A stretch of 64,000 bases of DNA from Neoechinorhynchus agilis (Eukaryota > Animalia > Acanthocephala). Of the stretch, positions 1 through 64,000 are shown one piece after another; the first letter of the stretch is position 1, and every line of letters starts with the position of its first letter. The stretch spans positions 5,827,489 to 5,891,488 of the forward strand of contig CM121342.1 in NCBI GenBank assembly GCA_051530055.1, written 5' to 3'. The translations under genes were made by a program, and so were the position numbers. The notes below the pieces were generated by a model, which was given only the letters and a program-made list of their open reading frames with translations, was not told where the DNA came from and did not search any database.

Positions 1-416
1 AACTCGATGAACTTCAAACTAAATTAAACGACCTTCTCCGAGATTATGAAAGATCACACAAACGATCTACAACAATTCCACAAAACGAAATCACGAAGAT
101 TAATGCGTTATTTGAGCAATATATCCAATCAATGCCTCGTCTTGTTGACTTTTCCTCGTCGTCGTTAGAAAATCTTTTATCTGTAAGACTTAATAGTGTC
201 CAGGAAAGTTTTTTGGAGTCCACGAAAACAATAGAACGCTTAAATAAGACTTACAGTTCATTGTTTAATGAATCAAATGACGGGTGGGGTGTAAGGATTC
301 AACAACCCTCCGATTTATCAACCTCAGCTCTAACTGAAAAATTGTATTCAAAGGAACATGAACGGTGGATGGCATTCCTAGAGTGTTCGGTTTCTCCGTA
401 TTTGTATTTGATGTAA
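1..416 (+). CDS. 3' end of an unidentified protein-coding gene entering from outside the window
   Basis: Frame is open from base 3 to the stop at 414-416 (LDELQTKLNDLLRDYE...PYLYLM); no family recognised. Confidence 0.4.
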   Translation, partial: LDELQTKLNDLLRDYERSHKRSTTIPQNEITKINALFEQYIQSMPRLVDFSSSSLENLLSVRLNSVQESFLESTKTIERLNKTYSSLFNESNDGWGVRIQQPSDLSTSALTEKLYSKEHERWMAFLECSVSPYLYLM

Positions 417-592
417 AGGTGTTTAATGTGAAATCTTCTTAAATTGGACCATTTCAATCTCTTCCTCATTTTTTTTTGAAAACTAAAATTGAACCAGTAT
501 TCTTTATTTTGATCATTTTATCTCATTTAATAAAAATCGTCAAGAGAAAATACTTCGGCGTTTTCAAATTTCGAGTTTTCATTTAATAGGTA

Positions 593-1676
593 ATGTTTTC
601 CAAAAGCGCGTCTAAATTAAAGGAAAAAGAAGTGGGAACACGAACGCGTTTTAAAGATGCGGCATTATGATCACAACCGAAACTCAAATCTCTCAGTTGA
701 ACATCTTTACGGTCAACTCCGGGAAGCTTTAAGGAACAAACAAATGTGATTCCATTTGGAATCAAAGATGAAGACCCATTTGTTTCTCAAAAGTCAATAC
801 TCGCGTTTCCATTAAACCGATTACTATTGGAATGTGAATTTACTTCCTATATTTCAGAGTCAAGTGCGATTGCATTTGTTTGGAAAAATCGATGTGTTCA
901 GCGATTCTATGAGAATCATGGAACGGTAATTCAAAAAGGAGATTCTGTTGAAATTATCGATATCGATCGTAGTTTGGTTATGTTGCTTCGGCACAAAGAC
1001 ACTGAGCTTATTCTCAATACTTTATTGGAACGTGAAGATCGAGGACTTTTGAAATTCCATTCCGTCTTCACTATGACCCATAAAATTAACCAAAAAAAGC
1101 AATACTTCTACACCGATATTCTGGCTCTTCGATGCTGTGAAAAGCATCATGGACGAGTTGTTATTATCTCTCCCATTAGTTGCTCAACACAAAATGTGAA
1201 CGTTTATGATGTTGATAGAGCACTTCATTTATCGGTCGATATAGACGATCTATATGTTTTTGTTGATTCCGCCATTGCTATGGAACCGCCTTTAACTGCT
1301 TTATGTTGTCTTTTCGAAGCTTTTATTGCAATTTGGCCTCATTTCGAATGCTCGGATGATCTCGTGGGTTTTCTGAAAGGCTTTATTGAACACGAAAATG
1401 CGAAGATATCAACGAAAGCTATTAAAAGAAGTTTAATAAGAGAATCGTGTCATGTTATTGATTTGTACGATCAGTCATCGAAATCGACTGTTAAACAGAC
1501 ATTTATGATCTGCACTGGCATTCAGATATTTCGTGAGAAATTCGGTTTGTTCTCAGGGTACAGCGTTTTTGCATTTCGATTTTGTTCACAAATCAACGTT
1601 TCTTCACCCTCTTTTTTTTAGCCCACGATGCTCATCTCGTAAAAAAGTGAAATTCCAGTTTTTGAATAGCCCCTGA
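593..1676 (+). CDS. Extended-Tudor domain protein 1 (gene model uncertain)
   Basis: HHGRVVII...VNVYDVDRA...V..DDL......A.EPPLTALCCL follows the eTudor pattern (R-A-x-I...V-x-F/Y-V-D-Y-G...L...P-x-x-A-x-x-C-x-L). Model: ATG 593, candidate TA-TA segment 668-709, GT-AG intron 1558-1621, stop 1674-1676 (326 codons). Confidence 0.5.
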
Positions 1677-1779
1677 TGAGTTGCTGTCGATTTTGATTGG
1701 CTGAGTCTGTTAAAAAGGCGATATGCCATTGACCATTTCTTAAGAATCTTCCGAAACTCACGGTGTAAACGATGAAGCA

Positions 1780-3205
1780 ATGTCGCACATCAGATCCTCG
1801 GTTGCCTTGAATGATCAGAACCGGAAAAAACAAGCGATTCACATAACTCACGTTCACTCGCCGACATGGATATGTTTTCAGTCTTCTTTAAAAATGAATC
1901 ACATTTGGGCAGAATGCGAGCAAATGTATGCAATGTTCCGCTCAAACCGCCTAAAACGAACTGAACCTCGACTCGATAAGCGTCTCTATATCTTACCACT
2001 CACTGACATCACTCAATCAACACTAATGCATCGGATTATCGTAATGGCAATAATTGGCGATTGTCTCGTTGTTTACTATGTAGACCGAGGCATTTTTGGA
2101 ATCGCTGATGCTAAATCGGTTTACGTGTGTCCAGCAACAATCGCTAAGCATCCATGGTCTCTAAGAGCATTTGGAATCAGCCCATATAATTTAAAAAGTG
2201 CAAATAATGAACAGTTTGATATTGGCGACGAGTTAGAAGGTCGCGATTTTGAATTGCATTATGAGCCCGACGACAAAGATTACAAAGTCTACGACGGAAC
2301 TAATCGTTGTTTTATTGACTTCTATGACCATGATTCAATGGAGATTGGTTATAGTCGATTTAGTAGGCAGCATCGTAAGATCGGCGATTTCGTTTTGACT
2401 CATTTAAGAAACTATCCGGGTTTCCGATTCAAACGCCGTAATCCTTTGGTTTGCAAAATCACTCGAATAATCGAGGAAAGCGATCAGTTCGAACTTTTGC
2501 TTCTGGAAAGTATGAGGGTTCAAAGTACTTTTGTGGCTGTGGGCAAACACGAAGTATTTGATCGAATGGTTGGAAAGGAAGCTAGTTTACGAGACATATT
2601 TGTACCTTTAGGGACGTATCGTGTAGGGCAGAACTGTGCCATGTGGATCTTCTTCAAGGCACTCTTTTGCAATAAAAATAGTGAAGATTGATGACGATGA
2701 TGGGCAGGAGGATCTTGTCAGTTTCGTTGCTCATTCCGAGATGGACGTAATTCTGTTCCGTGTTATCAGTTTGCGATTGGCCCGTCAAATCGATGTTGTC
2801 ACAAGTTCAAAAATAGACCACCATCTTAATCCGTGTCCGACTTCTTTGCTAGCAGCGAATCTATACGAAAATGGACCGCTTATCCGATGCAGGATTATCG
2901 AGAGAAACGATAAAATGAGCAAAGTCTCTATTATTGACATGAACCACGAAGCTGATGTAAATGAATGCCATAGCTCCCCATTGTGGTCTTCTATGGTACC
3001 CATCTCGTTGGGGTCATTTTGTGATAGAATTGAGCCTTTGGCTAGAAGATGCTTTATAAAACGTAAAGATGCTGCAATATCTAAAGAACTTCTAAGACTA
3101 AAACTTGTGGACGATTGGGTCACTATTAAGGTACTCGCTATGGACGTAAACCTTAAAGGTGATTTAGAATATGAGGTTGTGCTCGAAAACAATGAGTTGA
3201 TGTGA
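1780..3205 (+). CDS. Tandem extended-Tudor domain protein 2 (TDRD-like, piRNA-pathway type)
   Basis: Two eTudor-like units: RIIVMAIIGDCLVVYYVDRG...HPWS and LIRCRIIE...VSIIDMN...VPISLGSFCDRIEP. ORFs 1780-2691 and 2636-3205 join in frame (459 codons) after removing 2626-2674. Confidence 0.65.
2624..2674 (+). other. TA-flanked hairpin intervening sequence (49 nt removed)
   Basis: TA at 2624-25 and 2673-74; arms GCAGAACTGTGCC / GGCACTCTTTTGC; the join gives YRV-KIVKIDDDD and fixes the frameshift. Confidence 0.75.
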
Positions 3206-3819
3206 CTGTTTAAAAGAAAAGCGTGATTCTTGTGATTTAGTATCCTTGGATTTGGATCAAAATTGCGAAGGAACAAAGAAATTGCTATTTCACTGCAGTT
3301 GAGATAGAAAAATGCTTCACTCGGAATTGAGCTCCCACTTTGATGTCGCCTACGACTTTTACTGAAATCAGCGGTTCCAAAGATTCGAGTAAATTGCATC
3401 ACCGTTCTCAGATGGATCAATCAATTCATAGAGAATTTCTAAAATTGATTTTAATATGCCTGGATTTTGCTCGTATGGAACGTGAGAAATAAGGTTTTCA
3501 ACGAGATGGCATTCTTTGAAAAGATCCCGAAAGATTGAAATGTTCATTAGAAACGTTAACAATAGACGCGTTTGGTCCCGAATTACAAGACATTTCAAAT
3601 CGAGAAATGAAGACTTGTAATAACACGTTTATTGAAAATACAAAGAAAGTTTTAGGAGGACCCGTGTACCTTTGGGTCCTCCTCCGTTAATGTGGGAATA
3701 TGCAGTGGAGGGGTGTCCGTTAGGATGGGAATATCCGGTCGGAGGGAGTAGAAGGAATTTCGTTCGGGTGGGGATGTGTCCGTTCGATTGAGAATATCCG
3801 GTTGGGTTGGAAGGTCCGT

Positions 3820-5130
3820 TCTGGTGGGAATTGGTGTCTATTGCTTGCAGGAGCGCTTGTAAGGTCGATCTTTCCTCAGAATCATTTCAGGTTATGATAT
3901 CCGAGCGAAGGTTGGTCTTTCCTCAGAATCATTTCAGGTTATGATATCCGAGCGAAGGTTGGTCTTTCCTCAGAATCATTTCAGGTTATGATATCCGAGC
4001 GAAGGTTGGTCTTTCCTCAGAATCATTTCAGGTTATGATATCCGAGCGAAGGTTGGTCTTTCCTCAGAATCATTTCAGGTTATGATATCCGAGCGAAGGT
4101 TGGTCTTTCATCAGAATCATTTCAGGTTATGATATCCGAGCGAAGGTTGGTCTTTCCTCAGAATCATTTCAGGTTATGATATCCGAGCGAAGGTTGGTCT
4201 TTCCTCAGAATCATTTCAGGTTATGATATCCGAGCGAAGGTTGGTCTTTCCTCAGAATCATTTCAGGTTATGATATCCGAGCGAAGGTTGGTCTTTCATC
4301 AGAATCATTTCAGGTTATGATATCCGAGCGAAGGTTGGTCTTTCATCAGGTTCATTTCAAGTTATGATATCCGAACGAAGGTTGGTCTTTCCTCAGAATC
4401 ATTTCAGGTTATGATATCCGAGCGAAGGTTGGTCTTTCCTCAGAATCATTTCAGGTTACGATATCCGAGCGAAGGTTGGTCTTTCCTCAGAATCATTTCA
4501 GGTTATGATATCCGAGCGAAGGTTGGTCTTTCCTCAGAATCATTTCAGGTTATGATATCCGAGAGAAGGTTGAACAGCATGGAGAAAGGAGCGTAGATAT
4601 AGTGAGGTCATGGGAGGATGAAACGAATTAGGATTATGAGTGTTGTGCTCGTATATAAACACGTTTTATTAATTTAAGAAAAGAACGATCCATACACTTG
4701 CCAGCATCTATCTTTGCTTAAAGGTGTCTGAATGACGGATGTTGAAGGCAAGGGAGGTGGGACTTGTTTTTGAAGGAGTTTTAATGTGCGATCGAAGGCT
4801 TTGTAAAGGAGATGACCGATTGGGAGTCTTTACTTGTTCTCCGGTTATTAAGGAAATATTGGACTTGGGGGAGTTAAGGAACGGGAATAAAATGTGGTAG
4901 AAATTATGGTTCAAGGGTTGATAGGCGTTTTGATTGTTTTATGAACATAGCATCAATGCATTCGGTGAGAGGGGGAATGTAAGTTGTGCAAATTTTAGAT
5001 GCTCTTTTGTGAAGTGACGCTTTATGCGACGAACTATGCAATCTTTTTCGTTTCGAGTGCTTTGGACCGTTTGTTGAACACTTTATTGATCTTCAAAACA
5101 AAAATTCGGGCGTTTAAATTTGTAGATATT
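3820..5130 (-). pseudogene. Degraded member of an unidentified gene/repeat family (paralog at 20690-21390)
   Basis: The minus strand shares blocks with 20690-21390 (HKRASKICT vs RKRASKICT; THNPNSFH; LYxRSFxHA). It is interrupted by stops and by the 47-bp array. Confidence 0.45.
3869..4572. repeat. 47-bp minisatellite, about 15 copies
   Basis: Unit TCTTTCCTCAGAATCATTTCAGGTTATGATATCCGAGCGAAGGTTGG with starts at 3869, 3916 and so on; a variant copy lies near 4340-4385. Confidence 0.97.
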
Positions 5131-5530
5131 ACTTTATTGTGTGGAAGAGAAAAATATACGAAAATTATTGATGTTTTCGTAAGTGAATAACGAGGACTTT
5201 GTGCTTTTCGTCTATTTGTTGATTTAGCAGCCTCATTTCACCAAAGTATTGATTCTTAAGGGCGAAACGTTCAAAATTCATACGCAAAAAACGATGAATT
5301 GTGAGCTCCGGTGGATATTCTTGGATTTATGATAAAGGGCTTTTGTTTCTATATTAATGAAGTTCTTTGAGAGTAAAGAATGCATTCGTGACGGAGTCAC
5401 AGCCCAGAAAATCATTTCCTTTATTTTTCGATGATTGAATGAAAAATTTTCCTGACGATATTTAAGAAATTAAGAATGTTAATCGATTGCTTGACGTATT
5501 TGACACGATCAAAGATTCGTGCATCAATAA

Positions 5531-8500
5531 GCAAATGGGAATTTGCGCTTCGCCGTCACGATGCCACCACCGCCGTCCCCTCGCTTCGCTCGGGGACGGC
5601 CCACGCAAGGTGACGAATTAGCGACTACCCCGAAGTCACCGCCCAAAGCCAAGCAGTCAGACGATGGATCTAGCGACGGATTAGATTCACCTCCCAGTAC
5701 TATACCTCCAAGAAGGCTCAGGACGATCTCAGCATCGGATAGGTTTTGCAGAAATTCCAAACTACATCACAATGTGTTCAAATCGCCTACAATCGACGCT
5801 GGTGACGCAGATAATTTGAACGAGCTACTTATCGATCACGTGTAATCTGAGAAGACCAACGCTGCCGGGCTCCCACGCGTCTCTACTGGTTTGTGTCCGG
5901 TTTGCGGTAAGTTTTTTTTTAAATTAACAAATATGGGGGTTTTGTTTGTCCATGGTCCCCGAGATCTCCGCTGTAGTGGGTCTGGTTCTCCACCACAATT
6001 AACCGAACCGTTCGTGCCTGAGACCCCTCAGATCACCACTGATTCTATTTCGATACCTGATATCGTGCGGTTTCTGCCCAGGAACGTCCTGAAACGGATC
6101 CCCAAAGGCGCGCGATATCTGGTCGCCAAAGCATTTACGGGATTGCTCAATGATTGCCTGCAAACGAACTGTGCGCCTTCATGGACACGGCTCTTCGCTT
6201 TCCCGCGCTTAGTCCTCTGCACCAGCGGTGATTCTGGGGTGTCTTTGACATCAACAATCAAGGAAAGGTTAGATTCCTTTGAACAAATATTTAAAAATTT
6301 TGAAAGGAATCTCCGCGAGGTTTCTAAGGGACGCACGAAGGAAGAGTATCGCTGCCGTTTTTCAAAGCGATCACTGACTGAGCGTGTCTCTTCGAAGCTT
6401 GCGGACGGGGATGTTCGGGGGGCTGTTCGGTTATTGTCATCCTCCGACAGTTTCGCAAAAGGAGACAGCGAGACGCTACAAATACTCCGGTCGAAGCACC
6501 CATGTAGTAGCGGAAGCTTTGAAATTCCATCTCCTCCCATTCAGGACAGGACGCCCACTCAAATTTCAGAGATGAAAAAGGCCATCTCAACTTTTGCAAA
6601 TGGTTCGGGTCACGGGCTTGACGGACTAAGGCCTCAGCACTTAAAGGACATGATGTCCTTTTCAACTGGTGAAGCAGCTCTCTCTCTAGAAAGTGCGCTT
6701 TCTCGAATAGTCGACCGCCTGACTGGAGAGGACCTGAACCCCGTTGCAAAAGACCTATTTTTCGGAGCATCATTATGTGCTCTTACAAAAAAAGAAGGTG
6801 GGATTCGTCCCATCGCCGTATCTTCGACGATACGCCGACTTGCAGGAAAAATTCTCTGCAAACGTATTACAGAGAAAACCGGGCAGCAACTTCGTCCAGT
6901 CCAACTGGGCTGCTGCACATCCTGCGGGGCGGAAGCTATCGTCCACTCGCTCCGAAACTTTGCTACGAGTAGCTCAGCGCCGTGCGTGATTCTTAAGTGC
7001 GATTTTCGGAACGCCTTTAACTCTCTTAATAGAGAAAGCATGTTCCGCGCAATTAGGGATCACGCACCAGAAGCCTTCCAGTATTTTCTCAATGCCTACG
7101 GGACGGCGATTCCTTTGCTTTTCGAAGACCACCTCATTTGGTCCGAAAGAGGAGTGCAGCAAGGAGATCCCCTCGGTCCAATCGGATTCTCCCTAACAGT
7201 AAACCCAATAGCGCATTCTCTCCATTCCAGCTTCAACGCTTGGTACTTGGATGACGCTACGCTCGGAGGTAATCCCTCCGTTGTACTGCGCGATTTGGAG
7301 ACGCTGATTAGGGAGACCTCGAAGATGGGCATTGAGCTTAATGCTGGAAAATGTGAGCTCCTTGTACTGAATATTGGAGACGCCGCTAAAGTCAAAGAAC
7401 TAATGGCTGGGTTCGAGGCCGTAGCTCCAGGTCTGAAACTCGTGACTCGGGAACAACTCAGCTTCTTGGGCAGTTGTGTCTTCGATTCAAATGTGGAAGA
7501 TGAGATCGGCCATATCATACCGAAACTTTCGTTGCTGTGCGATAGGGTGTGCGCTCTCTCGGCTCATGAAGCCTTGTTTCTCATAAAGAACGCGCTCTTC
7601 ATCCCCAAATTATTGTGCAAGGTTCGCACAGCAACATTTTTCAAACACAAAAAAGGATTGGCAAAGCTCGACGACAAGGTGAGGGCTTGTCTCGAGCGTA
7701 TTTTAAATGTTCAGCTCTCAGATGAGGCGTGGCGACAAGCTTCTTTGCCTGTGTCGTCTGGGGGATTGGGAATTCGGGCGCTAGTCGACCTTGCTTTGCC
7801 GGCCTTTCTTGGATCGTTTGAGGGGAGCCTACCAGTCTCGAAGAACATTTTGAAAGAAAAGTTTTGTCTTGACCGGGATTTCGTGGTGGCGGTTGAGGAA
7901 TGGTGCCAGCATACAGGCGCTAACCATGTCCCAGTGAATGGCCTCAGACAGTCGATCTGGGACAGCCCTCTCGTCGCGAGAGCTCACAGCTCTCTACTTT
8001 CCGGTTCTCGCGATGGGGTCGTCCGAGCTAGACTGTTGGCAGTTTCGACACGAGAATCTGGGGCGTGGTTAGAGGCTGTTCCTCTGGCATCCGTGGGAAC
8101 TCTTCTTACTGACGAGGTAACGAGGATCACAGTGTCCTTAAGACTTGGTCTTGGGTCGACACGGTCTCGTTTGCCGAAAGTCAGGAGAAAGGTTTTCACG
8201 CCATTCTGAAATCAATAACGTAATTTCTCGGGCGTTGAGAACGGCGAACTTCCCGAACATCCTGGAACCCGCCCACCTCTGCAGACTAGACGGCCGTAGG
8301 CCCGATGGAATTTCGGTCTTTCCGTGGCGGGAGGGCAAATGCCTTCTCTGGGACGCCACGTGTGTGGACACCCTCGCAGCCAGCAACATCCCCTACTCCC
8401 TCGAAATCGCCGGTGGTGCCGCCAGTGCAGCGGAAGGGAGGAAGGTACGAAAATATATGCAGCTATCGAGGGCTCACTATTTTGTCCCCTTTGGGGTAGA

Positions 8501-8752
8501 GACGTATGGAGCGCTCGGCAGCTCGGCACTCTCTCTGCTCAAGGATCTCTCGAAGAAATTGAGAGAAGCAACCGGAGACTCAAGAGCAGGCTTATTTCTT
8601 CGACAAAATATCTCGCTGGCAGTACAACGGGGCAATGCTGCCAGCGTGATGGCGACGGTCGAGGAAGGACAAAAGCTGGAATTTGGTGGGAGGTGGTGAA
8701 TGTAAAGAAAAGTAACCAAATAGAAAAACTCTAAAAGTTGTATTTGATTGTT
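5531..8752 (+). mobile_element. Near-full-length CRE-clade non-LTR retrotransposon (RT + restriction-like endonuclease)
   Basis: N-terminal CPVCG...HGP...C zinc motif; RT motifs GGIRPIAV, DFRNAFNS, GVQQGDPLGP, WYLDD; RLE motifs RHSEINNVI, RPDG, WDAT, FVPFGVETYG, QRGNA. Ends are approximate; ATCAATAA occurs at both 5523-5530 and 8753-8760 (weak possible TSD). Confidence 0.92.
5561..8699 (+). pseudogene. Disrupted single ORF of the CRE element
   Basis: In-frame TAA at 5843-5845, and a frameshift/deletion near 8145-8155 between SLRLG and LGRHGLVC. Confidence 0.8.
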
Positions 8753-8853
8753 ATCAATAACAAAAAGGCATCGAAACGGACAATCACCAATTAATCAAAC
8801 GCATTGCTTCAAAGACGTCAACAGAATCTAAGTTCTTGAGATACCTTTTTCCT

Positions 8854-9357
8854 CCTAAAGCTCAAAAATCACGAATCAATTTATGAGGACGCATTTAGAT
8901 CTCAATTCCATTGAAATGGCGCTTAGATTTTAATAATTCATTTCCGATTTGAGTCTAAACTATGAAAACGAGAACACAACCAACGAAATGTTTCAATGAA
9001 AAAAAAGATTCGGACTGAATTACTGAAATGTTGGCGGTTTTCCTAAAGCTCAAAAATCACGAATCAATTTATGAGGACGCATTTAGATCTCAATTCCATT
9101 GAAATGGCGCTTAGATTTAAATAATTCATTTCCGATTTGAGTCTAAACTGTGAAAACGAGAACACAACCAACGAAATGTTTCAATGAAAAAAAAGATTCG
9201 GACTGAATTACTGAAATGTTGGCGGTTTTCCTAAAGCTCAAAAATCACGAATCAATTCATGAGGACGCATTTAGATCTCAATTCCATTGAAATGGCGCTT
9301 AGATTTAAATAATTCATTTCCGATTTGAGTCTAAACTGTGAAAACGAGAACACAACC
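8854..9357. repeat. About 188-bp tandem repeat, about 2.7 copies
   Basis: CCTAAAGCTCAAAAATC starts at 8854, 9043 and 9230. Confidence 0.95.
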
Positions 9358-9408
9358 TGGGTTTTTTCGTCTTAAAACTCAAAAAACCCATGATTTAATA
9401 TTTTTTCA

Positions 9409-10048
9409 TTACATATTCTTAAGAGTCAAGCAATACTTGGCGGTTTTTTCGTACCAAAGATAGAAGGGCATTGCAGAACTCAGTGCAGCCAAAAGAGCAT
9501 AAATCACCAATTGAAATGAATGATTGCCGAATTGTCTTTTATATTCGACGAGCGGCATCGAATATATGAAGCCTGGCGATGAAGACAGGATTGTCTGTGA
9601 ACAAAAGATAGCAAAAACGAGAACCATCGGGAAAAAAGTGTCGAATACCTTTTCAGTTTCACGTTCAAAATAAGACAGAACACACGAACTAGCATTCAAG
9701 TATCCGGCTAATCTTGGTCTCACAATCGCTACGACGCTCACATTATCGTATCTGTTTTGTTGAAGGATTAAGAAAAAAAATTTTCTTTTGATTAACTTAC
9801 GATTCGATGGACTTCCATTGACCAAAGGGATTTGACACGAGATCAAAATCGGATTTGGGATACGATAGGAGATCGTCGAATCGAACGTCAGTGATCGGAT
9901 TTGGGCCTCGGTTGTACACGCCATACTTCACGGATAAATCGATTCCAATCGATGTTTGTTTGGTCAACAGAGATTTTGTGAAGAAAACATGTTCGCCGAT
10001 CACCGATGACGTCACTACGCCCAGAAACGAGACCACAAAAGCGAACAT
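9409..10048 (-). CDS. SSR2: Translocon-associated protein beta (TRAP-beta)
   Basis: Signal peptide, KSLL...DLSVKYGVYNRG, VRPRLAGYLN, C-terminal TM ending PFYLWY. Two GT-AG introns of 49 nt (9752-9800) and 54 nt; 179 codons after splicing. Confidence 0.88.
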
Positions 10049-10926
10049 TCGGCTAATGATGAGCGTTCGCAACGGTGAAACGGCGTTTTCTCCAACACGG
10101 AAGAACAGTTTTCGAATTTGTTTTTCTTTAATCTAAACGAGCCACCATTAGAAGATTCAATTGGCGACATGCGACAAAATATCTCGTTTGCAGTACAACG
10201 AATAGCGTTAGCCGAGGAAGGAGAAAAGCTAAGATTTTGCGGGCACGTTTTGTGCTTTATTATTGTAAAACTGCAAGAAATTAAATCGACGGGTGGTTTA
10301 TCCGAAGGTTCATAGGAATTTTGAGAGTACCCAAAATGGGAAAATTAGATCGAAATTGACCAAACCGTTTGATCTAAAGGTTTTGTGATTTTGTTTAAAT
10401 TATGGTTAGTTTATAAAAAAAATTTAAAGAGAAAATGATGGGTAAAATTAAAAAGTTTAAATGACGATTTCTACTAAAAATTCCTTTTCCTTGTGTAAAT
10501 TTGTAGAGACGGAATTCTATTGGCTGGAGTAAAATACAGTTGACCAATAAACATCGAAAGTCAAAATCTAAAATCAATTAGTTTTTCAAATTAATATAAT
10601 CCATTTAATGTTCACAATCTTAATCGTCTTCGTGGGTTAGTGATGTGCCTTTATAGATTCTTTCCTTTAGTTTCAGCAATATCTGATTAATTTTTTTAAA
10701 GTTCACATTTTTATAGACTAACTATTTTTAATCTAAAAAACATTCATTAAAAAAAGAGAATTTTCGAATTCTACTGTGTTATTCTATCAATCTTTTTCTA
10801 ATTCCTTTTTTGTCTTTATTTGAGTAACGTGTTTTTTGGGAATACATTTTGTTCTCTTAGTGTTTCTTTTAATTTCCATGACAATAAAAGCTCAACAAAA
10901 CCCAAGAATCACTCACGTTCGTTTTT

Positions 10927-11256
10927 ATGTTAAAAAGTTTAGCCGTCTTATTTATACTGTCAAGAGTAGTTTCTTTGCCTTTAAATAGACAAATTGGAGA
11001 TTCGTATAATCGTTTTCACGTTGATGAATGTGAAAGGAAATGTTCTATGGATGTAAAGTGCAGAGGCTTTGATTTTTTTATTTCGACAGGGCAGTGTAAA
11101 ATGAGAAATGGTGATGTGGCGAATAATAATAGCGACGAAGTGACTTTTGGAACAACAACTACAAATGGTACTCAAAATGGCCGATTTCTTCAACTAATTC
11201 CGGAATTAGAGGCATTGGCTGACTTATTGCGACAGCAATATAGCACATTCGCTTGA
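10927..11256 (+). CDS. Small secreted protein with PAN/Apple-like cysteine motif
   Basis: Hydrophobic N-terminus; CERKC...CRGFDF...GQC pattern. Confidence 0.5.
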   Translation: MLKSLAVLFILSRVVSLPLNRQIGDSYNRFHVDECERKCSMDVKCRGFDFFISTGQCKMRNGDVANNNSDEVTFGTTTTNGTQNGRFLQLIPELEALADLLRQQYSTFA

Positions 11257-12529
11257 ATTTAAAGACTTCACGAGATGATTCAATCTTTTTCTTAGTAGCG
11301 TTATCGTGTAATCATCGGGATGTTTCTATTTTAGATGGCAAACTTTGGGAAAATGCCGAAAATATCCAACATGAAATATCAGAAATCAGTAAATTTCAAT
11401 CCCAGGAGGGGTCGTTCCTTTTCTCCCGTCGAAGACTCGTATATTTTGAAATCGTTTCTCGGATATCATGAACCAAAATGAACATGAGGAAAGAGCCAAT
11501 TTAGCGAATTCTCCTTCGTGCAATAGCCACCAACTTCCCCCCCCCCCACTCGACTGGACCAGTCAACAACAAAGACTTTCTTCATGCTTTTCCCTTCTCG
11601 GGGTCGCACAAACCCCTCCGGCCCGTTTTTCTCTCTCAGACGTCGATCCTTAGCCACACACAATCTTTCCATCGTTTTCTCAGCCATCCGTGCCTCCTGG
11701 CCCCTCTTCGATTTCCTCAACCTTTCGAATATATCGATTCGGATAAACCCGCCATCCACTCCAAAATCATCAAAACTCGAGTGCTCATTACTTTGTTCAA
11801 TAACAAATAAAAGGTGTCATTAATATAATCTAATACTCAATTTCATTTCTGTTGTTTCGATTTATTCAATGCATAAAAACTATTAACTGTGATGCTAGTT
11901 GAATTTCTTTCTAAAATATATATTAAAAGTACTTTAAATTGTCAATAGTTTTTTCATCTGCCACGGAATAGCATCCCACTGAACCTTTGAGTCGAGTTGA
12001 AAGTGGAATTTTACACAAATGCAGATTAGATTTTAATTTGTTTTACAAATCAAACTAAGAAAAAGTCACTTAATTTAATCGCTTTAGTGTTAGAAAAAAA
12101 AGCTCCGGTTCTTCGACCTAAAGATACCAAAAAAATTGATCTTTAAAACCCGGAGGGAAAACAAAATTCGCATAGGTAAAAGGTTCGACTAAATACCCGG
12201 TCGCATATCGACATTTTGAACCCTTACAAAGCGATTCTCCTTGGCGTTGAGACGACGTCAATTGACCGAATAGCAAAAGACTTAAGATTCCTCGTATTTT
12301 CTTTAATATCGTGGTTTTTCATGGCAGCGAAAAATTGAAGGAATTTCGGTTAAATCCAATATTTCGGCAAAGCGATTATTGTGCGCCTCTTTTTTTTAAA
12401 GATTTAACCAAAATTTCGTAAATTTTTCACGGCCATAAGCAAACACAGCTGAGGGTTGCCAAAAAAGACAAAATACAAGAGTTTAGGTCGAAATCATTAA
12501 TTCGTTTCATTTTTTGGGTCGAAATCATT

Positions 12530-12620
12530 CGTGTCGCTCGGTACCGCGGCGCAGGACCTGGTCACTTTCGATCCGAGATCACTAGCATTCGTCCTACAAA
12601 ACATAAGTTTGGTTCTCCGA
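12530..12620 (+). mobile_element. CRE 3' relic with internal deletion
   Basis: GGTACCGCGGCGCAGGACCTGGTC is the exact reverse complement of about 58197-58220; translates GTAAQDLV..DPRSLAFVLQNISL. Confidence 0.75.
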
Positions 12621-12703
12621 ACATTACACCAGATCTAAAACGTCTTATATAAATTTCATTCTATTAAACCGATTACTTACGTTCTCGCAAAAAAACAATA
12701 TCA

Positions 12704-14229
12704 TAAATGGAATTATTTTTTTGTTTACAACAAAACGTTTCAACAATCACCACCGTCCACGAAGAAGAGGCATCGCACTCCCCTCTGTGATCGCGACCAC
12801 GCTCGCTGCGTTTCCTCTTTAGATCGCGAGACCAATATTTTGGCGCAGGAAGGCACCAGCTCTTGTATTTCCTGTCTTTTAGAAGTCTTCACCCGCGGTA
12901 AATAATTTTTTCGATCGAAGAAGTTCTGTGAACCTCCTCGGGTTCATCATCAGTTTATTACCCGACGAGGTTCGCAGAATATCTTTAATTGAAAAAAATC
13001 ATTTACCGCGGGTGAAGACTTGTAAACAACACAATTCCAATAACATTCCCCGGTACTTCCTCGCACATATCGACAATATCGTAAATGGAATTATTTTTTT
13101 GTTTACAACAAAACGTTTCAACAATCACCACCGTCCACGAAGAAGAGGCATCGCTCTTCCCTCAGTGATCGCGACCACGCTCGCTGCGTTTCCTCTTTAG
13201 ATCGCGAGACCAATATTTTGGCGCAGGAAGGCACCAGCTATTGTATTTCCTGTCTTTTAGAAGTCTTCACCCGCGGTAAATAATTTTTTCAATCGAAGAA
13301 GTTCTGTGAACCTCCTCGGGTTCATCATCAGTTTATTACCCGACGAGGTTCGCAGAATATCTTTAATTGAAAAAAATCATTTACCGCGGGTGAAGACTTG
13401 TAAACAACACAATTCCAATCACATTCCCCGGTACTTCCTCGCACATATCGACAATATCGTAAATGGAATTATTTTTTTGTTTACAACAAAACGTTTCAAC
13501 AATCACCACCGTCCACGAAGAAGAGGCATCGCTCTTCCCTCAGTGATCGCGACCACGCTCGCTGCGTTTCCTCTTTAGATCGCGAGACCAATATTTTGGC
13601 GCAGGAAGGCACCAGCTCTTGTATTTCCTGTCTTTTAGAAGTCTTCACCCGCGGTAAATAATTTTTTCAATCGAAGAAGTTCTGTGAACCTCCTCGGGTT
13701 CATCATCAGTTTATTACCCGACGAGGTTTGCAGAATATCTTTAATTGAAAAAAATCATTTACCGCGGGTGAAGACTTGTAAACAACACAATTCCAATAAC
13801 ATTCCCCGGTACTTCCTCGCACATATCGACAATATCGTAAATGGAATTATTTTTTTGTTTACAACAAAACGTTTCAACAATCACCACCGTCCACGAAGAA
13901 GAGGCATCGCACTCCCCTCTGTGATCGCGACCACGCTCGCTGCGTTTCCTCTTTAGATCGCGAGACCAATATTTTGGCGCAGGAAGGCACCAGCTCTTGT
14001 ATTTCCTGTCTTTTAGAAGTCTTCACCCGCGGTAAATAATTTTTTCGATCGAAGAAGTTCTGTGAACCTCCTCGGGTTCATCATCAGTTTATTACCCGAC
14101 GAGGTTTGCAGAATATCTTTAATTGAAAAAAATCATTTACCGCGGGTGAAGACTTGTAAACAACACAATTCCGATCACATTCCCCGGTACTTCCTGGCAC
14201 ATATCGACAATATCGTAAATGGAATTATT
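12704..14229. repeat. 378-bp tandem array, about 4 copies; unit = CRE 3' end (minus strand) + foldback MITE + spacer
   Basis: Period 378 (12747, 13125 and so on). The minus strand reads TGNTRAGAFLRQNIGLAI*RGNAASVVA...GRW*, matching the CRE C-terminus at about 8580-8699. Confidence 0.92.
12882..13022. mobile_element. Foldback MITE, family AAGTCT (one per 378-bp unit)
   Basis: AAGTCTTCACCCGCGGTAAAT...ATTTACCGCGGGTGAAGACTT inverted repeat with pairing continuing inward; TA lies 1 nt outside each arm. Confidence 0.8.
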
Positions 14230-14310
14230 GTTTAGAGAAAAAATCAGAGAGAGAGAAATAAGAAGCCAAAGGTAGAACGAGTTTATTTTCCAAACTAGCG
14301 TAGTGGGACG

Positions 14311-15458
14311 CTAAAAAGTGCACTGTGCTAGAGGGAAACTGGCGGCTGTTGCCACACCGCACATATTGTTTCGATTTCGCGCCATTTTGATATATCCCTC
14401 ATCTCCCCAAGTAGGTCCCCAACTGTTCTTAACAAGCCAATAAGGTTCACTGACTTCAGTTCCATTAACGAATGTTTTTTCTACGCCTGCTCCTACAATG
14501 AGTACTCCATGATCCAATGCTTCCGGTGAGCATTCTTCGTCTCTGTAGACTCCCGACCGATAAAACATGAATTCCGGCGACGAAGCATCGATTCCAATAG
14601 CGATTGGACCGTGTTTCTTAAGTGCTTGTAAGAGAGCATCTTCATCGCCTTCCGGAAGGATATCGACGAAGCTCACACAATTCGCGGCAACATTGGTTCG
14701 ATTGAATCGACACAGATCTTCCATGGTTTCATAAGGATAACTCTGTTCAGAGTCTATTCCTCGATTGTCAATCACGTATTGGAAGCAAAAATCCATGAGA
14801 CCTCCGTTACATCCATTATTTCCCCATGCCGACGAACAATCGAGTATCTGTTGTTCGCTTAAAACGGGAAGGTTGTGCCCAGCCAGGGCGTAGGCCGCTT
14901 CCAAAGCACCGGTAGCCGCAAATGAGTAACATGAACCACAATGTCCTTGATCTTTGACGGCAGTCACCACTCCACGTTTCCTATAGTCTATATTGACAAC
15001 ACGATTGGTCTCGTTCTCTTTCACGAAGGCGTCTCGTCGGAACATTCGTCTTGATCGCGATCGTTGTTGATCGCTATATCGAAGACCATTTAGAGTCGAT
15101 TTTATCATACTCGGACTTAGGTCAGAATATGCATGCAGTCCGAGTCTATAAGTTGATCTGGGATTTGAGTTGTGTTTGGCGACTAAATGGACGTTTTCTA
15201 CGAAGTTTTGGAGGCTATCGTTTTCTTCGTGGACGTAAGTGTACATCACCGGTCATTTTTTTTGAGAAAGCAAAAAATGATCACTGATTATGCTTTTTTG
15301 AACGACGATTTCCAAAACTTCCAAAGAGACGAAATTGCATCGTTGAACGTCAAATCACTGGTAGCCAATCGTTCATCGAGCTCAAGTGCTGTCTTATAGT
15401 CACGACTGGAACAACAGGTAAGAAGACCAAGAATTAAAAGACTAAATCTCAATACCAT
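14311..15458 (-). CDS. CTSL: Cathepsin L-like papain-family cysteine protease (signal peptide, I29 propeptide, C1A domain)
   Basis: QGHCGSCYSF, CNGGLM, LDHGVL and YWLVKNSWG motifs; 367 codons after removing 47 nt TA-to-TA. Confidence 0.93.
15242..15290 (-). other. TA-flanked hairpin intervening sequence (47 nt removed)
   Basis: Sense strand: GCA-TA-ATCAGTGATCATTTTTT...AAAAAAAATGACCGGTGAT-G-TA-C. The join gives KKAYTYVHEE; I found no in-frame GT-AG option. Confidence 0.88.
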
Positions 15459-16080
15459 TTTTCTCGTTTGATCTCGAATTAAAGACCACGTTCGTTGTCG
15501 AAAAGGTAAAATGCCTCTCTCACACACAAACGTTAAAAAAGAGTGTCTATTTATGTGCTGTAACTGAAAATAGACGAGAAGCACGCAAAGTGTCTTAAAC
15601 ACACACCAAAAATGCGTGTGAAGATAAAATCGTGGCTCGCTTAAAATATAACCATAAAAGCAACCAAAAATACCGAGATCGTGTCGTTCTTTCAAAAATT
15701 AAGCCAAATTTGTCTTTATTCCATAGTAACCTTCTACGCTAACTCAAATTTTCAGCACGTGGAAATTTGATTTTATCCCGATTGCTTGTGCTTCTTAACC
15801 TCTGTTACTAAAAAATAGAATCAGAGACTTTGCAGCGGTGAAAAAACAATAAAGCAAAAAATTATTTAATTCTCACCTTTTGAAATTTTTTAATCAAACA
15901 CTGGGGTTTCGGTTATTCGTATAGAAAGAAAATCTCTTATCCGAATATTATCCAGTCCGAATTCGACAATAAAAGACGTTCCATTGTATTTAATAATCGT
16001 GATTTTACTGAAAATCAAGAAAATCAAAAACAAAGTTCAAGATCTGTTTGGACATCAAAATTTAAACTGCCACGCTCTTA

Positions 16081-16253
16081 AAAAACGACTAAATCGACGG
16101 GAAACTTCTTGTGATTACTAAGAAAAACCCGGAGTTTGGTCTTTTTCTTTGTATGTAAAAAAGAAACTTGATTTTTTTTGTAGTATATCGCCCTAAAAAA
16201 CGACTAAATCGACGGGAAACTTCTTGTGATTACTAAGAAAAACCCGGCGTTTG
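16081..16253. repeat. About 58-bp direct repeat, two copies 115 bp apart
   Basis: AAAAACGACTAAATCGACGGGAAACTTCTTGTGATTACTAAGAAAAACCCGG occurs twice. Confidence 0.85.
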
Positions 16254-17126
16254 ATCGCTCCATTCTTCTTCTTTAAAAAAAGGAACTCATTAAGGGAAGC
16301 ACTATGAAAAACATAACTCACAGAAGCTATGAGTCTCTCTCCCCCGTGAACAAACAGAAAAATTGCATTCGGATGTGGTTAGATATTTTATTGTTTATGT
16401 CGCTTGCCGTAAAGACGAATCAAATTGCGATGTTTCATTCAAAAAAATAGATTTATCTTGAAAATTTTCGGCCTTTTCGTTGGCCTTTATCAGTCAATTG
16501 AAACTATAATAACTTCTTTACGGTAAAGACGAATGAGTAAATTTCGACCGATTGAACAAGACTAACGAAGTGAGATTTCTCCTTTCGAAATATTTCTTAA
16601 TTCAAACAAATACCTCTTAACGGGACTCAATTCTAACTTTATGATCCCGATGGATTTTATCCTTATTTTTATAACCTTTTTCTTTAATATGAGGATGCAT
16701 TCTCTTTCTGAATCACTGATTTTCTGATAAACCCATTGTATAATCTTAGTCAAAAAAAAATTCTGCTTGGTCCGACAGCATCAATTGTCTCAGTGGCGAG
16801 AAGTTGGAAAATGACGACATTTTAATTTTGGCCATTCCGTCTCTGGGAAAATATTGACAGTTAAGAGCAGTCGCTACAGTCGACTTTGGTCGCTTCTACC
16901 GATTGAATCCTAGTCATTTGATCGATTTAATATTCGATTTGCCAATGACTAGGATTCAACCGGTCGAAATATATTCGTCTTTAAAGCGATCTCCCTCGGG
17001 TGTCGCGACCTAAACAACCAAAAAAACACGTCACGTGTGGCTCGCTCGTGGATTCCAACACGAAAGAATCGTCTTTGTGCCAAATGGACACGTCCACTTT
17101 TCGGCAAAAACCGTTCTTGGAGATCT

Positions 17127-20100
17127 ATGAACACATTGAACCGTTTGCTCGACCAACTCAGTATATCTGAGAAAAGTTTGCCTGGACATGAAATTGGTTC
17201 GAATCATCGTAAAAAGCAGCTTCTCTCGTTCGCTCATTGCTTTGAACAACCTCAATTCGATTATTGGACACGGTCGAGTCAACGAGAGCAGCAGAGTGGT
17301 CGAGTGACTCAAAAGATCGGAAATAACTTGATAATCGATTACTGTTACATCGTCGATCTCCGGGACGTTCAATTCGAGACCAAAGAACACATTTCAATCG
17401 GAACTCATGTGCGATACTCACTAAAGAATGGTGGTCGTATTGTTCAAAATGTGACTAAAGTGACCAAAGACGCGAAGAATCGTATGGATGAAGATGGAGG
17501 TTGGTTGAGGCAACAAATGTCTCAACATGGTGGAGGCGGTTACGTAGGTTGTGTTAGTCGCTTTGACGGGTTTCAAGGCAAAATCGACGAAGCGATCAAC
17601 TTTGATCGATCGAATTTACTCGATTGGTGCTATGAGCCCTGTGTTCACGATTGGGTCACTTGTGTGCCTGAGAACGATGATGAACTAAAAAAAGAAGTGA
17701 AGTTTAAGGTGAAACCGAACCGAATTATCCAGATTAGTGGACCGTACCATAAACGAAGGACACGTTATGCATTCGTTGGCAACGTCGTCCACATCGACAC
17801 TGAACTCATCGATGTCAGTTTTATCAGAGAAGGTGATGTGCTTTTCGTAATCGGGGTCGAATCCAGCGTTTTTGAACAGGGATGGAGAGCTGTTGGATTG
17901 TGTAAAATTGTAACGGAAAATGTAGAAGAGAACGTAATTGGTCGTCTGGTTGTAAAAGGATGCGATGGTATCATCGAAACAAGAGGTTATCTCTACTGTA
18001 ACTTCGAACGAACTCAATGTTCAGTCAAAATGAACATCGTAACCGTGAGTGCGCCCAGTTGTCGATTTCTAACACCATGCACCAAATCACCATTTCTTTC
18101 TATCCAATTTTTTGTGGGCGTTTTACTACCGAGTAATCGATATTTTTCGAAATATCAGTCTGACAGGATTCACCAACGTACAATCAAATTCACCCCGAGG
18201 ATGTTGACTTTGAGCTTTCAATTCTTTTCAACTTTGTGGCACACTCACGAGAAGAAGGCAAAGGACACGTGAAGATAACAAAGATCAGTCTTTCTAATAG
18301 TTCAGGACCGTTCATCGTGCGTTCAGTGCTATTAAACAACAATCCGATCACTCAATACCCATTTACACTACGAGCAGCCGTCGACGAAGAGCTGAAGATT
18401 TTGGTTGATTCCAAAACCAAGTTTGATTTTAACATTTCTGAGCTTCAAATTCACCTGAAGACGAGCGAATCGACGTACGTTTGGAAGAAGATTTTAGTTT
18501 TTCAGAACGATTTTACAGCGAGTTCATTTGTGTTTCAGTCGTTTACATGTTATATTCGAGGCAAGGATGAATGGAGGCGGTACACTCAAAGTGGTCACCG
18601 AGCTCGATCACATCTCAGGTGTAGAATCAATAAGACGGACGTTGCTCACCGACAACTCCATTTTGAAGAATCTAATACTCACGAGAAACCCCCAAATGAC
18701 CTTAAAGATTTGATGATGAGCACGACTTTTAGTTCACGCGTCCTCGCCCAATTTTATCCTTATCTTCAACACAATCTAAACTGGATTCATTATGACCGAA
18801 CTTTGCATACTCTTTTACATCTTGAACAAATTACAGTTGAGATGCATGCATTTCAAAGTCCTAGTCATGGTGTAGTGTTCAAAGAAGAACGACAGCGACT
18901 TTTATCGTTCATATGGCCGTTTTCTGAAGATCAACTTGTTTCGGTTATGATTAACGACAAAATAGTGGCCGACGAAACCTTTGAAGGATTCATCCATAAA
19001 GTGGTTGATGACAAAGTTTTTGTCAAATTCGATGTTCAATTCTTCAATAGTGTTGTTGGACCGAGGACTAGTTCAATGGCAACAACAAAACGGTTCAAAA
19101 TAAGACACATTCCAGATACCAGCGTGTTTCGTAGGTGCCATCATGCCATATCGTACATCAAGAATGAACGGGAATTTGAACATATTCTGTTTCCTCGTTT
19201 AAGTCAATGTGTCCAATTGAACACGTCTCAGTGTAAACATAACGAGCCTATAAATGGACAGCTTAACGAAATGCAGAGGTTAGCGGTTGAAGGCATATTG
19301 CGATGGTCAAATGTTCATCCCGAACTTCCATCACCTCCTTTGTTACTTTTTGGTCCACCAGGAACGGGAAAAACGGTCACACTCGTTGAAGCTATAACTC
19401 AAGTCTATAAAATGTCAACACTAACGAAAATCCTTGCTTGTGCGCCATCGAACGCGGCATCCGACCTTATTTGCGAACGGATTCTGTCCACGACTCATAT
19501 ACCACAATCTCAAATTGCCAGAATTTACGCTCAATCTAGGAATGTGGACGATATTCCCTCGTCGTTATTACAAGTCAAAGTTCATCAACAAGACATTGAA
19601 CCTTTTTTGAGACGGCGAGTGATTGTAGTAACGTTCTCAACGGCGTCTCAACTTATTTATCAAAGCGGACGAATTCCCGACTTTACTCATTTGTTTCTGG
19701 ACGAATGTGCACAAGCGACTGAACCTGAAGCACTTATACCTCTTCGGGTAGCTGGTGGCAAGGGGCGTATTATTGTGCTGGCCGGAGATCCATGTCAACT
19801 TGGAAGTGTGATCAAATGTAAAGAAGCATCAGAGTTTGGATTAAACCGTTCTTTAATGCAACGTCTTATGGATCAGTGTCCGGACGTGTACTCGGACGAA
19901 CGGGGCTATTTCTTCACTCTGAACAATACATACCGATTTAGTTATCCATGTCTCATTCAAACGCCATCGAGGATGTTCTATAAAGACAGATTAGTGGCCG
20001 TGAGAAATAATTATGTTGATTCTCTTAACATCGACGATAATCGAGTAAAGAAAACATTTCCAAGAGGACTTGATTTCCCACTTATGTTTGTTCAAGTACC

Positions 20101-20584
20101 CTTTGGAAAATGTGAAAGATGCCCCGTTACAATGTCCTGCTTTAACATGGCGGAAGCCGGCGTCGCTTGCAAGTACGTTGCCATTATGTCCCAAATCGGA
20201 GTCCCCGTCAATGAAATCGGAATCATTACGCCCTATAGAAAACAAATAAAAGTGATCCGGAACCTTCTGGTTGAATTATTTGACCAGGAAACAGTTGAAA
20301 TGGTAAGAATTGGTACCGCTGAACAGTTTCAAGGCGATGAACGAACCGTCATCATTGTGAGCACTGTGAGGTCCTCGGGAACAAAAGAGAAAGATAATAT
20401 TGGATTCCTTCATTGCCCCAAAAGATTTAACGTGTCCATTACAAGAGCGAAATGCTTCATGATTTTAATTGGAAACGGAAAAACCATTTCGATGAGTCCA
20501 CATTGGAAAGCCATTATTGACTATTGTGATGCTAACCAGTCAATTGTGGGTGAGGGTACTATGAACAAAAAAAATACGATGTAA
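17127..20584 (+). CDS. MOV10L1: MOV10L1/Armitage-like SF1B RNA helicase
   Basis: N-terminal OB-like repeats (GKIDEAINF...EPCVHDWV), LHTLLHLEQ, FGPPGTGKTVT, CAPSNAASD, LDECAQ, LAGDPCQL, ITPYRKQ, QFQGDE, RFNVSITRAK. One GT-AG intron at 18045-18166; 1112 codons. MOV10L1 rather than MOV10 rests on the N-terminal extension. Confidence 0.8.
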
Positions 20585-20774
20585 ATGGTGCCACCACAAA
20601 TAGTCACACTTCTTAGATTCTACCATTGTTACAAGGGTCGATCGCAGTAGATTTGTCTATGCTGATCCTACTCAAACGCCGTCCCCTTGCAACGTTTCAC
20701 GGAAAAGAGCCTCTAAAATTTGCACAGTTGATCTTAATTCGTTCAATGAATGCCTTTCAAATGAGAAAACCACT

Positions 20775-21390
20775 CACAATCCCAATTCATTTCATCTTCC
20801 TCTACTTCCGCTCCTTTTTCCATTCTGCCAAATCTTCTCGGATATTTGAACTTGAAATGAACCCGAGGAAAGATTCAAACCTCGTAAACTCTCCTTCGTA
20901 CGATAATCACCAAATTTCACATTCATTTAACCTCTCATTTCGTTCAAGTGTTCACGAAGACTCAGATTTAGATGGTTCCTCTACTTTTAACAATAAAACG
21001 TATTATAATCCCAATTCTTTTCATCTTCCTCTACTTCCGCTCCTTTTTCCATGCTGCCAAATCTTCTCGGATATCAGAACTTGAAATGAACCTGACGAAA
21101 GATTCAAACCTCGTAAACTCTCCTTCGTACGATAACCACCAACTTTCACATTCATTTAACCCCTCATTTCGTTCAAGTGTTCACGAAGACTCAGATTTAG
21201 ATGGTTCCTCTACTTTGAACAATAAAACGTATTATAATCCCAATTCTTTTCATCTTCCTCTACTTCCGCTCCTTTTTCCATACTGCCAAATCTTCTCGGA
21301 TATCAGAACTTGAAATGAACCTGAGGAAAGATTCAAACCTCATAAACTCTCCTTCGTACGATAACCACCAACTTTCACATTCATTTATCC
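20775..21390. repeat. 229-bp tandem repeat, about 2.7 copies, related to the 47-bp minisatellite
   Basis: Period 229 (20778, 21007, 21236); contains CGGATATCAGAACTTGAAATGAACCTGA(C/G)GAAAGA. Confidence 0.92.
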
Positions 21391-21446
21391 TAACAGAACT
21401 CTTCAAACAATAACAAAACGAGTTATTTATGTGATTATTTGAATTG

Positions 21447-22013
21447 TTAAATAAGGATCGGCGACGGTGGTCTTTGTGGAATGTTCTTCGGTTTCGCGAT
21501 AGTATAAAGGAGAATCGCCCAAAAAACAATGCTAGCATCAAATACAAGAAACCAAGAGTGTGAGTTTGGGGACCAATTCTTAACTATTTTTAATATGTTC
21601 AAATAAACATAAAAAAAGAAACCTACTTGAACGTGAAACGATCAGATTTGTCAATCGTGCCGAACAAAATGAAGATCCGGCCATTCCAATAATAACTGCA
21701 GCGCCGCATACATTTCTTGTGGTTCGTCGATCATTCCAATAGTTGTTCCAATCAAGACATTGTACGACGAGTATAGGAATTGCCAGAATTCCTGTTAAAG
21801 TTAGAAGAAATGGTAAAGTATTTATGTTTAACCTGTGACAAAGCACCAAACTCCAAGCCATACATTTAAATTTGTTGTAATCATTATAGTTCCAATGAAT
21901 ACATGAAAACCAAGACCTAGAACAGGCGTTAAGATCCAACAAAATCGCCTATAGATTCCTTGTTGCGATTGAGAAATTACAAATTGGTCGTTCAATAAAG
22001 GTTGTAAGTTCAT
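21447..22013 (-). CDS. Four-TM membrane protein resembling heme transporter HRG1/SLC48A1
   Basis: Two GT-AG introns (41 nt, 21792-21832; 43 nt, 21584-21626); 161 codons. Pattern N-x-N...W...TG-x-x-A...YW...G...S-x-S-W...W-x-x-L-L-Y recalls the HRG family; recognised by eye only. Confidence 0.5.
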
Positions 22014-22362
22014 TGAAACTTACAAAAAATGTCTTCAAATTAAAGGAGGAAACGAGGATTTTGCACTTTCAATCACAAATCCTCAGACATCATGAGAGTT
22101 TTGGACCAAAAATAACCAATCTCACATTGAACAAAAAATCAAAATTAGACGGATTCTTCGCACTTATCTCGAACCGATCACCTACGAATTTAGTATCGAT
22201 TTATGGGCTCAAATTGGTCGTTTGATCACTGTGTGTAGGGGATCGATAATTCTCACATTGATCGACGTTTTGAAGACGATCGATTTGAAAAAAGAACGAT
22301 CACGTTTTTGATCCGTTTGAAATTATAAAACATGCGGCATTGAACGATGAAACAAAATCACT

Positions 22363-23700
22363 GAGACGGATCGTTCGTGAGAGAGCGTGAAAACACAACT
22401 GGATTAATCCTCAATAGAGAAAATCCTTCGGGTTAATCAAAGTTTATAATTTTGGTGAAAATACTCCCCCGGTAATAACCTATTTGATTTATTGGAGAAG
22501 TTTCAACTGGAGACGGATCGTTCGTGAGAGAGCCTGAAAACACAACTGGATTAATCCTCAATAGAGAAAACCTTCGGGTTAATCAAAGTTTATAATTTTG
22601 GTGAAAATACTCCCCGGTAATAACCTATTTGATTTATTGGAGAAGTTTCAACTGGAGACGGATCGTTCGTGAGAGAGCCTGAAAACACAACTGGATTAAT
22701 CCTCAATAGAGAAAATCCTTCGGGTTAATCAAAGTTTATAATTTTGGTGAAAATACTCCCCCGGTAATAACCTATTTGATTTATTGGAGAAGTTTTCTCA
22801 ACTGGAGACGGATCGTTCGTGAGAGAGCCTGAAAACACAAATGGATTAATCCTCAATAGAGAAAATCCTTCGGGTTAATCAAAGTTTATAATTTTGGTGA
22901 AAATACTCCCCCGGTAATAACCTATTTGATTTATTGGAGAAGTTTCAACTGGAGACGGATCGTTCGTGAGAGAGCCTGAAAACACAAATGGATTAATCCT
23001 CAATAGAGAAAATCCTTCGGGTTAATCAAAGTTTATAATTTTGGTGAAAATACTCCCCCGGTAATAACCTATTTGATTTATTGGAGAAGTTTCAACTGGA
23101 GACGGATCGTTCGTGAGAGAGCCTGAAAACACAAATGGATTAATCCTCAATAGAGAAAATCCTTCGGGTTAATCAAAGTTTATAATTTTGGTGAAAATAC
23201 TCCCCCGGTAATAACCTATTTGATTTATTGGAGAAGTTTCAACTGAGACGGATCGTTCGTGAGAGAGCCTGAAAACACAAATGGATTAACCTCAAAGAGA
23301 AATCCTTCGGTTAATCGTTTATAATTTGTGAAAATTCGTAATAACCTATTTGATTTATTGGAGAAGTTTCAACTGGAGACGGATCGTTCGTGAGAGAGCC
23401 TGAAAACACAAATGGATTAATCCTCAATAGAGAAAATCCTTCGGGTTAATCAAAGTTTATAATTTTGGTGAAAATACTCCCCCGGTAATAACCTATTTGA
23501 TTTATTGGAGAAGTTTCTCTCAACTGGAGACGGATCGTTCGTGAAGCCTGAAAACACAACTGGATTAATCCTCAATAGAGAAAATCCTCCGGGTTAATCA
23601 AAGTTTATAATTTTGGTGAAAATACTCCCCCGGTAATAGCCTATTTGATTTATTGGAGAAGTTTCAAATGGAGACGGATCGTTCGTGAGAGAGAGCGTGA
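22363..23700. repeat. About 147-bp tandem array, about 9 copies
   Basis: GAGACGGATCGTTCGTGA starts at 22363, 22510, 22655, 22805, 22952, 23099, 23245, 23376, 23527 and 23671. Confidence 0.97.
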
Positions 23701-23773
23701 GAATTGGATTGTTGTTCGGAAAGAAACATTCTACCCAATTCGAGGTTTTGGTTACATTTTTGAAGCTCTCAAA

Positions 23774-26700
23774 ATGGTTGAAGATCGTTCATTGTTGTTG
23801 AAGAATGTTCGTCGATGTTTGGCTAATGTTCTCTATCGAGTTAGTCGGAAAGTAGACAAACATCATCGTGTTTCGGTTGTCAATGACCCGGAGGAGGAAT
23901 CAGTGGCGATTAAACGGATTCGCCAAGATCCATATTATTATCTCGGTGATGGTCTTCGCCGCGTTCATCCTTATAAGTTCACATGGAAGACGTTTGCTAA
24001 AAGGAGATGGATCGGCCGGACGCTCATTGATGTTTATTCAAATGAGTTTGCTTATTTGGCAAGTGATGATACAAAAACTGAACAAGTCCGTGAAATGATT
24101 GAAACCGGAAAAATTCGAGTTAATGGACAGGTTAAAAGTTGTGAGTATGTTGTACACACGATCGAACCCATCGATTCCTATCGTGGACAAAAGAAAATGT
24201 GAATCGATGGGTTCTTAAGGGATAATGATCAGCTGACCAATGACGATCATAGGCATGAAAAACCCGTTCTGGACGCAGAAATCACAATTTGTAAAGAAAA
24301 TGATCAATATCTTGTTATTTGTAAACCAAGTTCAATACCAGTTCATCCTTGTGGAAATTATCGTTTCAATACGGTGACCAACATTCTTGAACATGAACAA
24401 GGACGAACTAACCTTAAACTGGTACATCGATTAGCTCAAAAGTGATCGGGTTTGAGGCTTTTCTCCAACGGTTACAAATGCCCATCCATCGGTGTCCTCT
24501 CCATGATCTCTAACGCATTGTTCTCCTTCTTAACTTTGCTTCAAAAAAAATGATTCACTCATCTAAATCGTTAATTTTTATCGTATTATTTTGAGAGCTT
24601 AAATTAAAGAAATGAAATTGGAATTAATTAAAGCAAATTTGATTAATGGGATATTAATCATTTCTCCAGAGAATCATACTCTCTTCTAGGCCGTAGATCC
24701 ATTTTCCGTCATTTCCTTTTGTTTTTAAATTCGGTTTTTTTTGAAGCCACATTCGGAAATGAATTATGCCTTCTCGATGATCTCTAACACATTGTTCTCC
24801 TTATCTTTGCTTCAAAAAAATGATTCACTCATCTAAATCGTTAATTTTTATCGTATTATTTTGAGAGCTTAAATTAAAGAAATGAAATTGGAATTAATTA
24901 AAGCAAATTTGATTAATGGGATATTAATCATTTCTCCTTTTAATCAATACTCTCTTCTAGGCTGTAGATCCATTTTCCGTCATTTCCTTTTGTTTTTAAA
25001 TTCGGTTTTTTTTGAAGCCACATTCGGAAATGAATTATGCCTTCTCGATGATCTCTAACACATTGTTCTCCTTATCTTTGCTTCAAAAAAATGATTCACT
25101 CATCTAAATCGTTAATTTTTATCGTATTATTTTGAGAGCTTAAATTAAAGAAATGAAATTGGAATTAATTAAAGCAAATTTGATTAATGGGATATTAATC
25201 ATTTCTCCATTTAATCAATACTCTCTTCTAGGCCGTAGATCCATTTTCCGTCATTTTCTTTTGTTTTTAAATTCGGTTTTTTTTGAAGCCACATTCGGAA
25301 ATGAATTATGCCTTCTCGATGATCTCTAACACATTGTTCTCCTTCTTATCTTTGCTTCAAAAAAATGATTCACTCATCTAAATCGTTAATTTTCATCGTA
25401 TTATTTTGAGAGCTAAATTAAAGAAATGAAATTGGAATTAATTAAAGCAAATTTGATTAATGGGATATTAATCATTTCTCCTTTTATTCAATACTCTCTT
25501 CTAGGCCGTAGATCCATTTTCCGTCATTTCCTTTTGTTTTTAAATTCGGTTTTTTTGAAGCCACATTCGGAAATGAATTATGCCTTCTCGATGATCTCTA
25601 ACACATTGTTCTCCTTATCTTTGCTTCAAAAAAAATGATTCACTCATCTAAATCGTTAATTTTTATCGTATTATTTTGAGAGCTTAAATTAAAGAAATGA
25701 AATTGGAATTAATTAAAGCAAATTTGATTAATGGGATATTAATCATTTCTCCTTTTAATCAATACTCTCTTCTAGGCCGTAGATCCATTTTCCGTCATTT
25801 TCTTTTGTTTTTAAATTCGGTTTTTTTGAAGCCACATTCGGAAATGAATTATGCCTTCTCCATGATCTCTAACGATTGTTCTCCTTATCTTTGCTTCAAA
25901 AAAATGATTCACTCATCTAAATCGTTAATTTTTATCGTATTATTTTGAGAGCTTAAATTAAAGAAATGAAATTGGAATTAATTAAAGCAAATTTGATTAA
26001 TGGGATATTAATCATTTCTCCTTTTATTCAATACTCTCTTCTAGGCCGTAGATCCATTTTCCGTCATTTCCTTTTGTTTTTAAATTCGGTTTTTTTGAAG
26101 CCACATTCGGAAATGAATTATGCCTTCTCCATGATCTCTAACACATTGTTCTCCTTATCTTTGCTTCAAAAAAATGATTCACTCATCTAAATCGTTAATT
26201 TTTATCGTATTATTTTGAGAGCTTAAATTAAAGAAATGAAATTGGAATTAATTTAGCAAATTTGATTAATGGGATATTAATCATTTCTCCTTTTATTCAA
26301 TACTCTCTTCTAGGCGCTAGATCCATTTTCCGTCATTTCCTTTTGTTTTTAAATTCGGTTTTTTTGAAGCCACATTCGGAAATGAATTATGCCTTCTCCA
26401 TGATCTCTAACACAGCTCCTCCTTATTCTAGTTTTCCAAAAAAATGATTCGGCCTCATCGGAATCGTTAATTTTTATCGTATTATTTTGAGAGCTTAAAT
26501 TAAAGAAATGAAATTGGAATTAATTAAAGCAAATTTGATTAATGGGATATTAATCATTTCTCCTTTTAATCAATACTCTCTTCTAGGCCGTAGATCCATT
26601 TTCCGTCATTTCCTTTTGTTTTTAAATTCGGTTTTTTTGAAGCCACATTCGGAAATGAATTATGCCTTCTCATGATCTCTAACACATTGTTCTCCTTATC

Positions 26701-28287
26701 TTTGCTTCAAAAAAATGATTCACTCATCTAAATCGTTAATTTTTATCGTATTATTTTGAGAGCTTAAATTAAAGAAATGAAATTGGAATTAATTAAAGCA
26801 AATTTGATTAATGGGATATTAATCATTTCTCCTTTTATTCAATACTCTCTTCTAGGCCGTAGATCCATTTTCCGTCATTTCCTTTTGTTTTTAAATTCGG
26901 TTTTTTTTAAGCCACATTCGGAAATGAATTATGCCTTCTCCATGATCTCTAACACATTGTTCTCCTTCTTAACTTTGTTATATTATTAATCCTTTTCATT
27001 TTTTTTAAACAATAAAAGATTTATTTTAAAATGATTAAATCGTCCCCCGGACGCTGACCGCATTTCCTCGTTGGATTGCGAGGCTTATTCTTTGTATCAG
27101 GAAAATCCTCTCGCGTCGCTCCCCTGTTAATCTTTCTCCTATGGATTCACTGCTTTCAAAAACCCAATGATTCACCCATCTAAATCGTTAATTTTAATCA
27201 TTTTGGAATTACTGTTTAAAGTCTTACTAAAAAATGATGATGAACCGCCGGTGAAGTTCGACGAACGTCTTTTTAATCGAAGACTTCTAACCAATAATTT
27301 CTTTGCACATTCCCCAATTTTTAAATCCTATTTTTTTGAATGTATTTTGAGAGCTTAAATTAAAGAAGAAGGGAAATAAAAGAGAAAAAAGTCGGATATC
27401 TTCACGAATTAATGCTATTTTCGACTCATTTTTCTAATATGTTGTCGAAAAAATTAATATTTATTGAACTCATGAAAGACGACATTTAAGATACTTATAA
27501 AGTCGGATACTCGTGATGGATTTCTGAGCTTATCTTCTTTTTTTGGTGTCGAATAAGACAAAATTAGTTCGGAAATATGGCCACCTTCGAAGGGATCACT
27601 TTTAGTTTAGACAGATGCACCAGTGGACTAATGATACTTGCCAAATCATCGAATGCGGCTACTTTGATTCAGAAACTATTTAACGATGGGAAAATCCGGA
27701 AAACTTATTTGGCAAAAGTGACTCATATTCCGATTCAATTCGATAGCGAACAAATCGTTAGTGTGGACAAGCGAGTTGCCGTAATCTCCTATAAACACGC
27801 TCTATGTCGAATAATAAACGAAGATTTAAGTGAGCGAGGAAAATCAGCTGTAACCTTATTTGAGGTCTTTGATCGCGAGAAAAGAATACTCAGTTGTAAG
27901 CCTATCAGCGGTCGAATGCATCAGATCAGACTTCATCTTCAATACCTCGGATGTCCAATAGTTGACGACAATGTGTACAACAATGTTCGAATATGGAAAT
28001 CCGATTTTTCGCAGAAAGACGAGGAAGTTATTGCCAATTTAGTGGAAGAACGAAAAAGATTGATTTTGGAAGCCACCTTATTAAATCAGGAGGGCAAAAC
28101 GGAATTAGCCGTGGATGCAGCTCATTTCGACGAAACGTGTAAAGAATGCAAATATCCATCGGCGGATCCTCGTCGGTCTCAAATGTCCATTTGTCTTCAT
28201 TCATATGAATTAGAAGTGGACGGTGAAAAGTACGTCTCGGATCTTCCACAATGGGCTCTGAGGTTTTGTTCTTATACACAAGATTAA
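23774..28287 (+). CDS. RPUSD2: RluA-family pseudouridine synthase
   Basis: GLRRVHPY.F...AKRRW.GR, HRHEKPV, KPSSIPVHPCG, HRLDRCTSG and GRMHQIRLHLQYLG motifs. 425 codons after removing two TA-to-TA segments (63 and 3176 nt). Confidence 0.9.
24153..24217 (+). other. TA-flanked hairpin intervening sequence (63 nt removed)
   Basis: Perfect 14-bp inverted repeat GAACCCATCGATTC (24164-77) / GAATCGATGGGTTC (24201-14); contains an in-frame TGA; the join gives CEYVVRDND. Confidence 0.72.
24432..27609 (+). other. Large TA-flanked intervening sequence with terminal stem (3176 nt removed)
   Basis: CAT CGA TTA G|...|AC AGA restores HRLDR; terminal arms AAAAGTGATC (24438-47) / GATCACTTTT (27594-603). Confidence 0.85.
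24499..26970. repeat. About 270-bp tandem array, about 9 copies, inside the RPUSD2 intervening sequence
   Basis: ATGAAATTGGAATTAATT recurs at about 270-bp spacing (e.g. 25426, 25697, 25966). Confidence 0.97.
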
Positions 28288-28417
28288 CTTTATTTTTGAG
28301 TATTGTTTCGAAACAAACGTTTATTCGAACCATTTCACGCCGGACTAACTTGAAAAAGTCGACCAAATGATGCGTGAAAGGAAATTTTTCTTTTTTTAGG
28401 GTTGGAATTATTATGGT

Positions 28418-28757
28418 TAGAAGTCTACAAGCGCGATGATTTCTTTTCGATTAAAAAGACGTTCTGTGAACCTCGTAAAGGGTTCTCAGTTTGTTAGTCG
28501 GAAGGTTTGTGCAAAACCATGTAAAAGATTATGAACAACCGAAAAGGAAAACTCGCAAGTAATAGAATTGATTCATCTTTAACGTGATCCCTCTCCTTCT
28601 TTAACCAAAATGAATCGATAATCTATTTATCTTATGTTTCACACATTCCTCGATAGGAAACCCCGTGAGGTTCAGTTTTAGAACTGAACCACCGGTGAGG
28701 TTCGACGAACGTCTTTTTAATCGAAAAAAAATCATTTACCGCGTTTGTAGACTTGTA
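28418..28757. mobile_element. Foldback MITE, family AAGTCT (longer member)
   Basis: TAGAAGTCTACAAGCGCG...TTTTCGATTAAAAAGACGTTC / GAACGTCTTTTTAATCGAAAA...CGCGTTTGTAGACTTGTA; a partial copy lies at about 27240-27295. Confidence 0.8.
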
Positions 28758-28857
28758 AACAATTATTAAGGCTTTAAAAAAATTTGATTTTTATCGCTTC
28801 AAAAAACACTACCTTTAATTTCTAGATACCGTACATCGTCTCCGAAAAAAGAAGACA

Positions 28858-30353
28858 ATGTCAACTCCAAGGCGAAAGGTCCTCTTTTTTTAGTGCTTTT
28901 TTCCTTTGACTTGTACGTTCAGGTACTGCTGATGGGAAAAAGTGGAAGTGGAAAGACTAGCATGAGATCCATAATATTCGCAAATGGAATGGCTCGAGAT
29001 ACCAGACGACTTGGTCCAACCAGTTTAGTTCTGCTGAATTCGAAAAACGAGCAATATTTGTTAATTTTAGTCGATGTCGAACAAACCTATGTCCGATTCT
29101 TGAATTGTATCGTAAATCTCTGGGATTGTGGCGGGTAATACGTCTCTAAAAATTAAACTTTTATTACCTAAAAACAATTAAAGTCAGGAAGCATTCATTA
29201 AGGAGTATTTCACTTCACAGAAAAGTGTTGTTTTCAAGGAAGCAGAAGTGTTGATCTATGTGTTCGATATTGAAAGCAAGGAACATGAAGACGACATTAA
29301 TTGTTTCAGAATGTGCCTCGATAGGATTAGAGAGGTTATCTTCTTCTTTATAGAGCTTCAATATTTCTAAAATTGATGAAAAATGAAATTGATAAAAATT
29401 ATGTAAATTTATTGAATCGATATTTCGGCTCAATCAAAAGCCTTTATCAAAACAACCTTGATAAAGATCATGGAAATCGAGTGAAGTATTAAAAAAAGAA
29501 ATATCTTTTTATAATCTTTTTATTTTCTCGACTCTCTCGTTCAAAAAAAGTCCGTTTAGAATTCACCAAACGCCAAGATATTCTGCCTTGTACACAAAAT
29601 GGATTTAGTTCCAGCAGTAGATAAGGAAACGGTATTTTGATCAATTCTTAATCAATATTCTTATAAGTTGTATTATTTCAAGGTTTTTCAATCGATGGAA
29701 ACTGAATTGAAGGGTTTAACCGCGGTGGATCAGGGAAGAGCTGAGCCTTGTAAATGCTTTCCAACGTCTATTTGGGATGAGACATTGTACAAGGTCACTT
29801 TAATCGTTTTGAAAAAACGCCTTCAAATCTTCACAGGCATGGTCACAAATAGTTTACATGTTAATTCCAAACATGGCATTGTTGGAACGAAAACTGCAGA
29901 ATTTCGCTGATCTTCTCGACGCAGATGAAGTTTTGCTGTTCGAAAGAGCAACTTTCTTAGTGAGTGATCGCTAAAATTGTGTTAATCTTTCGTTTTTTAG
30001 GTGATTTCTCAGTGTACTAGGACAATGCATAGAGATATCAATCGATTTGAAAAGATTAGCAGTATCATTAAACAGTTCAAACAGAGCTGTACAAAACTGG
30101 CCACTTCGTTTCAATGCATGGAAGTTCGGAATTCGATGTTCTGTGCTTTTATTGAGAGCTTTACGCAAAATACTTATGTTATGGTCATCACGTCCAGTCC
30201 TTCATCAGGTTTGTTAAAAGCCACCTAAATATCGAGTTTATAAAAGTGGTTTTAAAAGTACATTCTGTATAAATTGGAATAAAAAAACAACGTTTAGCCC
30301 AAATTATGACAATGATTAGAAAGCGAACTGTCTTGAAACAATCGACTAATTGA
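28858..30353 (+). CDS. RRAGA: Rag GTPase A/B
   Basis: [48 protein letters not shown] and [12 protein letters not shown] motifs. All introns are GT-AG; the last exon is uncertain. Confidence 0.93.
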
Positions 30354-30536
30354 CCGTAATTCGATCATGGAGATGTAGTGATCTTGCTTCTCCTGTGAAC
30401 GAGCTCATTAGCCAAAATATTATAAAGAAATAACGGTTATTTGGATCTTTAGAGATCTCAAAAAACATCAAAATATTGAGATATTTCGAAACTTCTCGCT
30501 TAGTCAACGAACTATTTTTTGAAGGATTTTGATCGA

Positions 30537-31545
30537 GATTCTTAAATGAATTTCCATTGAGTTTGGTGTACGGTCATTGGAAAAAAAGCCATGAGTTTTT
30601 CGTTCTTTGCCATAGTTCGGATTCGGCGTTTACAAGTCTTAATTTTTCGAGACCTGAACAATCAAACGTTCTAAACATTTAGAAAATGTGGTGATCACAT
30701 TTTGTGGGCCGATACAAAAGATTGAGGTTTTCTCTAGATTCTTAAATGAATTTCCATTGAGTTTGGCGTACGGTCATTGGAAAAAAAGCCATGAGTTTTT
30801 CGTTCTTTGCCATAGTTCGGATTCGGCGTTTACAAGTCTTAATTTTTAGAGACCTGAACAATCAAACGTTCTAAACATTTAGAAAATGTGGTGGTCACAT
30901 TTTGTGGGCCGATACAGTACGGTCATTGGAAAAAAAACCATGAGTTTTCGTTCTTTGCCATAGTTCGGATTCGGCGTTTACAATGCTTAATTTTTCGAGA
31001 CCTGAACAATCAAACGTTCTAAACATTTAGAAAATGTAGTGATCGCATTTTTTGGGCCGATACAAAAGATTGAGGTTTTCTCTAGATTCTTAAATGAATT
31101 TCTATTGAGTTTGGCGTACGGTCATTGGAAAAAAACCATGAGTTTTTCGTTCTTTGCCATAGTCCGGATTCGGCGTTTACAAGTCTTAATTTTTCGAGAC
31201 CTGAACAATCAAACGTTCTAAACATTTAGAAAATGTCGTGATCGCATTTTTTTGGCCGATACAAAAGATTGAGGTTTTCTCTAGATTCTTAAATGAATTT
31301 CCATTGAGTTTGGCGTACGGCCGTTGGAAAAAAAGCCATGAGTTTTTCGTTCTTTGCCATAGTCCGGATTCGGCGTTTACAAGTCTTAATTTTTCGAGAC
31401 CGAACAATCAAATGTTTGAACATTTAGAAAAATGTGGTAGTCACATTTTTGGCCGATACAAAAGATTGAGGTTTTCTCTAGATTCTTAAATGAATTTCTA
31501 TTGAGTTTGGCGTACGGTCAATGGAAAAAAACCACGAGTTTTCGC
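30537..31545. repeat. 200-bp tandem array, about 5 copies
   Basis: GATTCTTAAATGAATTTC at 30537, 30737 and so on; one copy has an internal deletion. Confidence 0.95.
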
Positions 31546-31808
31546 CACAGTTCGTATTTGAGCTCTATCCAAAGAGATTTTCTTTTGATAAGTGTAGGAC
31601 GAGAAAACTTATTGAATTGGTATGATTTTAGGTGGAATGACGGTAGTGAACATTCGGAATGCAAGGAAATACTTTGGAAAGATTGAACGATAGCTCTTCA
31701 TTTGTTCACATAAAAGAGTGTTTTTTTTTCTTCTAATTATGGTGAAGACTCACTGAGGCGCACTGTCATAATATGTTGGATCCATTTTCCCGAATTTCCT
31801 AAACCGCC

Positions 31809-32177
31809 CTATTTGAGTCTCGTTACAGTTTTTTGTGTGTAATGAACGGAAACGAGACACAATGCATCGCGTAGAACAAGTTGAATGAACTCATTGGACT
31901 CACGAAGAAGTGCACGGAAATCTGGATCTTCTTCGAACTCATCCATCCGTTTGAACAGTGTGCCGTATCCGTCCGGATAATTCACTTCTCCACCGAGTTC
32001 GTCATTGAACACTTGAATCATTAGAGCGTTCATGGCGTATATTAGTTTCAAACTATCCGAACGGTTAGATTTTATACAGTTGCTGAATTGTTCCTTATAT
32101 TGAGGAGATTGTATCCGTGCCATTATACGTCGAGCTTTGTCTAACAGCTCTTCTCGACTCATTGAAGCGATATTCAT
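31809..32177 (-). CDS. Possible protein C10 (C12orf57-like) homolog
   Basis: Helical 122-aa ORF with spacing similar to C10 (I-x-S-P-Q...D-x-x-K...Q...G...F...E-D-P-D-F); weak recognition. Confidence 0.45.
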   Translation of the reverse strand: MNIASMSREELLDKARRIMARIQSPQYKEQFSNCIKSNRSDSLKLIYAMNALMIQVFNDELGGEVNYPDGYGTLFKRMDEFEEDPDFRALLRESNEFIQLVLRDALCLVSVHYTQKTVTRLK

Positions 32178-33127
32178 ATCTAAAATTTATTATACCAGTT
32201 TTTTTTTCTTCTAAAACTGTGCTATAAATATCGTTTCATTATTTAGTTTGGCGTTGTCGAGACTGAGGATCCGAGATCAAGAGCGCTGACGACGGCACCT
32301 TGGGACATCCAGAGATGTTTTATAGCGAATTAACGAATAATTGATTTATTTGAAATTATATTTAGAAAAAAAAGGTAATAAAAGGCGATTTTGGTTTGGG
32401 AAAAAAATTATTAATAAAAGAATAAAAACAAAATCGATCTCGTAATTTAAGAGAAATACTTCTTTTGTGGGGTATCGACCCGTCGGATCTATTGGTTCTT
32501 TTATGTAGTGCAAAGAAATTTCTCTAATGATTTTAAACTGCCGATTGTTTTCGAAGAGGCACATAATCTTGTAGGTCTTTTAAAATCATTAGAAATTTCT
32601 TCGCATCACAAAAAACAACCCAATGTTCAAACTCCTCTTGGATTTAATCTGCCTGGGTAAATGAGACATTTTCCCTTTCGTCCGAGGTTTCTCAATTGAT
32701 TCCAATGATCGAATCAAAGTTTCTGATAGTCAAATTTGAATTTACAATTTTTCTAGCTTTTTTCGCTCAGAGTGATCCGTATATTTAAACAAAATCACTA
32801 AGATTCGTGAAATGGACAACTTAAAATAGTCTTTGGACGATAATCCAAGGAATCGGAGGCGTTTAAAAAGACGGAGTTTATCTTAATGCAACGAAATTGA
32901 AAGATGTGCGAAAAAACGAGTCTCTATTTTTATATCTTCTTTTAATTCCCCCAATAAAGTGCTCCCCTCGTGGCACTGTACTAAATCATTCGATTTTCTT
33001 GCCAGTTCAAAACGAATATCCAAATTTGCTAACAATAAAGATCCAAAATAACAAAATCCTTTTAAATTCAACCAAAAAAGGTGCTTATAAATACACAATT
33101 TTTATTTTTAGTTAAAAATATAATGAG

Positions 33128-33314
33128 TATGTGGCGGTTGGGGAAAAATTATATATCAAAGACTTTAATTAAAATATTTCGTCCAATCAAACAGAACTCG
33201 ATCACTATGAATTATTGTTTGTAAGTGTTTTTCAACTGTGAAAAATCCATTGCGATTGGTCGAAATATTTTAATTAAAGTCTTTGATATAAATTTTTTTC
33301 CCAACCGCCATATA
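33128..33314. mobile_element. TA-bounded foldback MITE, with a truncated tandem copy at 33343-33493
   Basis: TATGTGGCGGTTGGGGAAAAATT...AATATTTCG / CGAAATATT...TTTTTCCCAACCGCCATATA; arms of about 60 bp. Confidence 0.82.
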
Positions 33315-33594
33315 CACAATTTTTAGTTAAAAATATAATGAGTATGTGGCGGTTGGGGAAAAAATTATATATCAAAGACTTTAATTAAAATATTTCGACC
33401 AATCAAACAAAACTCATCACTATGAATTATTGTTTGTAAGTGTTTTTCAACTGTGAAAAATCCATTGCGATTGGTCGAAATATTTTAATTAAAGTGATCA
33501 CAATTTTTACCGTGAAAGAAATCGACAAAATTCTTTGTTATCTAGAGAGAAAAAAAGTGTCAATCATTTTCTATTGGCTTTAACACTTCTACTA

Positions 33595-34326
33595 ATGGTG
33601 GACAATGAAACTTATTTGCCTTCTTACAAAGAATTGGAGTTTCCAACTCTTAACGTCACTTCGGCAGTTCTTCGTGCCGGAGCTCATTTAATGGCCCTAA
33701 AATGTGACGAAGTCTTTAAGGTTAATCGCACTTTTCAAACAAATTTCTAATGATTTAGCGAATAATTGATTAATTTGAAAAAAATCAATAATTCGCTATC
33801 AGTATAAAAAAAATCATTTCAATTTTTCTACATGCCATTTCAAAACAACTTTAAGGAATTCATGCTTTGTCGCCAAGAACTGGATGGTAGATTTTGTCTT
33901 AAGGAAGGAAAAGACGTTAGTCAATGCGCGATGGATTTCTTTAAATCAGTCCGAAACAATTGTAATGAAAGTTTTGTCGACTATTGGAAATGTCTTGATA
34001 ATTCCCCCGATGGTGAATTCAATTATTTATAGTAAGATTTTAATGAAGAAAAACACATCCCCAAGAACTCGTTTCCGACTTTTAGCTGCAAAAAAACTCA
34101 AAAACAGTTCGAACTGTGCGCTTCTGAGAAATTGAAATTAGATCGACCGCCAGTTGGATACTTTAACATGATCCGAGTTCATAAAACAAAACGGGAAAAA
34201 CCAAAAGTTGGAGAGTTCATGTTTCCTTTCAAAGAACTCGATGAGCCGCCACTTTTGGAAAACCAGGAACGATTTAAAAATGCTAAAATTGAAGCCGAAA
34301 AAGGACGTCGTGTCTTTTGGAAGTAA
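33595..34326 (+). CDS. NDUFA8: NADH dehydrogenase 1 alpha subcomplex subunit 8
   Basis: LPSYKELE...LRAGAH...C...EFMLCR...CLKEGKDVSQC...C...F..YWKC...CKKTQKQFELC...LDRP; twin CX9C pattern; two GT-AG introns. Confidence 0.92.
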
Positions 34327-34694
34327 ACTACAAAACAATGACGTCGACACTTCTTCAGATTTAGATTCTTTCGTAGATAAAACGACGCGTTAATGGGGGG
34401 TTTTTGTTACTGTTTAGGTTCATTTTGACTCGGGGAACAATCTTGTGTGCTGCGATGAATCCTGATCAAATGACTCGGGTTCAATCAGTCGAAATATATT
34501 CATTGGTCTTTAAAGCGATAAAAGTCGAGTGTCGCGACCTAAGCAATATCTAACCACGTCCGAGTGCTATCCTCATTTAAAATTTTCTGTCTTTATCGAA
34601 GATGATTAAAAGTGAATCAATAAAAGGCGCTATGAACTGCTTTTTTATTTTTCCCGGTTTATACAATCTTAAATACGCTGCTTTGTGTTTTGCG

Positions 34695-34860
34695 CTATCC
34701 TCCAATCTGTCATCGGAACTTGGGATGAACAGGGTGTTCTTTATGGGAGCCTCGTGTGATCCAAGCTCACAGACCCTATCGCAAAGCACCGATAATTTCT
34801 TTAGAAGCCTCTTAATTTCGCTTTCTACATTCCCATCAAAGACGCAACTGACGGCCAAGG
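34695..34860 (-). mobile_element. Internal CRE RT relic
   Basis: SCVFDGNVESEI...KLSVLCDRVCELGSHEA-IKNTLFIP aligns with SCVFDSNVEDEI...KLSLLCDRVCALSAHEALFLIKNALFIP of the element at about 7470-7610. Confidence 0.85.
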
Positions 34861-34885
34861 TCGATCATTTCTAAGTATTTTTTAA

Positions 34886-35760
34886 CTGTGACGTCAACAC
34901 TTCTTTAGATTTCGATTCTTTCGTAGATAGAACGACATTTTGATAAATGTATTTTCCCGGTTTATGCAATCTTAAATACGCTGCTTTGTAGTTCGCTCGT
35001 TCATTGTTTAATTCAATAGAATGCATTTTATCCTGGAAAATCAAAATTTTTTACTGTGACGTCAGCACTTTTGATTTCGATTCTTTCGTAGATAAAACGA
35101 CATTTTGATAAATGTATTTTCTCGGTTTATACAATCTTAAATACGCTGCTTTGTAGTTCGCTCGTTCATTGTTTAATTCAATAGAATGTATTTTATCCTG
35201 GAAAATGAAATTTTTACTGTGACGTCAACACTTTTGATTTCGATTCTTTCGTAGATAAAACGACATTTTGATAAATGTATTTTCTCGGTTTATACAATCT
35301 TAAATACGCTGCTTTGTAGTTCGCTCGTTCATTGTTTAATTCAATAGAATGTATTTTATCCTGGAAAATGAAATTTTTACTGTGACGTCAACACTTCTTT
35401 AGATTTCGATTCTTTCGTAGATAGAACGACATTTTGATAAATGTATTTTCCCGGTTTATACAATCTTAAATACGCTGCTTTGTATTTCGCTCGTTCATTG
35501 TTTAATTCAATAGAATGTATTTTATCCTGGAAAATGAAATTTTTACTGTGACGTCAACACTTCTTTAGATTTCGATTCTTTCGTAGATAAAACGACATTT
35601 TGATAAATGTATTTTCCCGGTTTATACAATCTTAAATACGCTGCTTTGTAGTTCGCTCGTTCATTGTTTTAATCGATAGAATGTATTTTATCCTGGAAAA
35701 TCAAAAAATTTTACTGTGGCGTCAGCACTTTAGATTTCGATTCTTTCGTAGATAGAACGA
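34886..35760. repeat. About 165-bp tandem array, about 5 copies
   Basis: CTGTGACGTC at about 34886, 35054, 35217, 35380, 35546 and 35714. Confidence 0.95.
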
Positions 35761-35951
35761 CTGCTAAAAAATATGGCCATGAAAAAGGTCGCTATACTTC
35801 GCATATCACCGTTTTTTTTATTTGAATACCACGAACCCGAAATCATTCGTGATGATGGCCTCAATTGCGAAGTATTCGATTTGAATGTAAAACGTGCATT
35901 TGGCCTCAGTCGAGTCGTGTTCAATTTCGCTTTTTAGATGACATTTTCGCA

Positions 35952-38900
35952 ATGAAATCAAAAGACAAACAGAATCCTAAAGCGTTTGGTGTTCAAAGCA
36001 TAGTATCCGGTGAGCGTTCATTTAGAAAACGAGCTGATATAGCTCAGAAACGAGCGCATTTGCCGAAAGTAGATCGTCAATGTGACGACCAAGACCCTGC
36101 TCCGGTTCTAGTTGCTGTTGCAGGACCTCCACGAGTCGGAAAATCAACTTTGATTCGATGTCTTTTGAAACAATACACTAATCAATCAGCGATTGGAACA
36201 ATTTGTGGCCCTGTGACAGTAATTGCCAACAAACACCGACGTCTAACCTTCCTTGAATGTCCAAACGACATATTCTCAATGATCGATGTTGTCAAATGTG
36301 CCGATCTGATTCTGCTGATGATCGATGCTAGTTTTGGCTTTCAAATGGAGATTTTTGAACTTCTCTCCATTTGCCAAGCTCATGGTTTCCCACGCATTAT
36401 GGGCGTACTCAATCACCTCGATGCAATTGAGAACATTGAGAAAAGACGTAAGACCAGGAAACAGCTTAAACAACGATTCTGGACCGAAGTTTACAAAGGA
36501 GCTAAAATGTTCTATCTTACACGCATTATCGATAACTCAATGTATGTAAAACAAGAAGTCCATAATTTATGTAGGTTCATTTCAGTAATGAAATTTAATG
36601 ATCCACCAACGTGGAGATCTAATCATCCTTATGTTTTGGTCGATCGCATTGAAAAAGTCGCTCGAAAAAATTCAGAAGATGGCCTTTGTTCACTTCAATT
36701 TTATGGGTATTTGCGAGGAACTGTCAATATGAGACAAAAATGTAGAGTTCACTTGGCTGGTTGCGGCGATTTTGACGTTTGCAATATCCAAAAGTGCTCT
36801 GATCCATGTCGCCTTCCAGACAAAGATGAGGGGAAAAAAAGACGAAGGTCGCTGAAACATATTGAACGAGGTATTTATGGACATTTTTGTGGACTTGGTG
36901 GGATTCTGTATGACGAGAACACTGTCGTTATCGATCTTGCCGGATCACATGCTCAAAATACAAACGAAAAAAATGCACTTACAGTGAATCGAGAAGATTT
37001 CTGGTCTTTTTTATCAGTGAAAGATTTTTTTGTAGAAACGTTAACTTTTTTTATGGAAAAGTTCCGAGCTACCTTACGTCTTATTTTAGAAAATTGCTCA
37101 TTCCGTTGATAAAAAATTAAATAGCCCGCTTCCAACGTTGGATTCGTGCCTTATCAGTGAAAGATTCTCTTTTTTACAGGAGTTTTAATTTTTTTATAGA
37201 AAATTCCGAGCTACCTTACGTCTTATTTTAGAAAATTGCTCATTCCGTCGATAAAAAATTAAATAGCCCGCTTCCAACGTTGGATTCGTGCCTTATCAGT
37301 GAAAGATTCTCTTTTTTTACAGGAGTTTTAATTTTTTTATAGAAAAATTCCGAGCTACCTTACGTCTTATTTTAGAAAATTGCTCATTCCGTCGATAAAA
37401 AATTAAATAGCCACCTTTTAACGTTGGATTCGTGCCTTATCAGTGAAAGATTCTTTTTTTACAGGAGTTTTAATTTTTTTATAGAAAAATTCCGAGCTAC
37501 CTTACGTCTTATTTTAGAAAATTGCTCATTCCGTCGATAAAAAATTAAATAGCCACCTTTTAACGTTGGATTCATGCCTTATCAGTGAAAGATTCTCTTT
37601 TTTTACAGGAGTTTTAATTTTTTTATAGAAAAATTCCGAGCTACCTTACGTCTTATTTTAGAAAATTGCTCATTCCGTCGATAAAAAATTAAATAGCCAC
37701 CTTTTAACGTTGGATTCGTGCCTTATCAGTGGAAGATTCTTTTTTACAGGAGTTTTAATTTTTTTATGGAAAAGTTCCGAGCTACCTTACGTCTTATTTT
37801 AGAAAATTGCTCATTCCGTTGATAAAAAAATTAAATAGTCCGCTTCCAACGTTGGATTCGTTCCTTATTTGTGAAATGGCTCTGACGGCATAAATTGTCT
37901 CAATTACACGACGATCGACACAGAATTTACGATATGATCTTTTGTTAGAAGTGTTATTTTTCGTGACCCTTTGAATATCTTTTTTTAATCTGATGTAAAA
38001 GGTACCTCGGAGGTATTATAGTGTTGCTGAGGGGATTCCTACTCTCCGGACAATAAAGATATTGATTTATTGCGATATTTCGCCGTGTAAATCCAGCATT
38101 CTCAAGCATTAATCCAACTTCAAAAAGTTTTAAAGATGCTGGATTTGCCCAGCGAAATATCGGAATAAATCAATATCTTTATTGTCCGGAGAGTAGGAAT
38201 CACCTCAGCAACATATCTTTTTTTATTAAAGACGTTCTGCGAAGTAAACGTCTTTTAACAGAGTTCGTAGATGACTAAATGAAGACTTTTAAATAATAAT
38301 TATAAAACACGGTACCTCCTCTTAGATTAAGCGTTTTTGAGACTGGATTTGAGATATTGCGAAGGGCAAACCTTTTTTTAAGAGAGAATGTTCTAGATTA
38401 AACAGCCCAACTAATTTCTCACAGTTTTTCCTTTAGATCCAAAAGATGCTCACTGTGTAGAATGTCGATGTTAAAAATTTGTATTTCATAAAGTTTTTCA
38501 CTTGGTAAATAACGTGTTTTTTGTTTACTAAAAAGTTTCGTTCCTTGCAAACGTCAACGAGCTAATGATGAACCCGACGAACATTTATTAAATTCGATTG
38601 TTTTCGACACGAACTTCCCTTGTAAAATTGTTTATTTTTTTTATTGATGTGAATTAGAGAAACCACTTAACTCTGATGAAACGTGTTAAGAGTTCGTACA
38701 TTCCTTCGGATTCTCAGAGCTTCCTTCAACGAGATATTTCGTTTCCTTTGGTTGTGCGTCATTCTCGATCGTGGATTCGAACCCTTTGACCCTTTCGATT
38801 TACTGCGATAAACCCCAATGAAATCATCGGGGGAGTTATACAAGAGCCGACGATCGAGGAGGCTAAAGTCGATTCGAAATCCAACATCCGCATTGTCGCA

Positions 38901-40775
38901 TCGGACGCCAGTGATTGCGAAGAGAATGAAGGCACGGATGAGGACTTTGAAGACGGCGATATGGTCGAGATAGTGAAGGGTAAGGATTATGATGGCGAAC
39001 TTCCATTCAGTGAAAGTGACGACGACGACGATTGCAGTGTTCAATTCAGGGGTAATTTATTCACTCAAAAACAACATCATACCGATTGGAAGTCGATTGT
39101 TTATAAAGAAACGGCATTTTCGAATGATACGTCCGATGAGTTGGCCGGACTTTTTCGTTTAAAACAAAAATCAAACATTGATATGGACGATTATCATCAC
39201 CGAACAATCGAATCATCAGGCGCTCAAAATATTCAAGAACTGACCAATCTGATTAAAAATTGTTTCGTAACTGGTCAATGGGATGAAAATACCGACGCAG
39301 AAGCTCTTCTAGATGCTCACGATAATGAGGAGGATACTCATCACCCGGCTGAAGCATTACGATCACATGGCCCTGATTTTGAGGGGGAGGAGGAAAGTTC
39401 ATTTTTAAAAGAATTGAATGATCAGGCGGCTAAACAGGAGAAGTTGAACAAAACAATTTTGGGCTCTATGAGTGAAAAAGAGCGACTAAACATTGAAGGA
39501 TATAGGCAGGGGATGTATTTAAGACTGGAAATCGACAAAGTGCCAATTGAGTTTATTAATAATTTCGTTCCATCTGTTCCTATTCTCATTGGTGGACTAA
39601 ATTCTTTAAATCATGGATCATCGAGTGATCCTTTTTGTTGAAGATGTTTTATTAGAAACAAAAGGAGTCGCTTAATGATCCATGTCATAGAAAGTGGATT
39701 TGGCATCGTTCATGTTCGTCTACGAAAACATCGTTGGCATAAAAAGATTTTAAAGTGTCGTGATCCAGTGATAATATCAATGGGATGGCGGAAATTCCAA
39801 GTAACGCCAGTTCTGTTCGGTCAGGACCATAATATGAGAAATCGATTTCTTAAATATACACCGGAGCATTCTTATTGCCATGCAGCGTTCTATGGACCAA
39901 CTTATCCGAGAAATACCGGATGCCTTTTCATGGTAGATACATCGCCTACTTCTCAGAACTTTCGAATAGCCGGACTCGGAGTAACACTCGAATCGAACAA
40001 ATCATTAAAGATTGTAAAAAAGTTGAAGCTTACCGGCGAACCGTACCAAGTGTTCCGGAAAACATGTTTTGTTAAAGGAATGTTCCACAGTGCACTCGAG
40101 GTTGCAAAATTCGAAGGAGCTGCCATTAAGACGGTAAGTGGGATTCGTGGACAGCTAAAAAAAGCTTTAAATACTCCCAATGGCGCATTCAGAGCTACAT
40201 TCGAAGATAAATTGAAACTCAGTGATATTGTTTTTCTGAGAGCTTGGGTACCTGTTCAGATACCTAAATTCTATAAAGTAGTAAATAATCTGTTGCTACC
40301 TATCAATGAGAAACATCTATGGACAATGATGCGGACGGTCGGACAAATCAAACGAGATTTGGGAATAAAGTTTGAGCCTAAGGTAGATAGCCTATACAGA
40401 GAAATAAACGAGAGACCCCAAGTACGGTTCTTCGCTCCTTTGCATATCCCTGCTGAACTTCAGAAGGAACTTCCTTTTAAAATTAAACAACGTGTTGTTC
40501 CTAAGATCGAAAATCCTATTGAGAATTTGAGACCACCTATAGTAAAGGATCTAAAAGAAAAGGAAATATCCGAATATGTTAAAAAACTAAAAATCCTTTA
40601 TAAAAAAAGGTGTATATATCGAGAGCAAAAGAAGAAGGCTCATAATAGACAAAGGAATGCTGAAAAGAAAAAGATGGAGGAAAAAGCCATTAGAAATAAA
40701 CCGAAGAAATGGTACAGTAACGAACCAAACAGAAAAACTAAAGCTATGAAACGTACTAATAAAAGAAAGACTTGA
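35952..40775 (+). CDS. BMS1: Ribosome biogenesis GTPase BMS1
   Basis: [66 protein letters not shown] and [10 protein letters not shown] motifs. The only interruptions are two TA-bounded segments; 974 codons with junctions 36982-38802 and 39609-39689. Confidence 0.95.
37005..37875. repeat. About 143-bp tandem array, about 6 copies, inside BMS1 intervening sequence 1
   Basis: CCGAGCTACC at 37064, 37206, 37350, 37492, 37636 and 37777. Confidence 0.95.
38022..38213. mobile_element. Foldback MITE nested in BMS1 intervening sequence 1
   Basis: TGTTGCTGAGGGGATTCCTACTCTCCGGACAATAAAGATATTGATTTATT / AATAAATCAATATCTTTATTGTCCGGAGAGTAGGAATCACCTCAGCAACA; TA at 38019-20 and 38214-15. Confidence 0.85.
39607..39689 (+). 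other. TA-flanked hairpin intervening sequence (81 nt removed)
   Basis: Perfect arms CATGGATCAT (39612-21) / ATGATCCATG (39675-84) plus inner stems; contains an in-frame TGA; the join gives GGLNSLESGFGIV. Confidence 0.82.
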
Positions 40776-41182
40776 AATTTTATTATCTAATTTGAAAAGT
40801 TGGATATCCATTTTTTAATCTTAGGAAAATTTGTCGAGAACCGCGAACCTCTATTTATTTCAATTAACTCTAACTGGTCATCTTCGTTTGTTGCAAATAA
40901 AAAGAATAACGGAAAAATTAAAATCACATGGAAAACCATATGAATTTTCAGAAATCAAAGCCGCCTACCGATTATAGACATTTAACTCAAGCTACAAAGC
41001 AATCTTGAATGCTGATTGGACAATCCGATAGAAGTCGCCGATAGCAATTAACTTGGCGAATCAGAATGCAAGATTTTGTGACACGTGGCAAAAACTAGTT
41101 GACTTAGTGAACGCGTTCACTTCTATTTGATTTAACTTTTACTCCTGTTGATTCTACTTGTCTTCTCCTTCAAAAAATTGAA

Positions 41183-42463
41183 ATGTGCGATAAAAGTCTT
41201 ATTTTGAAGGAACAAAAGTGCGGACACGGCCCTCCATTTGTATATACGATCAAAAAGATGCCCATCGAAGAGATAAGAGCCAAAATGAATGCTCTTCTTT
41301 ATTTCAAGATCGGTGACGATGAAGAGCCGATAATTGGGCCAGAAATGGAGTCCAGGAGGAGTTATCCCCTTCTGCCAGATAATATAAAAAAGGCTTCGGA
41401 GGAACAGTACATAATTAAATCGATAAGATTTCATCAAAAGAAGATCGGTGACGTTGAGGAGAAGATCAATGCTCAAGAAAATGAGCAAAGTGAGCATCGT
41501 TCTGTTTTGCCCAGAACTCTCGGTATTGTGCCTGAAAAAGAGGCAGAAATTAAGAAGGGCACTGAATTGGATAATGTGATCGATGAACTTAAGGAGCCGA
41601 TCATTGTGCAAGAAAGCGGGCCAATCGAGCATCCTCCTGCATTAAAAGGTGCTCTCGAGAATGAAATTAAAGAAGAGGCAGAAATGAAGATGGGCCCTCA
41701 ATCGAATTATAAAATCGATAACGTTGACGAGCCAATCATTGATCGAGAAAAGAAATCAAGCGGACGTCGTACTGCCTCCGAAAAGAATCGCAGGAAAGCA
41801 GCCAAGAAAAAGGCAAAAATGGAGCGAAAGGCACTTTTAAATTGTAAGATCGATGGCGTTAAGGACCCGATCATTGCTCCAGAAACCGAGAAAAGTGGGC
41901 ATCCTTCTGCTTTGGCAAGAACTCTCGAGAATGAATCTATAAAAGAAGCCGAAATGAAGGCAGACTTTCTATCGATTTATGAGATCGATGACGAAAAGGA
42001 GCCGATCATTGTGCAAGAAAGTGGGCCAATCGAGCATCGTCCTCCACTCGAAAATTGTCTCGAGAATGAAATTAAAGAAGAGGCAGAAATGAAGTTAATC
42101 GATAAAGTTGAAGAGCCGATCATTGATCAAGAAAAGAAATTAAGCGGACGTACTACTGCCTTCGAAAAAAATCGCAGGAAAGCAGCCAAGAAAAGGGCCA
42201 AAATGGAGCGAAACGCTCTATTAAATATAAAAATCAATGAAGTGAAGGAGCCCAATAATGTGCAAGAAAAGAAGCCAAGCGGACGTCGTCCCGCTTTGGC
42301 ATGCACTCGAAAGCAAGCAGCCAAGAAAAAGGCAAAAATGGAGCAAAAGGCTCTCTTAAATTGTAAGATCGATGCCGTTAAGGATCTGATCATTGCTCCG
42401 GAAACCGAGAAAGGCGAGCATTGTCCTGCGTTGGAAAGTACTCTCGAGAGTGAATACAAATAA
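41183..42463 (+). CDS. Orphan Glu/Lys-rich protein with about 40-aa internal repeats
   Basis: Intronless 426-aa ORF with recurring ID-x-V-x-EPII...H...L...LENE...EAEMK and RRKAAKK-x-AKME. Confidence 0.6.
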   Translation: MCDKSLILKEQKCGHGPPFVYTIKKMPIEEIRAKMNALLYFKIGDDEEPIIGPEMESRRSYPLLPDNIKKASEEQYIIKSIRFHQKKIGDVEEKINAQENEQSEHRSVLPRTLGIVPEKEAEIKKGTELDNVIDELKEPIIVQESGPIEHPPALKGALENEIKEEAEMKMGPQSNYKIDNVDEPIIDREKKSSGRRTASEKNRRKAAKKKAKMERKALLNCKIDGVKDPIIAPETEKSGHPSALARTLENESIKEAEMKADFLSIYEIDDEKEPIIVQESGPIEHRPPLENCLENEIKEEAEMKLIDKVEEPIIDQEKKLSGRTTAFEKNRRKAAKKRAKMERNALLNIKINEVKEPNNVQEKKPSGRRPALACTRKQAAKKKAKMEQKALLNCKIDAVKDLIIAPETEKGEHCPALESTLESEYK

Positions 42464-44079
42464 TTGGCCGAAATGAAGGCAGACTATCGATTTATGAGAT
42501 CGATGACGTTAAGGAGCCGATCAAGATGCCCGAAATGGGCCAAGCAGAGATTGTCTTGTGTTAGACAAAAATGTCGAAACCATTTTATCAATCGAAGAAC
42601 CTTTCTTTGTGAAAGAGATGCAAATAATCCAAAAGAAGAAGCGTTCTCGTCGTTGACGAGAAATGGAAATTCAATGTGTTTAGTCGTAAAGAAAAGTTCG
42701 ACTGGTGTTCTATGGATAACTGTTCGCTTATTTGTAAATCAATAAAAAAATCATCGCTTCCTCTTTTCTCTTTAAAGGCACGGGAATCATAAAACAAAAT
42801 ATTTTTCACTCGTAAACGAATAAAATAAATTTTTTTTCATGATTCTATATTTTATTAATAGTTCGGATTCTTAATAGCGGCCATTGGCAGCTTTTTTTAA
42901 TTTCGATTTGTTAAGATCATAATTTCTTCAATGACGGAGATTTGGGAAAATTGGGTTATTGCCGATGCCGTCACTTGTAAATATCACCGCTTAGAACGTT
43001 GGGATTTTATAACTTTCACCAAAACTCCATTCGACAATTATTTTAAGAACTGATGGAGCAGATTATTTGAGATTTAAAACAAAATAATTCTTAAAGTTAA
43101 ATGTCTCGTAAATAAGTGCCTTTTACACGATATTTTTTTCTACCGCCGAAATTTAAAGCACAAAACTTTAAAATTGTATTTTTTGCTGTATTTTATAGAT
43201 TTTTCAATTATTTAAAAAAAATTCAGTTATGAAATCGCATTCAAGCGTCAGTTTTCGTTTAACGATTGGAAACGAAAAATTTTACCTGCAATAATTAAAA
43301 TTTTAATTGTTGCGCTAAGATGAAATGTCACTTGCAGAGATCTCATCAAAAATGTTGCGTAACGTAAATTTATACGTGTTCAAAATTCAAAACTTTAATT
43401 GAAATTTTTTATTTTGATAATGACATAAATTTTACAAATTGTTTGGTCGTCAATAGCTTCAAAATTGCAGAAATATTTTTTTCTGATTTTCGAATATCTT
43501 TTATTTTCAAAATTGCGGGTGTCGATAGGTGTAATTCTAAAGCCTTTTATTATAAAGAACATTTAAGGAAAAAATCGTGAAAATTAATTTAAAAAATTAA
43601 AGTATTAATGGTAATTTTACGTGGCTGTTACGGGTTTTTAATTTGGCAGCGACTTAAAATTATCTTTTGTCAGGTTCAAATTTTTTCTTTATTCCAAAAA
43701 ATACAGTTATAAAAAACAAAAAGGAAATTTGTCGAGAACCGCGAACCTCTATTTATTTCAATTAACTCTAACTGGTCATCTTCGTTTGTTGCAAATAAAA
43801 AAATAATGGAAAAATTAAAATCACATGGAAAACCATATGAATTTTCAGAAATCAAAGCCGCCTACCGATTATAGACATTTAACTCAAGCTACAAAGCAAT
43901 CTTGAATGCTGATTGGACAATCCGATAGAAGTCGCCGATAGCAATTAACTTGGCGAATCAGAATGCAAGATTTTGTGACACGTGACAAAAACTAGTTGAC
44001 TTAGTGAACGCGTTCACTTCTATTTGATTTAACTTTTACTCCTGTTGATTCTACTTGTCTTCTCCTTCAAAAAATTGAA

Positions 44080-45358
44080 ATGTGCGATAAAAGTCTTATT
44101 TTTAAGGAACAAAAGTGCGGACACGGCCCTCCGTTTGTATATACGATCAAAAAGATGCCCATCGAAGAGATAAGAGCCAAAATGAATGCTCTTCTTTATT
44201 TCAAGATCGGTGACGATGAAGAGCCGATAATTGGGCCAGAAATGGAGTCCAGGAGGAGTTATCCCCTTCTGCCAGATAATATAAAAAAGGCTTCGGAGGA
44301 ACAGTACATAATTAAATCGATAAGATTTCATCAAAAGAAGATCGGTGACGTTGAGAAGAAGATCAATGCTCAAGAAAATGAGCAAAGTGAGCATCGTTCT
44401 GTTTTGCCCAGAACTCTCGGTATTGTGCCTGAAAAAGAGGCAGAAATTAAGAAGGGCACTGAATTGGATAATGTGATCGATGAACTTAAGGAGCCGATCA
44501 TTGTGCAAGAAAGCGGGCCAATCGAGCATCCTCCTGCATTAAAAGATGCTCTCGAGAATGAAATTAAAGAAGAGGCAGAAATGAAGATGGGCCCTCAATC
44601 GAATTATAAAATCGATAACGTTGACGAGCCAATCATTGATCGAGAAAAGAAATCAAGCGGACGTCGTACTGCCTCCGAAAAGAATCGCAGGAAAGCAGCC
44701 AAGAAAAAGGCAAAAATGGAGCGAAAGGCACTTTTAAATTGTAAGATCGATGGCGTTAAGGACCCGATCATTGCTCCAGAAACCGAGAAAAGTGGGCATC
44801 CTTCTGCTTTGGCAAGAACTCGAGAATGAATCTATAAAAGAAGCCGAAATGAAGGCAGACTTTCTATCGATTTATGAGATCGATGACGAAAAGGAGCCGA
44901 TCATTGTGCAAGAAAGTGGGCCAATCGAGCATCGTCCTCCACTCGAAAATTGTCTCGAGAATGAAATTAAAGAAGAGGCAGAAATGAAGTTAATCGATAA
45001 AGTTGAAGAGCCGATCATTGATCAAGAAAAGAAATTAAGCGGACGTACTACTGCCTTCGAAAAAAATCGCAGGAAAGCAGCCAAGAAAAGGGCCAAAATG
45101 GAGCGAAACGCTCTATTAAATATAAAAATCAATGAAGTGAAGGAGCCCAATAATGTGCAAGAAAAGAAGCCAAGCGGACGTCGTCCCGCTTTGGCATGCA
45201 CTCGAAAGCAAGCAGCCAAGAAAAAGGCAAAAATGGAGCAAAAGGCTCTCTTAAATTGTAAGATCGATGCCGTTAAGGATCTGATCATTGCTCCGGAAAC
45301 CGAGAAAGGCGAGCATTGTCCTGCGTTGGAAAGTACTCTCGAGAGTGAATACAAATAA
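44080..45358 (+). pseudogene. Frameshifted second copy of the orphan repeat protein
   Basis: 2-nt loss at about 44820 (AGAACTCTCGAG to AGAACTCGAG); could be an assembly error. Confidence 0.6.
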
Positions 45359-46426
45359 TTGGCCGAAATGAAGGCAGACTATCGATTTATGAGATCGATG
45401 ACGTTAAGGAGCCGATCAAGATGCCCGAAATGGGCCAAGCAGAGATTGTCTTGTGTTAGACAAAAATGTCGAAACCATTTTATCAATCGAAGAACCTTTC
45501 TTTGTGAAAGAGATGCAAATAATCCAAAAGAAGAAGCGTTCTCGTCGTTGACGAGAAATGGAAATTCAATGTGTTTAGTCGTAAAGAAAAGTTCGACTGG
45601 TGTTCTATGGATAACTGTTCGCTTATTTGTAAATCAATAAAAAAATCATCGCTTCCTCTTTTCTCTTTAAGGGCACGGGAATCATAAAACAAAATATTTT
45701 TCACTCGTAAACGAATAAAATAAATTTTTTTTCATGATTCTATATTTTATTAATAGTTCGGATTCTTAATAGCGGCCATTGGCAGCTTTTTTTAATTTCG
45801 ATTTGTTAAGATCATAATTTCTTCAATGACGGAGATTTGAGAAAATTGGGTTATTGTCGATGCCGTCACTTGTAAATATCACCGCTTAGAACGTATTAAT
45901 TTCATGACCGGATAATAATTTGATTACAAATAGAGATTTCAAGTAACAAATCCTGCTTTTTTGGTGCAAAGATTATCCGAAAAAGATATGATAATGTTCT
46001 CTTCTATTGAAAATGTATCAAGCTTACCCGTTTTAATCGCACTTTTTCTGTGATTTCTCTTCTTTTTTCCTTAAATGTTTTTTTTCGAAAAACTCTACTA
46101 AAGATCTTCTATGATTTCTAAATCAACTTTTGCAGTTTGGAAGGTGGATTTAAAATGTTGAGTTTTACGTCTATTTTCTAGGGCGTTTAATGTCTGTTTT
46201 CCCAATTTACCATTGGGTAATTCATTTCCAGATTATAATGTATTTCTTAAAGGTTTCCCGTTTGACTTACTTGAATCTCCTTATTTTAATGCCAAGAAAC
46301 GCGACTTATCTCGTTTACAAATATTAGCGTTTTTTTGTGGTAATGTTCATATTACGCATTGAAGCGATTTTAACGGTTTTCAAATGTGTAAATTCGATGC
46401 GATTTAAAAATCGGGTACACGACGGG

Positions 46427-48211
46427 GGGGGCAGTGGCCGTGTGGTGTGCGCGTTCATAATGCGCTTGATATGTCGCGGGTTCAACACCACCGGTCGCTG
46501 GGTTCCACGGGGGTTGCAAGGCAGCTGAAAGGGTTGGGATTAAGTTTGAGATCACCCATCCGCCCCAAAGGGGGTTGGCCCTGCCTCTTTGAGTGCGGCT
46601 TAGCGCCGTTAGCCAAGTCTCCCAAAAATAACGATAAAAGATCCCAAAGACATGCCGTAAGGTCATGAGTTTATGCGATTTAAGATAAATCAGGAATAAA
46701 GGAAGCAAATTCACTAGCGCGTTCAAAATGCGCTCGATCGCTAGTTCAAATCCACTGGTCGCTGGGTTCCAGGAGGGAGTTGCGAGGCTGCTAGAAGGGT
46801 AGGGATCAGGTTTGAGATCGTCCATAGGCCCCGGCCCTTCGAGTGCGGCTGAGCGCCTCCGAAGTGTGTTAGTTAGCCAAGTCTCCCAAAAAGAACGATA
46901 AAAGATCCCAAAGACATGCCGTAAGGCCATGAGTTTATGCGATTTAAGATAAATCAGGAATAAAGAGCAAACAAGCGCGTTCAAAGTGCGCTCGATCGCT
47001 AGTTCAAATCCACTGGTCGCTGGGTTCCACGAGGGTTGGCTGCTAGAAGGGTAGGGATCAGGTTTGAGATCGTCCATAGGCCCCGGCCCTTCGAGTGCGG
47101 CTGAGCGCTCCGAAGTGTGTTAGTTAGCCAAGTCTCCCAAAAAGAACGAAAAAGATCCCAAAGACATGCCGTAAGGCATGAGTTTATGCGATTTAAGATA
47201 AATCAGGAATAAAGGAAGCAAACAAGCGCGTTCAAAGTGCGCTCGATCGCTAGTTCAAATCCACTGGTCGCTGGGTTCCACGGGGGTTGCGAGGCTGCTA
47301 GAAGGGTAGGGATCAGGTTTGAATCGTCCATAGGCCCCGGCCCTTGAGTGCGGCTGAGCGCCTGTTAGCCAAGTCTCCCAAAAAGAACGAAAAAGATCCC
47401 AAAGACATGCCGTAAGGCATGAGTTTATGCGATTTAAGATAAATCAGGAATAAAGGAAGCAAATTCACTAGCGCGTTCAAAGTGCGCTCGATCGCTAGTT
47501 CAAATCCACTGGTCGCTGGGTTCCACGAGGGAGTTGCGAGGCTGCTAGAAGGGTAGGGATCAGGTTTGAAATCGTCCATAGGCCCCGGCCCTTCGAGTGC
47601 GGCTGAGCGCCTCCGAAGTGTGTTAGTTAGCCAAGTCTCCCAAAAAGAACGATAAAAGATCCCAAAGACATGCCGTAAGGTCATGAGTTTATGCGATTTA
47701 AGATAAATCAGGAATAAAGGAAGCAAATTCACTAGCGCGTTCAAAGTGCGCTCGATCGCTGTTAAATCCACTGGTCGCTGGGTTCCAGAGGCTGCTGAAG
47801 GGAGGGATCAGGTTTGAATCGTCCATAGGCCCCGGCCCTTCGAGTGCGGCTGAGCGCCTCCGAAGTGTGTTAGTTAGCCAAGTCTCCCAAAAAGAACGAT
47901 AAAAGATCCCAAAGACATGCCGTAAGGTCATGAGTTTATGCGATTTAAGATAAATCAGGAATAAAGGAAGCAAAGGCATAAGCGCGTTCAAAGTGCGCTC
48001 GATCGCTAGTTCAAATCCACTGGTCGCTGGGTTCCACGAGGCTGCTGGAAGGGTAGGGGTCAGGTTTTGAGATCGCCCATCGGCCCCAAAGGGGGTTGGC
48101 CCTGTTCCTTCGAGTGCGGCTGAGCGCTTCCGTTGTGTGCAAGTCACCCGAAAGGCTCAAAAAGGAATATAACCGGAGCTGATGTGGCCTTTGATAATAA
48201 ATAAATAAATA
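46427..48211 (+). mobile_element. tRNA-derived SINE with internally tandem-amplified body
   Basis: A-box TGGCCGTGTGG (46435-45), stem-loop GCGCG-TTCATAA-TGCGC, B-box-like GGTTCAACACC (46479-89), (TAAA)n tail, and a 10-bp TSD ACACGACGGG at 46417-26 and 48212-21. Six internal units of about 250 bp. Confidence 0.8.
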
Positions 48212-48542
48212 ACACGACGGGCGCATTGTTTATGTGTACTAATCTCTAAAGAGCGCATTGTTTACCCAAACCGCGCAACTTGTTTTTTAAACGTTATGTT
48301 GTTTTCGTTAAATGGACTCTGTTTATCAACAAAATGCAAGATTGCGTAAATGAGCTTGCTGTCGCTTCAAAGTGGGTATAGAGACGAACTCTCTCATACT
48401 TTATGAGCATAAATCACACAGTTCCCACAATCAATATGATCTCCGTTAAAATTCTCAGTTTTCTCTTTGTATCAGGTTTGTCTTTATTGCCACGTAAAAG
48501 TCGTTCAATGGTTCAATTAAAGCATCAATCTTCAATGCTGTT

Positions 48543-49815
48543 TTGGCTCAACCTAAGCAGGCGGCGCTTGGACCAACTCAACAGATCTCGTTTGTTAAGA
48601 CAAACATGCCCATAAGATTGCCTGATGGCAAATCTCTGAACGTCCCTATTGTTAGAAATGGTCTCTTTAACACCGTTTTGCAAAAACCAAGACCTCAGGA
48701 AACGGCAGCTCCGGCACCAAATTCATTAGCTAAACAGCAGCCTATGAATATCGAACAACCATCGTCAGGACAAAGTATTCAGATCTCACAAATCGAAGAA
48801 TCAGCATATCCCATTGGACCAGTCGAGAATTCATTGCCAAGCGATCTATTTATGCCACCACCACCACCGCCACCACCACAATTGACCCCATTTCAGTCGA
48901 TGATGTTACCGGACACCACAGAGGCGCCATTTTACTTTGGAAGCGTAAAAGACGCTCCTTCAGGTAGTGGCCTTAAGACTCGAGTCGCTTCCTTGATTGC
49001 TAAATACGTATCTGAACTTCGAGAAGGTTATCTCATATTTTTTAAAACTACGATTTTTATGATACTTTATATTTTAGGAGATCCTTTGGTAGGAATTCGC
49101 GAGCCAATCAAATTCGAACTTGAGGTAGATCATCTTGGCGATATTACAGGCAACGCAATGACAATGTCCGGTAAGAAAATTCAACCTTTGGATGATCCAA
49201 TGATGCCATACGGAGCCAGACAGTCGATGCGATTCCCAAAAGGTACTTTAAATAAAAAAACGAACTTTGCGCTTTATATTGTGCTGCCATTTAGGACCAC
49301 GACGTGCACCAATCGCATGGCGATAGATACTCTAAGATCCGTAGTTCGTATTAGTTAGCTTAGTAAATCGTAGTTTTGGCATGATTGGCTTGGTCATGGC
49401 TCAATATAGAGCACAAAGTGCGAATCAATAAAAATCGTATCACTCACCGATTCACTTAGTATCCGACGAATGCCTAACAGAATCAACGGAACTACCTATT
49501 ATATATCGCATTGAAGGAGATGATTTTAAGATATCACATCTAAAAATACCCGGAGAACCAAATAGAAAGTTTATTCTTTTGTCTAGTGGACAAAAGACAA
49601 CGGAACCTCCGATACCAATCACTCTTGATCCCATTTTTTGTTCAGAATCCGAATCAAAATATGATCTTGAAGTGCCAACTCTAAGATTAGTAGAGTTCGG
49701 CAAAAAATCGGAACCGGACGACCTACTTTCAAGCTTGGCACATTTAATCTCAAGCCACTTAAAGAAGAAGGAAAAGCAAGCTGGGAATGAAATCTTTGCT
49801 CTTAAGTGCGAGTAA
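48543..49815 (+). CDS. Unidentified Pro/Gln-rich multi-exon protein
   Basis: Long ORFs joinable by GT-AG introns; the 5' end is unresolved and no family was recognised. Confidence 0.5.
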
Positions 49816-49948
49816 TATTTCGTTCAATAGAACTTAGACATCTAGAGCTTAGTAATACGTAGTGATCAATACAATGGCTTTTATACTGAGAAAGGTTCTA
49901 AAATCAATTTAAATAAACATTAATAATCAAGTTATTATTTTGATGAAC

Positions 49949-50106
49949 ATAATAAACAGGCATGACATTATTGATTTATTTGAAATATTTCAAACGAGGT
50001 ATGCTCGCATCTTCAGTCGTTTTGTTTGTAAGTTTTTTAACTATTTAAGCTAATAGAATTCGCGAAATATTTCAAATAAATCAATAATGTCATGCCTGTT
50101 TATTAT
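49949..50106. mobile_element. Foldback MITE
   Basis: 43-bp inverted repeat ATAATAAACAGGCATGACATTATTGATTTATTTGAAATATTTC and its reverse complement. Confidence 0.85.
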
Positions 50107-50479
50107 ACCCAACAAAATTAGAAATTAATGTGGAATGTTGAATTTTCTCCAAGAAGTAGTTATTTTTCGATTATTCTTACTTTTCAAACAAGAAAGTAGA
50201 AACTGAACTTTTTAATACGCTTATTTCGTAACTACAACCCGCTAAGAAAAATTCTAAAGTTATGTCCTACTGCTTTTAAAAAAATGATTCCACTTAATCG
50301 TCTGCAAATTACGCTATTGTAAACCTCAAGTTCAATTAATATTTGAGGAAATTTTCGTCAAATCAGCAAACTCGTGTGATTTGTTTCGGCACAGTGTTCA
50401 ACATCGAATAAATAGATTTTGCGTTGCTCATTGATAAATGATATTGTAAAATAAAAAACGAGCAAAATCGCACAGTCTT

Positions 50480-52212
50480 TTATTCCCGATTCTCAACTTT
50501 CTCAAGACACTTCTCGATGGCTTTCCTTTTTAAATCAACAGGATATTTTCCTACCAATTGAAGATTTCGCAAGTGTCTCTCAATATTGTACGGTCCAGGT
50601 AAATTTGCGTTCGGCTTGTAAATGCCAATATAAACCAATTTCATTGATGATTCTTTAATTAATGGAAGATAATCCATCCCACAATTTTTCTTGTCATAGC
50701 ACTCCGTAGCTAATTCTGTAAAAAAAGTATGGTTTTTTAGTAGGAATACTGTAGAAACCCACTGATAGTTTCATTCAAAACTCGCGGAATGACAGAGGCC
50801 AATGCGCTTGTGTTAGTTTGTAGAGCAGGACCGAGATTGATTTCGATGAGGTAAACGTTAAAGTCTTGATCGATCATAAAATCACATCCATACAAACCAA
50901 ATTGACCGTTGACGTGAGCAATCTTTGACTCAGCACTTTCAACGACTACCTTTAGAATTTTGCGCTGAGTTTCCTGGAAACTTTAGATTTTTTTTACGAA
51001 CATGTAAAATATTAAAACCAGCCTGCAACTCATTTAATGCCCAATCAGGCTTAAATTTAGGATGGTTGGTAGCGTTTGAATTTAAGTAGTTATTAAGTTG
51101 TTCGATCGTCCATACAGTGTCTTCTTTTTTATTTTCATAATCATTTTCTCGTTGTTGGATGCACTTAAAAACGATATCGCTTTTTTCTCAATTTCAGCAG
51201 TGAAAAAATATACCTGATTCGTGAGATGAACCGAATTTCTATTTTCATCTAATTTGTAATCATAAAGAGAGATACGGACGTAACCTGGATCATGGAAGCA
51301 CAACAACGGTTTTGTGGCAACAATCGACAAATAACTTCTTATATCGAACTTTTTGGAATTAATCAACAATGGATTCTTGATATAGCGCTGAACAAGGAAT
51401 CGACCTGGTGGTCGGTTTTCAATGAGCTTCTTTAATGTGCTAAACTCGTATATTATTTTAATTCCTCGTCCTCGGTTAAGATCGGCTGGTTTAACTATCC
51501 ACACATCGCCTTCTAAAATAAAAGTTTCATTTTGGTTTATTGGATTATTCTGTTTTCAAGAATATAAATCAAAAGTTTTCGCCTGGACTCTACACGATTT
51601 GAAAAAATCAACGCTTATTTTGCAAACTATGCTGATGATAAAATATTTTGGACACTCACCATTAGCTTCAATGAGTAATTGTCGCTTTGCAGTAGGTGAA
51701 CTCATGTCATACGTTGGTGGTATGAATTCCGGATGCTTAGGGAAAGTGCTTCCCATCTGATACACTCCATCCTTATACTGATAATCCAGTGGCATCTTGG
51801 CCCGAACTAGTCCTGCCAGTTGAAGCTTATCCGTCAGATAAAATTCTCTGCTGATATGATTCACAAGTCGTTGATATCGAATGAATTTCAGGGTTGAGTT
51901 AAAATGAGTAACCCATGAGATTCCCACTCGATCATGTGGTTCTTTTGCTTCATTAAGTTCCATTTCAATAAACGTTTTTCGGATCCTGCAATCGATTTAA
52001 TCTAATAACGTCCCACTCTTGGTTACTAACGCTTTATTTAGACATCGATGGTTGGTGTAGTAGCTCATGGCGATCGATCTACTCGGGAAAGTAAGTTTGG
52101 ATAAGTGAGCCAACTGCGGATTGTACCAACGCCGATTTCCTACATTCCTGATTTCCTCTTCAGGACTATTTTCAATGCTCGCTAAATGTTCAGAGCATTC
52201 AATGTAGAACAA
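50480..52212 (-). CDS. TTLL10: Tubulin-tyrosine-ligase-like glycylase, TTLL10-like
   Basis: WIVKPADLNRGRGI, VQRYIKNPLLINSKKFDIRSY, HLTNQ, TVWTIEQLNNYL, FGLYGCDFMID and LIEINLGPAL motifs. GT-AG introns plus one GC-AG intron; 5' structure unresolved. Confidence 0.8.
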
Positions 52213-52773
52213 TACAGCTGCTTCTCTTACTATTTTTTAAAATACTTAATGGAAGCATCGTCCGCTTGCTTTGATGTGATTAGAATGTATCGAAAAGATG
52301 CGTTACCATGGCGACTGGACAAAATATCAATTAAACTGCAATAATTCATTATTGTCTTTTGATTCGGGAATGCGCAATCTGTGCAAAGTTGTCATTATTA
52401 TCAAGACTTTATACGATCTTCTTAATGTTAAAATTTATTCGAAACTGCCCCGTCTCACATCGCAGTCCATTTCTCAGCTCCTCCAAGAAATATCCTTAGT
52501 AAAAATCACAATTGCTGGCATCTACCGCCCTCCAGCCTCTCTTCAAAATCCGAATACGCCAGGGTTTCAAAAATATTCTACGATTTGGCCATTGAGGTTA
52601 GTAAACTAAAATAATACAGTCATATCATCTTTTAATTTTTGCTGGTCACACTGGAGCATTCTGATCAGCCAACTTTATCACATCCCTCAATCAAAATCAG
52701 TTTCATATCGAGAAAATCTAAAAGGGATGTTAAATTTTGACTTGTGTGGTGAAGAATACTCATTCGGTTAAAA

Positions 52774-52874
52774 ATCATTTTATTATTCGCGAAATATTTC
52801 GAGAGAGAGGAAACCTCGCCTTGGAGAAAACTGCGAAGTTTCCTTTCGAAATATTTCGCGAATAATAAAATGAT
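52774..52874. repeat. Hairpin with perfect 29-bp arms
   Basis: ATCATTTTATTATTCGCGAAATATTTCGA / TCGAAATATTTCGCGAATAATAAAATGAT. Confidence 0.9.
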
Positions 52875-53067
52875 CATGTGTACAAAACTCGGATCCTCAA
52901 TCAAAACCCATTAGCCGTTTTCCAAAACATCTCCGTGATGAATATTCGTATTTCTTGCTATTTTAAAAACTCGTCTGTTCGAGGTAAACTTGTATGAAGT
53001 TTCATATGACACTTCTCAAAACAAAAAAACGATGAAGCTTAATAAACATTATATTAATGAAATAATT

Positions 53068-53295
53068 GGGCGCAACTTTACTCTTAACCTCCCGCGATAT
53101 TGATTTATTATTAAATTTTCCGACCGCATGTGATCCTCTTCAGATATCTATAAAAAATTCATTTTTAGATTGATTGGTAAGCTCGAAAGTGATCTCACAG
53201 TTGGTAAACTTGATGTTATCGCTTGGAATCGCATGCAGTCGAGAAAATTTACAATAAATCAATATCGCGGGGAGGTTAAGAGTAAAGTTGCGCCC
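53068..53295. mobile_element. Foldback MITE
   Basis: GGGCGCAACTTTACTCTTAACCTCCC-GCGATATTGATTTATT / AATAAATCAATATCGCGGGGAGGTTAAGAGTAAAGTTGCGCCC. Confidence 0.85.
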
Positions 53296-53448
53296 GAACA
53301 ATTAATAATTTCCCCCCCCCCGAATACAATCCAAAATTTGTCGGTACTGAATTTACGCTGGTAGCATGGAGATGGATAATTGTTGAGCCCTTCATAAACA
53401 ATACTTGAAAAGTAAAATCAATATCTCATAATCTAAATAAAACTTGAA

Positions 53449-53832
53449 ACTGTCAAATACAAAGTTTCGGCTTTGTTGGAATTTCGACAAGGAAAAAGGA
53501 GAAGCCGAGTGATATTTAGGACAAATAAGGGAAAATGATGAGAGGCTTCTAAGATATAGCACCAAAGAACGATTAAATTGGCAATAATTTATATTTGGAA
53601 GCGATCATTTCTTAAGGTTTCTCGCATGACTTAAAGACAAGCCCTGAAAATAATGTTCTGAATTATCAATTTATAAGAAATCGATCAGATATAGAAGTAT
53701 AGTTTTAGTATAATTATTTCTGTCAAATACAAGGTTTCGGCTTTGTTGGAATTTCGACAAGCCAAAGGGAGAAGCCGAGTGATATTTAGGACAAATAAGG
53801 GAAAATGATGCGAGGCTTCTAAGATATAGCAA
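53449..53832. repeat. About 110-bp direct repeat, two copies
   Basis: CTGTCAAATACAA...TAAGATATAGCA at about 53449 and about 53720. Confidence 0.85.
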
Positions 53833-55200
53833 CTGATAGTTGAATTAAAAAAAGAGAAGAAAAGTCTGCAGTGTAAATTTAACGACGATGGATGAAGTCT
53901 AAAAATAAACCTTCTTTACTATAGCAATATCATTGTCAAAACCTATTTTTGTTATGACAGTAGGGTGCTGTCGCATATCAATCACGGCCATTACTCACAT
54001 GACTGATAGTTGTGCGTCTTCTACGATCGGAATATGTTTTCTACGCTCTTTTGCTTCAATAATTTTCGAAAAGCTTTAAAAATTCTCAATAAAAGTCATA
54101 CATTTCCTTATAGTTGCCACAACATTGTTGTTCCACCATTGAAAACGAGTTCCGCCACACCCACATACACAAGGGATTTATTAATGAATGGCATTCGGCA
54201 AAGTGATCAACGGATTTTCGGTCTATATCCTCGAACTTTTTCGTTTGTTTCCGGCTCCATCGTACTCTTAAATCGAAGCACCCACACATACAAACACGGA
54301 GCAAAACACCCACACATCCACACTCAAACGCGGTGTATTTAAGAACACTGCAACTCCCGAAGTTATCAATCCACTTACGAAGAAAGCAAGGGAAAACAGT
54401 AAGTACAAACTAAGATACAATGTAAAATCATTATTCAATTATCCTTGGCTGAAGCTGCAGGGCTGATTTCCTTTATTGAATTTTTTCTATCACTCTTGAT
54501 GTAGACAAATTAAATGTTTCTTTGCTAGCAGTTGTCACATAAAAGAGATAAGTTGCTCCTAAAAGTCCTTTAAAACTTTAATGAACATCTTATTTTGCAT
54601 AACTGCGTTCGACAAGCATTTCTATTCTCTTGTTAAAAAAGACTTTCTCATGCTCGAATGCTTAAATTTGAATGACAATTCTGCGCGTTTTATAAAGGAA
54701 TTCGATCTTTTAACTGTACCAAGTTGTTCATTGACCAATTTAAGAAAAGTATCCTTTAGAAATGTTATTTAAAAGGATTTTGAAACTAAATTATCGAGAA
54801 ACTCCCTTTCATCTTCTTCCAAACAATGAAAAACCTTGAGAAAATGTCGAAATTATTTGCCGATAGGGGAATTATAGATTAGTGAAGATTTAAATCCGGC
54901 GGGATTAAGAGACCAAGGTTTCATTGCATAATTTCTTCTTTTTTCAAGAAAGTTGAATATAGCAATATATTATTTATAGACGAAGTATTTTAAACCTTTG
55001 AGGAAATGCACGAGTTGCGATGATAGAAATCAAAGCAGATCATTGGATTTAAGAGAACTGCATAGAAAATTCGAGGCAAATTTTCCCATGTATTAAATCA
55101 CTTGTAGGCGAAAACATTAAACCAACGAGAGCGACAAAGATCGCTAATTTAATCTTTAACAAATTCATGTGTCTAAATTTTTTTTCAGCACAATCAACAA

Positions 55201-56558
55201 ATGACTGCTGGGATTTTGTGGATTTTATTATTGTCCGGGTAAGCTCAAAAATATACGTCTATTTCTAACAGCCATAAAACTATTAGTATCAAACATGTTC
55301 GATCCAAAGCATTGTTGAAGCCGTCAGATTACAATGATGATTACGAATGGGAAAAATCTGATGAAATTGATCCGCTGGTTCGTTACATTACCCATACGGA
55401 AATGATTAATATGTTCCGTGCACTTGAAGAGCACTTTCCTCGTGTTTGCCACGTCTATGAAATCGGAAAAAGTGTAGAAGGGCGCTCGCTTTTAGCCATA
55501 CAACTGACTGATTTTGAAGATGAGGACGATGGCTTAAAACCAATGGTTAAATATATTGGAAATATGCATGGGGATGAGGCTGTATCCAGGCAAATGATGA
55601 TTCAACTCGCAATTCATTTACACATTGATTATGCTTCTGGGCTGCTAGGGTACATAATCATTGGTTAGCAAGCAGTTTTTACTCAAATGATCGTGATATT
55701 TGCCATCTCTTAAAGAAAACAGAAATTCACATTTTACCAACGATGAACCCGGACGGATTCAGTCGGTCTATAGAGGGTAAATGTGACACAATTCAAGTGA
55801 AAGGCTACTATACGCGAGCAAACGCAAACGGCATTGATTTAAATCGCGATTTTCCTCTAGAAGCAAAAATTGGGAATCATCAACCGGAAACACTGGCAGT
55901 TATGAATTGGACTCTTAGTAATCCATTCGTCCTTTCTGCTAACTTTCACGGTGGAGCCCTTCTTGTGTCCTATCTTTATGACCATTCTAAATCGAACAAA
56001 AAAGAGTACAGCAAATCTCCAGACGATGAACTCTCACAATTTTTAGCAAATATATACGCAACCAATCATAAAACGATTTCCCGAGGTGATCAATGCAGTC
56101 CATCAGATCCTCAGTACATCACAAATGGAGCCGAATGGTACCCGTTCAATGGATCTCTTCAAGATTTTACTTATATGTACAGTAATTGCATTGATATTAC
56201 TGTTGAAATTTCCTGTTGCAAACATCCGAAAAGCTCAGAATTGAGGACTTTTTGGGCGGATAATAAAGATGCTCTAATTGAACTCATAAAAGCCGTTCAT
56301 ATGGGCGTCAAGGGATTTGTCACAGATGGAGATACCGGAGAACCTCTACGAGATGTTCATATTCGGGTTCAAGGTAATGGAAAAATTACAAAGACGGATT
56401 CTAATGGACGTTTTTGGCGCTTACTCGTACCTGGACACACTTACACCCTCTCCTTTAAAGCTCAAGGATATCAACGAGAGGTAATAAAGGATCTGTATGT
56501 TCCATACGACAAAATGTGGAGAATGGATGTTGAACTTTTCAAGGCGAACACTCGCTAG
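55201..56558 (+). CDS. M14B metallocarboxypeptidase (single-domain CPD/CPM/CPE type, with transthyretin-like C-terminal domain)
   Basis: Signal peptide; IGKSVEGR, GNMHGDE, MNPDG, RANANGIDLNRDF, ANFHGG, ITVEISCCKHP and GVKGFV motifs. One GT-AG intron (55239-55271) plus a 47-nt TA segment; 426 codons. Confidence 0.92.
55619..55667 (+). other. TA-flanked hairpin intervening sequence (47 nt removed)
   Basis: TA-CA-CATTGATTATG...CATAATCATTG-GT-TA; the join gives LAIHL-ASSFYSND and fixes the frameshift. Confidence 0.83.
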
Positions 56559-57033
56559 ACACTTTTACGACAAGATATATATTGATTAGTTTTAATGTTA
56601 ACGTCAATTTCTTCTTTTATTGATGTGAAACAAATAATGTTTATTCGAGGTGATGGGAGAGATTGTCCAATCAGTGCACTCTTTCCTAAGAATTTCGAAC
56701 AAGTGCGAGTCTGACCAAAATATATTACATTTTTCTAAAAATAACATTTAGTCTGTTAAAAGGCTACTCAATTGTCCATTCCTCCTCCAAAACATAAGAA
56801 CGGGGGAACGTTGCATCCGTATTTTCGACAACTATACCAGCATGGCAGCAGGCTGATCCAGAAACGCGGTGGTGTGATGTCTGCAAACTCTCGTTGTTGA
56901 GAAAAATCTATCTGATAGAAAGATATATAGTTACAGAGTCTTCTATTGGAGGAAATGTGCACCAATCGTCCATAATGATAGCGCTCACCCCGAGTCGAAA
57001 AAAACTGGCTGAGTTTGTAAATTCCGTTGTTGT

Positions 57034-57106
57034 GCCGAGGTGGTCTAGTGGATTAATCCTCTTGATCCCAGTTTGTTGGGTCAAATGGTTCGAATCCACG
57101 ATCGCC
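57034..57106 (+). pseudogene. tRNA-like element (tRNA pseudogene or SINE head)
   Basis: A-box TGGTCTAGTGG (57041-51) and B-box GGTTCGAATCC (57087-97) at tRNA spacing; acceptor and T stems are imperfect. Confidence 0.6.
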
Positions 57107-58059
57107 AAAGGGAGAACAATCAAAAGGGGACGAAATGTCTCGTTGAAGGGGGAGGTATCTGAGAATCCGGGGGAATTATGTCGTTATATCAATTCCCTGA
57201 TGTGAAATTTGTTTGACTTTATGCCTTAAATTCAATGATTTCTTTACTACAATTAATGTGCCGTGAAATGAGCTCCATAAAAAAAGAACTAAATCGTCGT
57301 GTTTACACCAACAAAGCTAAATCACTAAGAACATGGAAGTGGTTATATAGATGGATTTATTGTTTCCTTTTCACACAATATCTCGTCCGTCTTGTCGGAC
57401 TACTTCAATCTGTTTAAGTGTTTTATTCGCATTGTGTGAAAGGGAAACAATAAATACATTTCTATATATCACCAAACAAAATATGGAACCAAAGGCTGTA
57501 GCGAATTCAGTAAATCCTACGTAGACCAAACAAAAAAATTTAGAAAAGAAGAACAAACGAATGCAAAAATGCTCTGAGGAGAAGTACCGAAGCAAGTTCT
57601 GCAATACCGGAATCGATTATATTTAGATATAATATATTCCCAATACTTCAAACAGTAAGAGAACGAGTACTTAACTGAGCAGTAGTGTTCCGTTGAGAAA
57701 TCGCGATTAGGATAAAACCACATCAAAATACATTCATATTACCGAATCCTGTTTGCAATAAAAAAAATTGAGGTGTGTCCTTTTAATAAAATATTGATTC
57801 GTTTCAACGCTTATGTTTTTGTAAAGATGTGATCGAAATCTCATTTAGTTTAGAAATTTATTAAGAAATACTGGTAAGTTTCTAGAAAGGAAATAAAAAA
57901 TTGCACGGAAACACAAAGAATTACGAAATGGACAACAAGCGTTCTTATACACAATCATAAATTACCAAATAAAAAACTTTCTTAAAAATATAGCTGCAAA
58001 TTTAAAAAAAATTATTTCACCTATTTTCTACATGAAATCGTTCACACCACCGCCTTTCT

Positions 58060-59283
58060 GGATTACTCAGCTGTCGTCCTGGTGTTACGGTCGAAAGAAC
58101 AGAAGCAGCGTTTGAGCCAGAATTATGTTCTGTAGGAGGAATGCTCCTGATCTCGGATCGCCAGTGATTGGTCTCAATCTCTTGGACAATTCCTTGACCA
58201 GGTCCTGCGCCGCGGTACCAAACGACCCGAGCGTCTCGACGCCAAAGGGAACAAAATAATGATTTCGACTCAGGTCCCTGTATTTTGTCCATTTGCGTTC
58301 CTCTGCGGCTGATGCTGCTCCCCTGATTTAATAGTGGCGAATTTTATGTTGCTGACCGCGAACGTGGCTTCGCCGAGAAGGACTTTGCCTTGTCGCCACG
58401 GGAATACTGCGACACCGCCCGGTTTACAGCCATCGAGTCGGCAAAGATTGCTCAGCTCTAGGATGTTGGGCGCATTCACAGGCGTTCACTTCGGCGTGTC
58501 GAGGGTGTACCTTCCTCCTGATTGCCGACAGACGAGACCATGGCGTCCCGATGGTTCCACGGTCGCCCCAAGTCTCAGGGACACTGCAATCCTTACTGTC
58601 TCCTCGGAGGGTACCCACAAAAGCGATTGGGATAGCGTTGAGCCAAGCACCCGATTCTCTTGTAGAGACTGCCTGTAATCCAGTTCGGTTCACGAAGTCA
58701 CGAGAATCTGAAATTAACGAGTTATGAATTCTCGCTACCATGGGTGAGTCTGTTTGCAATCATTGACGAGTACCTGCTCGCTACCGGAATCTTCACACAA
58801 AAGATTAAGAGATTCCACGAAATCTTCATCCAAAGTGTAATTCTCGCCAGAAAAGGATTTAACTACTTTGCGGTTTGATTCAGACGATCCCAAATGAGCT
58901 GGCAAAGAAACGCACAGCACCGAAAGTTGCAATTGAAGATTGGCGATCTCTTCTTCAACATTAGAACCAAAAATGCAACTTCCTAGAAGACTCAACTGGT
59001 CTAGAGTGGTCAATTCTATCCCGGTGGCCAGGTTCTGAAAATCTTTCACGAAAGTTTGCATCCACGTTCATCACTAAAATCTCGCATTTCGCAGCATTCA
59101 ATTTAATGCCAATTTTCGCCGTCTCCTTCACGAGTGTCTCTAAATCGCGCAGTACAACAGAGGGGTTACCTCCGAGCGTGGATTCGTCCAGATACCAGCC
59201 GTTAAAGCTGGACTGGAGAGAGTGCGCGACAGGATTGACTGCGAGTGAGAAAACCAATGGGCCCAAAGGATCCCCTTGTTGAA
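58060..59283 (-). mobile_element. 5'-truncated, heavily deleted CRE copy
   Basis: QGDPLGPLVFSL, WYLDESTLGG, STRESGAWL, GRHGLVC and FVPFGVETLG across several frames. Confidence 0.9.
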
Positions 59284-59329
59284 CTATTTTGGTGGAGTGT
59301 CAACTGATTTTTCAACCGCATGTTATTTT

Positions 59330-59763
59330 TTCGATTGTCCTCATTTTACCAATTTAAGCGGTTGAAAACAAATGATTATTTTTGGCTGATATTTCGGATT
59401 TTTACTTCTTCTTCAGGGTTCTATAACACACGCAATTTAGTCTCTTTAGGTTTTCAGTGTATTTTATGATGTCGATGAGAATCGGTTTGCTCAACCGAAT
59501 ATTAATCAGTTGGTGGATTATCGACTGATTTCTCTATCTTTCGATTGTCCTCATTTTACCAATTTAAGCGGTTGAAAACAAATGTTTATTTTGGGCCGAT
59601 ATTTCGGATTTTTACTTCTTCTTCAGGGTTCTATAACACACGCAATTTAGTCTCTTTAGGTTTTCAGTGTATTTTATCATATCGACGAGAATCGGTTTGC
59701 TCAACCGAATATTGATCAATTGGTGGATTATCTTTCGGTTGTCCTCATTTTACCAATTTAAGT
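59330..59763. repeat. About 210-bp tandem duplication (two copies plus a fragment)
   Basis: TTCGATTGTCCTCATTTTACCAATTTAAG at 59330 and 59540, with a variant near 59734. Confidence 0.88.
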
Positions 59764-60237
59764 GGTTTGTTTTCAATCGTGTTAGTTGCCGAAATAAGGA
59801 CAATCATTAAAAATTTAAAATATTAAAAACCCATAGGAGGATAAAAATTTCATCGCATTTGAGCCCCGAACGGTATTTTTTATTTTTGGCGTTGTACAAT
59901 CGCTACTTATAAATGTTTATATATTTTCAAGCACTCATTTTTTAGGATTTTTTTTGAAATCAACCAACGTTAGAGAACGATTGAAAACTCAATATAGTAC
60001 GCGATTATTATTTAGGACTGAACAATGGAAAAACAAAGAAGTTTGCGGAGATTTCAAAAATTATCAAGCAGCAGGTTGATGAAATTTTTTCCTCTCCGGA
60101 ACACCGCCTTTATGGAATGCGATTTGTGTGGACACGCTTGCCCCCAGTAATTTTCCCTTTTCAAAAAAGAGCCCTGGAGGTTCAGCGGTCGTAGCTGAGG
60201 AACGCTAGCGTTAAAATTATAGAGAGCTCCTAAGGAA

Positions 60238-60350
60238 TTACCATTTCGTCCCTTTTGCCGTGGAAACGTATGGAGCCTTGGGGCCATCAGCGCTCACTTT
60301 CCTCGACGATTTGGGACGAAGAGGATGACTGGGGAACCGCGCTCCTTGGA
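60238..60350 (+). mobile_element. CRE endonuclease-domain relic (divergent subfamily)
   Basis: YHFVPFAVETYGALG / SALTFLDDLGRR / MTGEPRSLDF with small frameshifts. Confidence 0.75.
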
Positions 60351-60799
60351 TTTTCAAAATTGTAGTACCTTCTGAGGTTTGCAGATTAAAACTTTTATTT
60401 GTCGAACAGCAAACCCTTCCCCACCACGAATAATAACCTTGTTCAAAACGAAATCGATACCAAAACAATGTTGCCTCCACGTTTGACAAGTTGCAGTACA
60501 AATACTCAGGGTCCTAAATATGGACATAAACAAAGAAAAGGAAGGCGTAAATCTGACCGAGATATATGCGAGGAAACGCTGCCAGTATACTGGCAACGTC
60601 GGGATGTTTACAAGAATGAAAAACGAAATAGTAAAATAAACGACTCTAACCCCGAATTTTTGCACTGCGAAATATTATCCATACGCACTATCGATCCATG
60701 AAAACATCGGAAAAAGCAACGATTTCTAAATCTTGAAATTCACATTCAAACTTTTAAGAGATAAAAGCAAGCACAGAAATCACTATTAAATGGTAGCCA

Positions 60800-61428
60800 T
60801 TACGACAAACTGAATGAGACTATGATATCGTCTATGTGTTCAACCTTTGTTTTTGCTACTGCAGAAGATATTGTTTTTGCCAAGTTTCGTGTTTGTTCAT
60901 AGAGTTCTTTTGGAGGCAATGGTTGCTCAAAAAGTTCATTGACATTAGTTGTCCAATCTGAATGAATGATCACTTTCGGGTTAAGAAATACAGGAGTTTC
61001 AAGAATGCCTAGTTGATGTTCGTATAAGGCTAAAAGTATCTTTAGAATTCATCCCAATGATACTTTTCCTTCCCATAAAACCAAGCTCGGTCGGATAAAG
61101 CGCCCTTGTCGTCATCCACAAGACCAACATCAAGAATAGCGTCCGTTGTAGATGCCATGATTTCAATGACAGGATCTTCGTAGGAAGCTGCTGCAGCTTC
61201 TGTGAGAGGACGACGACTTCCACCGCCTCCACCACCAGTTCCGAAAATGCCACCTCCTCCAGTTTCATTAATGATATTACCAACTGAATCCACAGTTGAA
61301 CCATGGAAAAGGGATGACCGTGAAGTTACTGTATTTTGATTACCGCTGATAAGTCGTGTCCTTTCGTTCGGTTCATCGATGTCTCGAGAACAACAGCAGC
61401 AAAATGCACGCCTCAGGCCGCCTAACAT
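60800..61428 (-). CDS. LAMTOR1: Ragulator subunit LAMTOR1 (p18)
   Basis: N-terminal Cys cluster, ERTRLI, I-x-x-S-T-x-x-A-I-L-D-V, DRAWFY, and C-terminal KVEHIDDIIVSF; 192 codons after removing 53 nt TA-to-TA. Confidence 0.82.
61023..61077 (-). other. TA-flanked hairpin intervening sequence (53 nt removed)
   Basis: Sense strand: TA-TGGG-AAGG-AAAAGTATC...GATACTTTT-AG-CCTT-A-TA. The join gives DRAWFYEHQLGIL; the internal GT..AG pair is out of frame. Confidence 0.87.
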
Positions 61429-61714
61429 TTTCTACAAGATAGATATTCCAAAAATTGAGATTGCGTTTATGAAGGCTCACAATAAATATTCGATACTTTT
61501 AAAATTTCAAACTTATGGTTCGATAAAAATAATCTCTCCAACAAATCACTTGGTCGTTATTTTCATGACCAAAAAATCTTAAAGATAAGAGGAATTTTAA
61601 AATTGAGAACGTGGGTAATTTAAACTTTGTGCGTACAAAGCTGATTTCATACACAATTTATTGTCGCATTATCAAAGAAATAAAAATCCTCAAAGCTCGT
61701 TTTTAGGAGAAAAG

Positions 61715-64000
61715 CGACACTTTCAAATTGTTTTTATCGAATTTACGTTCAATGCGAGTGCGGCAACCAGAAAGAGAACTATACGAAATAAACGAAATAA
61801 AGGAAGAAAACGTTCAAATACGAAAACTGAACAAATCGCGGATATTGTAAATTTATCCTTTTTCGTATCTTTTTGTACAAGAAAGAAAGCATAAAATTAA
61901 ATATTCCCGGATTATTTTAAGCTCCTATAAAGAAAACAACGACACTTCAAATTGTTTTAGTCGAATTTACGTTCAATGCGAGTGCGGCAACCAGAAAGAG
62001 AACTATACGAAATAAACGAAATAAAGGAAGAAAACGTTCAAATGCGAAAACTGAACAAATCGCGGATATTGTAAATTTATCCTTTTTCGTATCTTTTTGT
62101 ACAAGAAAGAAAGCATAAAATTAAATATTCCCGGATTATTTTAAGCTCCTATAAAGAAAACAACGACACTTCAAATTGTTTTAGTCGAATTTACGTTCAA
62201 TGCGAGTGCGGCAACCAGAAAGAGAACTATACGAAATAAACGAAATAAACGAAGAAAACGTTCAAATACGAAAACTGAACAAATCGCGGATATTGTAAAT
62301 TTATCCTTTTTCGTATCTTTTTGTACAAGAAAGAAAGCATAAAATTAAATATTCCCGGATTATTTTAAGCTCCTATAAAGAAAACAACGACACTTCAAAT
62401 TGTTTTAGTCGAATTTACGTTCAATGCGAGTGCGGCAACCAGAAAGAGAACTATACGAAATAAACGAAGAAAACGTTCAAATGCGAAAACTGAACAAATC
62501 GCGGATATTGTAAATTTATCCTTTTTCGTACCTTTTTGTACAAGAAAGAAAGCATAAAATTAAATATTCCCGGATTATTTTAAGCTCCTATAAAGAAAAC
62601 AACGACACTTCAAATTGTTTTAGTCGAATTTACGTTCAATGCGAGTGCGGCAACCAGAAAGAGAACTATACGAAATAAAGGAAGAAAACGTTCAAATGCG
62701 AAAACTGAACAAATCGCGGATATTGTAAATTTATCCTTTTTCGTACCTTTTTGTACAAGAAAGAAAGCATAAAATTAAATATTCCCGGATTATTTTAAGC
62801 TCCTATAAAGAAAACAACGACACTTCAAATTGTTTTAGTCGAATTTACGTTCAATGCGAGTGCGGCAACCAGAAAGAGAACTATACGAAATAAACGAAAT
62901 AAACGAAGAAAACGTTCAAATACGAAAACTGAACAAATCGCGGATATTGTAAATTTATCCTTTTTCGTACCTTTTTGTACAAGAAAGAAAGCATAAAATT
63001 AAATATTCCCGGATTATTTTAAGCTATAAAGAAAACAACGACACTTCAAATTGTTTTAGTCGAATTTACGTTCAATGCGAGTGCGGCAACCAGAAAGAGA
63101 AAACGAAATAAACGAAGAAAACGTTCAAATACGAAAACTGAACAAATCGCGGATATTGTAAATTTATCCTTTTTCGTACCTTTTTGTACAAGAAAGAAAG
63201 CATAAAATTAAATATTCCCGGATTATTTTAAGCTCCTATAAAGAAAACAACGACACTTCAAATTGTTTTAGTCGAATTTACGTTCAATGCGAGTGCGGCA
63301 ACCAGAAAGAGAACTATACGAAATAAACGAAATAAACGAAGAAAACGTTCAAATGCGAAAACTGAACAAATCGCGGATATTGTAAATTTATCCTTTTTCG
63401 TACCTTTTTGTACAAGAAAGAAAGCATAAAATTAAATATTCCCGGATTATTTTAAGCTCCTATAAAGAAAACAACGACACTTCAAATTGTTTTAGTCGAA
63501 TTTACGTTCAATGCGAGTGCGGCAACCAGAAAGAGAACTATACGAAATAAACGAAATAAACGAAGAAAACGTTCAAATACGAAAACTGAACAAATCGCGG
63601 ATATTGTAAATTTATCCCGTATCTTTTTGTACAAGAAAGAAAGCATAAAATTAAATATTCCCGGATTATTTTAAGCTCCTATAAAGAAAACAACGACACT
63701 TCAAATTGTTTTAGTCGAATTTACGTTCAATGCGAGTGCGGCAACCAGAAAGAGAACTATACGAAATAAACGAAATAAACGAAGAAAACGTTCAAATACG
63801 AAAACTGAACAAATCGCGGATATTGTAAATTTATCCTTTTTCGTATCTTTTTGTACAAGAAAGAAAGCATAAAATTAAATATTCCCGGATTATTTTAAGC
63901 TATAAAGAAAACAACGACACTTCAAATTGTTTTAGTCGAATTTACGTTCAATGCGAGTGCAGCAACCAGAAAGAGAAATAAACGAAATAAACGAAGAAAA
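61715..64000. repeat. 215-224-bp satellite array, at least 10 copies, running off the window
   Basis: GCTCCTATAAAG at 61921, 62145, 62369, 62584, 62799 and so on; length variation comes from AAATAAACG copy number. Confidence 0.97.

What the first reader, a model, noticed from the sequence alone, without database searches (positions are those of the whole stretch)
2624..61077. A class of TA-bounded, hairpin-forming, non-GT-AG intervening sequences in conserved genes
Seen in sequence: eight interruptions in six genes (Tudor-2, CTSL, RPUSD2 x2, BMS1 x2, carboxypeptidase, LAMTOR1) follow one rule. Each has a TA at both ends and inverted repeats starting 0-9 nt inside the ends. TA-to-TA removal (one TA kept) gives an in-frame protein, and in most cases the conserved register returns (HRLD, KKAY, DRAWFYEH, GGLNSLESGFG). 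The segments share no sequence with each other and no terminal consensus beyond TA, so structure rather than sequence appears to be conserved. They occur on both strands and in all codon phases. Established: spliceosomal introns need GT/GC-AG or AT-AC ends. Structure-defined or transposon-derived non-canonical introns are known in euglenids, Amoebophrya and Fritillaria, and TA-bounded elements leaving one TA are the IESs of Paramecium. Inference: this animal has a dedicated, possibly undescribed, excision system acting at the RNA or DNA level. BMS1 is essential, so it is unlikely to be simply inactivated twice.
Basis: partly seen in the sequence, partly recalled or inferred. Interest (0 to 1): 0.97.

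Follow-up and report, generated by a model that had tools for sequence, protein, structure and literature searches.

The report
TA-flanked hairpin inserts splitting worm genes
In this stretch of the thorny-headed worm Neoechinorhynchus agilis, at least six short or long inverted-repeat inserts flanked by TA sit inside the coding sequence of five conserved genes, lack normal intron signals, and must somehow be cut out exactly for the genes to work; no such removal system is described for these animals in the literature I could search.

Summary
The window is Neoechinorhynchus agilis (Acanthocephala), assembly GCA_051530055.1. Six of the eight claimed interruptions hold up: CTSL, RPUSD2 (two), the second one in BMS1, an M14 carboxypeptidase and LAMTOR1. 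Removing each from TA to TA, keeping one TA, gives a protein that aligns across the junction with solved structures or orthologues, without a gap in five and with a one-residue gap just after the junction in CTSL. No GT/GC-AG choice does as well, and CTSL has none at all. The Pomphorhynchus laevis RPUSD2 gene is one uninterrupted ORF, so both RPUSD2 inserts are lineage-specific. Five of the six fold as hairpins or have paired ends; the carboxypeptidase one does not. About 18 ordinary GT-AG introns in the same window do not fold this way. The Tudor-like and first BMS1 cases stay ambiguous, because GT-AG alternatives exist. TA-flanked palindromes also occur in an ordinary intron and between genes, so these are MITE-like insertions with a TA target-site duplication. 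NCBI gene models are truncated or split at them. Removal is inferred, not shown. I favour RNA-level, structure-guided excision, as in Euglena, Amoebophrya and Fritillaria. DNA-level excision and dead genes are not excluded. Public RNA-seq can decide.

The parts
15244..15290 (-). 47-nt TA-to-TA element in the propeptide-coding part of a cathepsin L gene (CDS about 14311-15458). It carries an in-frame TAA and shifts the frame.
   Evidence: Sequence read, coordinates. Hairpin z = -3.6. No GT/GC-AG pair restores the frame. The TA-TA product aligns with procathepsin L 7w33 through FKKA|YTYVHEEN, with a one-residue gap just after the junction. The NCBI model P0121 starts at the Met just after the element and so lacks the signal peptide. 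A second TA 6 nt downstream gives an equally valid TA-TA solution.
24153..24215 (+). 63-nt TA-to-TA element in RPUSD2 (CDS about 23774-28287). It has an in-frame TGA and a perfect 14-nt inverted repeat, GAACCCATCGATTC.
   Evidence: z = -4.0. The TA-TA product YVV|RDND aligns gaplessly with P. laevis YYI|REHD. A profile of 119 homologues gives 368.5 bits, against 353.2 for the GTATGT..TTAAG 75-nt alternative (24145-24219).
24432..27607 (+). 3176-nt element in RPUSD2 with terminal inverted repeats (TAGCTCAAAAGTGATC ... GATCACTTTTAGTT) and a TTAG/TTAG direct repeat. Its interior is a 269-nt satellite of about 9 copies.
   Evidence: Removal restores the catalytic motif VHRL|DRCTSG, gapless against RluC 1xpi and the P. 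laevis orthologue. The GT/GC-AG alternatives destroy the motif. NCBI annotates the C-terminal part as a separate 236-aa gene.
39607..39687 (+). 81-nt almost fully palindromic TA-to-TA element in BMS1 (CDS about 35952-40775). It carries an in-frame TGA.
   Evidence: MFE = -32.1 kcal/mol, z = -7.4. The TA-TA product GGLNSL|ESGFG aligns without gaps over 228 residues with human BMS1 7mq9. NCBI splits the gene here into a 604-aa model (P0001, ending at the element's stop) and a 366-aa model.
55630..55679 (+). 50-nt TA-to-TA element in an M14 (CPD/CPM-like) carboxypeptidase gene (55201-56558). It shifts the frame. The inverted repeat is weak.
   Evidence: The TA-TA product keeps the HGDE..NPDG spacing and aligns gaplessly with 3mn8 and 1h8l. 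It scores 11-15 bits above the two 59-nt GT/GC-AG options, one of which the 416-aa NCBI model must use. Hairpin not significant: z = +0.2; end-repeat score 1.
61025..61077 (-). 53-nt TA-to-TA hairpin element in a LAMTOR1-like gene (about 60800-61428). It shifts the frame.
   Evidence: z = -4.1. The TA-TA product DRAWF|YEHQLG aligns without a gap across the junction and on to the C-terminus with P0243, which matches Pfam LAMTOR at 1.6e-12. The NCBI model P0242 ends at the stop inside the element.
2624..2672 (+). Ambiguous: a 49-nt (or 55-nt, to 2678) TA-to-TA hairpin segment at a frame break in a Tudor-like ORF.
   Evidence: z = -2.8. A GT(2621)..AG(2681) 61-nt intron and a 1-nt frameshift reading are equally possible. 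No Pfam Tudor hit for any reading.
36980..38800 (+). Ambiguous: the first BMS1 interruption. The best TA-TA candidate has only a short AATCGA-type inverted repeat. The interior holds a 142-nt satellite, a 192-nt palindrome (38022-38213) and a dispersed tRNA-like repeat.
   Evidence: It lies in the non-alignable acidic region. The GT(36984)..AG(38858) intron used by the NCBI model is equally compatible.
33756..33798 (.). 43-nt TA...TA palindrome of the same kind inside an ordinary GT-AG intron of NDUFA8 (intron 33721-33855). It shows that the elements are not confined to coding sequence.
   Evidence: z = -5.7.
49949..50106 (.). 158-nt intergenic palindromic MITE-like element. Similar ones lie at 52771-52877, 57349-57461 and 33144-33498.
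   Evidence: End-repeat scan and outward extension.

Best explanation
The interruptions are non-autonomous DNA-transposon-like insertions. They have terminal inverted repeats and a duplicated TA target site, in the Tc1/mariner or Stowaway-MITE style. They landed in exons in the Neoechinorhynchus lineage. They persist because they are removed precisely, from TA to TA, from the pre-mRNA as nonconventional introns. In this model the paired inverted ends bring the two junctions together and an activity cuts and rejoins there. That activity could be a tolerant spliceosome or a separate machinery, and it works alongside normal GT-AG splicing.

Shown: the anatomy, the insertion origin, the lineage specificity, the distinctness from GT-AG introns, and the intact and conserved flanking ORFs.

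Inferred: that removal happens at all, that it happens in RNA, and that the hairpin guides it.
For: (1) Six junctions are fixed by homologue alignments, and no canonical solution is equally good.
(2) TA direct repeats plus inverted ends: end-repeat alignment scores are at or above the 99th percentile of all TA-TA pairs for 4 of the 5 short robust elements; the 3.2-kb element, outside that scan, has 13-nt terminal repeats. Hairpin z runs from -3.6 to -7.4.
(3) Similar TA-flanked palindromes lie in an intron and in intergenic DNA, so these are insertions.
(4) The P. laevis RPUSD2 gene is a single 1302-nt ORF, an empty site at both positions.
(5) The three RPUSD2 segments remain 30-51% identical to the P. 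laevis protein. The part of BMS1 just downstream of its element aligns with human BMS1 without gaps over 228 residues at 321 bits, and the whole 377-codon downstream ORF is stop-free.
(6) BMS1 (N-terminal part) and RPUSD2 each have only one annotated N. agilis protein among the hits. BUSCO duplication is about 2-3% (PMC12690905).
(7) Ordinary introns in the same genes have GT-AG ends, are mostly 41-54 nt (up to 225 nt) and show no structure, so the spliceosome is conventional here.
(8) The published transcriptome is more BUSCO-complete and less fragmented than the genome (eukaryota C 71.0 / F 7.5 against C 58.4 / F 13.7). That is the direction expected if transcripts lack the inserts.
(9) Precedents exist in Euglena, Amoebophrya and Fritillaria.
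Against: - No transcript evidence. The exact TA-TA-spliced CTSL and LAMTOR1 proteins are not in the 15-billion-protein collection, though that collection seems to lack N. agilis RNA assemblies.
- BRAKER, run with RNA-seq hints, truncated or split the genes instead of bridging them. That is expected if it only allows GT/GC-AG, but it is also what retained inserts would give.
- The carboxypeptidase element has no significant hairpin, so structure cannot be the whole signal.
- The elements share no motif that a machinery could read apart from TA.
- The cases were picked by a reader looking for this rule.
Confidence: 0.58

Rival explanations
1. DNA-level excision. The elements are internal eliminated sequences, present in germline-dominated DNA of whole worms. 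A domesticated transposase plus end-joining would remove them precisely at the TA from somatic nuclei, as in Paramecium.
For: TA at both ends with one TA kept; single-copy short elements; a transposon-like origin. The DNA came from whole adult worms full of germline tissue and eggs (PMC12690905). Acanthocephalan soma is syncytial with few nuclei (my own knowledge).
Against: Germline cells themselves need BMS1, RPUSD2 and LAMTOR1. An animal has no silent germline nucleus that could carry broken housekeeping genes. The Paramecium end consensus TAYAGYNR is not present. I found no report of DNA elimination in acanthocephalans.
Confidence: 0.12
2. The inserts are not removed. These copies are insertionally inactivated genes, segregating null alleles or pseudogenes in a parasite with relaxed selection. 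The ORFs look intact only because the insertions are recent.
For: In-frame restoration follows automatically from a TA target-site duplication. Palindromic MITE-like elements with perfect 20-nt ends, which look young, are present nearby. The authors report many missing core genes. The NCBI models are truncated.
Against: That would mean six hits in five conserved genes within 64 kb, including essential, single-copy BMS1. The exonic elements have imperfect arms and no other copy in 71 kb, which does not suggest a very recent burst. All flanking ORFs are stop-free over hundreds of codons and conserved. The assembly represents the majority allele of a pool of worms.
Confidence: 0.13
3. Ordinary spliceosomal removal through nearby cryptic GT/GC-AG sites, giving slightly altered proteins. 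The hairpins would be passengers.
For: 5' splice sites in this genome are very loose (GT followed by almost anything). GT/GC-AG pairs that keep the frame exist for the Tudor-like break, both BMS1 breaks, RPUSD2_1, RPUSD2_2, LAMTOR1 and the carboxypeptidase.
Against: None exists for CTSL. For RPUSD2, BMS1_2, the carboxypeptidase and LAMTOR1, the canonical options delete or duplicate conserved residues and score 11-15 bits lower where measured.
Confidence: 0.1
4. Assembly artefact: spurious small palindromes introduced by hybrid long-read assembly or polishing.
For: The assembly is a MaSuRCA hybrid of ONT, a few HiFi reads and Illumina.
Against: The elements are not copies of adjacent sequence. 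They carry clean TA duplications. One is 3.2 kb with a satellite inside. The same structures occur in non-coding DNA. K-mer completeness against Illumina reads is 96%.
Confidence: 0.03
5. Translational bypassing (ribosome hopping), as in T4 gene 60 or the byp elements of Magnusiomyces mitochondria.
For: Five of the six elements are 47-81 nt with a hairpin. The CTSL element starts with a stop codon right after the last sense codon.
Against: Take-off and landing codons do not match; only TA is shared, and in different codon positions. One element is 3.2 kb. Several elements shift the frame.
Confidence: 0.01

Closest known systems
Nonconventional introns of euglenids (Euglena gracilis, E. agilis)
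   Same: They coexist with ordinary GT-AG introns in the same genes. Their ends are non-canonical. Inverted repeats near the ends can pair and bring the junctions together. Short direct, TSD-like repeats sit at the junctions. Lengths run from tens to thousands of nt. There is no polypyrimidine tract. A MITE origin is presumed (PMC11282704; PMC12501133).
   Different: The Euglena code, 5'-N3CDG ... CHG N5-6|R, is absent here (read). Here the only shared letters are TA at both ends. The host is an animal. Excision, circular products and order of removal are all untested.
Introner elements / non-canonical introns of Amoebophrya (Syndiniales)
   Same: 8-20 nt inverted repeats form a hairpin that joins the exon borders. 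Short direct repeats overlap the junctions. Most elements cannot be placed in families. The splice machinery is unknown (PMC7789003).
   Different: The direct repeats there are 3-5 nt and variable. Here the repeat is TA (once TTAG). In Amoebophrya the splice positions relative to the hairpin vary and were defined by RNA-seq. Here RNA evidence is lacking.
Non-canonical introns of the tunicate Fritillaria borealis
   Same: This is the one animal in which most introns are MITE-derived and non-GT/AG, with terminal inverted repeats at the ends (bioRxiv 10.1101/2025.08.15.670264; PMC11282704).
   Different: Fritillaria termini are mainly AG/AC and AG/AT, with polypyrimidine tracts, and are processed by a modified U2 spliceosome with duplicated U2AF. 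Canonical introns there are only 5%. In N. agilis, GT-AG introns are the majority in this window (about 18 against 6-8), and the odd class has TA ends and no pyrimidine tract.
Internal eliminated sequences (IES) of Paramecium
   Same: TA at both ends with one TA retained. Mostly short, single-copy elements interrupting coding sequence in any frame. Thought to derive from Tc1/mariner-type transposons (my own knowledge; PiggyMac paper listed).
   Different: IES are removed from DNA of a somatic nucleus, while a silent germline nucleus keeps them. They have a TAYAGYNR end consensus and are not whole-length hairpins. Animals have no such nuclear dualism.
Stowaway-like / Tc1-mariner-derived MITEs
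   Same: TA target-site duplication, terminal inverted repeats, no coding capacity, fold-back structure. Palindromic relatives lie in non-coding DNA of the same window.
   Different: The exonic elements are unusually short (47-81 nt). Each is unique within 71 kb, with no family consensus. MITEs as such are not known to be excised precisely from transcripts.

Membership tests
U2-type spliceosomal intron | GT (or GC) at the 5' end and AG at the 3' end, giving the functional reading frame | tested here: not met
   CTSL has no such pair. For RPUSD2 x2, BMS1_2, the carboxypeptidase and LAMTOR1, the pairs that exist remove or duplicate conserved residues and score lower. It is met as an alternative for the Tudor-like and first BMS1 breaks.
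U2-type spliceosomal intron | T-rich 3' end as in this genome's own introns (TTTTAG, TTAAG, ACAG) | tested here: not met
   The 3' ends are GGTGATG, GGGTTCT, TTTAGTT, CATGTCA, CAGTTTT and GCCTTA. The local GT-AG introns are listed.
U12-type (AT-AC) intron | 5' ATATCC consensus and AC (or AG) 3' end | tested here: not met
   All elements begin TAA, TAC, TAG or TAT, and none carries ATATCC at the 5' end. The AT-AC pairs listed lack the consensus.
Paramecium-type IES | TA at both boundaries, with one TA left after removal | tested here: met
   TA is the only direct repeat that gives a valid solution in all cases.
Paramecium-type IES | Degenerate end consensus TAYAGYNR | tested here: not met
   The 5' ends are TAATCAGT, TACACACG, TAGCTCAA, TAAATCAT, TATGCTTC and TATGGGAA.
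Paramecium-type IES | Present in germline DNA, absent from somatic DNA | not testable with these tools
   Only one assembly, from pooled whole worms, is available.
Tc1/mariner-type MITE (Stowaway-like) | TA target-site duplication flanking terminal inverted repeats | tested here: met
   End-repeat score is 9-10 (99th percentile or above) for CTSL, RPUSD2_1, BMS1_2 and LAMTOR1. RPUSD2_2 has 13-nt terminal repeats. The carboxypeptidase element fails with a score of 1.
Tc1/mariner-type MITE (Stowaway-like) | Multi-copy family with a consensus sequence | tested here: inconclusive
   No second copy of any exonic element in 71 kb, and no similarity among them. The remaining 46 Mb could not be searched.
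Euglenid nonconventional intron | Pairing of inverted repeats close to both ends, with non-canonical borders and junctional direct repeats | tested here: met
   for 5 of 6 elements.
Euglenid nonconventional intron | CAG at +4..+6 and CTG at -8..-6 (5'-N3CDG/CHGN5-6|R code) | tested here: not met
   Ends listed; code taken from PMC12501133.
Euglenid nonconventional intron | Removed from pre-mRNA, released as a circle, after conventional splicing | not testable with these tools
   No N. agilis RNA data can be reached.
Fritillaria-type non-canonical intron | AG/AC or AG/AT termini with a pyrimidine tract, processed by the U2 spliceosome | tested here: not met
   In none of the three registers allowed by the TA repeat do the termini read AG..AC or AG..AT. 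The mode of processing is not testable.
Introner elements (Micromonas, Aureococcus, dinoflagellates) | A TE that carries or co-opts GT-AG splice sites; many near-identical copies | tested here: not met
   No GT-AG ends. No copies in 71 kb.
Protein-only RNA splicing (BHB/tRNA endonuclease, IRE1-type) | Bulge-helix-bulge, or twin 7-nt loops, at the cut sites | tested here: not met
   The cut sites lie at the open base of one hairpin. Only the two TA could pair between the intron start and the 3' exon (structures). This was inspected by eye only.
Programmed translational bypass | Matching take-off and landing codons and a short gap | tested here: not met
   Only TA is shared, and in different codon positions. 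One element is 3176 nt.

The most novel reading that the evidence does not exclude
An animal with Paramecium-like internal eliminated sequences. On this reading, thousands of TA-bounded, transposon-derived segments interrupt housekeeping genes in the DNA that dominates whole-worm preparations, and they are excised precisely from the DNA of expressing nuclei. A less extreme reading is also not excluded and is more likely (about 0.3): a spliceosome-independent, structure-guided cut-and-ligate pathway acting on animal mRNAs.
Probability: 0.1. Interest if true: 0.97.

Novelty: new variant of a known kind. Interest (0 to 1): 0.8.

Why it matters
If the segments are removed from RNA, acanthocephalans would be a second, independent animal lineage, after the tunicate Fritillaria, in which transposon insertions in exons are tolerated through non-GT-AG excision. 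Here it would happen next to a normal-looking intron set. That makes it a clean system for asking how a cell recognises an intron by its ends and fold instead of by splice-site letters.

There is also an immediate practical consequence. Standard gene finders truncate or split genes at these elements: BMS1, RPUSD2, CTSL and LAMTOR1 in the NCBI annotation. Part of the 'massive loss of core genes' reported for acanthocephalans from BUSCO counts may therefore be an annotation artefact.

At the density seen here, six in 64 kb of a 46-Mb genome, there could be thousands of such elements. That figure is an extrapolation, not a measurement.

The question can be settled with data already public: 74 RNA-seq libraries plus DNA reads.

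Tried and rejected
- Rfam scan of the window: no hit. tRNA scan: none.
- Exact look-up of the predicted spliced CTSL and LAMTOR1 proteins: absent from the collection. Only the truncated NCBI CTSL model is present, so no transcript evidence could be had.
- Reverse-transcriptase query, meant to fetch more N. agilis loci: only distant hits of about 40% identity and no N. agilis copies. The search was wasted.
- Pfam on the spliced LAMTOR1, four readings of the Tudor-like region and several other ORFs: nothing. The LAMTOR1 identity was then rescued through P0243.
- PDB search with LAMTOR1: only a spurious glycine-linker match.
- Energy-only scan for TA..hairpin..TA over 71 kb: 258 hits. It is far too unspecific, and the known elements are not extreme by kcal/nt. 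It was replaced by an end-repeat alignment scan.
- Ungapped palindrome scan: misses most exonic elements.
- Supplement of the genome paper: no intron or transcript information.
- Considered and rejected as mechanisms: U12 introns, bulge-helix-bulge or IRE1 splicing, the Euglena CAG/CTG code, ribosomal bypass, and split-gene expression from the ATG found near three element 3' ends (useless for a secreted protease that would lose its signal peptide).
- Other frame breaks in the window (MOV10-like 18114-18166, TTLL 51001-50950) turned out to have ordinary GT-AG solutions.

Full report
IDENTITY OF THE WINDOW
The N-terminal BMS1 ORF is 97% identical to NCBI protein ACOME3_006023 of Neoechinorhynchus agilis. 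The locus maps to GCA_051530055.1, CM121342.1, at about 5.83-5.90 Mb. N. agilis is an eoacanthocephalan with a 46.2-Mb genome published in December 2025 (PMC12690905). That paper and a companion paper (PMC12256650) never mention introns or splicing. Full-text searches combining acanthocephalans with introns and splice sites, or with DNA elimination, returned nothing, and a search on Pomphorhynchus laevis, genome and intron returned nothing relevant. A survey of 3,325 genomes for transposon-derived introns reports only two animal groups and does not mention rotifers or acanthocephalans.

WHAT IS IN THE SEQUENCE
I re-read every claimed site in three frames and fixed the TA-to-TA coordinates. I then asked three questions of each site.

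(a) Does a homologue pin the junction? Six TA-TA products align across the junction, five of them without a gap:
- BMS1_2 (39607-39687): GGLNSL|ESGFG aligns with human BMS1 over 228 residues without a gap.
- Carboxypeptidase (55630-55679): the HGDE-to-NPDG stretch aligns without a gap with Drosophila and duck carboxypeptidase D.
- CTSL (15244-15290, minus strand): FKKA|YTYVHEEN aligns with the procathepsin L propeptide, with a one-residue gap just after the junction.
- RPUSD2_2 (24432-27607): removal rebuilds the catalytic HRLDRxTSG motif.
- LAMTOR1 (61025-61077, minus strand): DRAWF|YEHQLG aligns without a gap across the junction and on to the C-terminus with P0243. That protein is the only distant hit in 1.8 billion representatives and is itself a Pfam LAMTOR protein.
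- RPUSD2_1 (24153-24215): resolved by the Pomphorhynchus laevis orthologue. YVV|RDND aligns gaplessly with YYI|REHD. A profile of 119 homologues prefers the TA-TA product by 15 bits over the 75-nt GT-AG alternative.

(b) Is there a canonical alternative? I enumerated every GT/GC-AG (and AT-AC) pair that restores an open frame.
- CTSL has none.
- RPUSD2_2, BMS1_2, LAMTOR1 and the carboxypeptidase have some, but they delete or duplicate conserved residues. For the carboxypeptidase they cost 11-15 bits.
- Two cases remain open. The Tudor-like break (2624) also fits a GT(2621)..AG(2681) intron or a 1-nt frameshift, and no Tudor domain is detectable. The first BMS1 break lies in an unalignable acidic region and fits a GT(36984)..AG(38858) intron, the one the NCBI model uses.

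(c) Is the hairpin more than chance? With dinucleotide-preserving shuffles the z-scores are:
- Tudor-like: -2.8
- CTSL: -3.6
- RPUSD2_1: -4.0
- BMS1_2: -7.4
- LAMTOR1: -4.1
- Carboxypeptidase: +0.2 (genomic background)
The 3.2-kb RPUSD2 element has 13-nt terminal inverted repeats around a 269-nt satellite.

THE CONTROL CLASS
The same window is full of ordinary introns:
- seven in RagA, four in a TTLL gene and two in NDUFA8;
- one each in a TRAP-beta-like gene, the MOV10-like helicase and the carboxypeptidase;
- probably one each in LAMTOR1 and the Tudor-like gene.
They start with GT, end with (T/A)(T/A)AG or ACAG, and are mostly 41-54 nt. Their folding z-scores scatter around zero. The only low value (-2.3) belongs to the NDUFA8 intron that contains an embedded palindrome. 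So the spliceosome of this animal looks conventional, and the TA-bounded segments are a separate class.

TA SPECIFICITY
For each case I listed all in-frame, stop-free deletions whose ends lie within 12 nt of the hairpin base.
- TA is the only dinucleotide direct repeat that gives a solution in all seven cases tested. Every other dinucleotide works in three or fewer.
- Random window pairs give a TA-TA solution 17% of the time.
- The cases were hand-picked, so the nominal probability is optimistic.
- Because TA is duplicated, the cut may lie before, within or after it.
- The kept TA occupies codon positions 1-2 or 2-3, so 'all phases' is an overstatement.

ORIGIN
- The elements share no sequence with one another and have no second copy in 71 kb.
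- A 43-nt TA...TA palindrome sits inside a normal NDUFA8 intron (33756-33798).
- Larger palindromic, MITE-like elements with 20-nt perfect arms lie between genes at 49949-50106, 52771-52877, 57349-57461 and 33144-33498, and inside the first BMS1 interruption at 38022-38213.
- End-repeat alignment scores of four of the five short robust elements reach or exceed the 99th percentile of all TA-TA pairs.
- The P. laevis RPUSD2 gene is one uninterrupted 1302-nt ORF. Both N. agilis RPUSD2 elements are therefore insertions in the Neoechinorhynchus lineage. At the first site P. laevis even has a TA in the homologous codon.
Taken together, this is the anatomy of non-autonomous DNA transposons with a TA target-site duplication. 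A caveat follows: an insertion that duplicates TA always restores the frame when removed TA-to-TA.

WHY REMOVAL IS STILL THE BEST READING
- Six insertions lie in five conserved genes within 64 kb.
- BMS1 is indispensable for 40S ribosome biogenesis in eukaryotes (established knowledge). Only one N. agilis BMS1 (N-terminal part searched) and one N. agilis RPUSD2 appear among the annotated proteins. BUSCO duplication in the assembly is about 2-3%.
- All ORF pieces are stop-free over hundreds of codons and remain conserved. The three RPUSD2 segments are 30%, 51% and 38% identical to the P. laevis protein. The BMS1 part just downstream of its element scores 321 bits against human BMS1.
- The arms of the exonic hairpins are imperfect and the elements are single-copy here, which does not suggest a very recent burst.
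- The published transcriptome is more complete and less fragmented than the genome by BUSCO (eukaryota C 71.0 / F 7.5 against C 58.4 / F 13.7). That is the direction expected if transcripts lack the inserts, but it is weak evidence.

RNA OR DNA
I could not test this.
- The exact spliced CTSL and LAMTOR1 proteins are not in the protein collection, which appears to hold only the NCBI annotation for this species.
- That annotation came from BRAKER with RNA-seq hints. It truncates CTSL (the model starts after the element) and LAMTOR1 (the model ends in the element). It splits BMS1 into 604-aa and 366-aa genes and calls the RPUSD2 C-terminus as its own gene. It bridges the carboxypeptidase with an artificial 59-nt intron. 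This is uninformative, because the gene finder accepts only canonical splice sites.
- I favour RNA. Germline cells of an animal need these housekeeping genes too, and no silent germline nucleus exists to carry broken copies.
- RNA precedents with the same anatomy exist in Euglena, Amoebophrya and Fritillaria.
- The specific codes of those systems are not met: Euglena's CAG/CTG and Fritillaria's AG/AC or AG/AT with a pyrimidine tract. The Paramecium IES end consensus, U12 signals, bulge-helix-bulge geometry and bypass rules are not met either.

VERDICT
- The class is best described as TA-duplicating, inverted-repeat insertions in exons that are very probably removed precisely, most likely from RNA.
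- It is a new variant of the known kind 'transposon-derived nonconventional introns', and I found no description of it for Acanthocephala or any spiralian in the searchable literature.
- It also predicts that part of the reported core-gene loss in these parasites is an annotation artefact.
- The decisive test is counting six junction k-mers in public reads, and it is simple.

Noticed in passing
window 35952-40775, 23774-28287, 14311-15458, 60800-61428, 55201-56558: The NCBI (BRAKER) gene models break at the elements. BMS1 is split into 604-aa and 366-aa genes. The RPUSD2 C-terminus is a separate 236-aa gene. CTSL lacks its signal peptide. LAMTOR1 is truncated to 108 aa. The carboxypeptidase is bridged by an artificial 59-nt intron. 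This may inflate gene counts and depress BUSCO scores for this genome.
   Followed up: partly
L004:10001-11302 (Pomphorhynchus laevis WNNJ02001662.1): The P. laevis RPUSD2 orthologue is a single intronless 433-codon ORF, whereas the N. agilis gene carries two TA-bounded elements.
   Followed up: yes
window 49949-50106, 52771-52877, 57349-57461, 38022-38213, 33144-33498, 16895-16973; extension about 66055-66142: Long palindromic, MITE-like elements (79-192 nt, arms up to about 45 nt) lie in non-coding DNA. Two of them (38060 and 49969) share the start TATTGATTTATT, hinting at a family.
   Followed up: partly
window 38720-38793, 57078-57176; extension 66582-66655: A dispersed repeat contains a tRNA T-arm-like GTGGATTCGAACC core and may be a SINE. 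One copy forms the 3' end of the first BMS1 interruption. ARAGORN finds no intact tRNA gene.
   Followed up: partly
window 3861-4572, 8853-9357, 12695-14233, 20778-21387, 22363-23693, 24498-26967, 30536-31542, 34880-35761, 37041-37876, 46608-48041, 61715-63995: The window holds an unusually high density of minisatellite arrays (periods 47-378 nt, 2-15 copies). Two of them lie inside the long gene interruptions. The 378-nt unit at 12695-14233 itself contains a 149-nt palindrome.
   Followed up: no
window 5531-8700 (+) and 58020-59300 (-); extension about 65400-66000 and 69800-70500: There are non-LTR retrotransposon copies. The reverse transcriptase is about 40% identical to lepidopteran and other invertebrate elements. 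The ORF is broken near 8206. No N. agilis protein was annotated for them.
   Followed up: partly
window 41111-42742 and 44008-45637: A tandem duplication of about 2.9 kb carries a Lys/Glu-rich repetitive ORF (MCDKSLI..KEPIIVQES repeats) with no Pfam match tested. The second copy has a frame break at 44738-44826.
   Followed up: no
window 50950-51001 (-): One frame break in the TTLL gene can only be closed by a GT-AG intron of 28, 37 or 52 nt starting at the same GT. The 52-nt choice removes residues (KILKVVV) that look like part of the conserved TTL core, so the true junction is uncertain.
   Followed up: partly
window 701-3202 and 16953-20581: A Tudor-like multi-repeat ORF and a MOV10/UPF1-like helicase (AAA_11/AAA_12; 1111-aa NCBI model) lie within 15 kb of each other. 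Both are typical small-RNA/transposon-control genes. The Tudor assignment is not supported by Pfam.
   Followed up: partly
window 39675, 27577, 15252: In three of the six elements an in-frame ATG lies at or just upstream of the 3' junction, and the NCBI models start there. This is probably chance, but it would allow separate translation of the downstream parts.
   Followed up: no

Follow-up and report, generated by a model that had tools for sequence, protein, structure and literature searches.

Tc1/mariner-style inverted-repeat elements in the coding exons of an animal-like genome, probably removed exactly from TA to TA without GT-AG signals

Introduction

How does a cathepsin L gene yield a complete protein when its opening reading frame runs into a stop codon within the I29 propeptide, and the segment that separates the two halves of the gene does not end in the AG of a spliceosomal intron? 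This question is raised by a locus on the minus strand of a 64-kb stretch of DNA (in its entirety, the window), which we found in one assembly only, GCA_051530055.1. A sequence-only reading had suggested that joining the gene from one TA dinucleotide to another restores the protein, and that inserts of this kind form a recurrent class. Here, we analyze the cathepsin insert and its counterparts in the window and weigh the routes by which such segments might be removed.

Results

Exon 1 of the cathepsin L gene (15289..15458, minus strand) was delineated from its ORF and sequence; the BLASTP alignment with a relative, P0002, spans it, and it contributes to a Pfam I29 match. It extends from the ATG at 15458-15456 to ...AAA GCA TA and encodes a signal peptide-like N-terminus (MVLRFSLLILGLLTCC...) followed by roughly the opening 11 residues of the I29 propeptide, with the profile match beginning at residue 46 of the cathepsin product. 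Read on without a break, the frame closes with ...AAA GCA TAA, the stop codon occupying 15290-15288, exactly as had been reported. Exon 2 (14311..15241, minus strand) encodes the remainder of the I29 propeptide and the papain-family protease domain, and terminates with a TAG at 14313-14311. The corresponding public call, P0001 (311 aa), begins at an ATG at 15246, within the 3' arm of the hairpin described below, and thus misses exon 1.

Between the two exons lies a TA...TA insert (15242..15290, minus strand), which is defined by its sequence, its hairpin, the I29 score and an ungapped junction with P0002. The TA at 15290/89 and the TA at 15243/42 are 47 nt apart, so that joining one to the other removes 47 nt, namely, a 45-nt hairpin core (15244-15288) and one copy of the TA. 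The 3' end of the insert reads ...GGTGATGTA|C, with the last bases ...GATGTA, and by eye, its 3' third looks A-rich before passing into GACCGGTGATG. The claim that this end lacks an AG is borne out: the sole AG of the insert is located 5 nt from its 5' end (15285-84). Joining TA to TA restores the frame, ...FKKA|Y|TYVHEE..., and the junction expected in the cathepsin mRNA is AAAGCATA|CACTTAC. The proposal that the resulting FKKAYTYVHEE conforms to the I29 pattern stands on two counts. In a BLASTP alignment, P0002, which is 75% identical, crosses the junction without a gap (LWNNYKNLFGKSYENAEEE), and the Pfam I29 match grows from profile positions 16-56 (32.0 bits, scored on fragments) to positions 1-56 (40.5 bits), the highest score among the five forms compared (the others reached 38.0, 32.0, 29.5 and 28.2 bits).

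It had also been claimed that no in-frame GT-AG pair exists at this site. That is incorrect: 31 GT-AG pairs restore the ORF, for example, an 89-nt one from GT 15303 to AG 15215, and in-frame AT-AC pairs are present as well, including a 53-nt one (AT 15291 to AC 15239) whose product, at 38.0 bits, comes near the I29 score of the TA-TA form. With canonical introns in use elsewhere in the window, the gene might, then, be spliced by the ordinary spliceosome at one of these other junctions, the TA repeat and the hairpin being incidental. However, the GT-AG options cost at least 14 conserved propeptide residues (28.2 bits for the closest of them) and break the colinearity with P0002, whereas for the AT-AC option, no comparable pair is apparent by eye on either side of the inserts in the carboxypeptidase and BMS1 genes considered below. 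The core of the argument against an AG acceptor accordingly holds, but on the strength of homology and the I29 score, not of missing GT-AG pairs.

We also compared the segment with defined intron types. A U2-type intron was rejected given that the homology-supported removal runs from TA to TA, the GT-AG pairs delete conserved residues, and no shared pyrimidine tract is visible across the seven elements described here, in contrast to the canonical introns; and a U12-type AT-AC intron, given that the 5' end reads ATAATCAG where the consensus is ATATCCTT and that two extra residues would be removed (38.0 vs 40.5 bits). The bulge-helix-bulge fold cleaved by the tRNA endonuclease was set aside purely by reasoning, the junctions being level on the stem and not staggered over a 4-bp helix.

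The 45 nt between the two TAs are predicted to form one hairpin, as previously noted, with a minimum free energy of -12.2 kcal/mol and z = -3.40, none of 200 shuffled sequences folding as well. A stop codon with a hairpin directly behind it, spanning a gap of some 47-50 nt, resembles phage T4 gene 60, and one could imagine a ribosome that stops at the take-off codon and hops over the hairpin, as in gene 60 or at the byps of Magnusiomyces mitochondria. The details speak against translational bypass: the take-off and landing codons do not match (GCA vs ATG), only 2 nt (TA) are repeated, bypass is not known in nuclear genes, and the same class of inserts includes an element of 3,176 nt, far beyond hopping length. 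We regard this explanation as highly improbable.

Indeed, the cathepsin insert does not stand alone, and the suggestion of a recurrent class is strengthened by four further cases that were checked against homologs and two probable ones. The second member interrupts a carboxypeptidase D-like gene (55619..55667, plus strand; hairpin z = -3.17). Here, 47 nt are removed between the TA at 55619/20 and the TA at 55666/67, so that the reported identity in length with the cathepsin insert is accurate, and the join, QLAIHL|ASSFYSNDRD, leaves only a one-residue gap relative to fly and duck CPD in alignments with PDB sequences. The third member, in the BMS1 gene (39607..39689, plus strand), is an 81-nt TA...TA insert with 10-bp perfect arms within a 30-bp stem (z = -6.05); it is in frame but contains a TGA, and the join, GGLNSL|ESG, aligns without a gap to human BMS1 (7mq9). 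A RPUSD2-like pseudouridine synthase of the RluA family contains two inserts, both on the plus strand. The small one (24153..24217; 63 nt, z = -3.97) is in frame, carries a TGA and has 14-bp perfect arms; its join, CEYVV|RDNDQL, is colinear in 24 of the 25 homologs in a MAFFT alignment, that is, in all 24 that reach this stretch. The large one (24432..27609; TA...TA, 3,176 nt) has terminal inverted repeats (..AAAAGTGATC..) that pair with each other and an internal tandem array of nine 269-bp units, and its removal yields VHRL|DRCTSG, restoring the catalytic motif HRLDRxTSG. The two probable members are located in a LAMTOR1-like gene (61023..61077, minus strand; TA...TA, 53 nt, with a hairpin), where the join is DRAWFY|EHQLGIL and the homology to LAMTOR1 is weak (E about 0.05), and in an unnamed gene (2624..2674, plus strand; TA...TA, 49 nt, with a hairpin of z = -2.76), where a 61-nt GT-AG reading (2621-2681) is likewise in frame.

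These additional sites bear on the alternative of ordinary splicing. The 81-nt TA-to-TA segment in BMS1 and the 63-nt one in the synthase give products colinear with homologs, whereas a 51-nt alternative at the latter site, the only one tested, adds four residues that are present in none of the 24 homologs in the MAFFT alignment. Likewise, the TA-TA product of the large RluA insert is colinear with 25 homologs (MAFFT), whereas the GT-AG option introduces four residues, LAQN, within HRLD. Taken with the cathepsin scores, this makes splicing at other junctions an improbable explanation. At the sequence level, then, the anatomy of the inserts, their recurrence and the need for removal from TA to TA are demonstrated: conserved genes of the 64-kb window are interrupted by a minimum of five such elements, with lengths between 47 nt and 3.2 kb, and the total, with the LAMTOR1-like and unnamed-gene inserts, is probably seven.

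Each of these elements, if retained, introduces a stop codon or a frameshift, and the public gene calls P0001, P0121 and P0361 are broken at the inserts in cathepsin, in BMS1 and at the large RluA site, respectively. The databases searched yielded no transcript, cDNA or peptide of this species, the truncated gene calls of the window itself being its sole entries among the protein matches. Could these simply be disrupted genes, that is, null or pseudogene alleles with recent, unremoved transposon insertions, or assembly artefacts, with the cathepsin starting at ATG 15246 without a signal peptide? The public gene call, which begins at that downstream ATG, is compatible with such a scenario. However, five to seven conserved genes are affected within 64 kb, including the essential BMS1, and their frames are fully open on both sides of the inserts; exon 1 of the cathepsin gene apparently supplies a signal peptide and the otherwise absent start of I29; an insert within the catalytic HRLD would kill the synthase, whose gene is otherwise intact; and target-site duplications with inverted-repeat ends are unlike sequencing artefacts. 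Disruption, truncation or artefact thus seems quite improbable.

All five verified elements combine a TA duplication with pairing arms, and TA-nnCAnnGATYAT recurs in both arms at the ends of three of them, those in the cathepsin, carboxypeptidase and BMS1 genes, so that the earlier description of the first two sequences as unrelated was too strong. This motif occurs 41 times in the window against 32 expected, which is not above chance in a sample of only 64 kb. For the small verified elements, the predicted sense-strand hairpins have z values from -3.2 to -6.05, with 0 of 200 shuffles as good. In five of the six small elements, the sense strand folds into a more stable hairpin than the antisense strand, and the sense folds contain 14 G.U pairs vs 4 in the antisense folds. 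Across the seven elements, we see neither a shared 5' site nor a shared branch point or pyrimidine tract. A TA target-site duplication around terminal inverted repeats is a feature of Tc1/mariner-type MITEs, and the 47-nt cathepsin segment is best read as such a miniature Tc1/mariner-style element within coding sequence. There is no transposase gene among the ORFs and matches examined in the 64-kb window, and the two copies of a 2.9-kb duplication contain no element that is present in one copy only. A control scan for ORF-merging hairpins with all 16 flanking dinucleotides was too noisy for statistics because many of the matches came from a GC-rich retrotransposon and extended palindromes. Separately, the window is rich in palindromic elements of larger size that are flanked by TA, the repeat with the strongest enrichment among flanking repeats.

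Canonical GT-AG or GC-AG introns make up about half of the intervening sequences in the window. They include a contrasting 49-nt GTAAGT...ACAG intron (9752..9800, minus strand) in a gene that we take to be TRAP-beta-like, three more on the minus strand (51164-51213; 51513-51659; and a GC-AG intron at 50974-51022) and one on the plus strand (18045-18166). These ordinary introns span 49-147 nt, include GTAAGT and GTGAGT starts and TTTCAG and TTTTAG ends, and lack a significant hairpin (z from -1.4 to +1.6); removal of the helicase intron reproduces a public gene call of 1,111 aa. For a long intron of BMS1 (about 37.0-38.8 kb), no exact ends could be assigned, and neither inverted repeats nor a conserved protein were found there. 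Rfam and tRNA scans of the window came back empty, and matches in a metagenome scan did not exceed 47% identity. The G+C content is about 38%, and the proteins are animal-like (opisthokont). Protein searches turned up no close relative: the best matches are 56% identical in a bdelloid rotifer, 36% in an acanthocephalan, about 49% in insects and about 40% in arthropod retrotransposons, and the carboxypeptidase scores better in alignment with a fly protein than with vertebrate ones. No ciliate appears among the named protein matches listed. A TAG closes the cathepsin ORF, and TGA interrupts reading frames in the window.

This host profile is central to appraising programmed DNA elimination, whereby the assembly would represent germline or unrearranged DNA and the inserts would be IES-like elements cut at TA from somatic DNA. 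Ciliate IESs (PMC8354472, PMC9942856) are matched by the TA...TA boundaries, the inverted-repeat ends and the range of sizes from about 47 nt to kilobases, as well as by insertion into coding exons, here including an essential gene and a catalytic motif; and each element breaks the frame or carries a stop. Nevertheless, the proteins are animal-like with no ciliate among the named matches listed, ordinary GTAAGT/GTGAGT introns of 49-147 nt are present, TAG and TGA behave as stops, the element ends do not fit the Paramecium consensus TAYAGYNR, an assembly made from a whole animal would normally mirror somatic DNA, and the sense-strand bias in G.U pairs suits RNA better. We consider elimination at the DNA level possible but doubtful. 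A ciliate germline as the source of the DNA is disfavored, if indirectly, by the best named matches (rotifer, acanthocephalan and arthropods) and the 49-147-nt GT-AG introns. We know of no animal that removes small exonic IESs, and it seems unlikely that this is an animal, or a close relative of animals, with ciliate-like editing, in which thousands of TA-bounded, transposon-derived exonic segments of the germline would be cut precisely from somatic DNA.

Discussion

The reading that we favor, with a probability of roughly 60%, is that Tc1/mariner-style inverted-repeat elements residing in exons are removed precisely, without GT...AG signals, and most likely from the transcript. A functional protein results only if exactly the element and one copy of the TA are taken out, and therefore, the organism must excise these segments precisely, efficiently and without recourse to GT...AG; at five sites, namely, in cathepsin, carboxypeptidase and BMS1 and at both RluA elements, joining TA to TA gives a product colinear with homologs. 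We infer that this occurs in RNA. Once the arms pair in the transcript, the UA sites would meet at the foot of the stem, where the segment would be excised and the exons ligated; cleavage following UA at each end would yield precisely the product observed. The candidate machinery could be either a relaxed spliceosome, as in Fritillaria, or an endonuclease together with an RNA ligase, as in SOS splicing. The sense-strand bias of the hairpins is a hint in favor of the RNA level, although the asymmetry between sense and antisense could stem from a mutation bias linked to transcription, and precise TA-bounded excision is otherwise the hallmark of DNA elimination in ciliates.

If the pattern in the window, seven elements in 64 kb, extends genome-wide, a large share of the genes would be unreadable to normal gene finders, and the organism would depend on precise, structure-guided removal of transposon-derived inserts. 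Should removal indeed occur in RNA, this could amount to a genome-wide, hairpin-guided, non-spliceosomal cut-and-ligate system that clears elements exactly from mRNA. The pattern would be a second, independent animal case of transposons tolerated as 'introns' without GT-AG, with a rule (TA duplication and hairpin) that differs from the one in Fritillaria. Such an organism would offer a natural system for learning what makes excision exact, whether of the SOS type or by a relaxed spliceosome, and which nuclease cuts, and for addressing a question shared with ciliate IESs, namely, how a system of this kind allows DNA transposons to colonize coding sequence.

Our literature searches turned up no account of hairpin inserts bounded by TA in the genes of animals, but several known systems share parts of this pattern. 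The nearest are the non-canonical introns of Fritillaria, SOS splicing and ciliate IESs, and none of them matches in full. The TA-IESs of Paramecium, Euplotes and Blepharisma (PMC8354472, PMC9942856) have TA at both ends with one copy kept, derive from Tc1/mariner elements or MITEs, range from tens of nucleotides to kilobases, and have massively colonized coding exons from which they must be precisely removed. Unlike the inserts described here, which are found in an animal-like window with ordinary introns and standard stops, those IESs are cut from DNA in protists with dimorphic nuclei, and the ciliate end consensus TAYAGYNR is absent here. The nonconventional introns of euglenids, in which CAG at +4..+6 pairs with CTG at -8..-6 (PMC11282704, PMC12501133), similarly have no fixed terminal dinucleotides, carry short direct repeats at the junctions, have their ends drawn together by base-pairing, are suspected to originate from MITEs and coexist with conventional introns. 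However, the CAG/CTG pairing motif is not shared, and with a G+C content of about 38% and animal-like proteins, the host is not a euglenid.

A close animal parallel is the larvacean Fritillaria borealis, in which MITE-derived non-canonical introns are removed by the spliceosome (Henriet et al. 2019; PMC13326754; PMC11282704). In both cases, coding sequence is interrupted by short segments of transposon origin that have inverted-repeat ends and target-site duplications and lack GT-AG ends but are exactly removed, and standard gene finders fail. In Fritillaria, AG/AC and AG/AT termini predominate, a YAY triplet precedes the 5' site and another closes the intron at its 3' end, the penultimate base is A in 88%, and only about 5% of the introns are canonical (PMC13326754; PMC11282704). 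Here, by contrast, the repeat is TA, there is no common terminal dinucleotide, about half of the intervening sequences are GT-AG or GC-AG, and the carboxypeptidase scores higher against that of the fly than against those of vertebrates, which argues against a tunicate. Splicing of the Fritillaria type was rejected: applied to the cathepsin segment, its rules leave the TAA stop in frame, and none of the three placements of the TA repeat gives a penultimate A consistently across the seven elements.

In SOS splicing, exonic DNA transposons are excised from transcripts in C. elegans and human cells in a process that is triggered by pairing of the terminal inverted repeats, depends on RTCB and also involves AKAP17A and CAAP1 (PMC12779559). 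The elements of the window have the features of its substrates: they are exonic and of the Tc1/mariner (TA) type, their terminal inverted repeats are predicted to pair in the transcript, and the sites are not GU-AG; SOS splicing, moreover, acts on elements with as well as without internal sequence. It is, however, imprecise, using several sites and leaving indels, and in C. elegans, insertions into exons are uncommon and are purged (PMC12779559), whereas here, removal has to be exact, once within a catalytic motif, which speaks against the imprecise form of the process, and seven elements in 64 kb are fixed in conserved genes.

The cathepsin L junction

On the (-) strand, the cathepsin L gene comprises two open reading frames (ORFs) separated by TAATCAGTGATCATTTTTTGCTTTCTCAAAAAAAATGACCGGTGATGTA: an upstream ORF, from the ATG at 15458-15456 to the TAA at 15290-15288, encodes MVLRFSLLILGLLTCCSSRDYK...SLWKFWKSSFKKA, and a downstream ORF (14311-15249) encodes part of the I29 propeptide and the papain domain. 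The segment that splits the gene (15242-15290) is bounded by TAs at 15290/89 and 15243/42, spaced 47 nt apart, and a 47-nt removal, wherever it is placed within the 2-nt ambiguity, yields AAA GCA TAC ACT TAC GTC, that is, K A Y T Y V. The alignment of the joined protein with P0002, the nearest relative found (75% identity across the mature enzyme), starts at residue 32 and crosses the junction, where SSLWKFWKSSFKKAYTYVHEENDSLQNFVENVHLVAKHN is matched to ENLWNNYKNLFGKSYENAEEEGKRLLDFEANTHRIYDHN of P0002, with the first gap 29 residues past the junction. The joined protein matches positions 1-56 of the Pfam I29 profile with 40.5 bits, and the form starting at the downstream ATG only positions 16-56, with 32.0 bits. 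The N-terminus looks, by inspection, like a signal peptide, and is missing from P0001, the public gene call at this locus (311 aa, GCA_051530055.1, CM121342.1, a 16.4-Mb chromosome). The predicted TA-TA join is supported by homology. The sequence-only reading of the upstream frame as stopping at GCA-TAA, and of TA-to-TA removal as restoring this peptide, is thus borne out by the sequence, the P0002 alignment and the I29 score, as is the single hairpin between the TAs (minimum free energy -12.2 kcal/mol, z = -3.40, none of 200 dinucleotide shuffles being equally stable).

The claim that this gene excludes a spliceosomal AG acceptor holds in part. There is indeed no AG at the 3' end of the segment, where the sole AG sits 5 nt from the 5' end and the next one downstream is at 15226-25. 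The accompanying statement that there is no in-frame GT-AG pair was mistaken: enumeration of ORF-restoring pairs yielded 31 GT-AG pairs, plus GC-AG, GA-AG, GG-AG and AT-AC ones, so that GT-AG splicing is excluded through homology, not through absence. The closest such pair, GT 15303...AG 15215 (89 nt), deletes FKKAYTYVHEENDS and lowers the I29 score to 28.2 bits. Removal between AT 15291 and AC 15239 (53 nt) costs two residues and, at 38.0 bits, would be only slightly worse than the TA-TA join; the main argument against it is that other elements of the window lack such a pair, as read by eye in the flanks of the carboxypeptidase and BMS1 elements. Directly downstream of the gene lies a tandem array of four 378-bp units (12695-14233), each with a 143-nt TA-flanked palindrome.

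Recurrence in conserved genes

The cathepsin finding is real and broader than the sequence-only reading had recognized. The survey for recurrence covered those points of the window at which long ORFs belonging to conserved genes meet. A carboxypeptidase D-like gene contains an insert from TA 55619/20 to TA 55666/67, of 47 nt as in cathepsin, a coincidence of length already remarked upon; the join, QLAIHL/ASSFYSNDRDICHLL, leaves one 1-residue gap in the alignment with fly and duck carboxypeptidase D, and the other frame-restoring removals considered, of 29 or 32 nt, leave 5-6 extra residues. In BMS1, an 81-nt in-frame element containing TGA extends from TA 39607/08 to TA 39688/89, and its removal joins GGLNSL to a 16-residue stretch in an ungapped alignment to human BMS1. 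An RPUSD2-like pseudouridine synthase gene carries two elements. The smaller (TA 24153/54 to TA 24216/17, 63 nt) contains TGA, and its TA-TA product is colinear with the 24 homologs that reach the site in a MAFFT alignment of 25; a 51-nt removal adds four residues present in none of them. The larger (TA 24432/33 to TA 27608/09, 3,176 nt; ends TA-GCTCAAAAGTGATC... and ...GATCACTTTTAGTT-TA) yields the join KLVHRL/DRCTSG, which forms the catalytic motif HRLDRxTSG and aligns in register with 25 of 25 homologs; the available GT-AG pair puts LAQN into this motif. Most of the large element is occupied by about nine copies of a 269-bp unit (24498-26967 (+)), so that it carries satellite-like DNA rather than a transposase gene. 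Inserts in a LAMTOR1-like gene (61023-61077, 53 nt), where homology is weak, and in an unnamed gene (2624-2674, 49 nt), for which GT-AG splicing is an alternative reading, are probably two more members of the class.

Among named protein matches, the best for BMS1 comes from a bdelloid rotifer (56%), that for the pseudouridine synthase from the acanthocephalan Pomphorhynchus laevis (36%, E = 8e-30; next match 5e-26), and those for cathepsin L and a retrotransposon from arthropods; the carboxypeptidase matches fly carboxypeptidase D with 317 bits vs. 262-275 bits for vertebrate ones. These affinities weakly point to a protostome of a sparsely sampled lineage, perhaps close to Syndermata; a tunicate or ciliate source is improbable.

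Ordinary introns

Five ordinary introns were placed: GTAAGT...ACAG (9752-9800, 49 nt), GTATAT...TTAAG (51164-51213, 50 nt), GC...CCAG (50974-51022 (-), 49 nt), GTGAGT...TTTTAG (51513-51659, 147 nt) and GTGAGT...GACAG (18045-18166, 122 nt), removal of the last of which reproduces the 1,111-residue public helicase gene call. The GC-AG share, one of five, is high if representative. None of the five shows a significant fold (z from -1.4 to +1.6). The presence of ordinary, unfolded introns implies a normal spliceosome in this organism and sets apart, as a distinct second class, the TA-hairpin elements, which account for roughly half of the intervening sequences that could be placed in the window.

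Nature of the elements

A TA direct repeat flanks every verified element, and in all cases retention would give the mRNA a stop or a frameshift. Element lengths are 47, 47, 49, 53, 63, 81 and 3,176 nt. In the four small verified elements, a single hairpin spans nearly the whole element (z = -3.40, -3.17, -6.05 and -3.97; 0 of 200 shuffles each). To call the cathepsin and carboxypeptidase sequences unrelated was too strong, given that the ends of three small elements resemble one another (TAATCAGTGATCAT / TACATCACCGGTCAT, TAAATCATGGATCAT / TATGACATGGATCAT and TACACATTGATTAT / TAACCAATGATTAT); the shared end motif is not significantly enriched across the window (41 matches vs. 32 expected).

TA target-site duplication together with terminal inverted repeats is the hallmark of non-autonomous elements of the Tc1/mariner type. 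Among direct repeats flanking inverted-repeat-bounded segments, TA is the most enriched, at 3.45 per 1,000 pairs (other dinucleotides, 0.5-2.6). Larger TA-flanked palindromic elements abound in the non-coding DNA of the window, at 33128-33314, 38019-38215, 49950-50105, 52781-52867, 53085-53278 and 57358-57452, and small ones at 33756-33798 and 43612-43662. From these sequence features, we conclude that the cathepsin segment is probably an exonic miniature element of this type. At 53085-53278 (+), reverse complementarity continues through the 12 bases beyond the TAs (caactttactct / agagtaaagttg), so that the palindrome reaches past the apparent target-site duplication. In the helicase ORF, 19603-19654 (+) forms a strong local hairpin (-17 kcal/mol) and encodes LRRRVIVVTFSTAS, by eye a conserved helicase motif, which we take to be genuine coding sequence rather than an insert; it warns that a hairpin by itself is no safe basis for calling an element.

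Taken together, the elements are best described as transposon-derived intervening sequences that bypass the GT-AG rules and appear to follow a rule of their own, a TA duplication combined with a hairpin and precise excision, of which we found no description for animals in the literature searched.

Other repeats in the window

In a non-LTR retrotransposon at 5891-8699 (+), which encodes a reverse transcriptase and is split by a frameshift near 8145-8209, the C-terminal region looks on inspection like a restriction-enzyme-like endonuclease domain; identity of the element to CRE/SLACS-like elements of Lepidoptera, barnacle and tardigrade is only ~40%. A 142-bp x 6 tandem array (37041-37876 (+)) starts exactly where the first long BMS1 exon ends, and the 17-residue tail of this exon's ORF is array sequence; the ends of the roughly 1.7-kb intron there could not be placed. 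A 2.9-kb segmental duplication (40900-43850 and 43797-46750, ~86% identical) encodes in each copy a lysine-/glutamate-rich repeat protein (41183-42463; 44080-45358, frameshifted) and an antisense 166-aa ORF, with no Pfam matches to its ORFs. The 247-bp x 5.6 array at 46608-48041, the translation of which repeats WNPATSGFELAIERTLNALV, may consist of tRNA-related SINE-like units; ARAGORN detected no tRNA in it. Further arrays lie at 3861-4572 (47 bp x 15), 22363-23693 (147 bp x 9) and 61715-63995 (224 bp x 10). The sole Rfam match at a relaxed threshold lies at 33276-33382 (+), where a palindromic repeat unit resembles the plant miRNA precursor family MIR7127 (35 bits; gathering score, 100); this is almost certainly no more than a hairpin-forming repeat.

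Possible routes of removal

In database searches, the species' own protein matches at these genes are only the truncated gene calls of the window. The elements could be removed from DNA, a route with precedent in the TA-bounded internal eliminated sequences of ciliates (PMC8354472, PMC9942856). We nevertheless favor removal from RNA, because the proteins resemble those of animals and the genes around them have ordinary introns, because an assembly made from a whole organism generally represents somatic DNA, and because the differing element ends suit recognition of structure over a sequence-specific transposase. To our knowledge, small exonic segments are not eliminated from DNA in any animal. 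RNA removal is favored also because, as RNA, the sense strand folds into a more stable hairpin than the antisense strand in five of the six small elements (differences of -1.8, -4.9, -6.8, -5.9 and -5.7 kcal/mol), with 14 G.U pairs in the sense hairpins vs. 4 in the antisense. Selection on the transcript would give this pattern, in what is a small sample, but a mutation bias linked to transcription could also produce it. Speculatively, RNA removal might proceed by cutting 3' of UA at both ends, at the stem base, followed by ligation, which would give the exact product.

Two known systems invite comparison. In SOS splicing, the inverted repeats of a transposon pair in the mRNA, leading to spliceosome-independent excision and RTCB ligation; however, this process lacks precision, and C. 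elegans purges alleles of this kind (PMC12779559), whereas exact removal is needed here. In Fritillaria borealis, non-canonical introns derived from miniature transposable elements are removed exactly, through relaxed splice site choice by the spliceosome (PMC13326754, PMC11282704), but the elements described here do not conform to the Fritillaria rules (YAY, AG/AC, AG/AT, penultimate A).

Follow-up and report, generated by a model that had tools for sequence, protein, structure and literature searches.

A window of 64 kb from the acanthocephalan Neoechinorhynchus agilis, i.e., the whole stretch of DNA that we analyzed, holds a 3.2-kb insert and five small inserts that are TA-duplicating, non-autonomous insertions resembling Tc1/mariner MITEs. 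All six sit in conserved exons of five genes that are single-copy and otherwise intact. Since these genes are in such a state and the elements carry stops or frame shifts, we infer that each element is removed exactly, with one TA left behind, before translation. The same is suggested by the differences in sequence between the elements, which are thus not the product of one recent burst, and by the assembly, which pools the DNA of about 50 worms. The 3.2-kb segment, which interrupts the gene RPUSD2, is almost certainly an intervening sequence that needs exact TA/TA removal and not part of a dead gene (here and below, a slash within a sequence marks a junction). Judging from the genome sequence, we tentatively prefer to see the elements as non-canonical (non-GT-AG) introns that are removed from the pre-mRNA, rather than as sequences excised from DNA in the manner of ciliates, and would give this first route slightly less than an even chance. 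With less confidence, we suggest that removal at the RNA level would be helped by pairing of the ends. The route of exact removal is probably one not yet described for N. agilis.

The 3.2-kb element in RPUSD2

The first coding segment of RPUSD2 (23774..24154, forward strand) runs from the ATG to SCEYVV and was delimited by translation and by an alignment with 11 homologues. Its last two nucleotides are the left TA (24153-24154) of a 63-nt TA-bounded element (24155..24217, forward strand). The element has a TGA in frame and a perfect stem of 14 bp (GAACCCATCGATTC), and it folds as a hairpin (z = -3.7). With this element out, the protein reads EYVV/RDND and the spacing from VNG to HRHE is exactly 19 residues, the same as in all 11 aligned homologues. 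The second segment (24218..24433, forward strand; RDND...LVHRL) ends with the left TA of the 3.2-kb element. The third (27610..28287, forward strand), delimited by translation and homologue alignment, goes from DRCTSG to YTQD and is followed by the stop. Apart from the inserts, the gene is open for 424 codons.

The 3.2-kb element splits the active-site motif HRL/D of the pseudouridine synthase that RPUSD2 encodes. The codons CAT CGA TTA (H R L) end at 24433 and GAC AGA TGC ACC AGT GGA (D R C T S G) start at 27610, in agreement with the original prediction of a TA-bounded gap of 3176 nt between HRL and DRCTSG that splits the HRLD motif. In 11 of the 11 aligned homologues the motif HR-[LI]-DRxTSG is unbroken, and its residues H, R, D, R, T, S, and G do not vary. 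The intervening segment, composed of the non-autonomous element and one duplicated copy of TA (3176 nt), occupies 24434..27609 on the forward strand. Its edges are marked by a TA at 24432-24433, inside the TTA leucine codon, and another at 27608-27609, and the repeat common to both edges is TTAG in full. The exact TA/TA join gives the predicted junction CATCGATTA/GACAGATGC. The simplest origin of the segment, which the original prediction left unnamed, is a transposon that entered the TTA codon and duplicated its TA.

The terminal stem that had been described is indeed a perfect 10-bp inverted repeat. Its arms lie 4 nt inside the TAs, at 24438..24447 (AAAAGTGATC) and 27594..27603 (GATCACTTTT) of the forward strand, and the outermost 4 nt are mismatched. 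A perfect inverted repeat of at least 10 bp is expected at a frequency of 0.0008, as estimated from 20,000 random TA-anchored pairs of 25-nt ends in the same window. The interior is dominated by a satellite (24498..26967, forward strand) for which Tandem Repeats Finder reports a period of 269, 9.1 copies, and 96% matches, close to the nine or so copies of a repeat of about 270 bp noticed before; the first and last copies share the edge variant cttcttaactttg. The stem had been thought to be kept despite this expansion. It is present, but its retention does not follow, since this terminal inverted repeat could just be of recent origin. The unique right part (26968..27593, forward strand) contains degenerate fragments of the 269-bp unit. 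We could not verify as such the MITE fragment proposed for the interior: the right-hand 640 nt contain such pieces and a 41-bp match (95%) of 27241-27281 to 28685-28725. Beyond this one 41-bp piece, no further copy of the element was found in the 64-kb window. Its open reading frames matched no Pfam family, and Rfam covariance models gave no family at gathering score in the whole window.

Could the element be an ordinary intron? Its left arm carries a cryptic 5' splice site (AAAA/GTGATC), and the right arm is followed by AG, a cryptic 3' splice site, then by TT and the right TA. Splicing between them (CAAAA/GTGATC ... CACTTTTAG/T) would be in frame and leave 12 nt, resulting in HRL-AQNL-DRCTSG at the predicted junction CTCAAAA/TTTAGAC; this is the insertion of LAQN mentioned in the original prediction, read in the other register. 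We regard it as improbable that GT-AG splicing through such sites, with the inserted protein tolerated or partly active, accounts for the elements. The sites are present within both stem arms and the protein with AQNL still has a Pfam score of 93.2 bits. However, this is 11 bits below the exact-join protein, and the 4 residues are added right before the catalytic Asp of an invariant motif. In-frame GT-AG options also exist at the 63-nt element (24145-24219), where the conserved YVVR would be removed, and at the element of BMS1 (39625-39691), where an invariant Glu would be replaced. The existence of such alternatives at three elements (3.2-kb, 63-nt, and BMS1) is counter-evidence to exact removal. 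At the exact junction of the 3.2-kb element the possible termini are TA..TT, AG..TT, or GC..TA, and none of them is GT-AG.

Five short elements in the same window

Five short TA/.../TA breaks were found in the same 64 kb: the one of RPUSD2 described above (63 nt) and others in cathepsin L (47 nt), BMS1 (81 nt), carboxypeptidase D (50 nt), and LAMTOR1 (53 nt). With the 3.2-kb element, its largest member, the class counts at least six elements in the window and spans from 47 to 3176 nt, which makes plausible the tolerance of large size that had been proposed. When one TA is kept, a protein consistent with the homologues is obtained at 6 of the 6 elements. This restoration is guaranteed by any TA-duplicating insertion, and therefore proves the history of the elements and not their present-day excision.

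The element in the propeptide of cathepsin L (15242..15288, reverse strand; left TA in gene orientation at 15289-15290) is TA-bounded, contains no AG, and folds with z = -3.0. Its TA-TA join results in FKKAYTYVHEEN and a full-length I29 domain: the profile matches the joined protein over positions 1-56 of 59 (40.1 bits) and the unjoined one over 16-56 (27 bits). The TA-bounded element of BMS1 (39609..39689, forward strand; TAs at 39607-39608 and 39688-39689) is a hairpin over its entire length (z = -6.1), with 10-bp arms located 3 nt inside each TA. Its join gives GGLNSLESGFG, where exactly 3 residues separate the GG(L) motif from the invariant Glu, like in 11 homologues and PDB chains.

In carboxypeptidase D, the TA-bounded element (55632..55681, forward strand; TAs at 55630-55631 and 55680-55681) has no significant stem (fold z = +0.26), and its sole GT-AG alternative is 26 nt long. 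The join reads HL-HID-YSNDRD, with 3 residues like in PDB 1h8l and 3mn8. The TA-bounded element of LAMTOR1 (61023..61075, reverse strand; left TA in gene orientation at 61076-61077) has the stem AAAAGTATC/GATACTTTT (z = -3.6). Its join, DRAWFY/EHQLGIL, aligns without gaps to human LAMTOR1 chains, with weak E-values (0.02-0.06). The internal GT..AG of this element would leave 19 nt and shift the frame, and there is no in-frame GT-AG option. As the options of LAMTOR1, cathepsin L, and carboxypeptidase D fail and the others damage conserved residues, GT-AG splicing cannot be the one mechanism for the whole class.

Ends, stems, and splice signals of the class

The window also has ordinary introns. 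The genes RagA, TTL, and TRAP-beta contain GT-AG introns with T-rich 3' ends, and N. agilis therefore has normal splicing. The TA elements are a class apart from these introns and lack polypyrimidine tracts: their 3' ends (...GGTGATGTA, ...GGGTTCTTA, ...CATGTCATA) show no pyrimidine-rich tract, and the pyrimidine-rich CACTTTTAG of the 3.2-kb element occurs only at the cryptic site. No branch-like motif was found at the ends of the six elements, and U12-type AT-AC signals (the 5' consensus /ATATCC and the branch site TCCTTAAC) are absent at all of them. The exons preceding the elements end in ATA, GTA, TTA, TTA, TTA, and TTA. TA is the sole invariant feature at six of six elements, with otherwise no sequence common to the ends.

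Stems are frequent but variable. Four of the five short elements fold as hairpins with z between -3 and -6, and perfect inverted repeats of at least 9 bp are found in 5 of the 6 elements, versus 0.0028 for random TA-anchored ends. The elements are mutually unrelated in sequence, except for the stem motif AAAAGT(G)ATC common to the LAMTOR1 and 3.2-kb elements. The class has features of MITEs: TA duplication (6/6), terminal inverted repeats of at least 9 bp (5/6), and, in the 3.2-kb element, no transposase and an interior made of satellite. The original prediction further held that excision depends on end pairing. This is unproven, and several observations speak against such a dependence: a stem is lacking in the carboxypeptidase D element, the distance from stem to TA varies from 0 to 9 nt across elements, and stem mismatches show no excess of G.U over A.C.

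Intact genes, the assembly, and its annotation

We searched for other copies of the interrupted genes. The question of an intact RPUSD2 paralog, raised with the original prediction, was answered in the negative: no intact copy of RPUSD2 or BMS1 was found among 5.8 billion clusters, and RPUSD2 is single-copy in every collection searched. An exhaustive HMMER search of 1.84 billion representatives matched RPUSD2 only to the public N. agilis model P0001 itself and next to P. laevis, at 36% identity. The RPUSD2 gene of P. laevis is uninterrupted, and the N. agilis elements are thus insertions.

One might argue that the genes are simply broken, either by recent disruptive transposon insertions in a gene-shedding parasite or as null alleles picked by the assembler, and that nothing removes the elements. 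There is some ground for this: around 45% of the metazoan BUSCO genes are missing in N. agilis, the assembly has no alternate haplotype, the annotation has the pieces as separate genes, and restoration by the TA-TA join is expected of any such insertion. Yet, it would take six insertions within 64 kb to break five conserved genes. Among these is BMS1, a gene that is indispensable to ribosome biogenesis in other eukaryotes and for which our searches gave no second copy. In addition, around 2,000 aligned codons of the interrupted genes have no further stop or frameshift, the elements lack the similarity in sequence of a burst, the satellite copies are about 4% diverged, and a DNA pool of about 50 worms implies a high allele frequency. 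We therefore consider broken genes a poor explanation, with little chance of being correct.

An even less credible explanation, to which we attach almost no probability, is an artefact of sequencing or assembly, e.g., a foldback or chimeric insertion. About 50 pooled worms and additional single females supplied the DNA, and ONT, HiFi, and Illumina reads were combined in the assembly (PMC12690905), which might leave room for errors of long-read assembly. Against it, the reported k-mer completeness is 96% (PMC12690905), the 3.2-kb element has an ordered satellite with edge variants, and the elements, all at different sites, are each flanked by an exact 2-bp target duplication and have individual inverted repeats. 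Artefacts do not create target-site duplications.

In the public annotation, RPUSD2 and BMS1 are each cut at the elements into a pair of gene models. For RPUSD2, the first model starts at 23774 and P0001 starts at the ATG 27577, inside the 3.2-kb element. For BMS1, one model stops at the TGA of the element and the next begins at an ATG within it. One public model is patched with a 21-nt "intron". The BRAKER annotation, made with RNA-seq hints, leaves the fragments unjoined; this is weak evidence against removal, because such pipelines discard non-canonical junctions. The BUSCO scores of the transcriptome exceed those of the genome, both for metazoa (54.9% vs 47.1%) and for eukaryota (71.0% vs 58.4%; PMC12690905), a difference in keeping with interruptions that the mRNA does not contain. 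Introns are nowhere mentioned in the genome paper (PMC12690905).

Probable removal, from RNA or from DNA

The history of the 3.2-kb element starts with a DNA-transposon-type insertion that duplicated TA in the TTA codon of the HRL/D catalytic motif of RPUSD2. The 269-bp internal unit was later amplified to around nine copies inside the element. In the pre-mRNA, the terminal inverted repeat may bring both TA junctions together and thereby aid removal, in the way proposed for the introns that Fritillaria borealis derived from MITEs and for the nonconventional introns of euglenids. The TA class would thus be a non-canonical one that coexists with ordinary GT-AG introns. Against removal at the RNA level, TA is the sole common end signal and there is no evident feature for a splicing machine to recognize.

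The elements might instead be germline-retained internal eliminated sequences (IESs), cut precisely from somatic DNA, possibly also from the DNA of transcribing germ cells, so that transcripts come from repaired genes. We find this possible, if on the unlikely side. It would fit the invariant TA at 6/6 elements in the absence of a splice-like consensus or polypyrimidine tract, the sizes from 47 nt to 3.2 kb, the location in coding exons, the Tc1/mariner-like origin, and the carboxypeptidase D element devoid of a stem. Hairpin elements in non-coding parts of the window have mixed flanks and those in exons all have TA, which is in line with TA-specific excision as a filter on what exons tolerate. 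On the other hand, the assembly derives largely from whole worms and holds all six elements, their differing inverted repeats are ill-suited to a sequence-specific excisase, no animal is known to cut intragenic DNA out precisely, and programmed DNA elimination has not been reported in Acanthocephala.

The IESs of Paramecium have an invariant TA at both ends, one of which is left after excision, are dense in coding exons, derive from Tc1/mariner elements, and range from tens of nt to kb. They are cut from DNA by a domesticated piggyBac transposase during the formation of the somatic macronucleus, have a weak end consensus (TAYAGYNR), and usually lack long stems. The N. agilis elements are similar in their TA boundaries (6/6), coding exons, size span, and little other consensus. 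They differ in that stems are usual. Furthermore, TAYAGYNR is found neither in the element ends TAGCTCAA, TAAACTAA, TACACACG, TAAGAACC, TAATCAGT, and TACATCAC nor in the remaining ones, TAAATCAT, TATGACAT, TATGCTTC, TAAAAACT, TATGGGAA, and TATAAGGC.

Comparison with transposon-derived introns

Stowaway-like Tc1/mariner MITEs share with the N. agilis elements TA duplication, terminal inverted repeats, short hairpins, and insertion in exons; essential exons do not tolerate ordinary MITEs at such density. Tc1 is spliced from mutant C. elegans pre-mRNAs via cryptic sites, imprecisely. For non-canonical introns derived from MITEs, the animal precedent is Fritillaria borealis (Henriet et al. 2019; PMC13326754; review PMC11282704), where around 95% of the introns are non-canonical (exon-YAY/AG...YAY/, with AG/AC or AG/AT termini) and U2AF is duplicated (PMC13326754; PMC11282704). 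Both cases concern animals, a source in inverted-repeat MITEs, terminal inverted repeats, species-specific positions, non-GT-AG termini, and a target-site duplication of which one copy closes the upstream exon and the other forms the final bases of the intron. In contrast to Fritillaria, GT-AG introns are common in N. agilis, the duplication is only TA, and there is neither an AG start nor YAY; only the 3.2-kb element can be read with a Fritillaria-type AG start. Removal at the RNA level has been demonstrated in Fritillaria, whereas in N. agilis we infer it from the genome sequence.

In the nonconventional introns of euglenids, CAG at +4 to +6 usually pairs with CTG at -8 to -6 between pyrimidine/purine borders, and excision occurs as full-length circular RNA after conventional splicing (PMC11282704; PMC12501133). 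Like the N. agilis elements, they coexist with GT-AG introns, have non-canonical borders whose short direct repeats leave the exact junction ambiguous, lack a polypyrimidine tract, have inverted repeats that can bring the ends together, range from tens to thousands of nt, and are suspected to originate from MITEs. The stems of N. agilis (5/6) vary in sequence and position, without the CAG/CTG pairing, and the border is always TA; also, euglenids are protists and N. agilis is an animal. Introners (Micromonas, Aureococcus, dinoflagellates, and others; Huff et al. 2016, Gozashti et al. 2022) are, according to the literature cited in PMC11282704, non-autonomous DNA transposons that become introns upon insertion, supply or co-opt GT/GC-AG sites, and have many near-identical copies. 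They resemble the N. agilis elements in being non-autonomous and in having target-site duplications and terminal inverted repeats, but not in the exact junction, which is not GT-AG in N. agilis, nor in the likeness of the copies, since the six elements are unrelated save for the AAAAGT(G)ATC stem in two.

If transcripts join at TA/TA, N. agilis would be the second animal lineage, after Fritillaria, with miniature transposons turned into introns. It would be the first case to coexist with a normal GT-AG set and to be defined only by TA and, usually, a hairpin, and hence a clean system to study how cells recognize introns that have no splice consensus and how introns arise from transposons. If removal occurs in DNA, this would be ciliate-style genome editing in animals and the first precise intragenic programmed DNA excision known in a metazoan. 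As the public annotation splits RPUSD2 and BMS1 at the elements and patches one model, acanthocephalan gene counts, BUSCO scores, and inferences of "gene loss" may be distorted. RNA-seq data of N. agilis are public (PRJNA1223661), as is a transcriptome (Zenodo, 10.5281/zenodo.17199078).

A 3.2-kb element splits the catalytic motif of RPUSD2

An RPUSD2-type pseudouridine synthase gene lies on the forward strand of the window, and its active-site motif is divided. The codons for HRL (CAT CGA TTA) end at 24433, those for DRCTSG (GAC AGA TGC ACC AGT GGA) start at 27610, and the 3176 nt between them form what we call the 3.2-kb element (24434-27609). It is flanked by TA at 24432-24433 and 27608-27609, the full common repeat being TTAG. 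A perfect 10-bp terminal inverted repeat (AAAAGTGATC at 24438-24447 and GATCACTTTT at 27594-27603, forward strand) has its arms four nucleotides inside the respective TAs. When 20,000 pairs of TA-anchored ends (25 nt) were drawn at random from the window, a perfect inverted repeat of at least 10 bp occurred at a frequency of 0.0008 and one of at least 9 bp at 0.0028. The interior carries a satellite (24498-26967; 9.1 copies of a 269-bp unit, 96% identity, copy divergence of about 4%), followed by about 640 nt that contain degenerate fragments of this unit. The original prediction had described the TA-bounded split, the perfect stem and the repeat of about nine copies, all confirmed in the sequence, as well as a MITE fragment, which could not be confirmed as such. 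A 41-bp stretch of the element (27241-27281) is 95% identical to 28685-28725 in the spacer between RPUSD2 and RagA. No further copies of the element or its satellite were found within the window, its ORFs matched no Pfam family, and no Rfam family (group I/II introns included) or tRNA was found anywhere in the window. The satellite ORF and the LAMTOR1 ORF have no record as called genes.

Removal of the element leaving a single TA (a TA-TA join, predicted as CATCGATTA/GACAGATGC) would give a homologue-like protein. The motif HR-[LI]-DRxTSG is uninterrupted in all of the 11 aligned RPUSD2 homologues, where H, R, D, R, T, S and G are invariant. An in-frame GT-AG option adding four residues to the motif had also been predicted; it exists and is the sole one (AAAA/GTGATC ... 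CACTTTTAG/, predicted junction CTCAAAA/TTTAGAC), and it retains 12 nt to give HRL-AQNL-DRCTSG. The exact TA-TA join scores 104.5 bits against PseudoU_synth_2, versus 93.2 bits for the AQNL version. We regard cryptic GT-AG splicing as an improbable account of the 3.2-kb element.

An intact RPUSD2 paralog had been named beforehand as evidence against the element. None was found by a word-indexed search or by an exhaustive HMMER search over 1.84 billion representatives; the latter returned P0001 itself (the public protein model covering the 3' part of RPUSD2), then the acanthocephalan Pomphorhynchus laevis at 36% identity. The word-indexed search, which also yielded no intact copy of BMS1, is not exhaustive, since it missed the annotated 216-aa RPUSD2 fragment too. 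The best homologue outside the species was that of P. laevis for RPUSD2 and that of a bdelloid rotifer for BMS1. The P. laevis RPUSD2 gene is one uninterrupted exon. Hence, both elements found in the N. agilis gene are insertions.

Five short elements in conserved genes

Five shorter TA-bounded segments (47-81 nt) interrupt coding exons. The second one in RPUSD2 (24155-24217, forward strand, 63 nt) is in frame but includes a TGA, and its stem is perfect over 14 bp. Only its TA-TA join (predicted GTTGTA/AGGGAT) yields EYVV/RDND plus the 19 residues from VNG to HRHE, as in all homologues; the GT-AG alternative (24145-24219) removes the conserved YVVR. The BMS1 element (39609-39689, forward strand, 81 nt) is a hairpin over its entire length (z = -6.1). 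Its predicted join, TTCTTTA/GAAAGTGG, produces GGLNSLESGFG, in which exactly three residues separate the GG(L) motif from the invariant Glu, a spacing that matches 11 homologues and PDB chains from human, yeast and Chaetomium. CATG (69 nt) and TTAA (66 nt) boundaries were rejected, as only the TA-bounded 81 nt give this spacing. In cathepsin L (15242-15288, reverse strand, 47 nt, without internal AG), the predicted join AAAGCATA/CACTTAC gives a full-length I29 propeptide (profile positions 1-56 of 59, 40.1 bits, versus 16-56 and 27 bits before). The element of carboxypeptidase D (55632-55681, forward strand, 50 nt) has a sole GT-AG alternative of 26 nt; joining ATTGATTA/CTCAAATG, as predicted, produces HL-HID-YSNDRD, whose three intervening residues match the count in the duck and Drosophila CPD structures. 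In LAMTOR1 (61023-61075, reverse strand, 53 nt), use of an internal GT..AG would retain 19 nt and so put the gene out of frame; the predicted join GGTTTTA/CGAACATC gives DRAWFY/EHQLGIL, which aligns without gaps to human LAMTOR1, at weak E-values (0.02-0.06). Outside the TA elements, the five interrupted genes have no stop or frameshift. Cryptic GT-AG splicing could serve the 3.2-kb, 63-nt and BMS1 elements but is impossible for those of LAMTOR1, cathepsin L and carboxypeptidase D, and therefore cannot explain the class.

The 63-nt RPUSD2, BMS1 and carboxypeptidase D elements were found from reading-frame breaks alone. Inverted-repeat screens helped to find those of cathepsin L and LAMTOR1, whose stems are therefore partly ascertained. 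Generic screens for ORF-restoring excisions were too noisy for statistics, and one of them pointed to the LAMTOR1 element. All five short elements but that of carboxypeptidase D (z = +0.26) form hairpins, with z of -3 to -6. Across the TA elements, the distance from stem to junction ranges from 0 to 9 nt, and we found no sense-strand excess of G.U pairs in the stems, which would have been a sign of RNA-level selection. The six elements are mutually unrelated in sequence, save for the stem AAAAGT(G)ATC common to the 3.2-kb and LAMTOR1 elements. The 7-mer AGTGATC occurs 22 times in the window against 7.4 expected, a threefold excess reached in none of 100 shuffles, although several matches are plain coding sequence; within the 3.2-kb, cathepsin L and BMS1 elements, it falls in the stem or the 5' part. 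A search for CTAAAAGTRATC as a candidate end motif was uninformative.

Ordinary introns and public annotation

The genes of the window use the standard code, belong to an animal gene set and have GT-AG introns of 45-250 nt; those of RagA (at least seven), TTL and TRAP-beta are normal, with T-rich 3' ends. A ciliate source was rejected on the first three grounds, and Fritillaria borealis because of the introns of RagA. GT-AG introns thus lie beside TA elements, and the genome has two kinds of interruption. A further BMS1 segment (36982-38802, TTAC repeat, in frame) was considered as a seventh, large TA element and not counted; its inverted repeat is only 6 bp. The annotation places here a 1.9-kb GT-AG intron (36984-38858) whose 3' site, cgacgatcgag/, is without a pyrimidine tract and which contains a tandem repeat of about 120 bp and a nested, TA-flanked 192-bp hairpin element (38022-38213).

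The class of TA elements is unrecognised in the public annotation, which cuts RPUSD2 and BMS1 into two models each at these elements. The 604-aa BMS1 model (35952-39641) ends at a TGA inside the 81-nt element, and the 366-aa one (39675-40775) starts at an ATG inside it. Similarly, the 216-aa 5' model of RPUSD2 (23774-24445) ends in LVHRLAQK*, and the 236-aa 3' model (27577-28287) starts at the ATG at 27577 inside the 3.2-kb element. The length of the 216-aa model implies a 21-nt GT..AG intron (GTGAATCGATGGGTTCTTAAG, 24199-24219) skipping the stop of the 63-nt element, which looks like a prediction artefact.

Origin of the elements and case for their removal

On sequence grounds, the duplicated TA and, in most cases, the terminal inverted repeats show the footprint of insertions of Tc1/mariner-type non-autonomous transposons, and as judged from the same material the six elements did not come from one burst. 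The homology fits prove this history, not present-day excision, because a TA-TA join restores the protein for any TA-duplicating insertion. Removal of some kind is nonetheless probable, because of the density of the elements (six in five conserved genes over 64 kb), the interruption of BMS1, which other eukaryotes cannot do without in making ribosomes and of which no second copy was found here, the otherwise intact reading frames, the diversity of the element sequences, and the presence of the elements in a pooled-worm assembly. That the genes are broken, or null alleles, seems quite improbable, and an assembly or sequencing artefact very unlikely.

The published Hi-C assembly spans 46.2 Mb (N50 16.4 Mb) and was made from a pool of about 50 worms and from single females (PMC12690905). 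BUSCO recovery is higher in the transcriptome than in the genome, with 54.9% vs 47.1% for metazoa and 71.0% vs 58.4% for eukaryota (PMC12690905). This gap fits with interruptions that block gene finders and are absent from mRNA. Introns are not mentioned in the N. agilis paper (PMC12690905) or in the P. laevis and syndermatan papers. Public data for N. agilis comprise RNA-seq of 74 worms (PRJNA1223661), a Trinity transcriptome (Zenodo 10.5281/zenodo.17199078) and genomic reads (WGS project JBMGUZ).

Candidate mechanisms

We favour, at close to even chances, removal at the RNA level as non-canonical introns, in which pairing of the element ends would aid excision. It is favoured because there is an animal precedent in Fritillaria borealis, whose MITE-derived introns resemble the TA elements in having target-site duplications and terminal inverted repeats, because in euglenids, too, conventional introns exist alongside nonconventional ones that depend on a stem, and because hairpins are frequent in the TA elements. 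Against it count the TA as sole invariant, the lack of a polypyrimidine tract, the stemless element, the variable stem distance and the absence of G.U bias. All of these fit a Paramecium-style excision from DNA, which has no known animal precedent and which we consider rather unlikely; it would be categorically new for animals. Our searches of the literature found nothing on DNA elimination in Acanthocephala and no description of such elements in animals, acanthocephalans or rotifers.

Returning to RNA-level removal, the intron-like, size-tolerant excision proposed for the 3.2-kb element is supported indirectly, whereas its dependence on end pairing is only putative, and the carboxypeptidase D element is stemless. 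The stem of the 3.2-kb element need not be a conserved structure and may instead be a young terminal repeat. The non-coding hairpin elements of the window have mixed flanks and the exon elements are TA-bounded in six of six cases, which hints, with small numbers, that whatever removes the latter is TA-specific. Bypassing during translation, of the programmed kind known from T4 gene 60 and the yeast mitochondrial byps, was rejected: the take-off and landing codons mismatch, and 3.2 kb cannot be hopped. The TA elements are best filed among transposon-derived non-canonical intervening sequences.

Other features of the window

Foldback hairpin elements occur in non-coding DNA at 33118-33324, 49949-50106, 52774-52874, 53091-53271 and 57344-57466. 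The first has an 8-bp, hAT-like target duplication (AGTTAAAA); hence, more than one DNA-transposon superfamily has been active. In a patch richer in GC (50%), a retroelement encodes a reverse transcriptase domain (RVT_1) within an ORF of 772 aa (5891-8209). Tandem arrays lie at 12878-14155, 22300-23691, 61900-63900 and 3890-4600, with periods of about 378, 148, 220 and 47 bp, respectively; expanded satellites are a frequent feature of non-coding DNA in this small genome.

A tandem pair of paralogous ORFs of unknown function (41183-42463 and 44080-45358) shows 99.7% identity. A 2-nt deletion (CT) at 44819 in the second copy, bridged in the annotation by a 49-nt intron, reflects either a true frameshift or a fault of the assembly. 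A MOV10-like helicase (annotated 1111 aa) has long ORFs at 17037-18272 and 18236-20584, in different frames and overlapping by 37 nt; within 18161-18272 there is no plausible GT-AG intron or TA-TA element to account for the change of frame. Finally, RagA (28858-31700) and LAMTOR1 (60500-61428), which are Rag-Ragulator partners, lie about 30 kb apart in the window, probably by coincidence.
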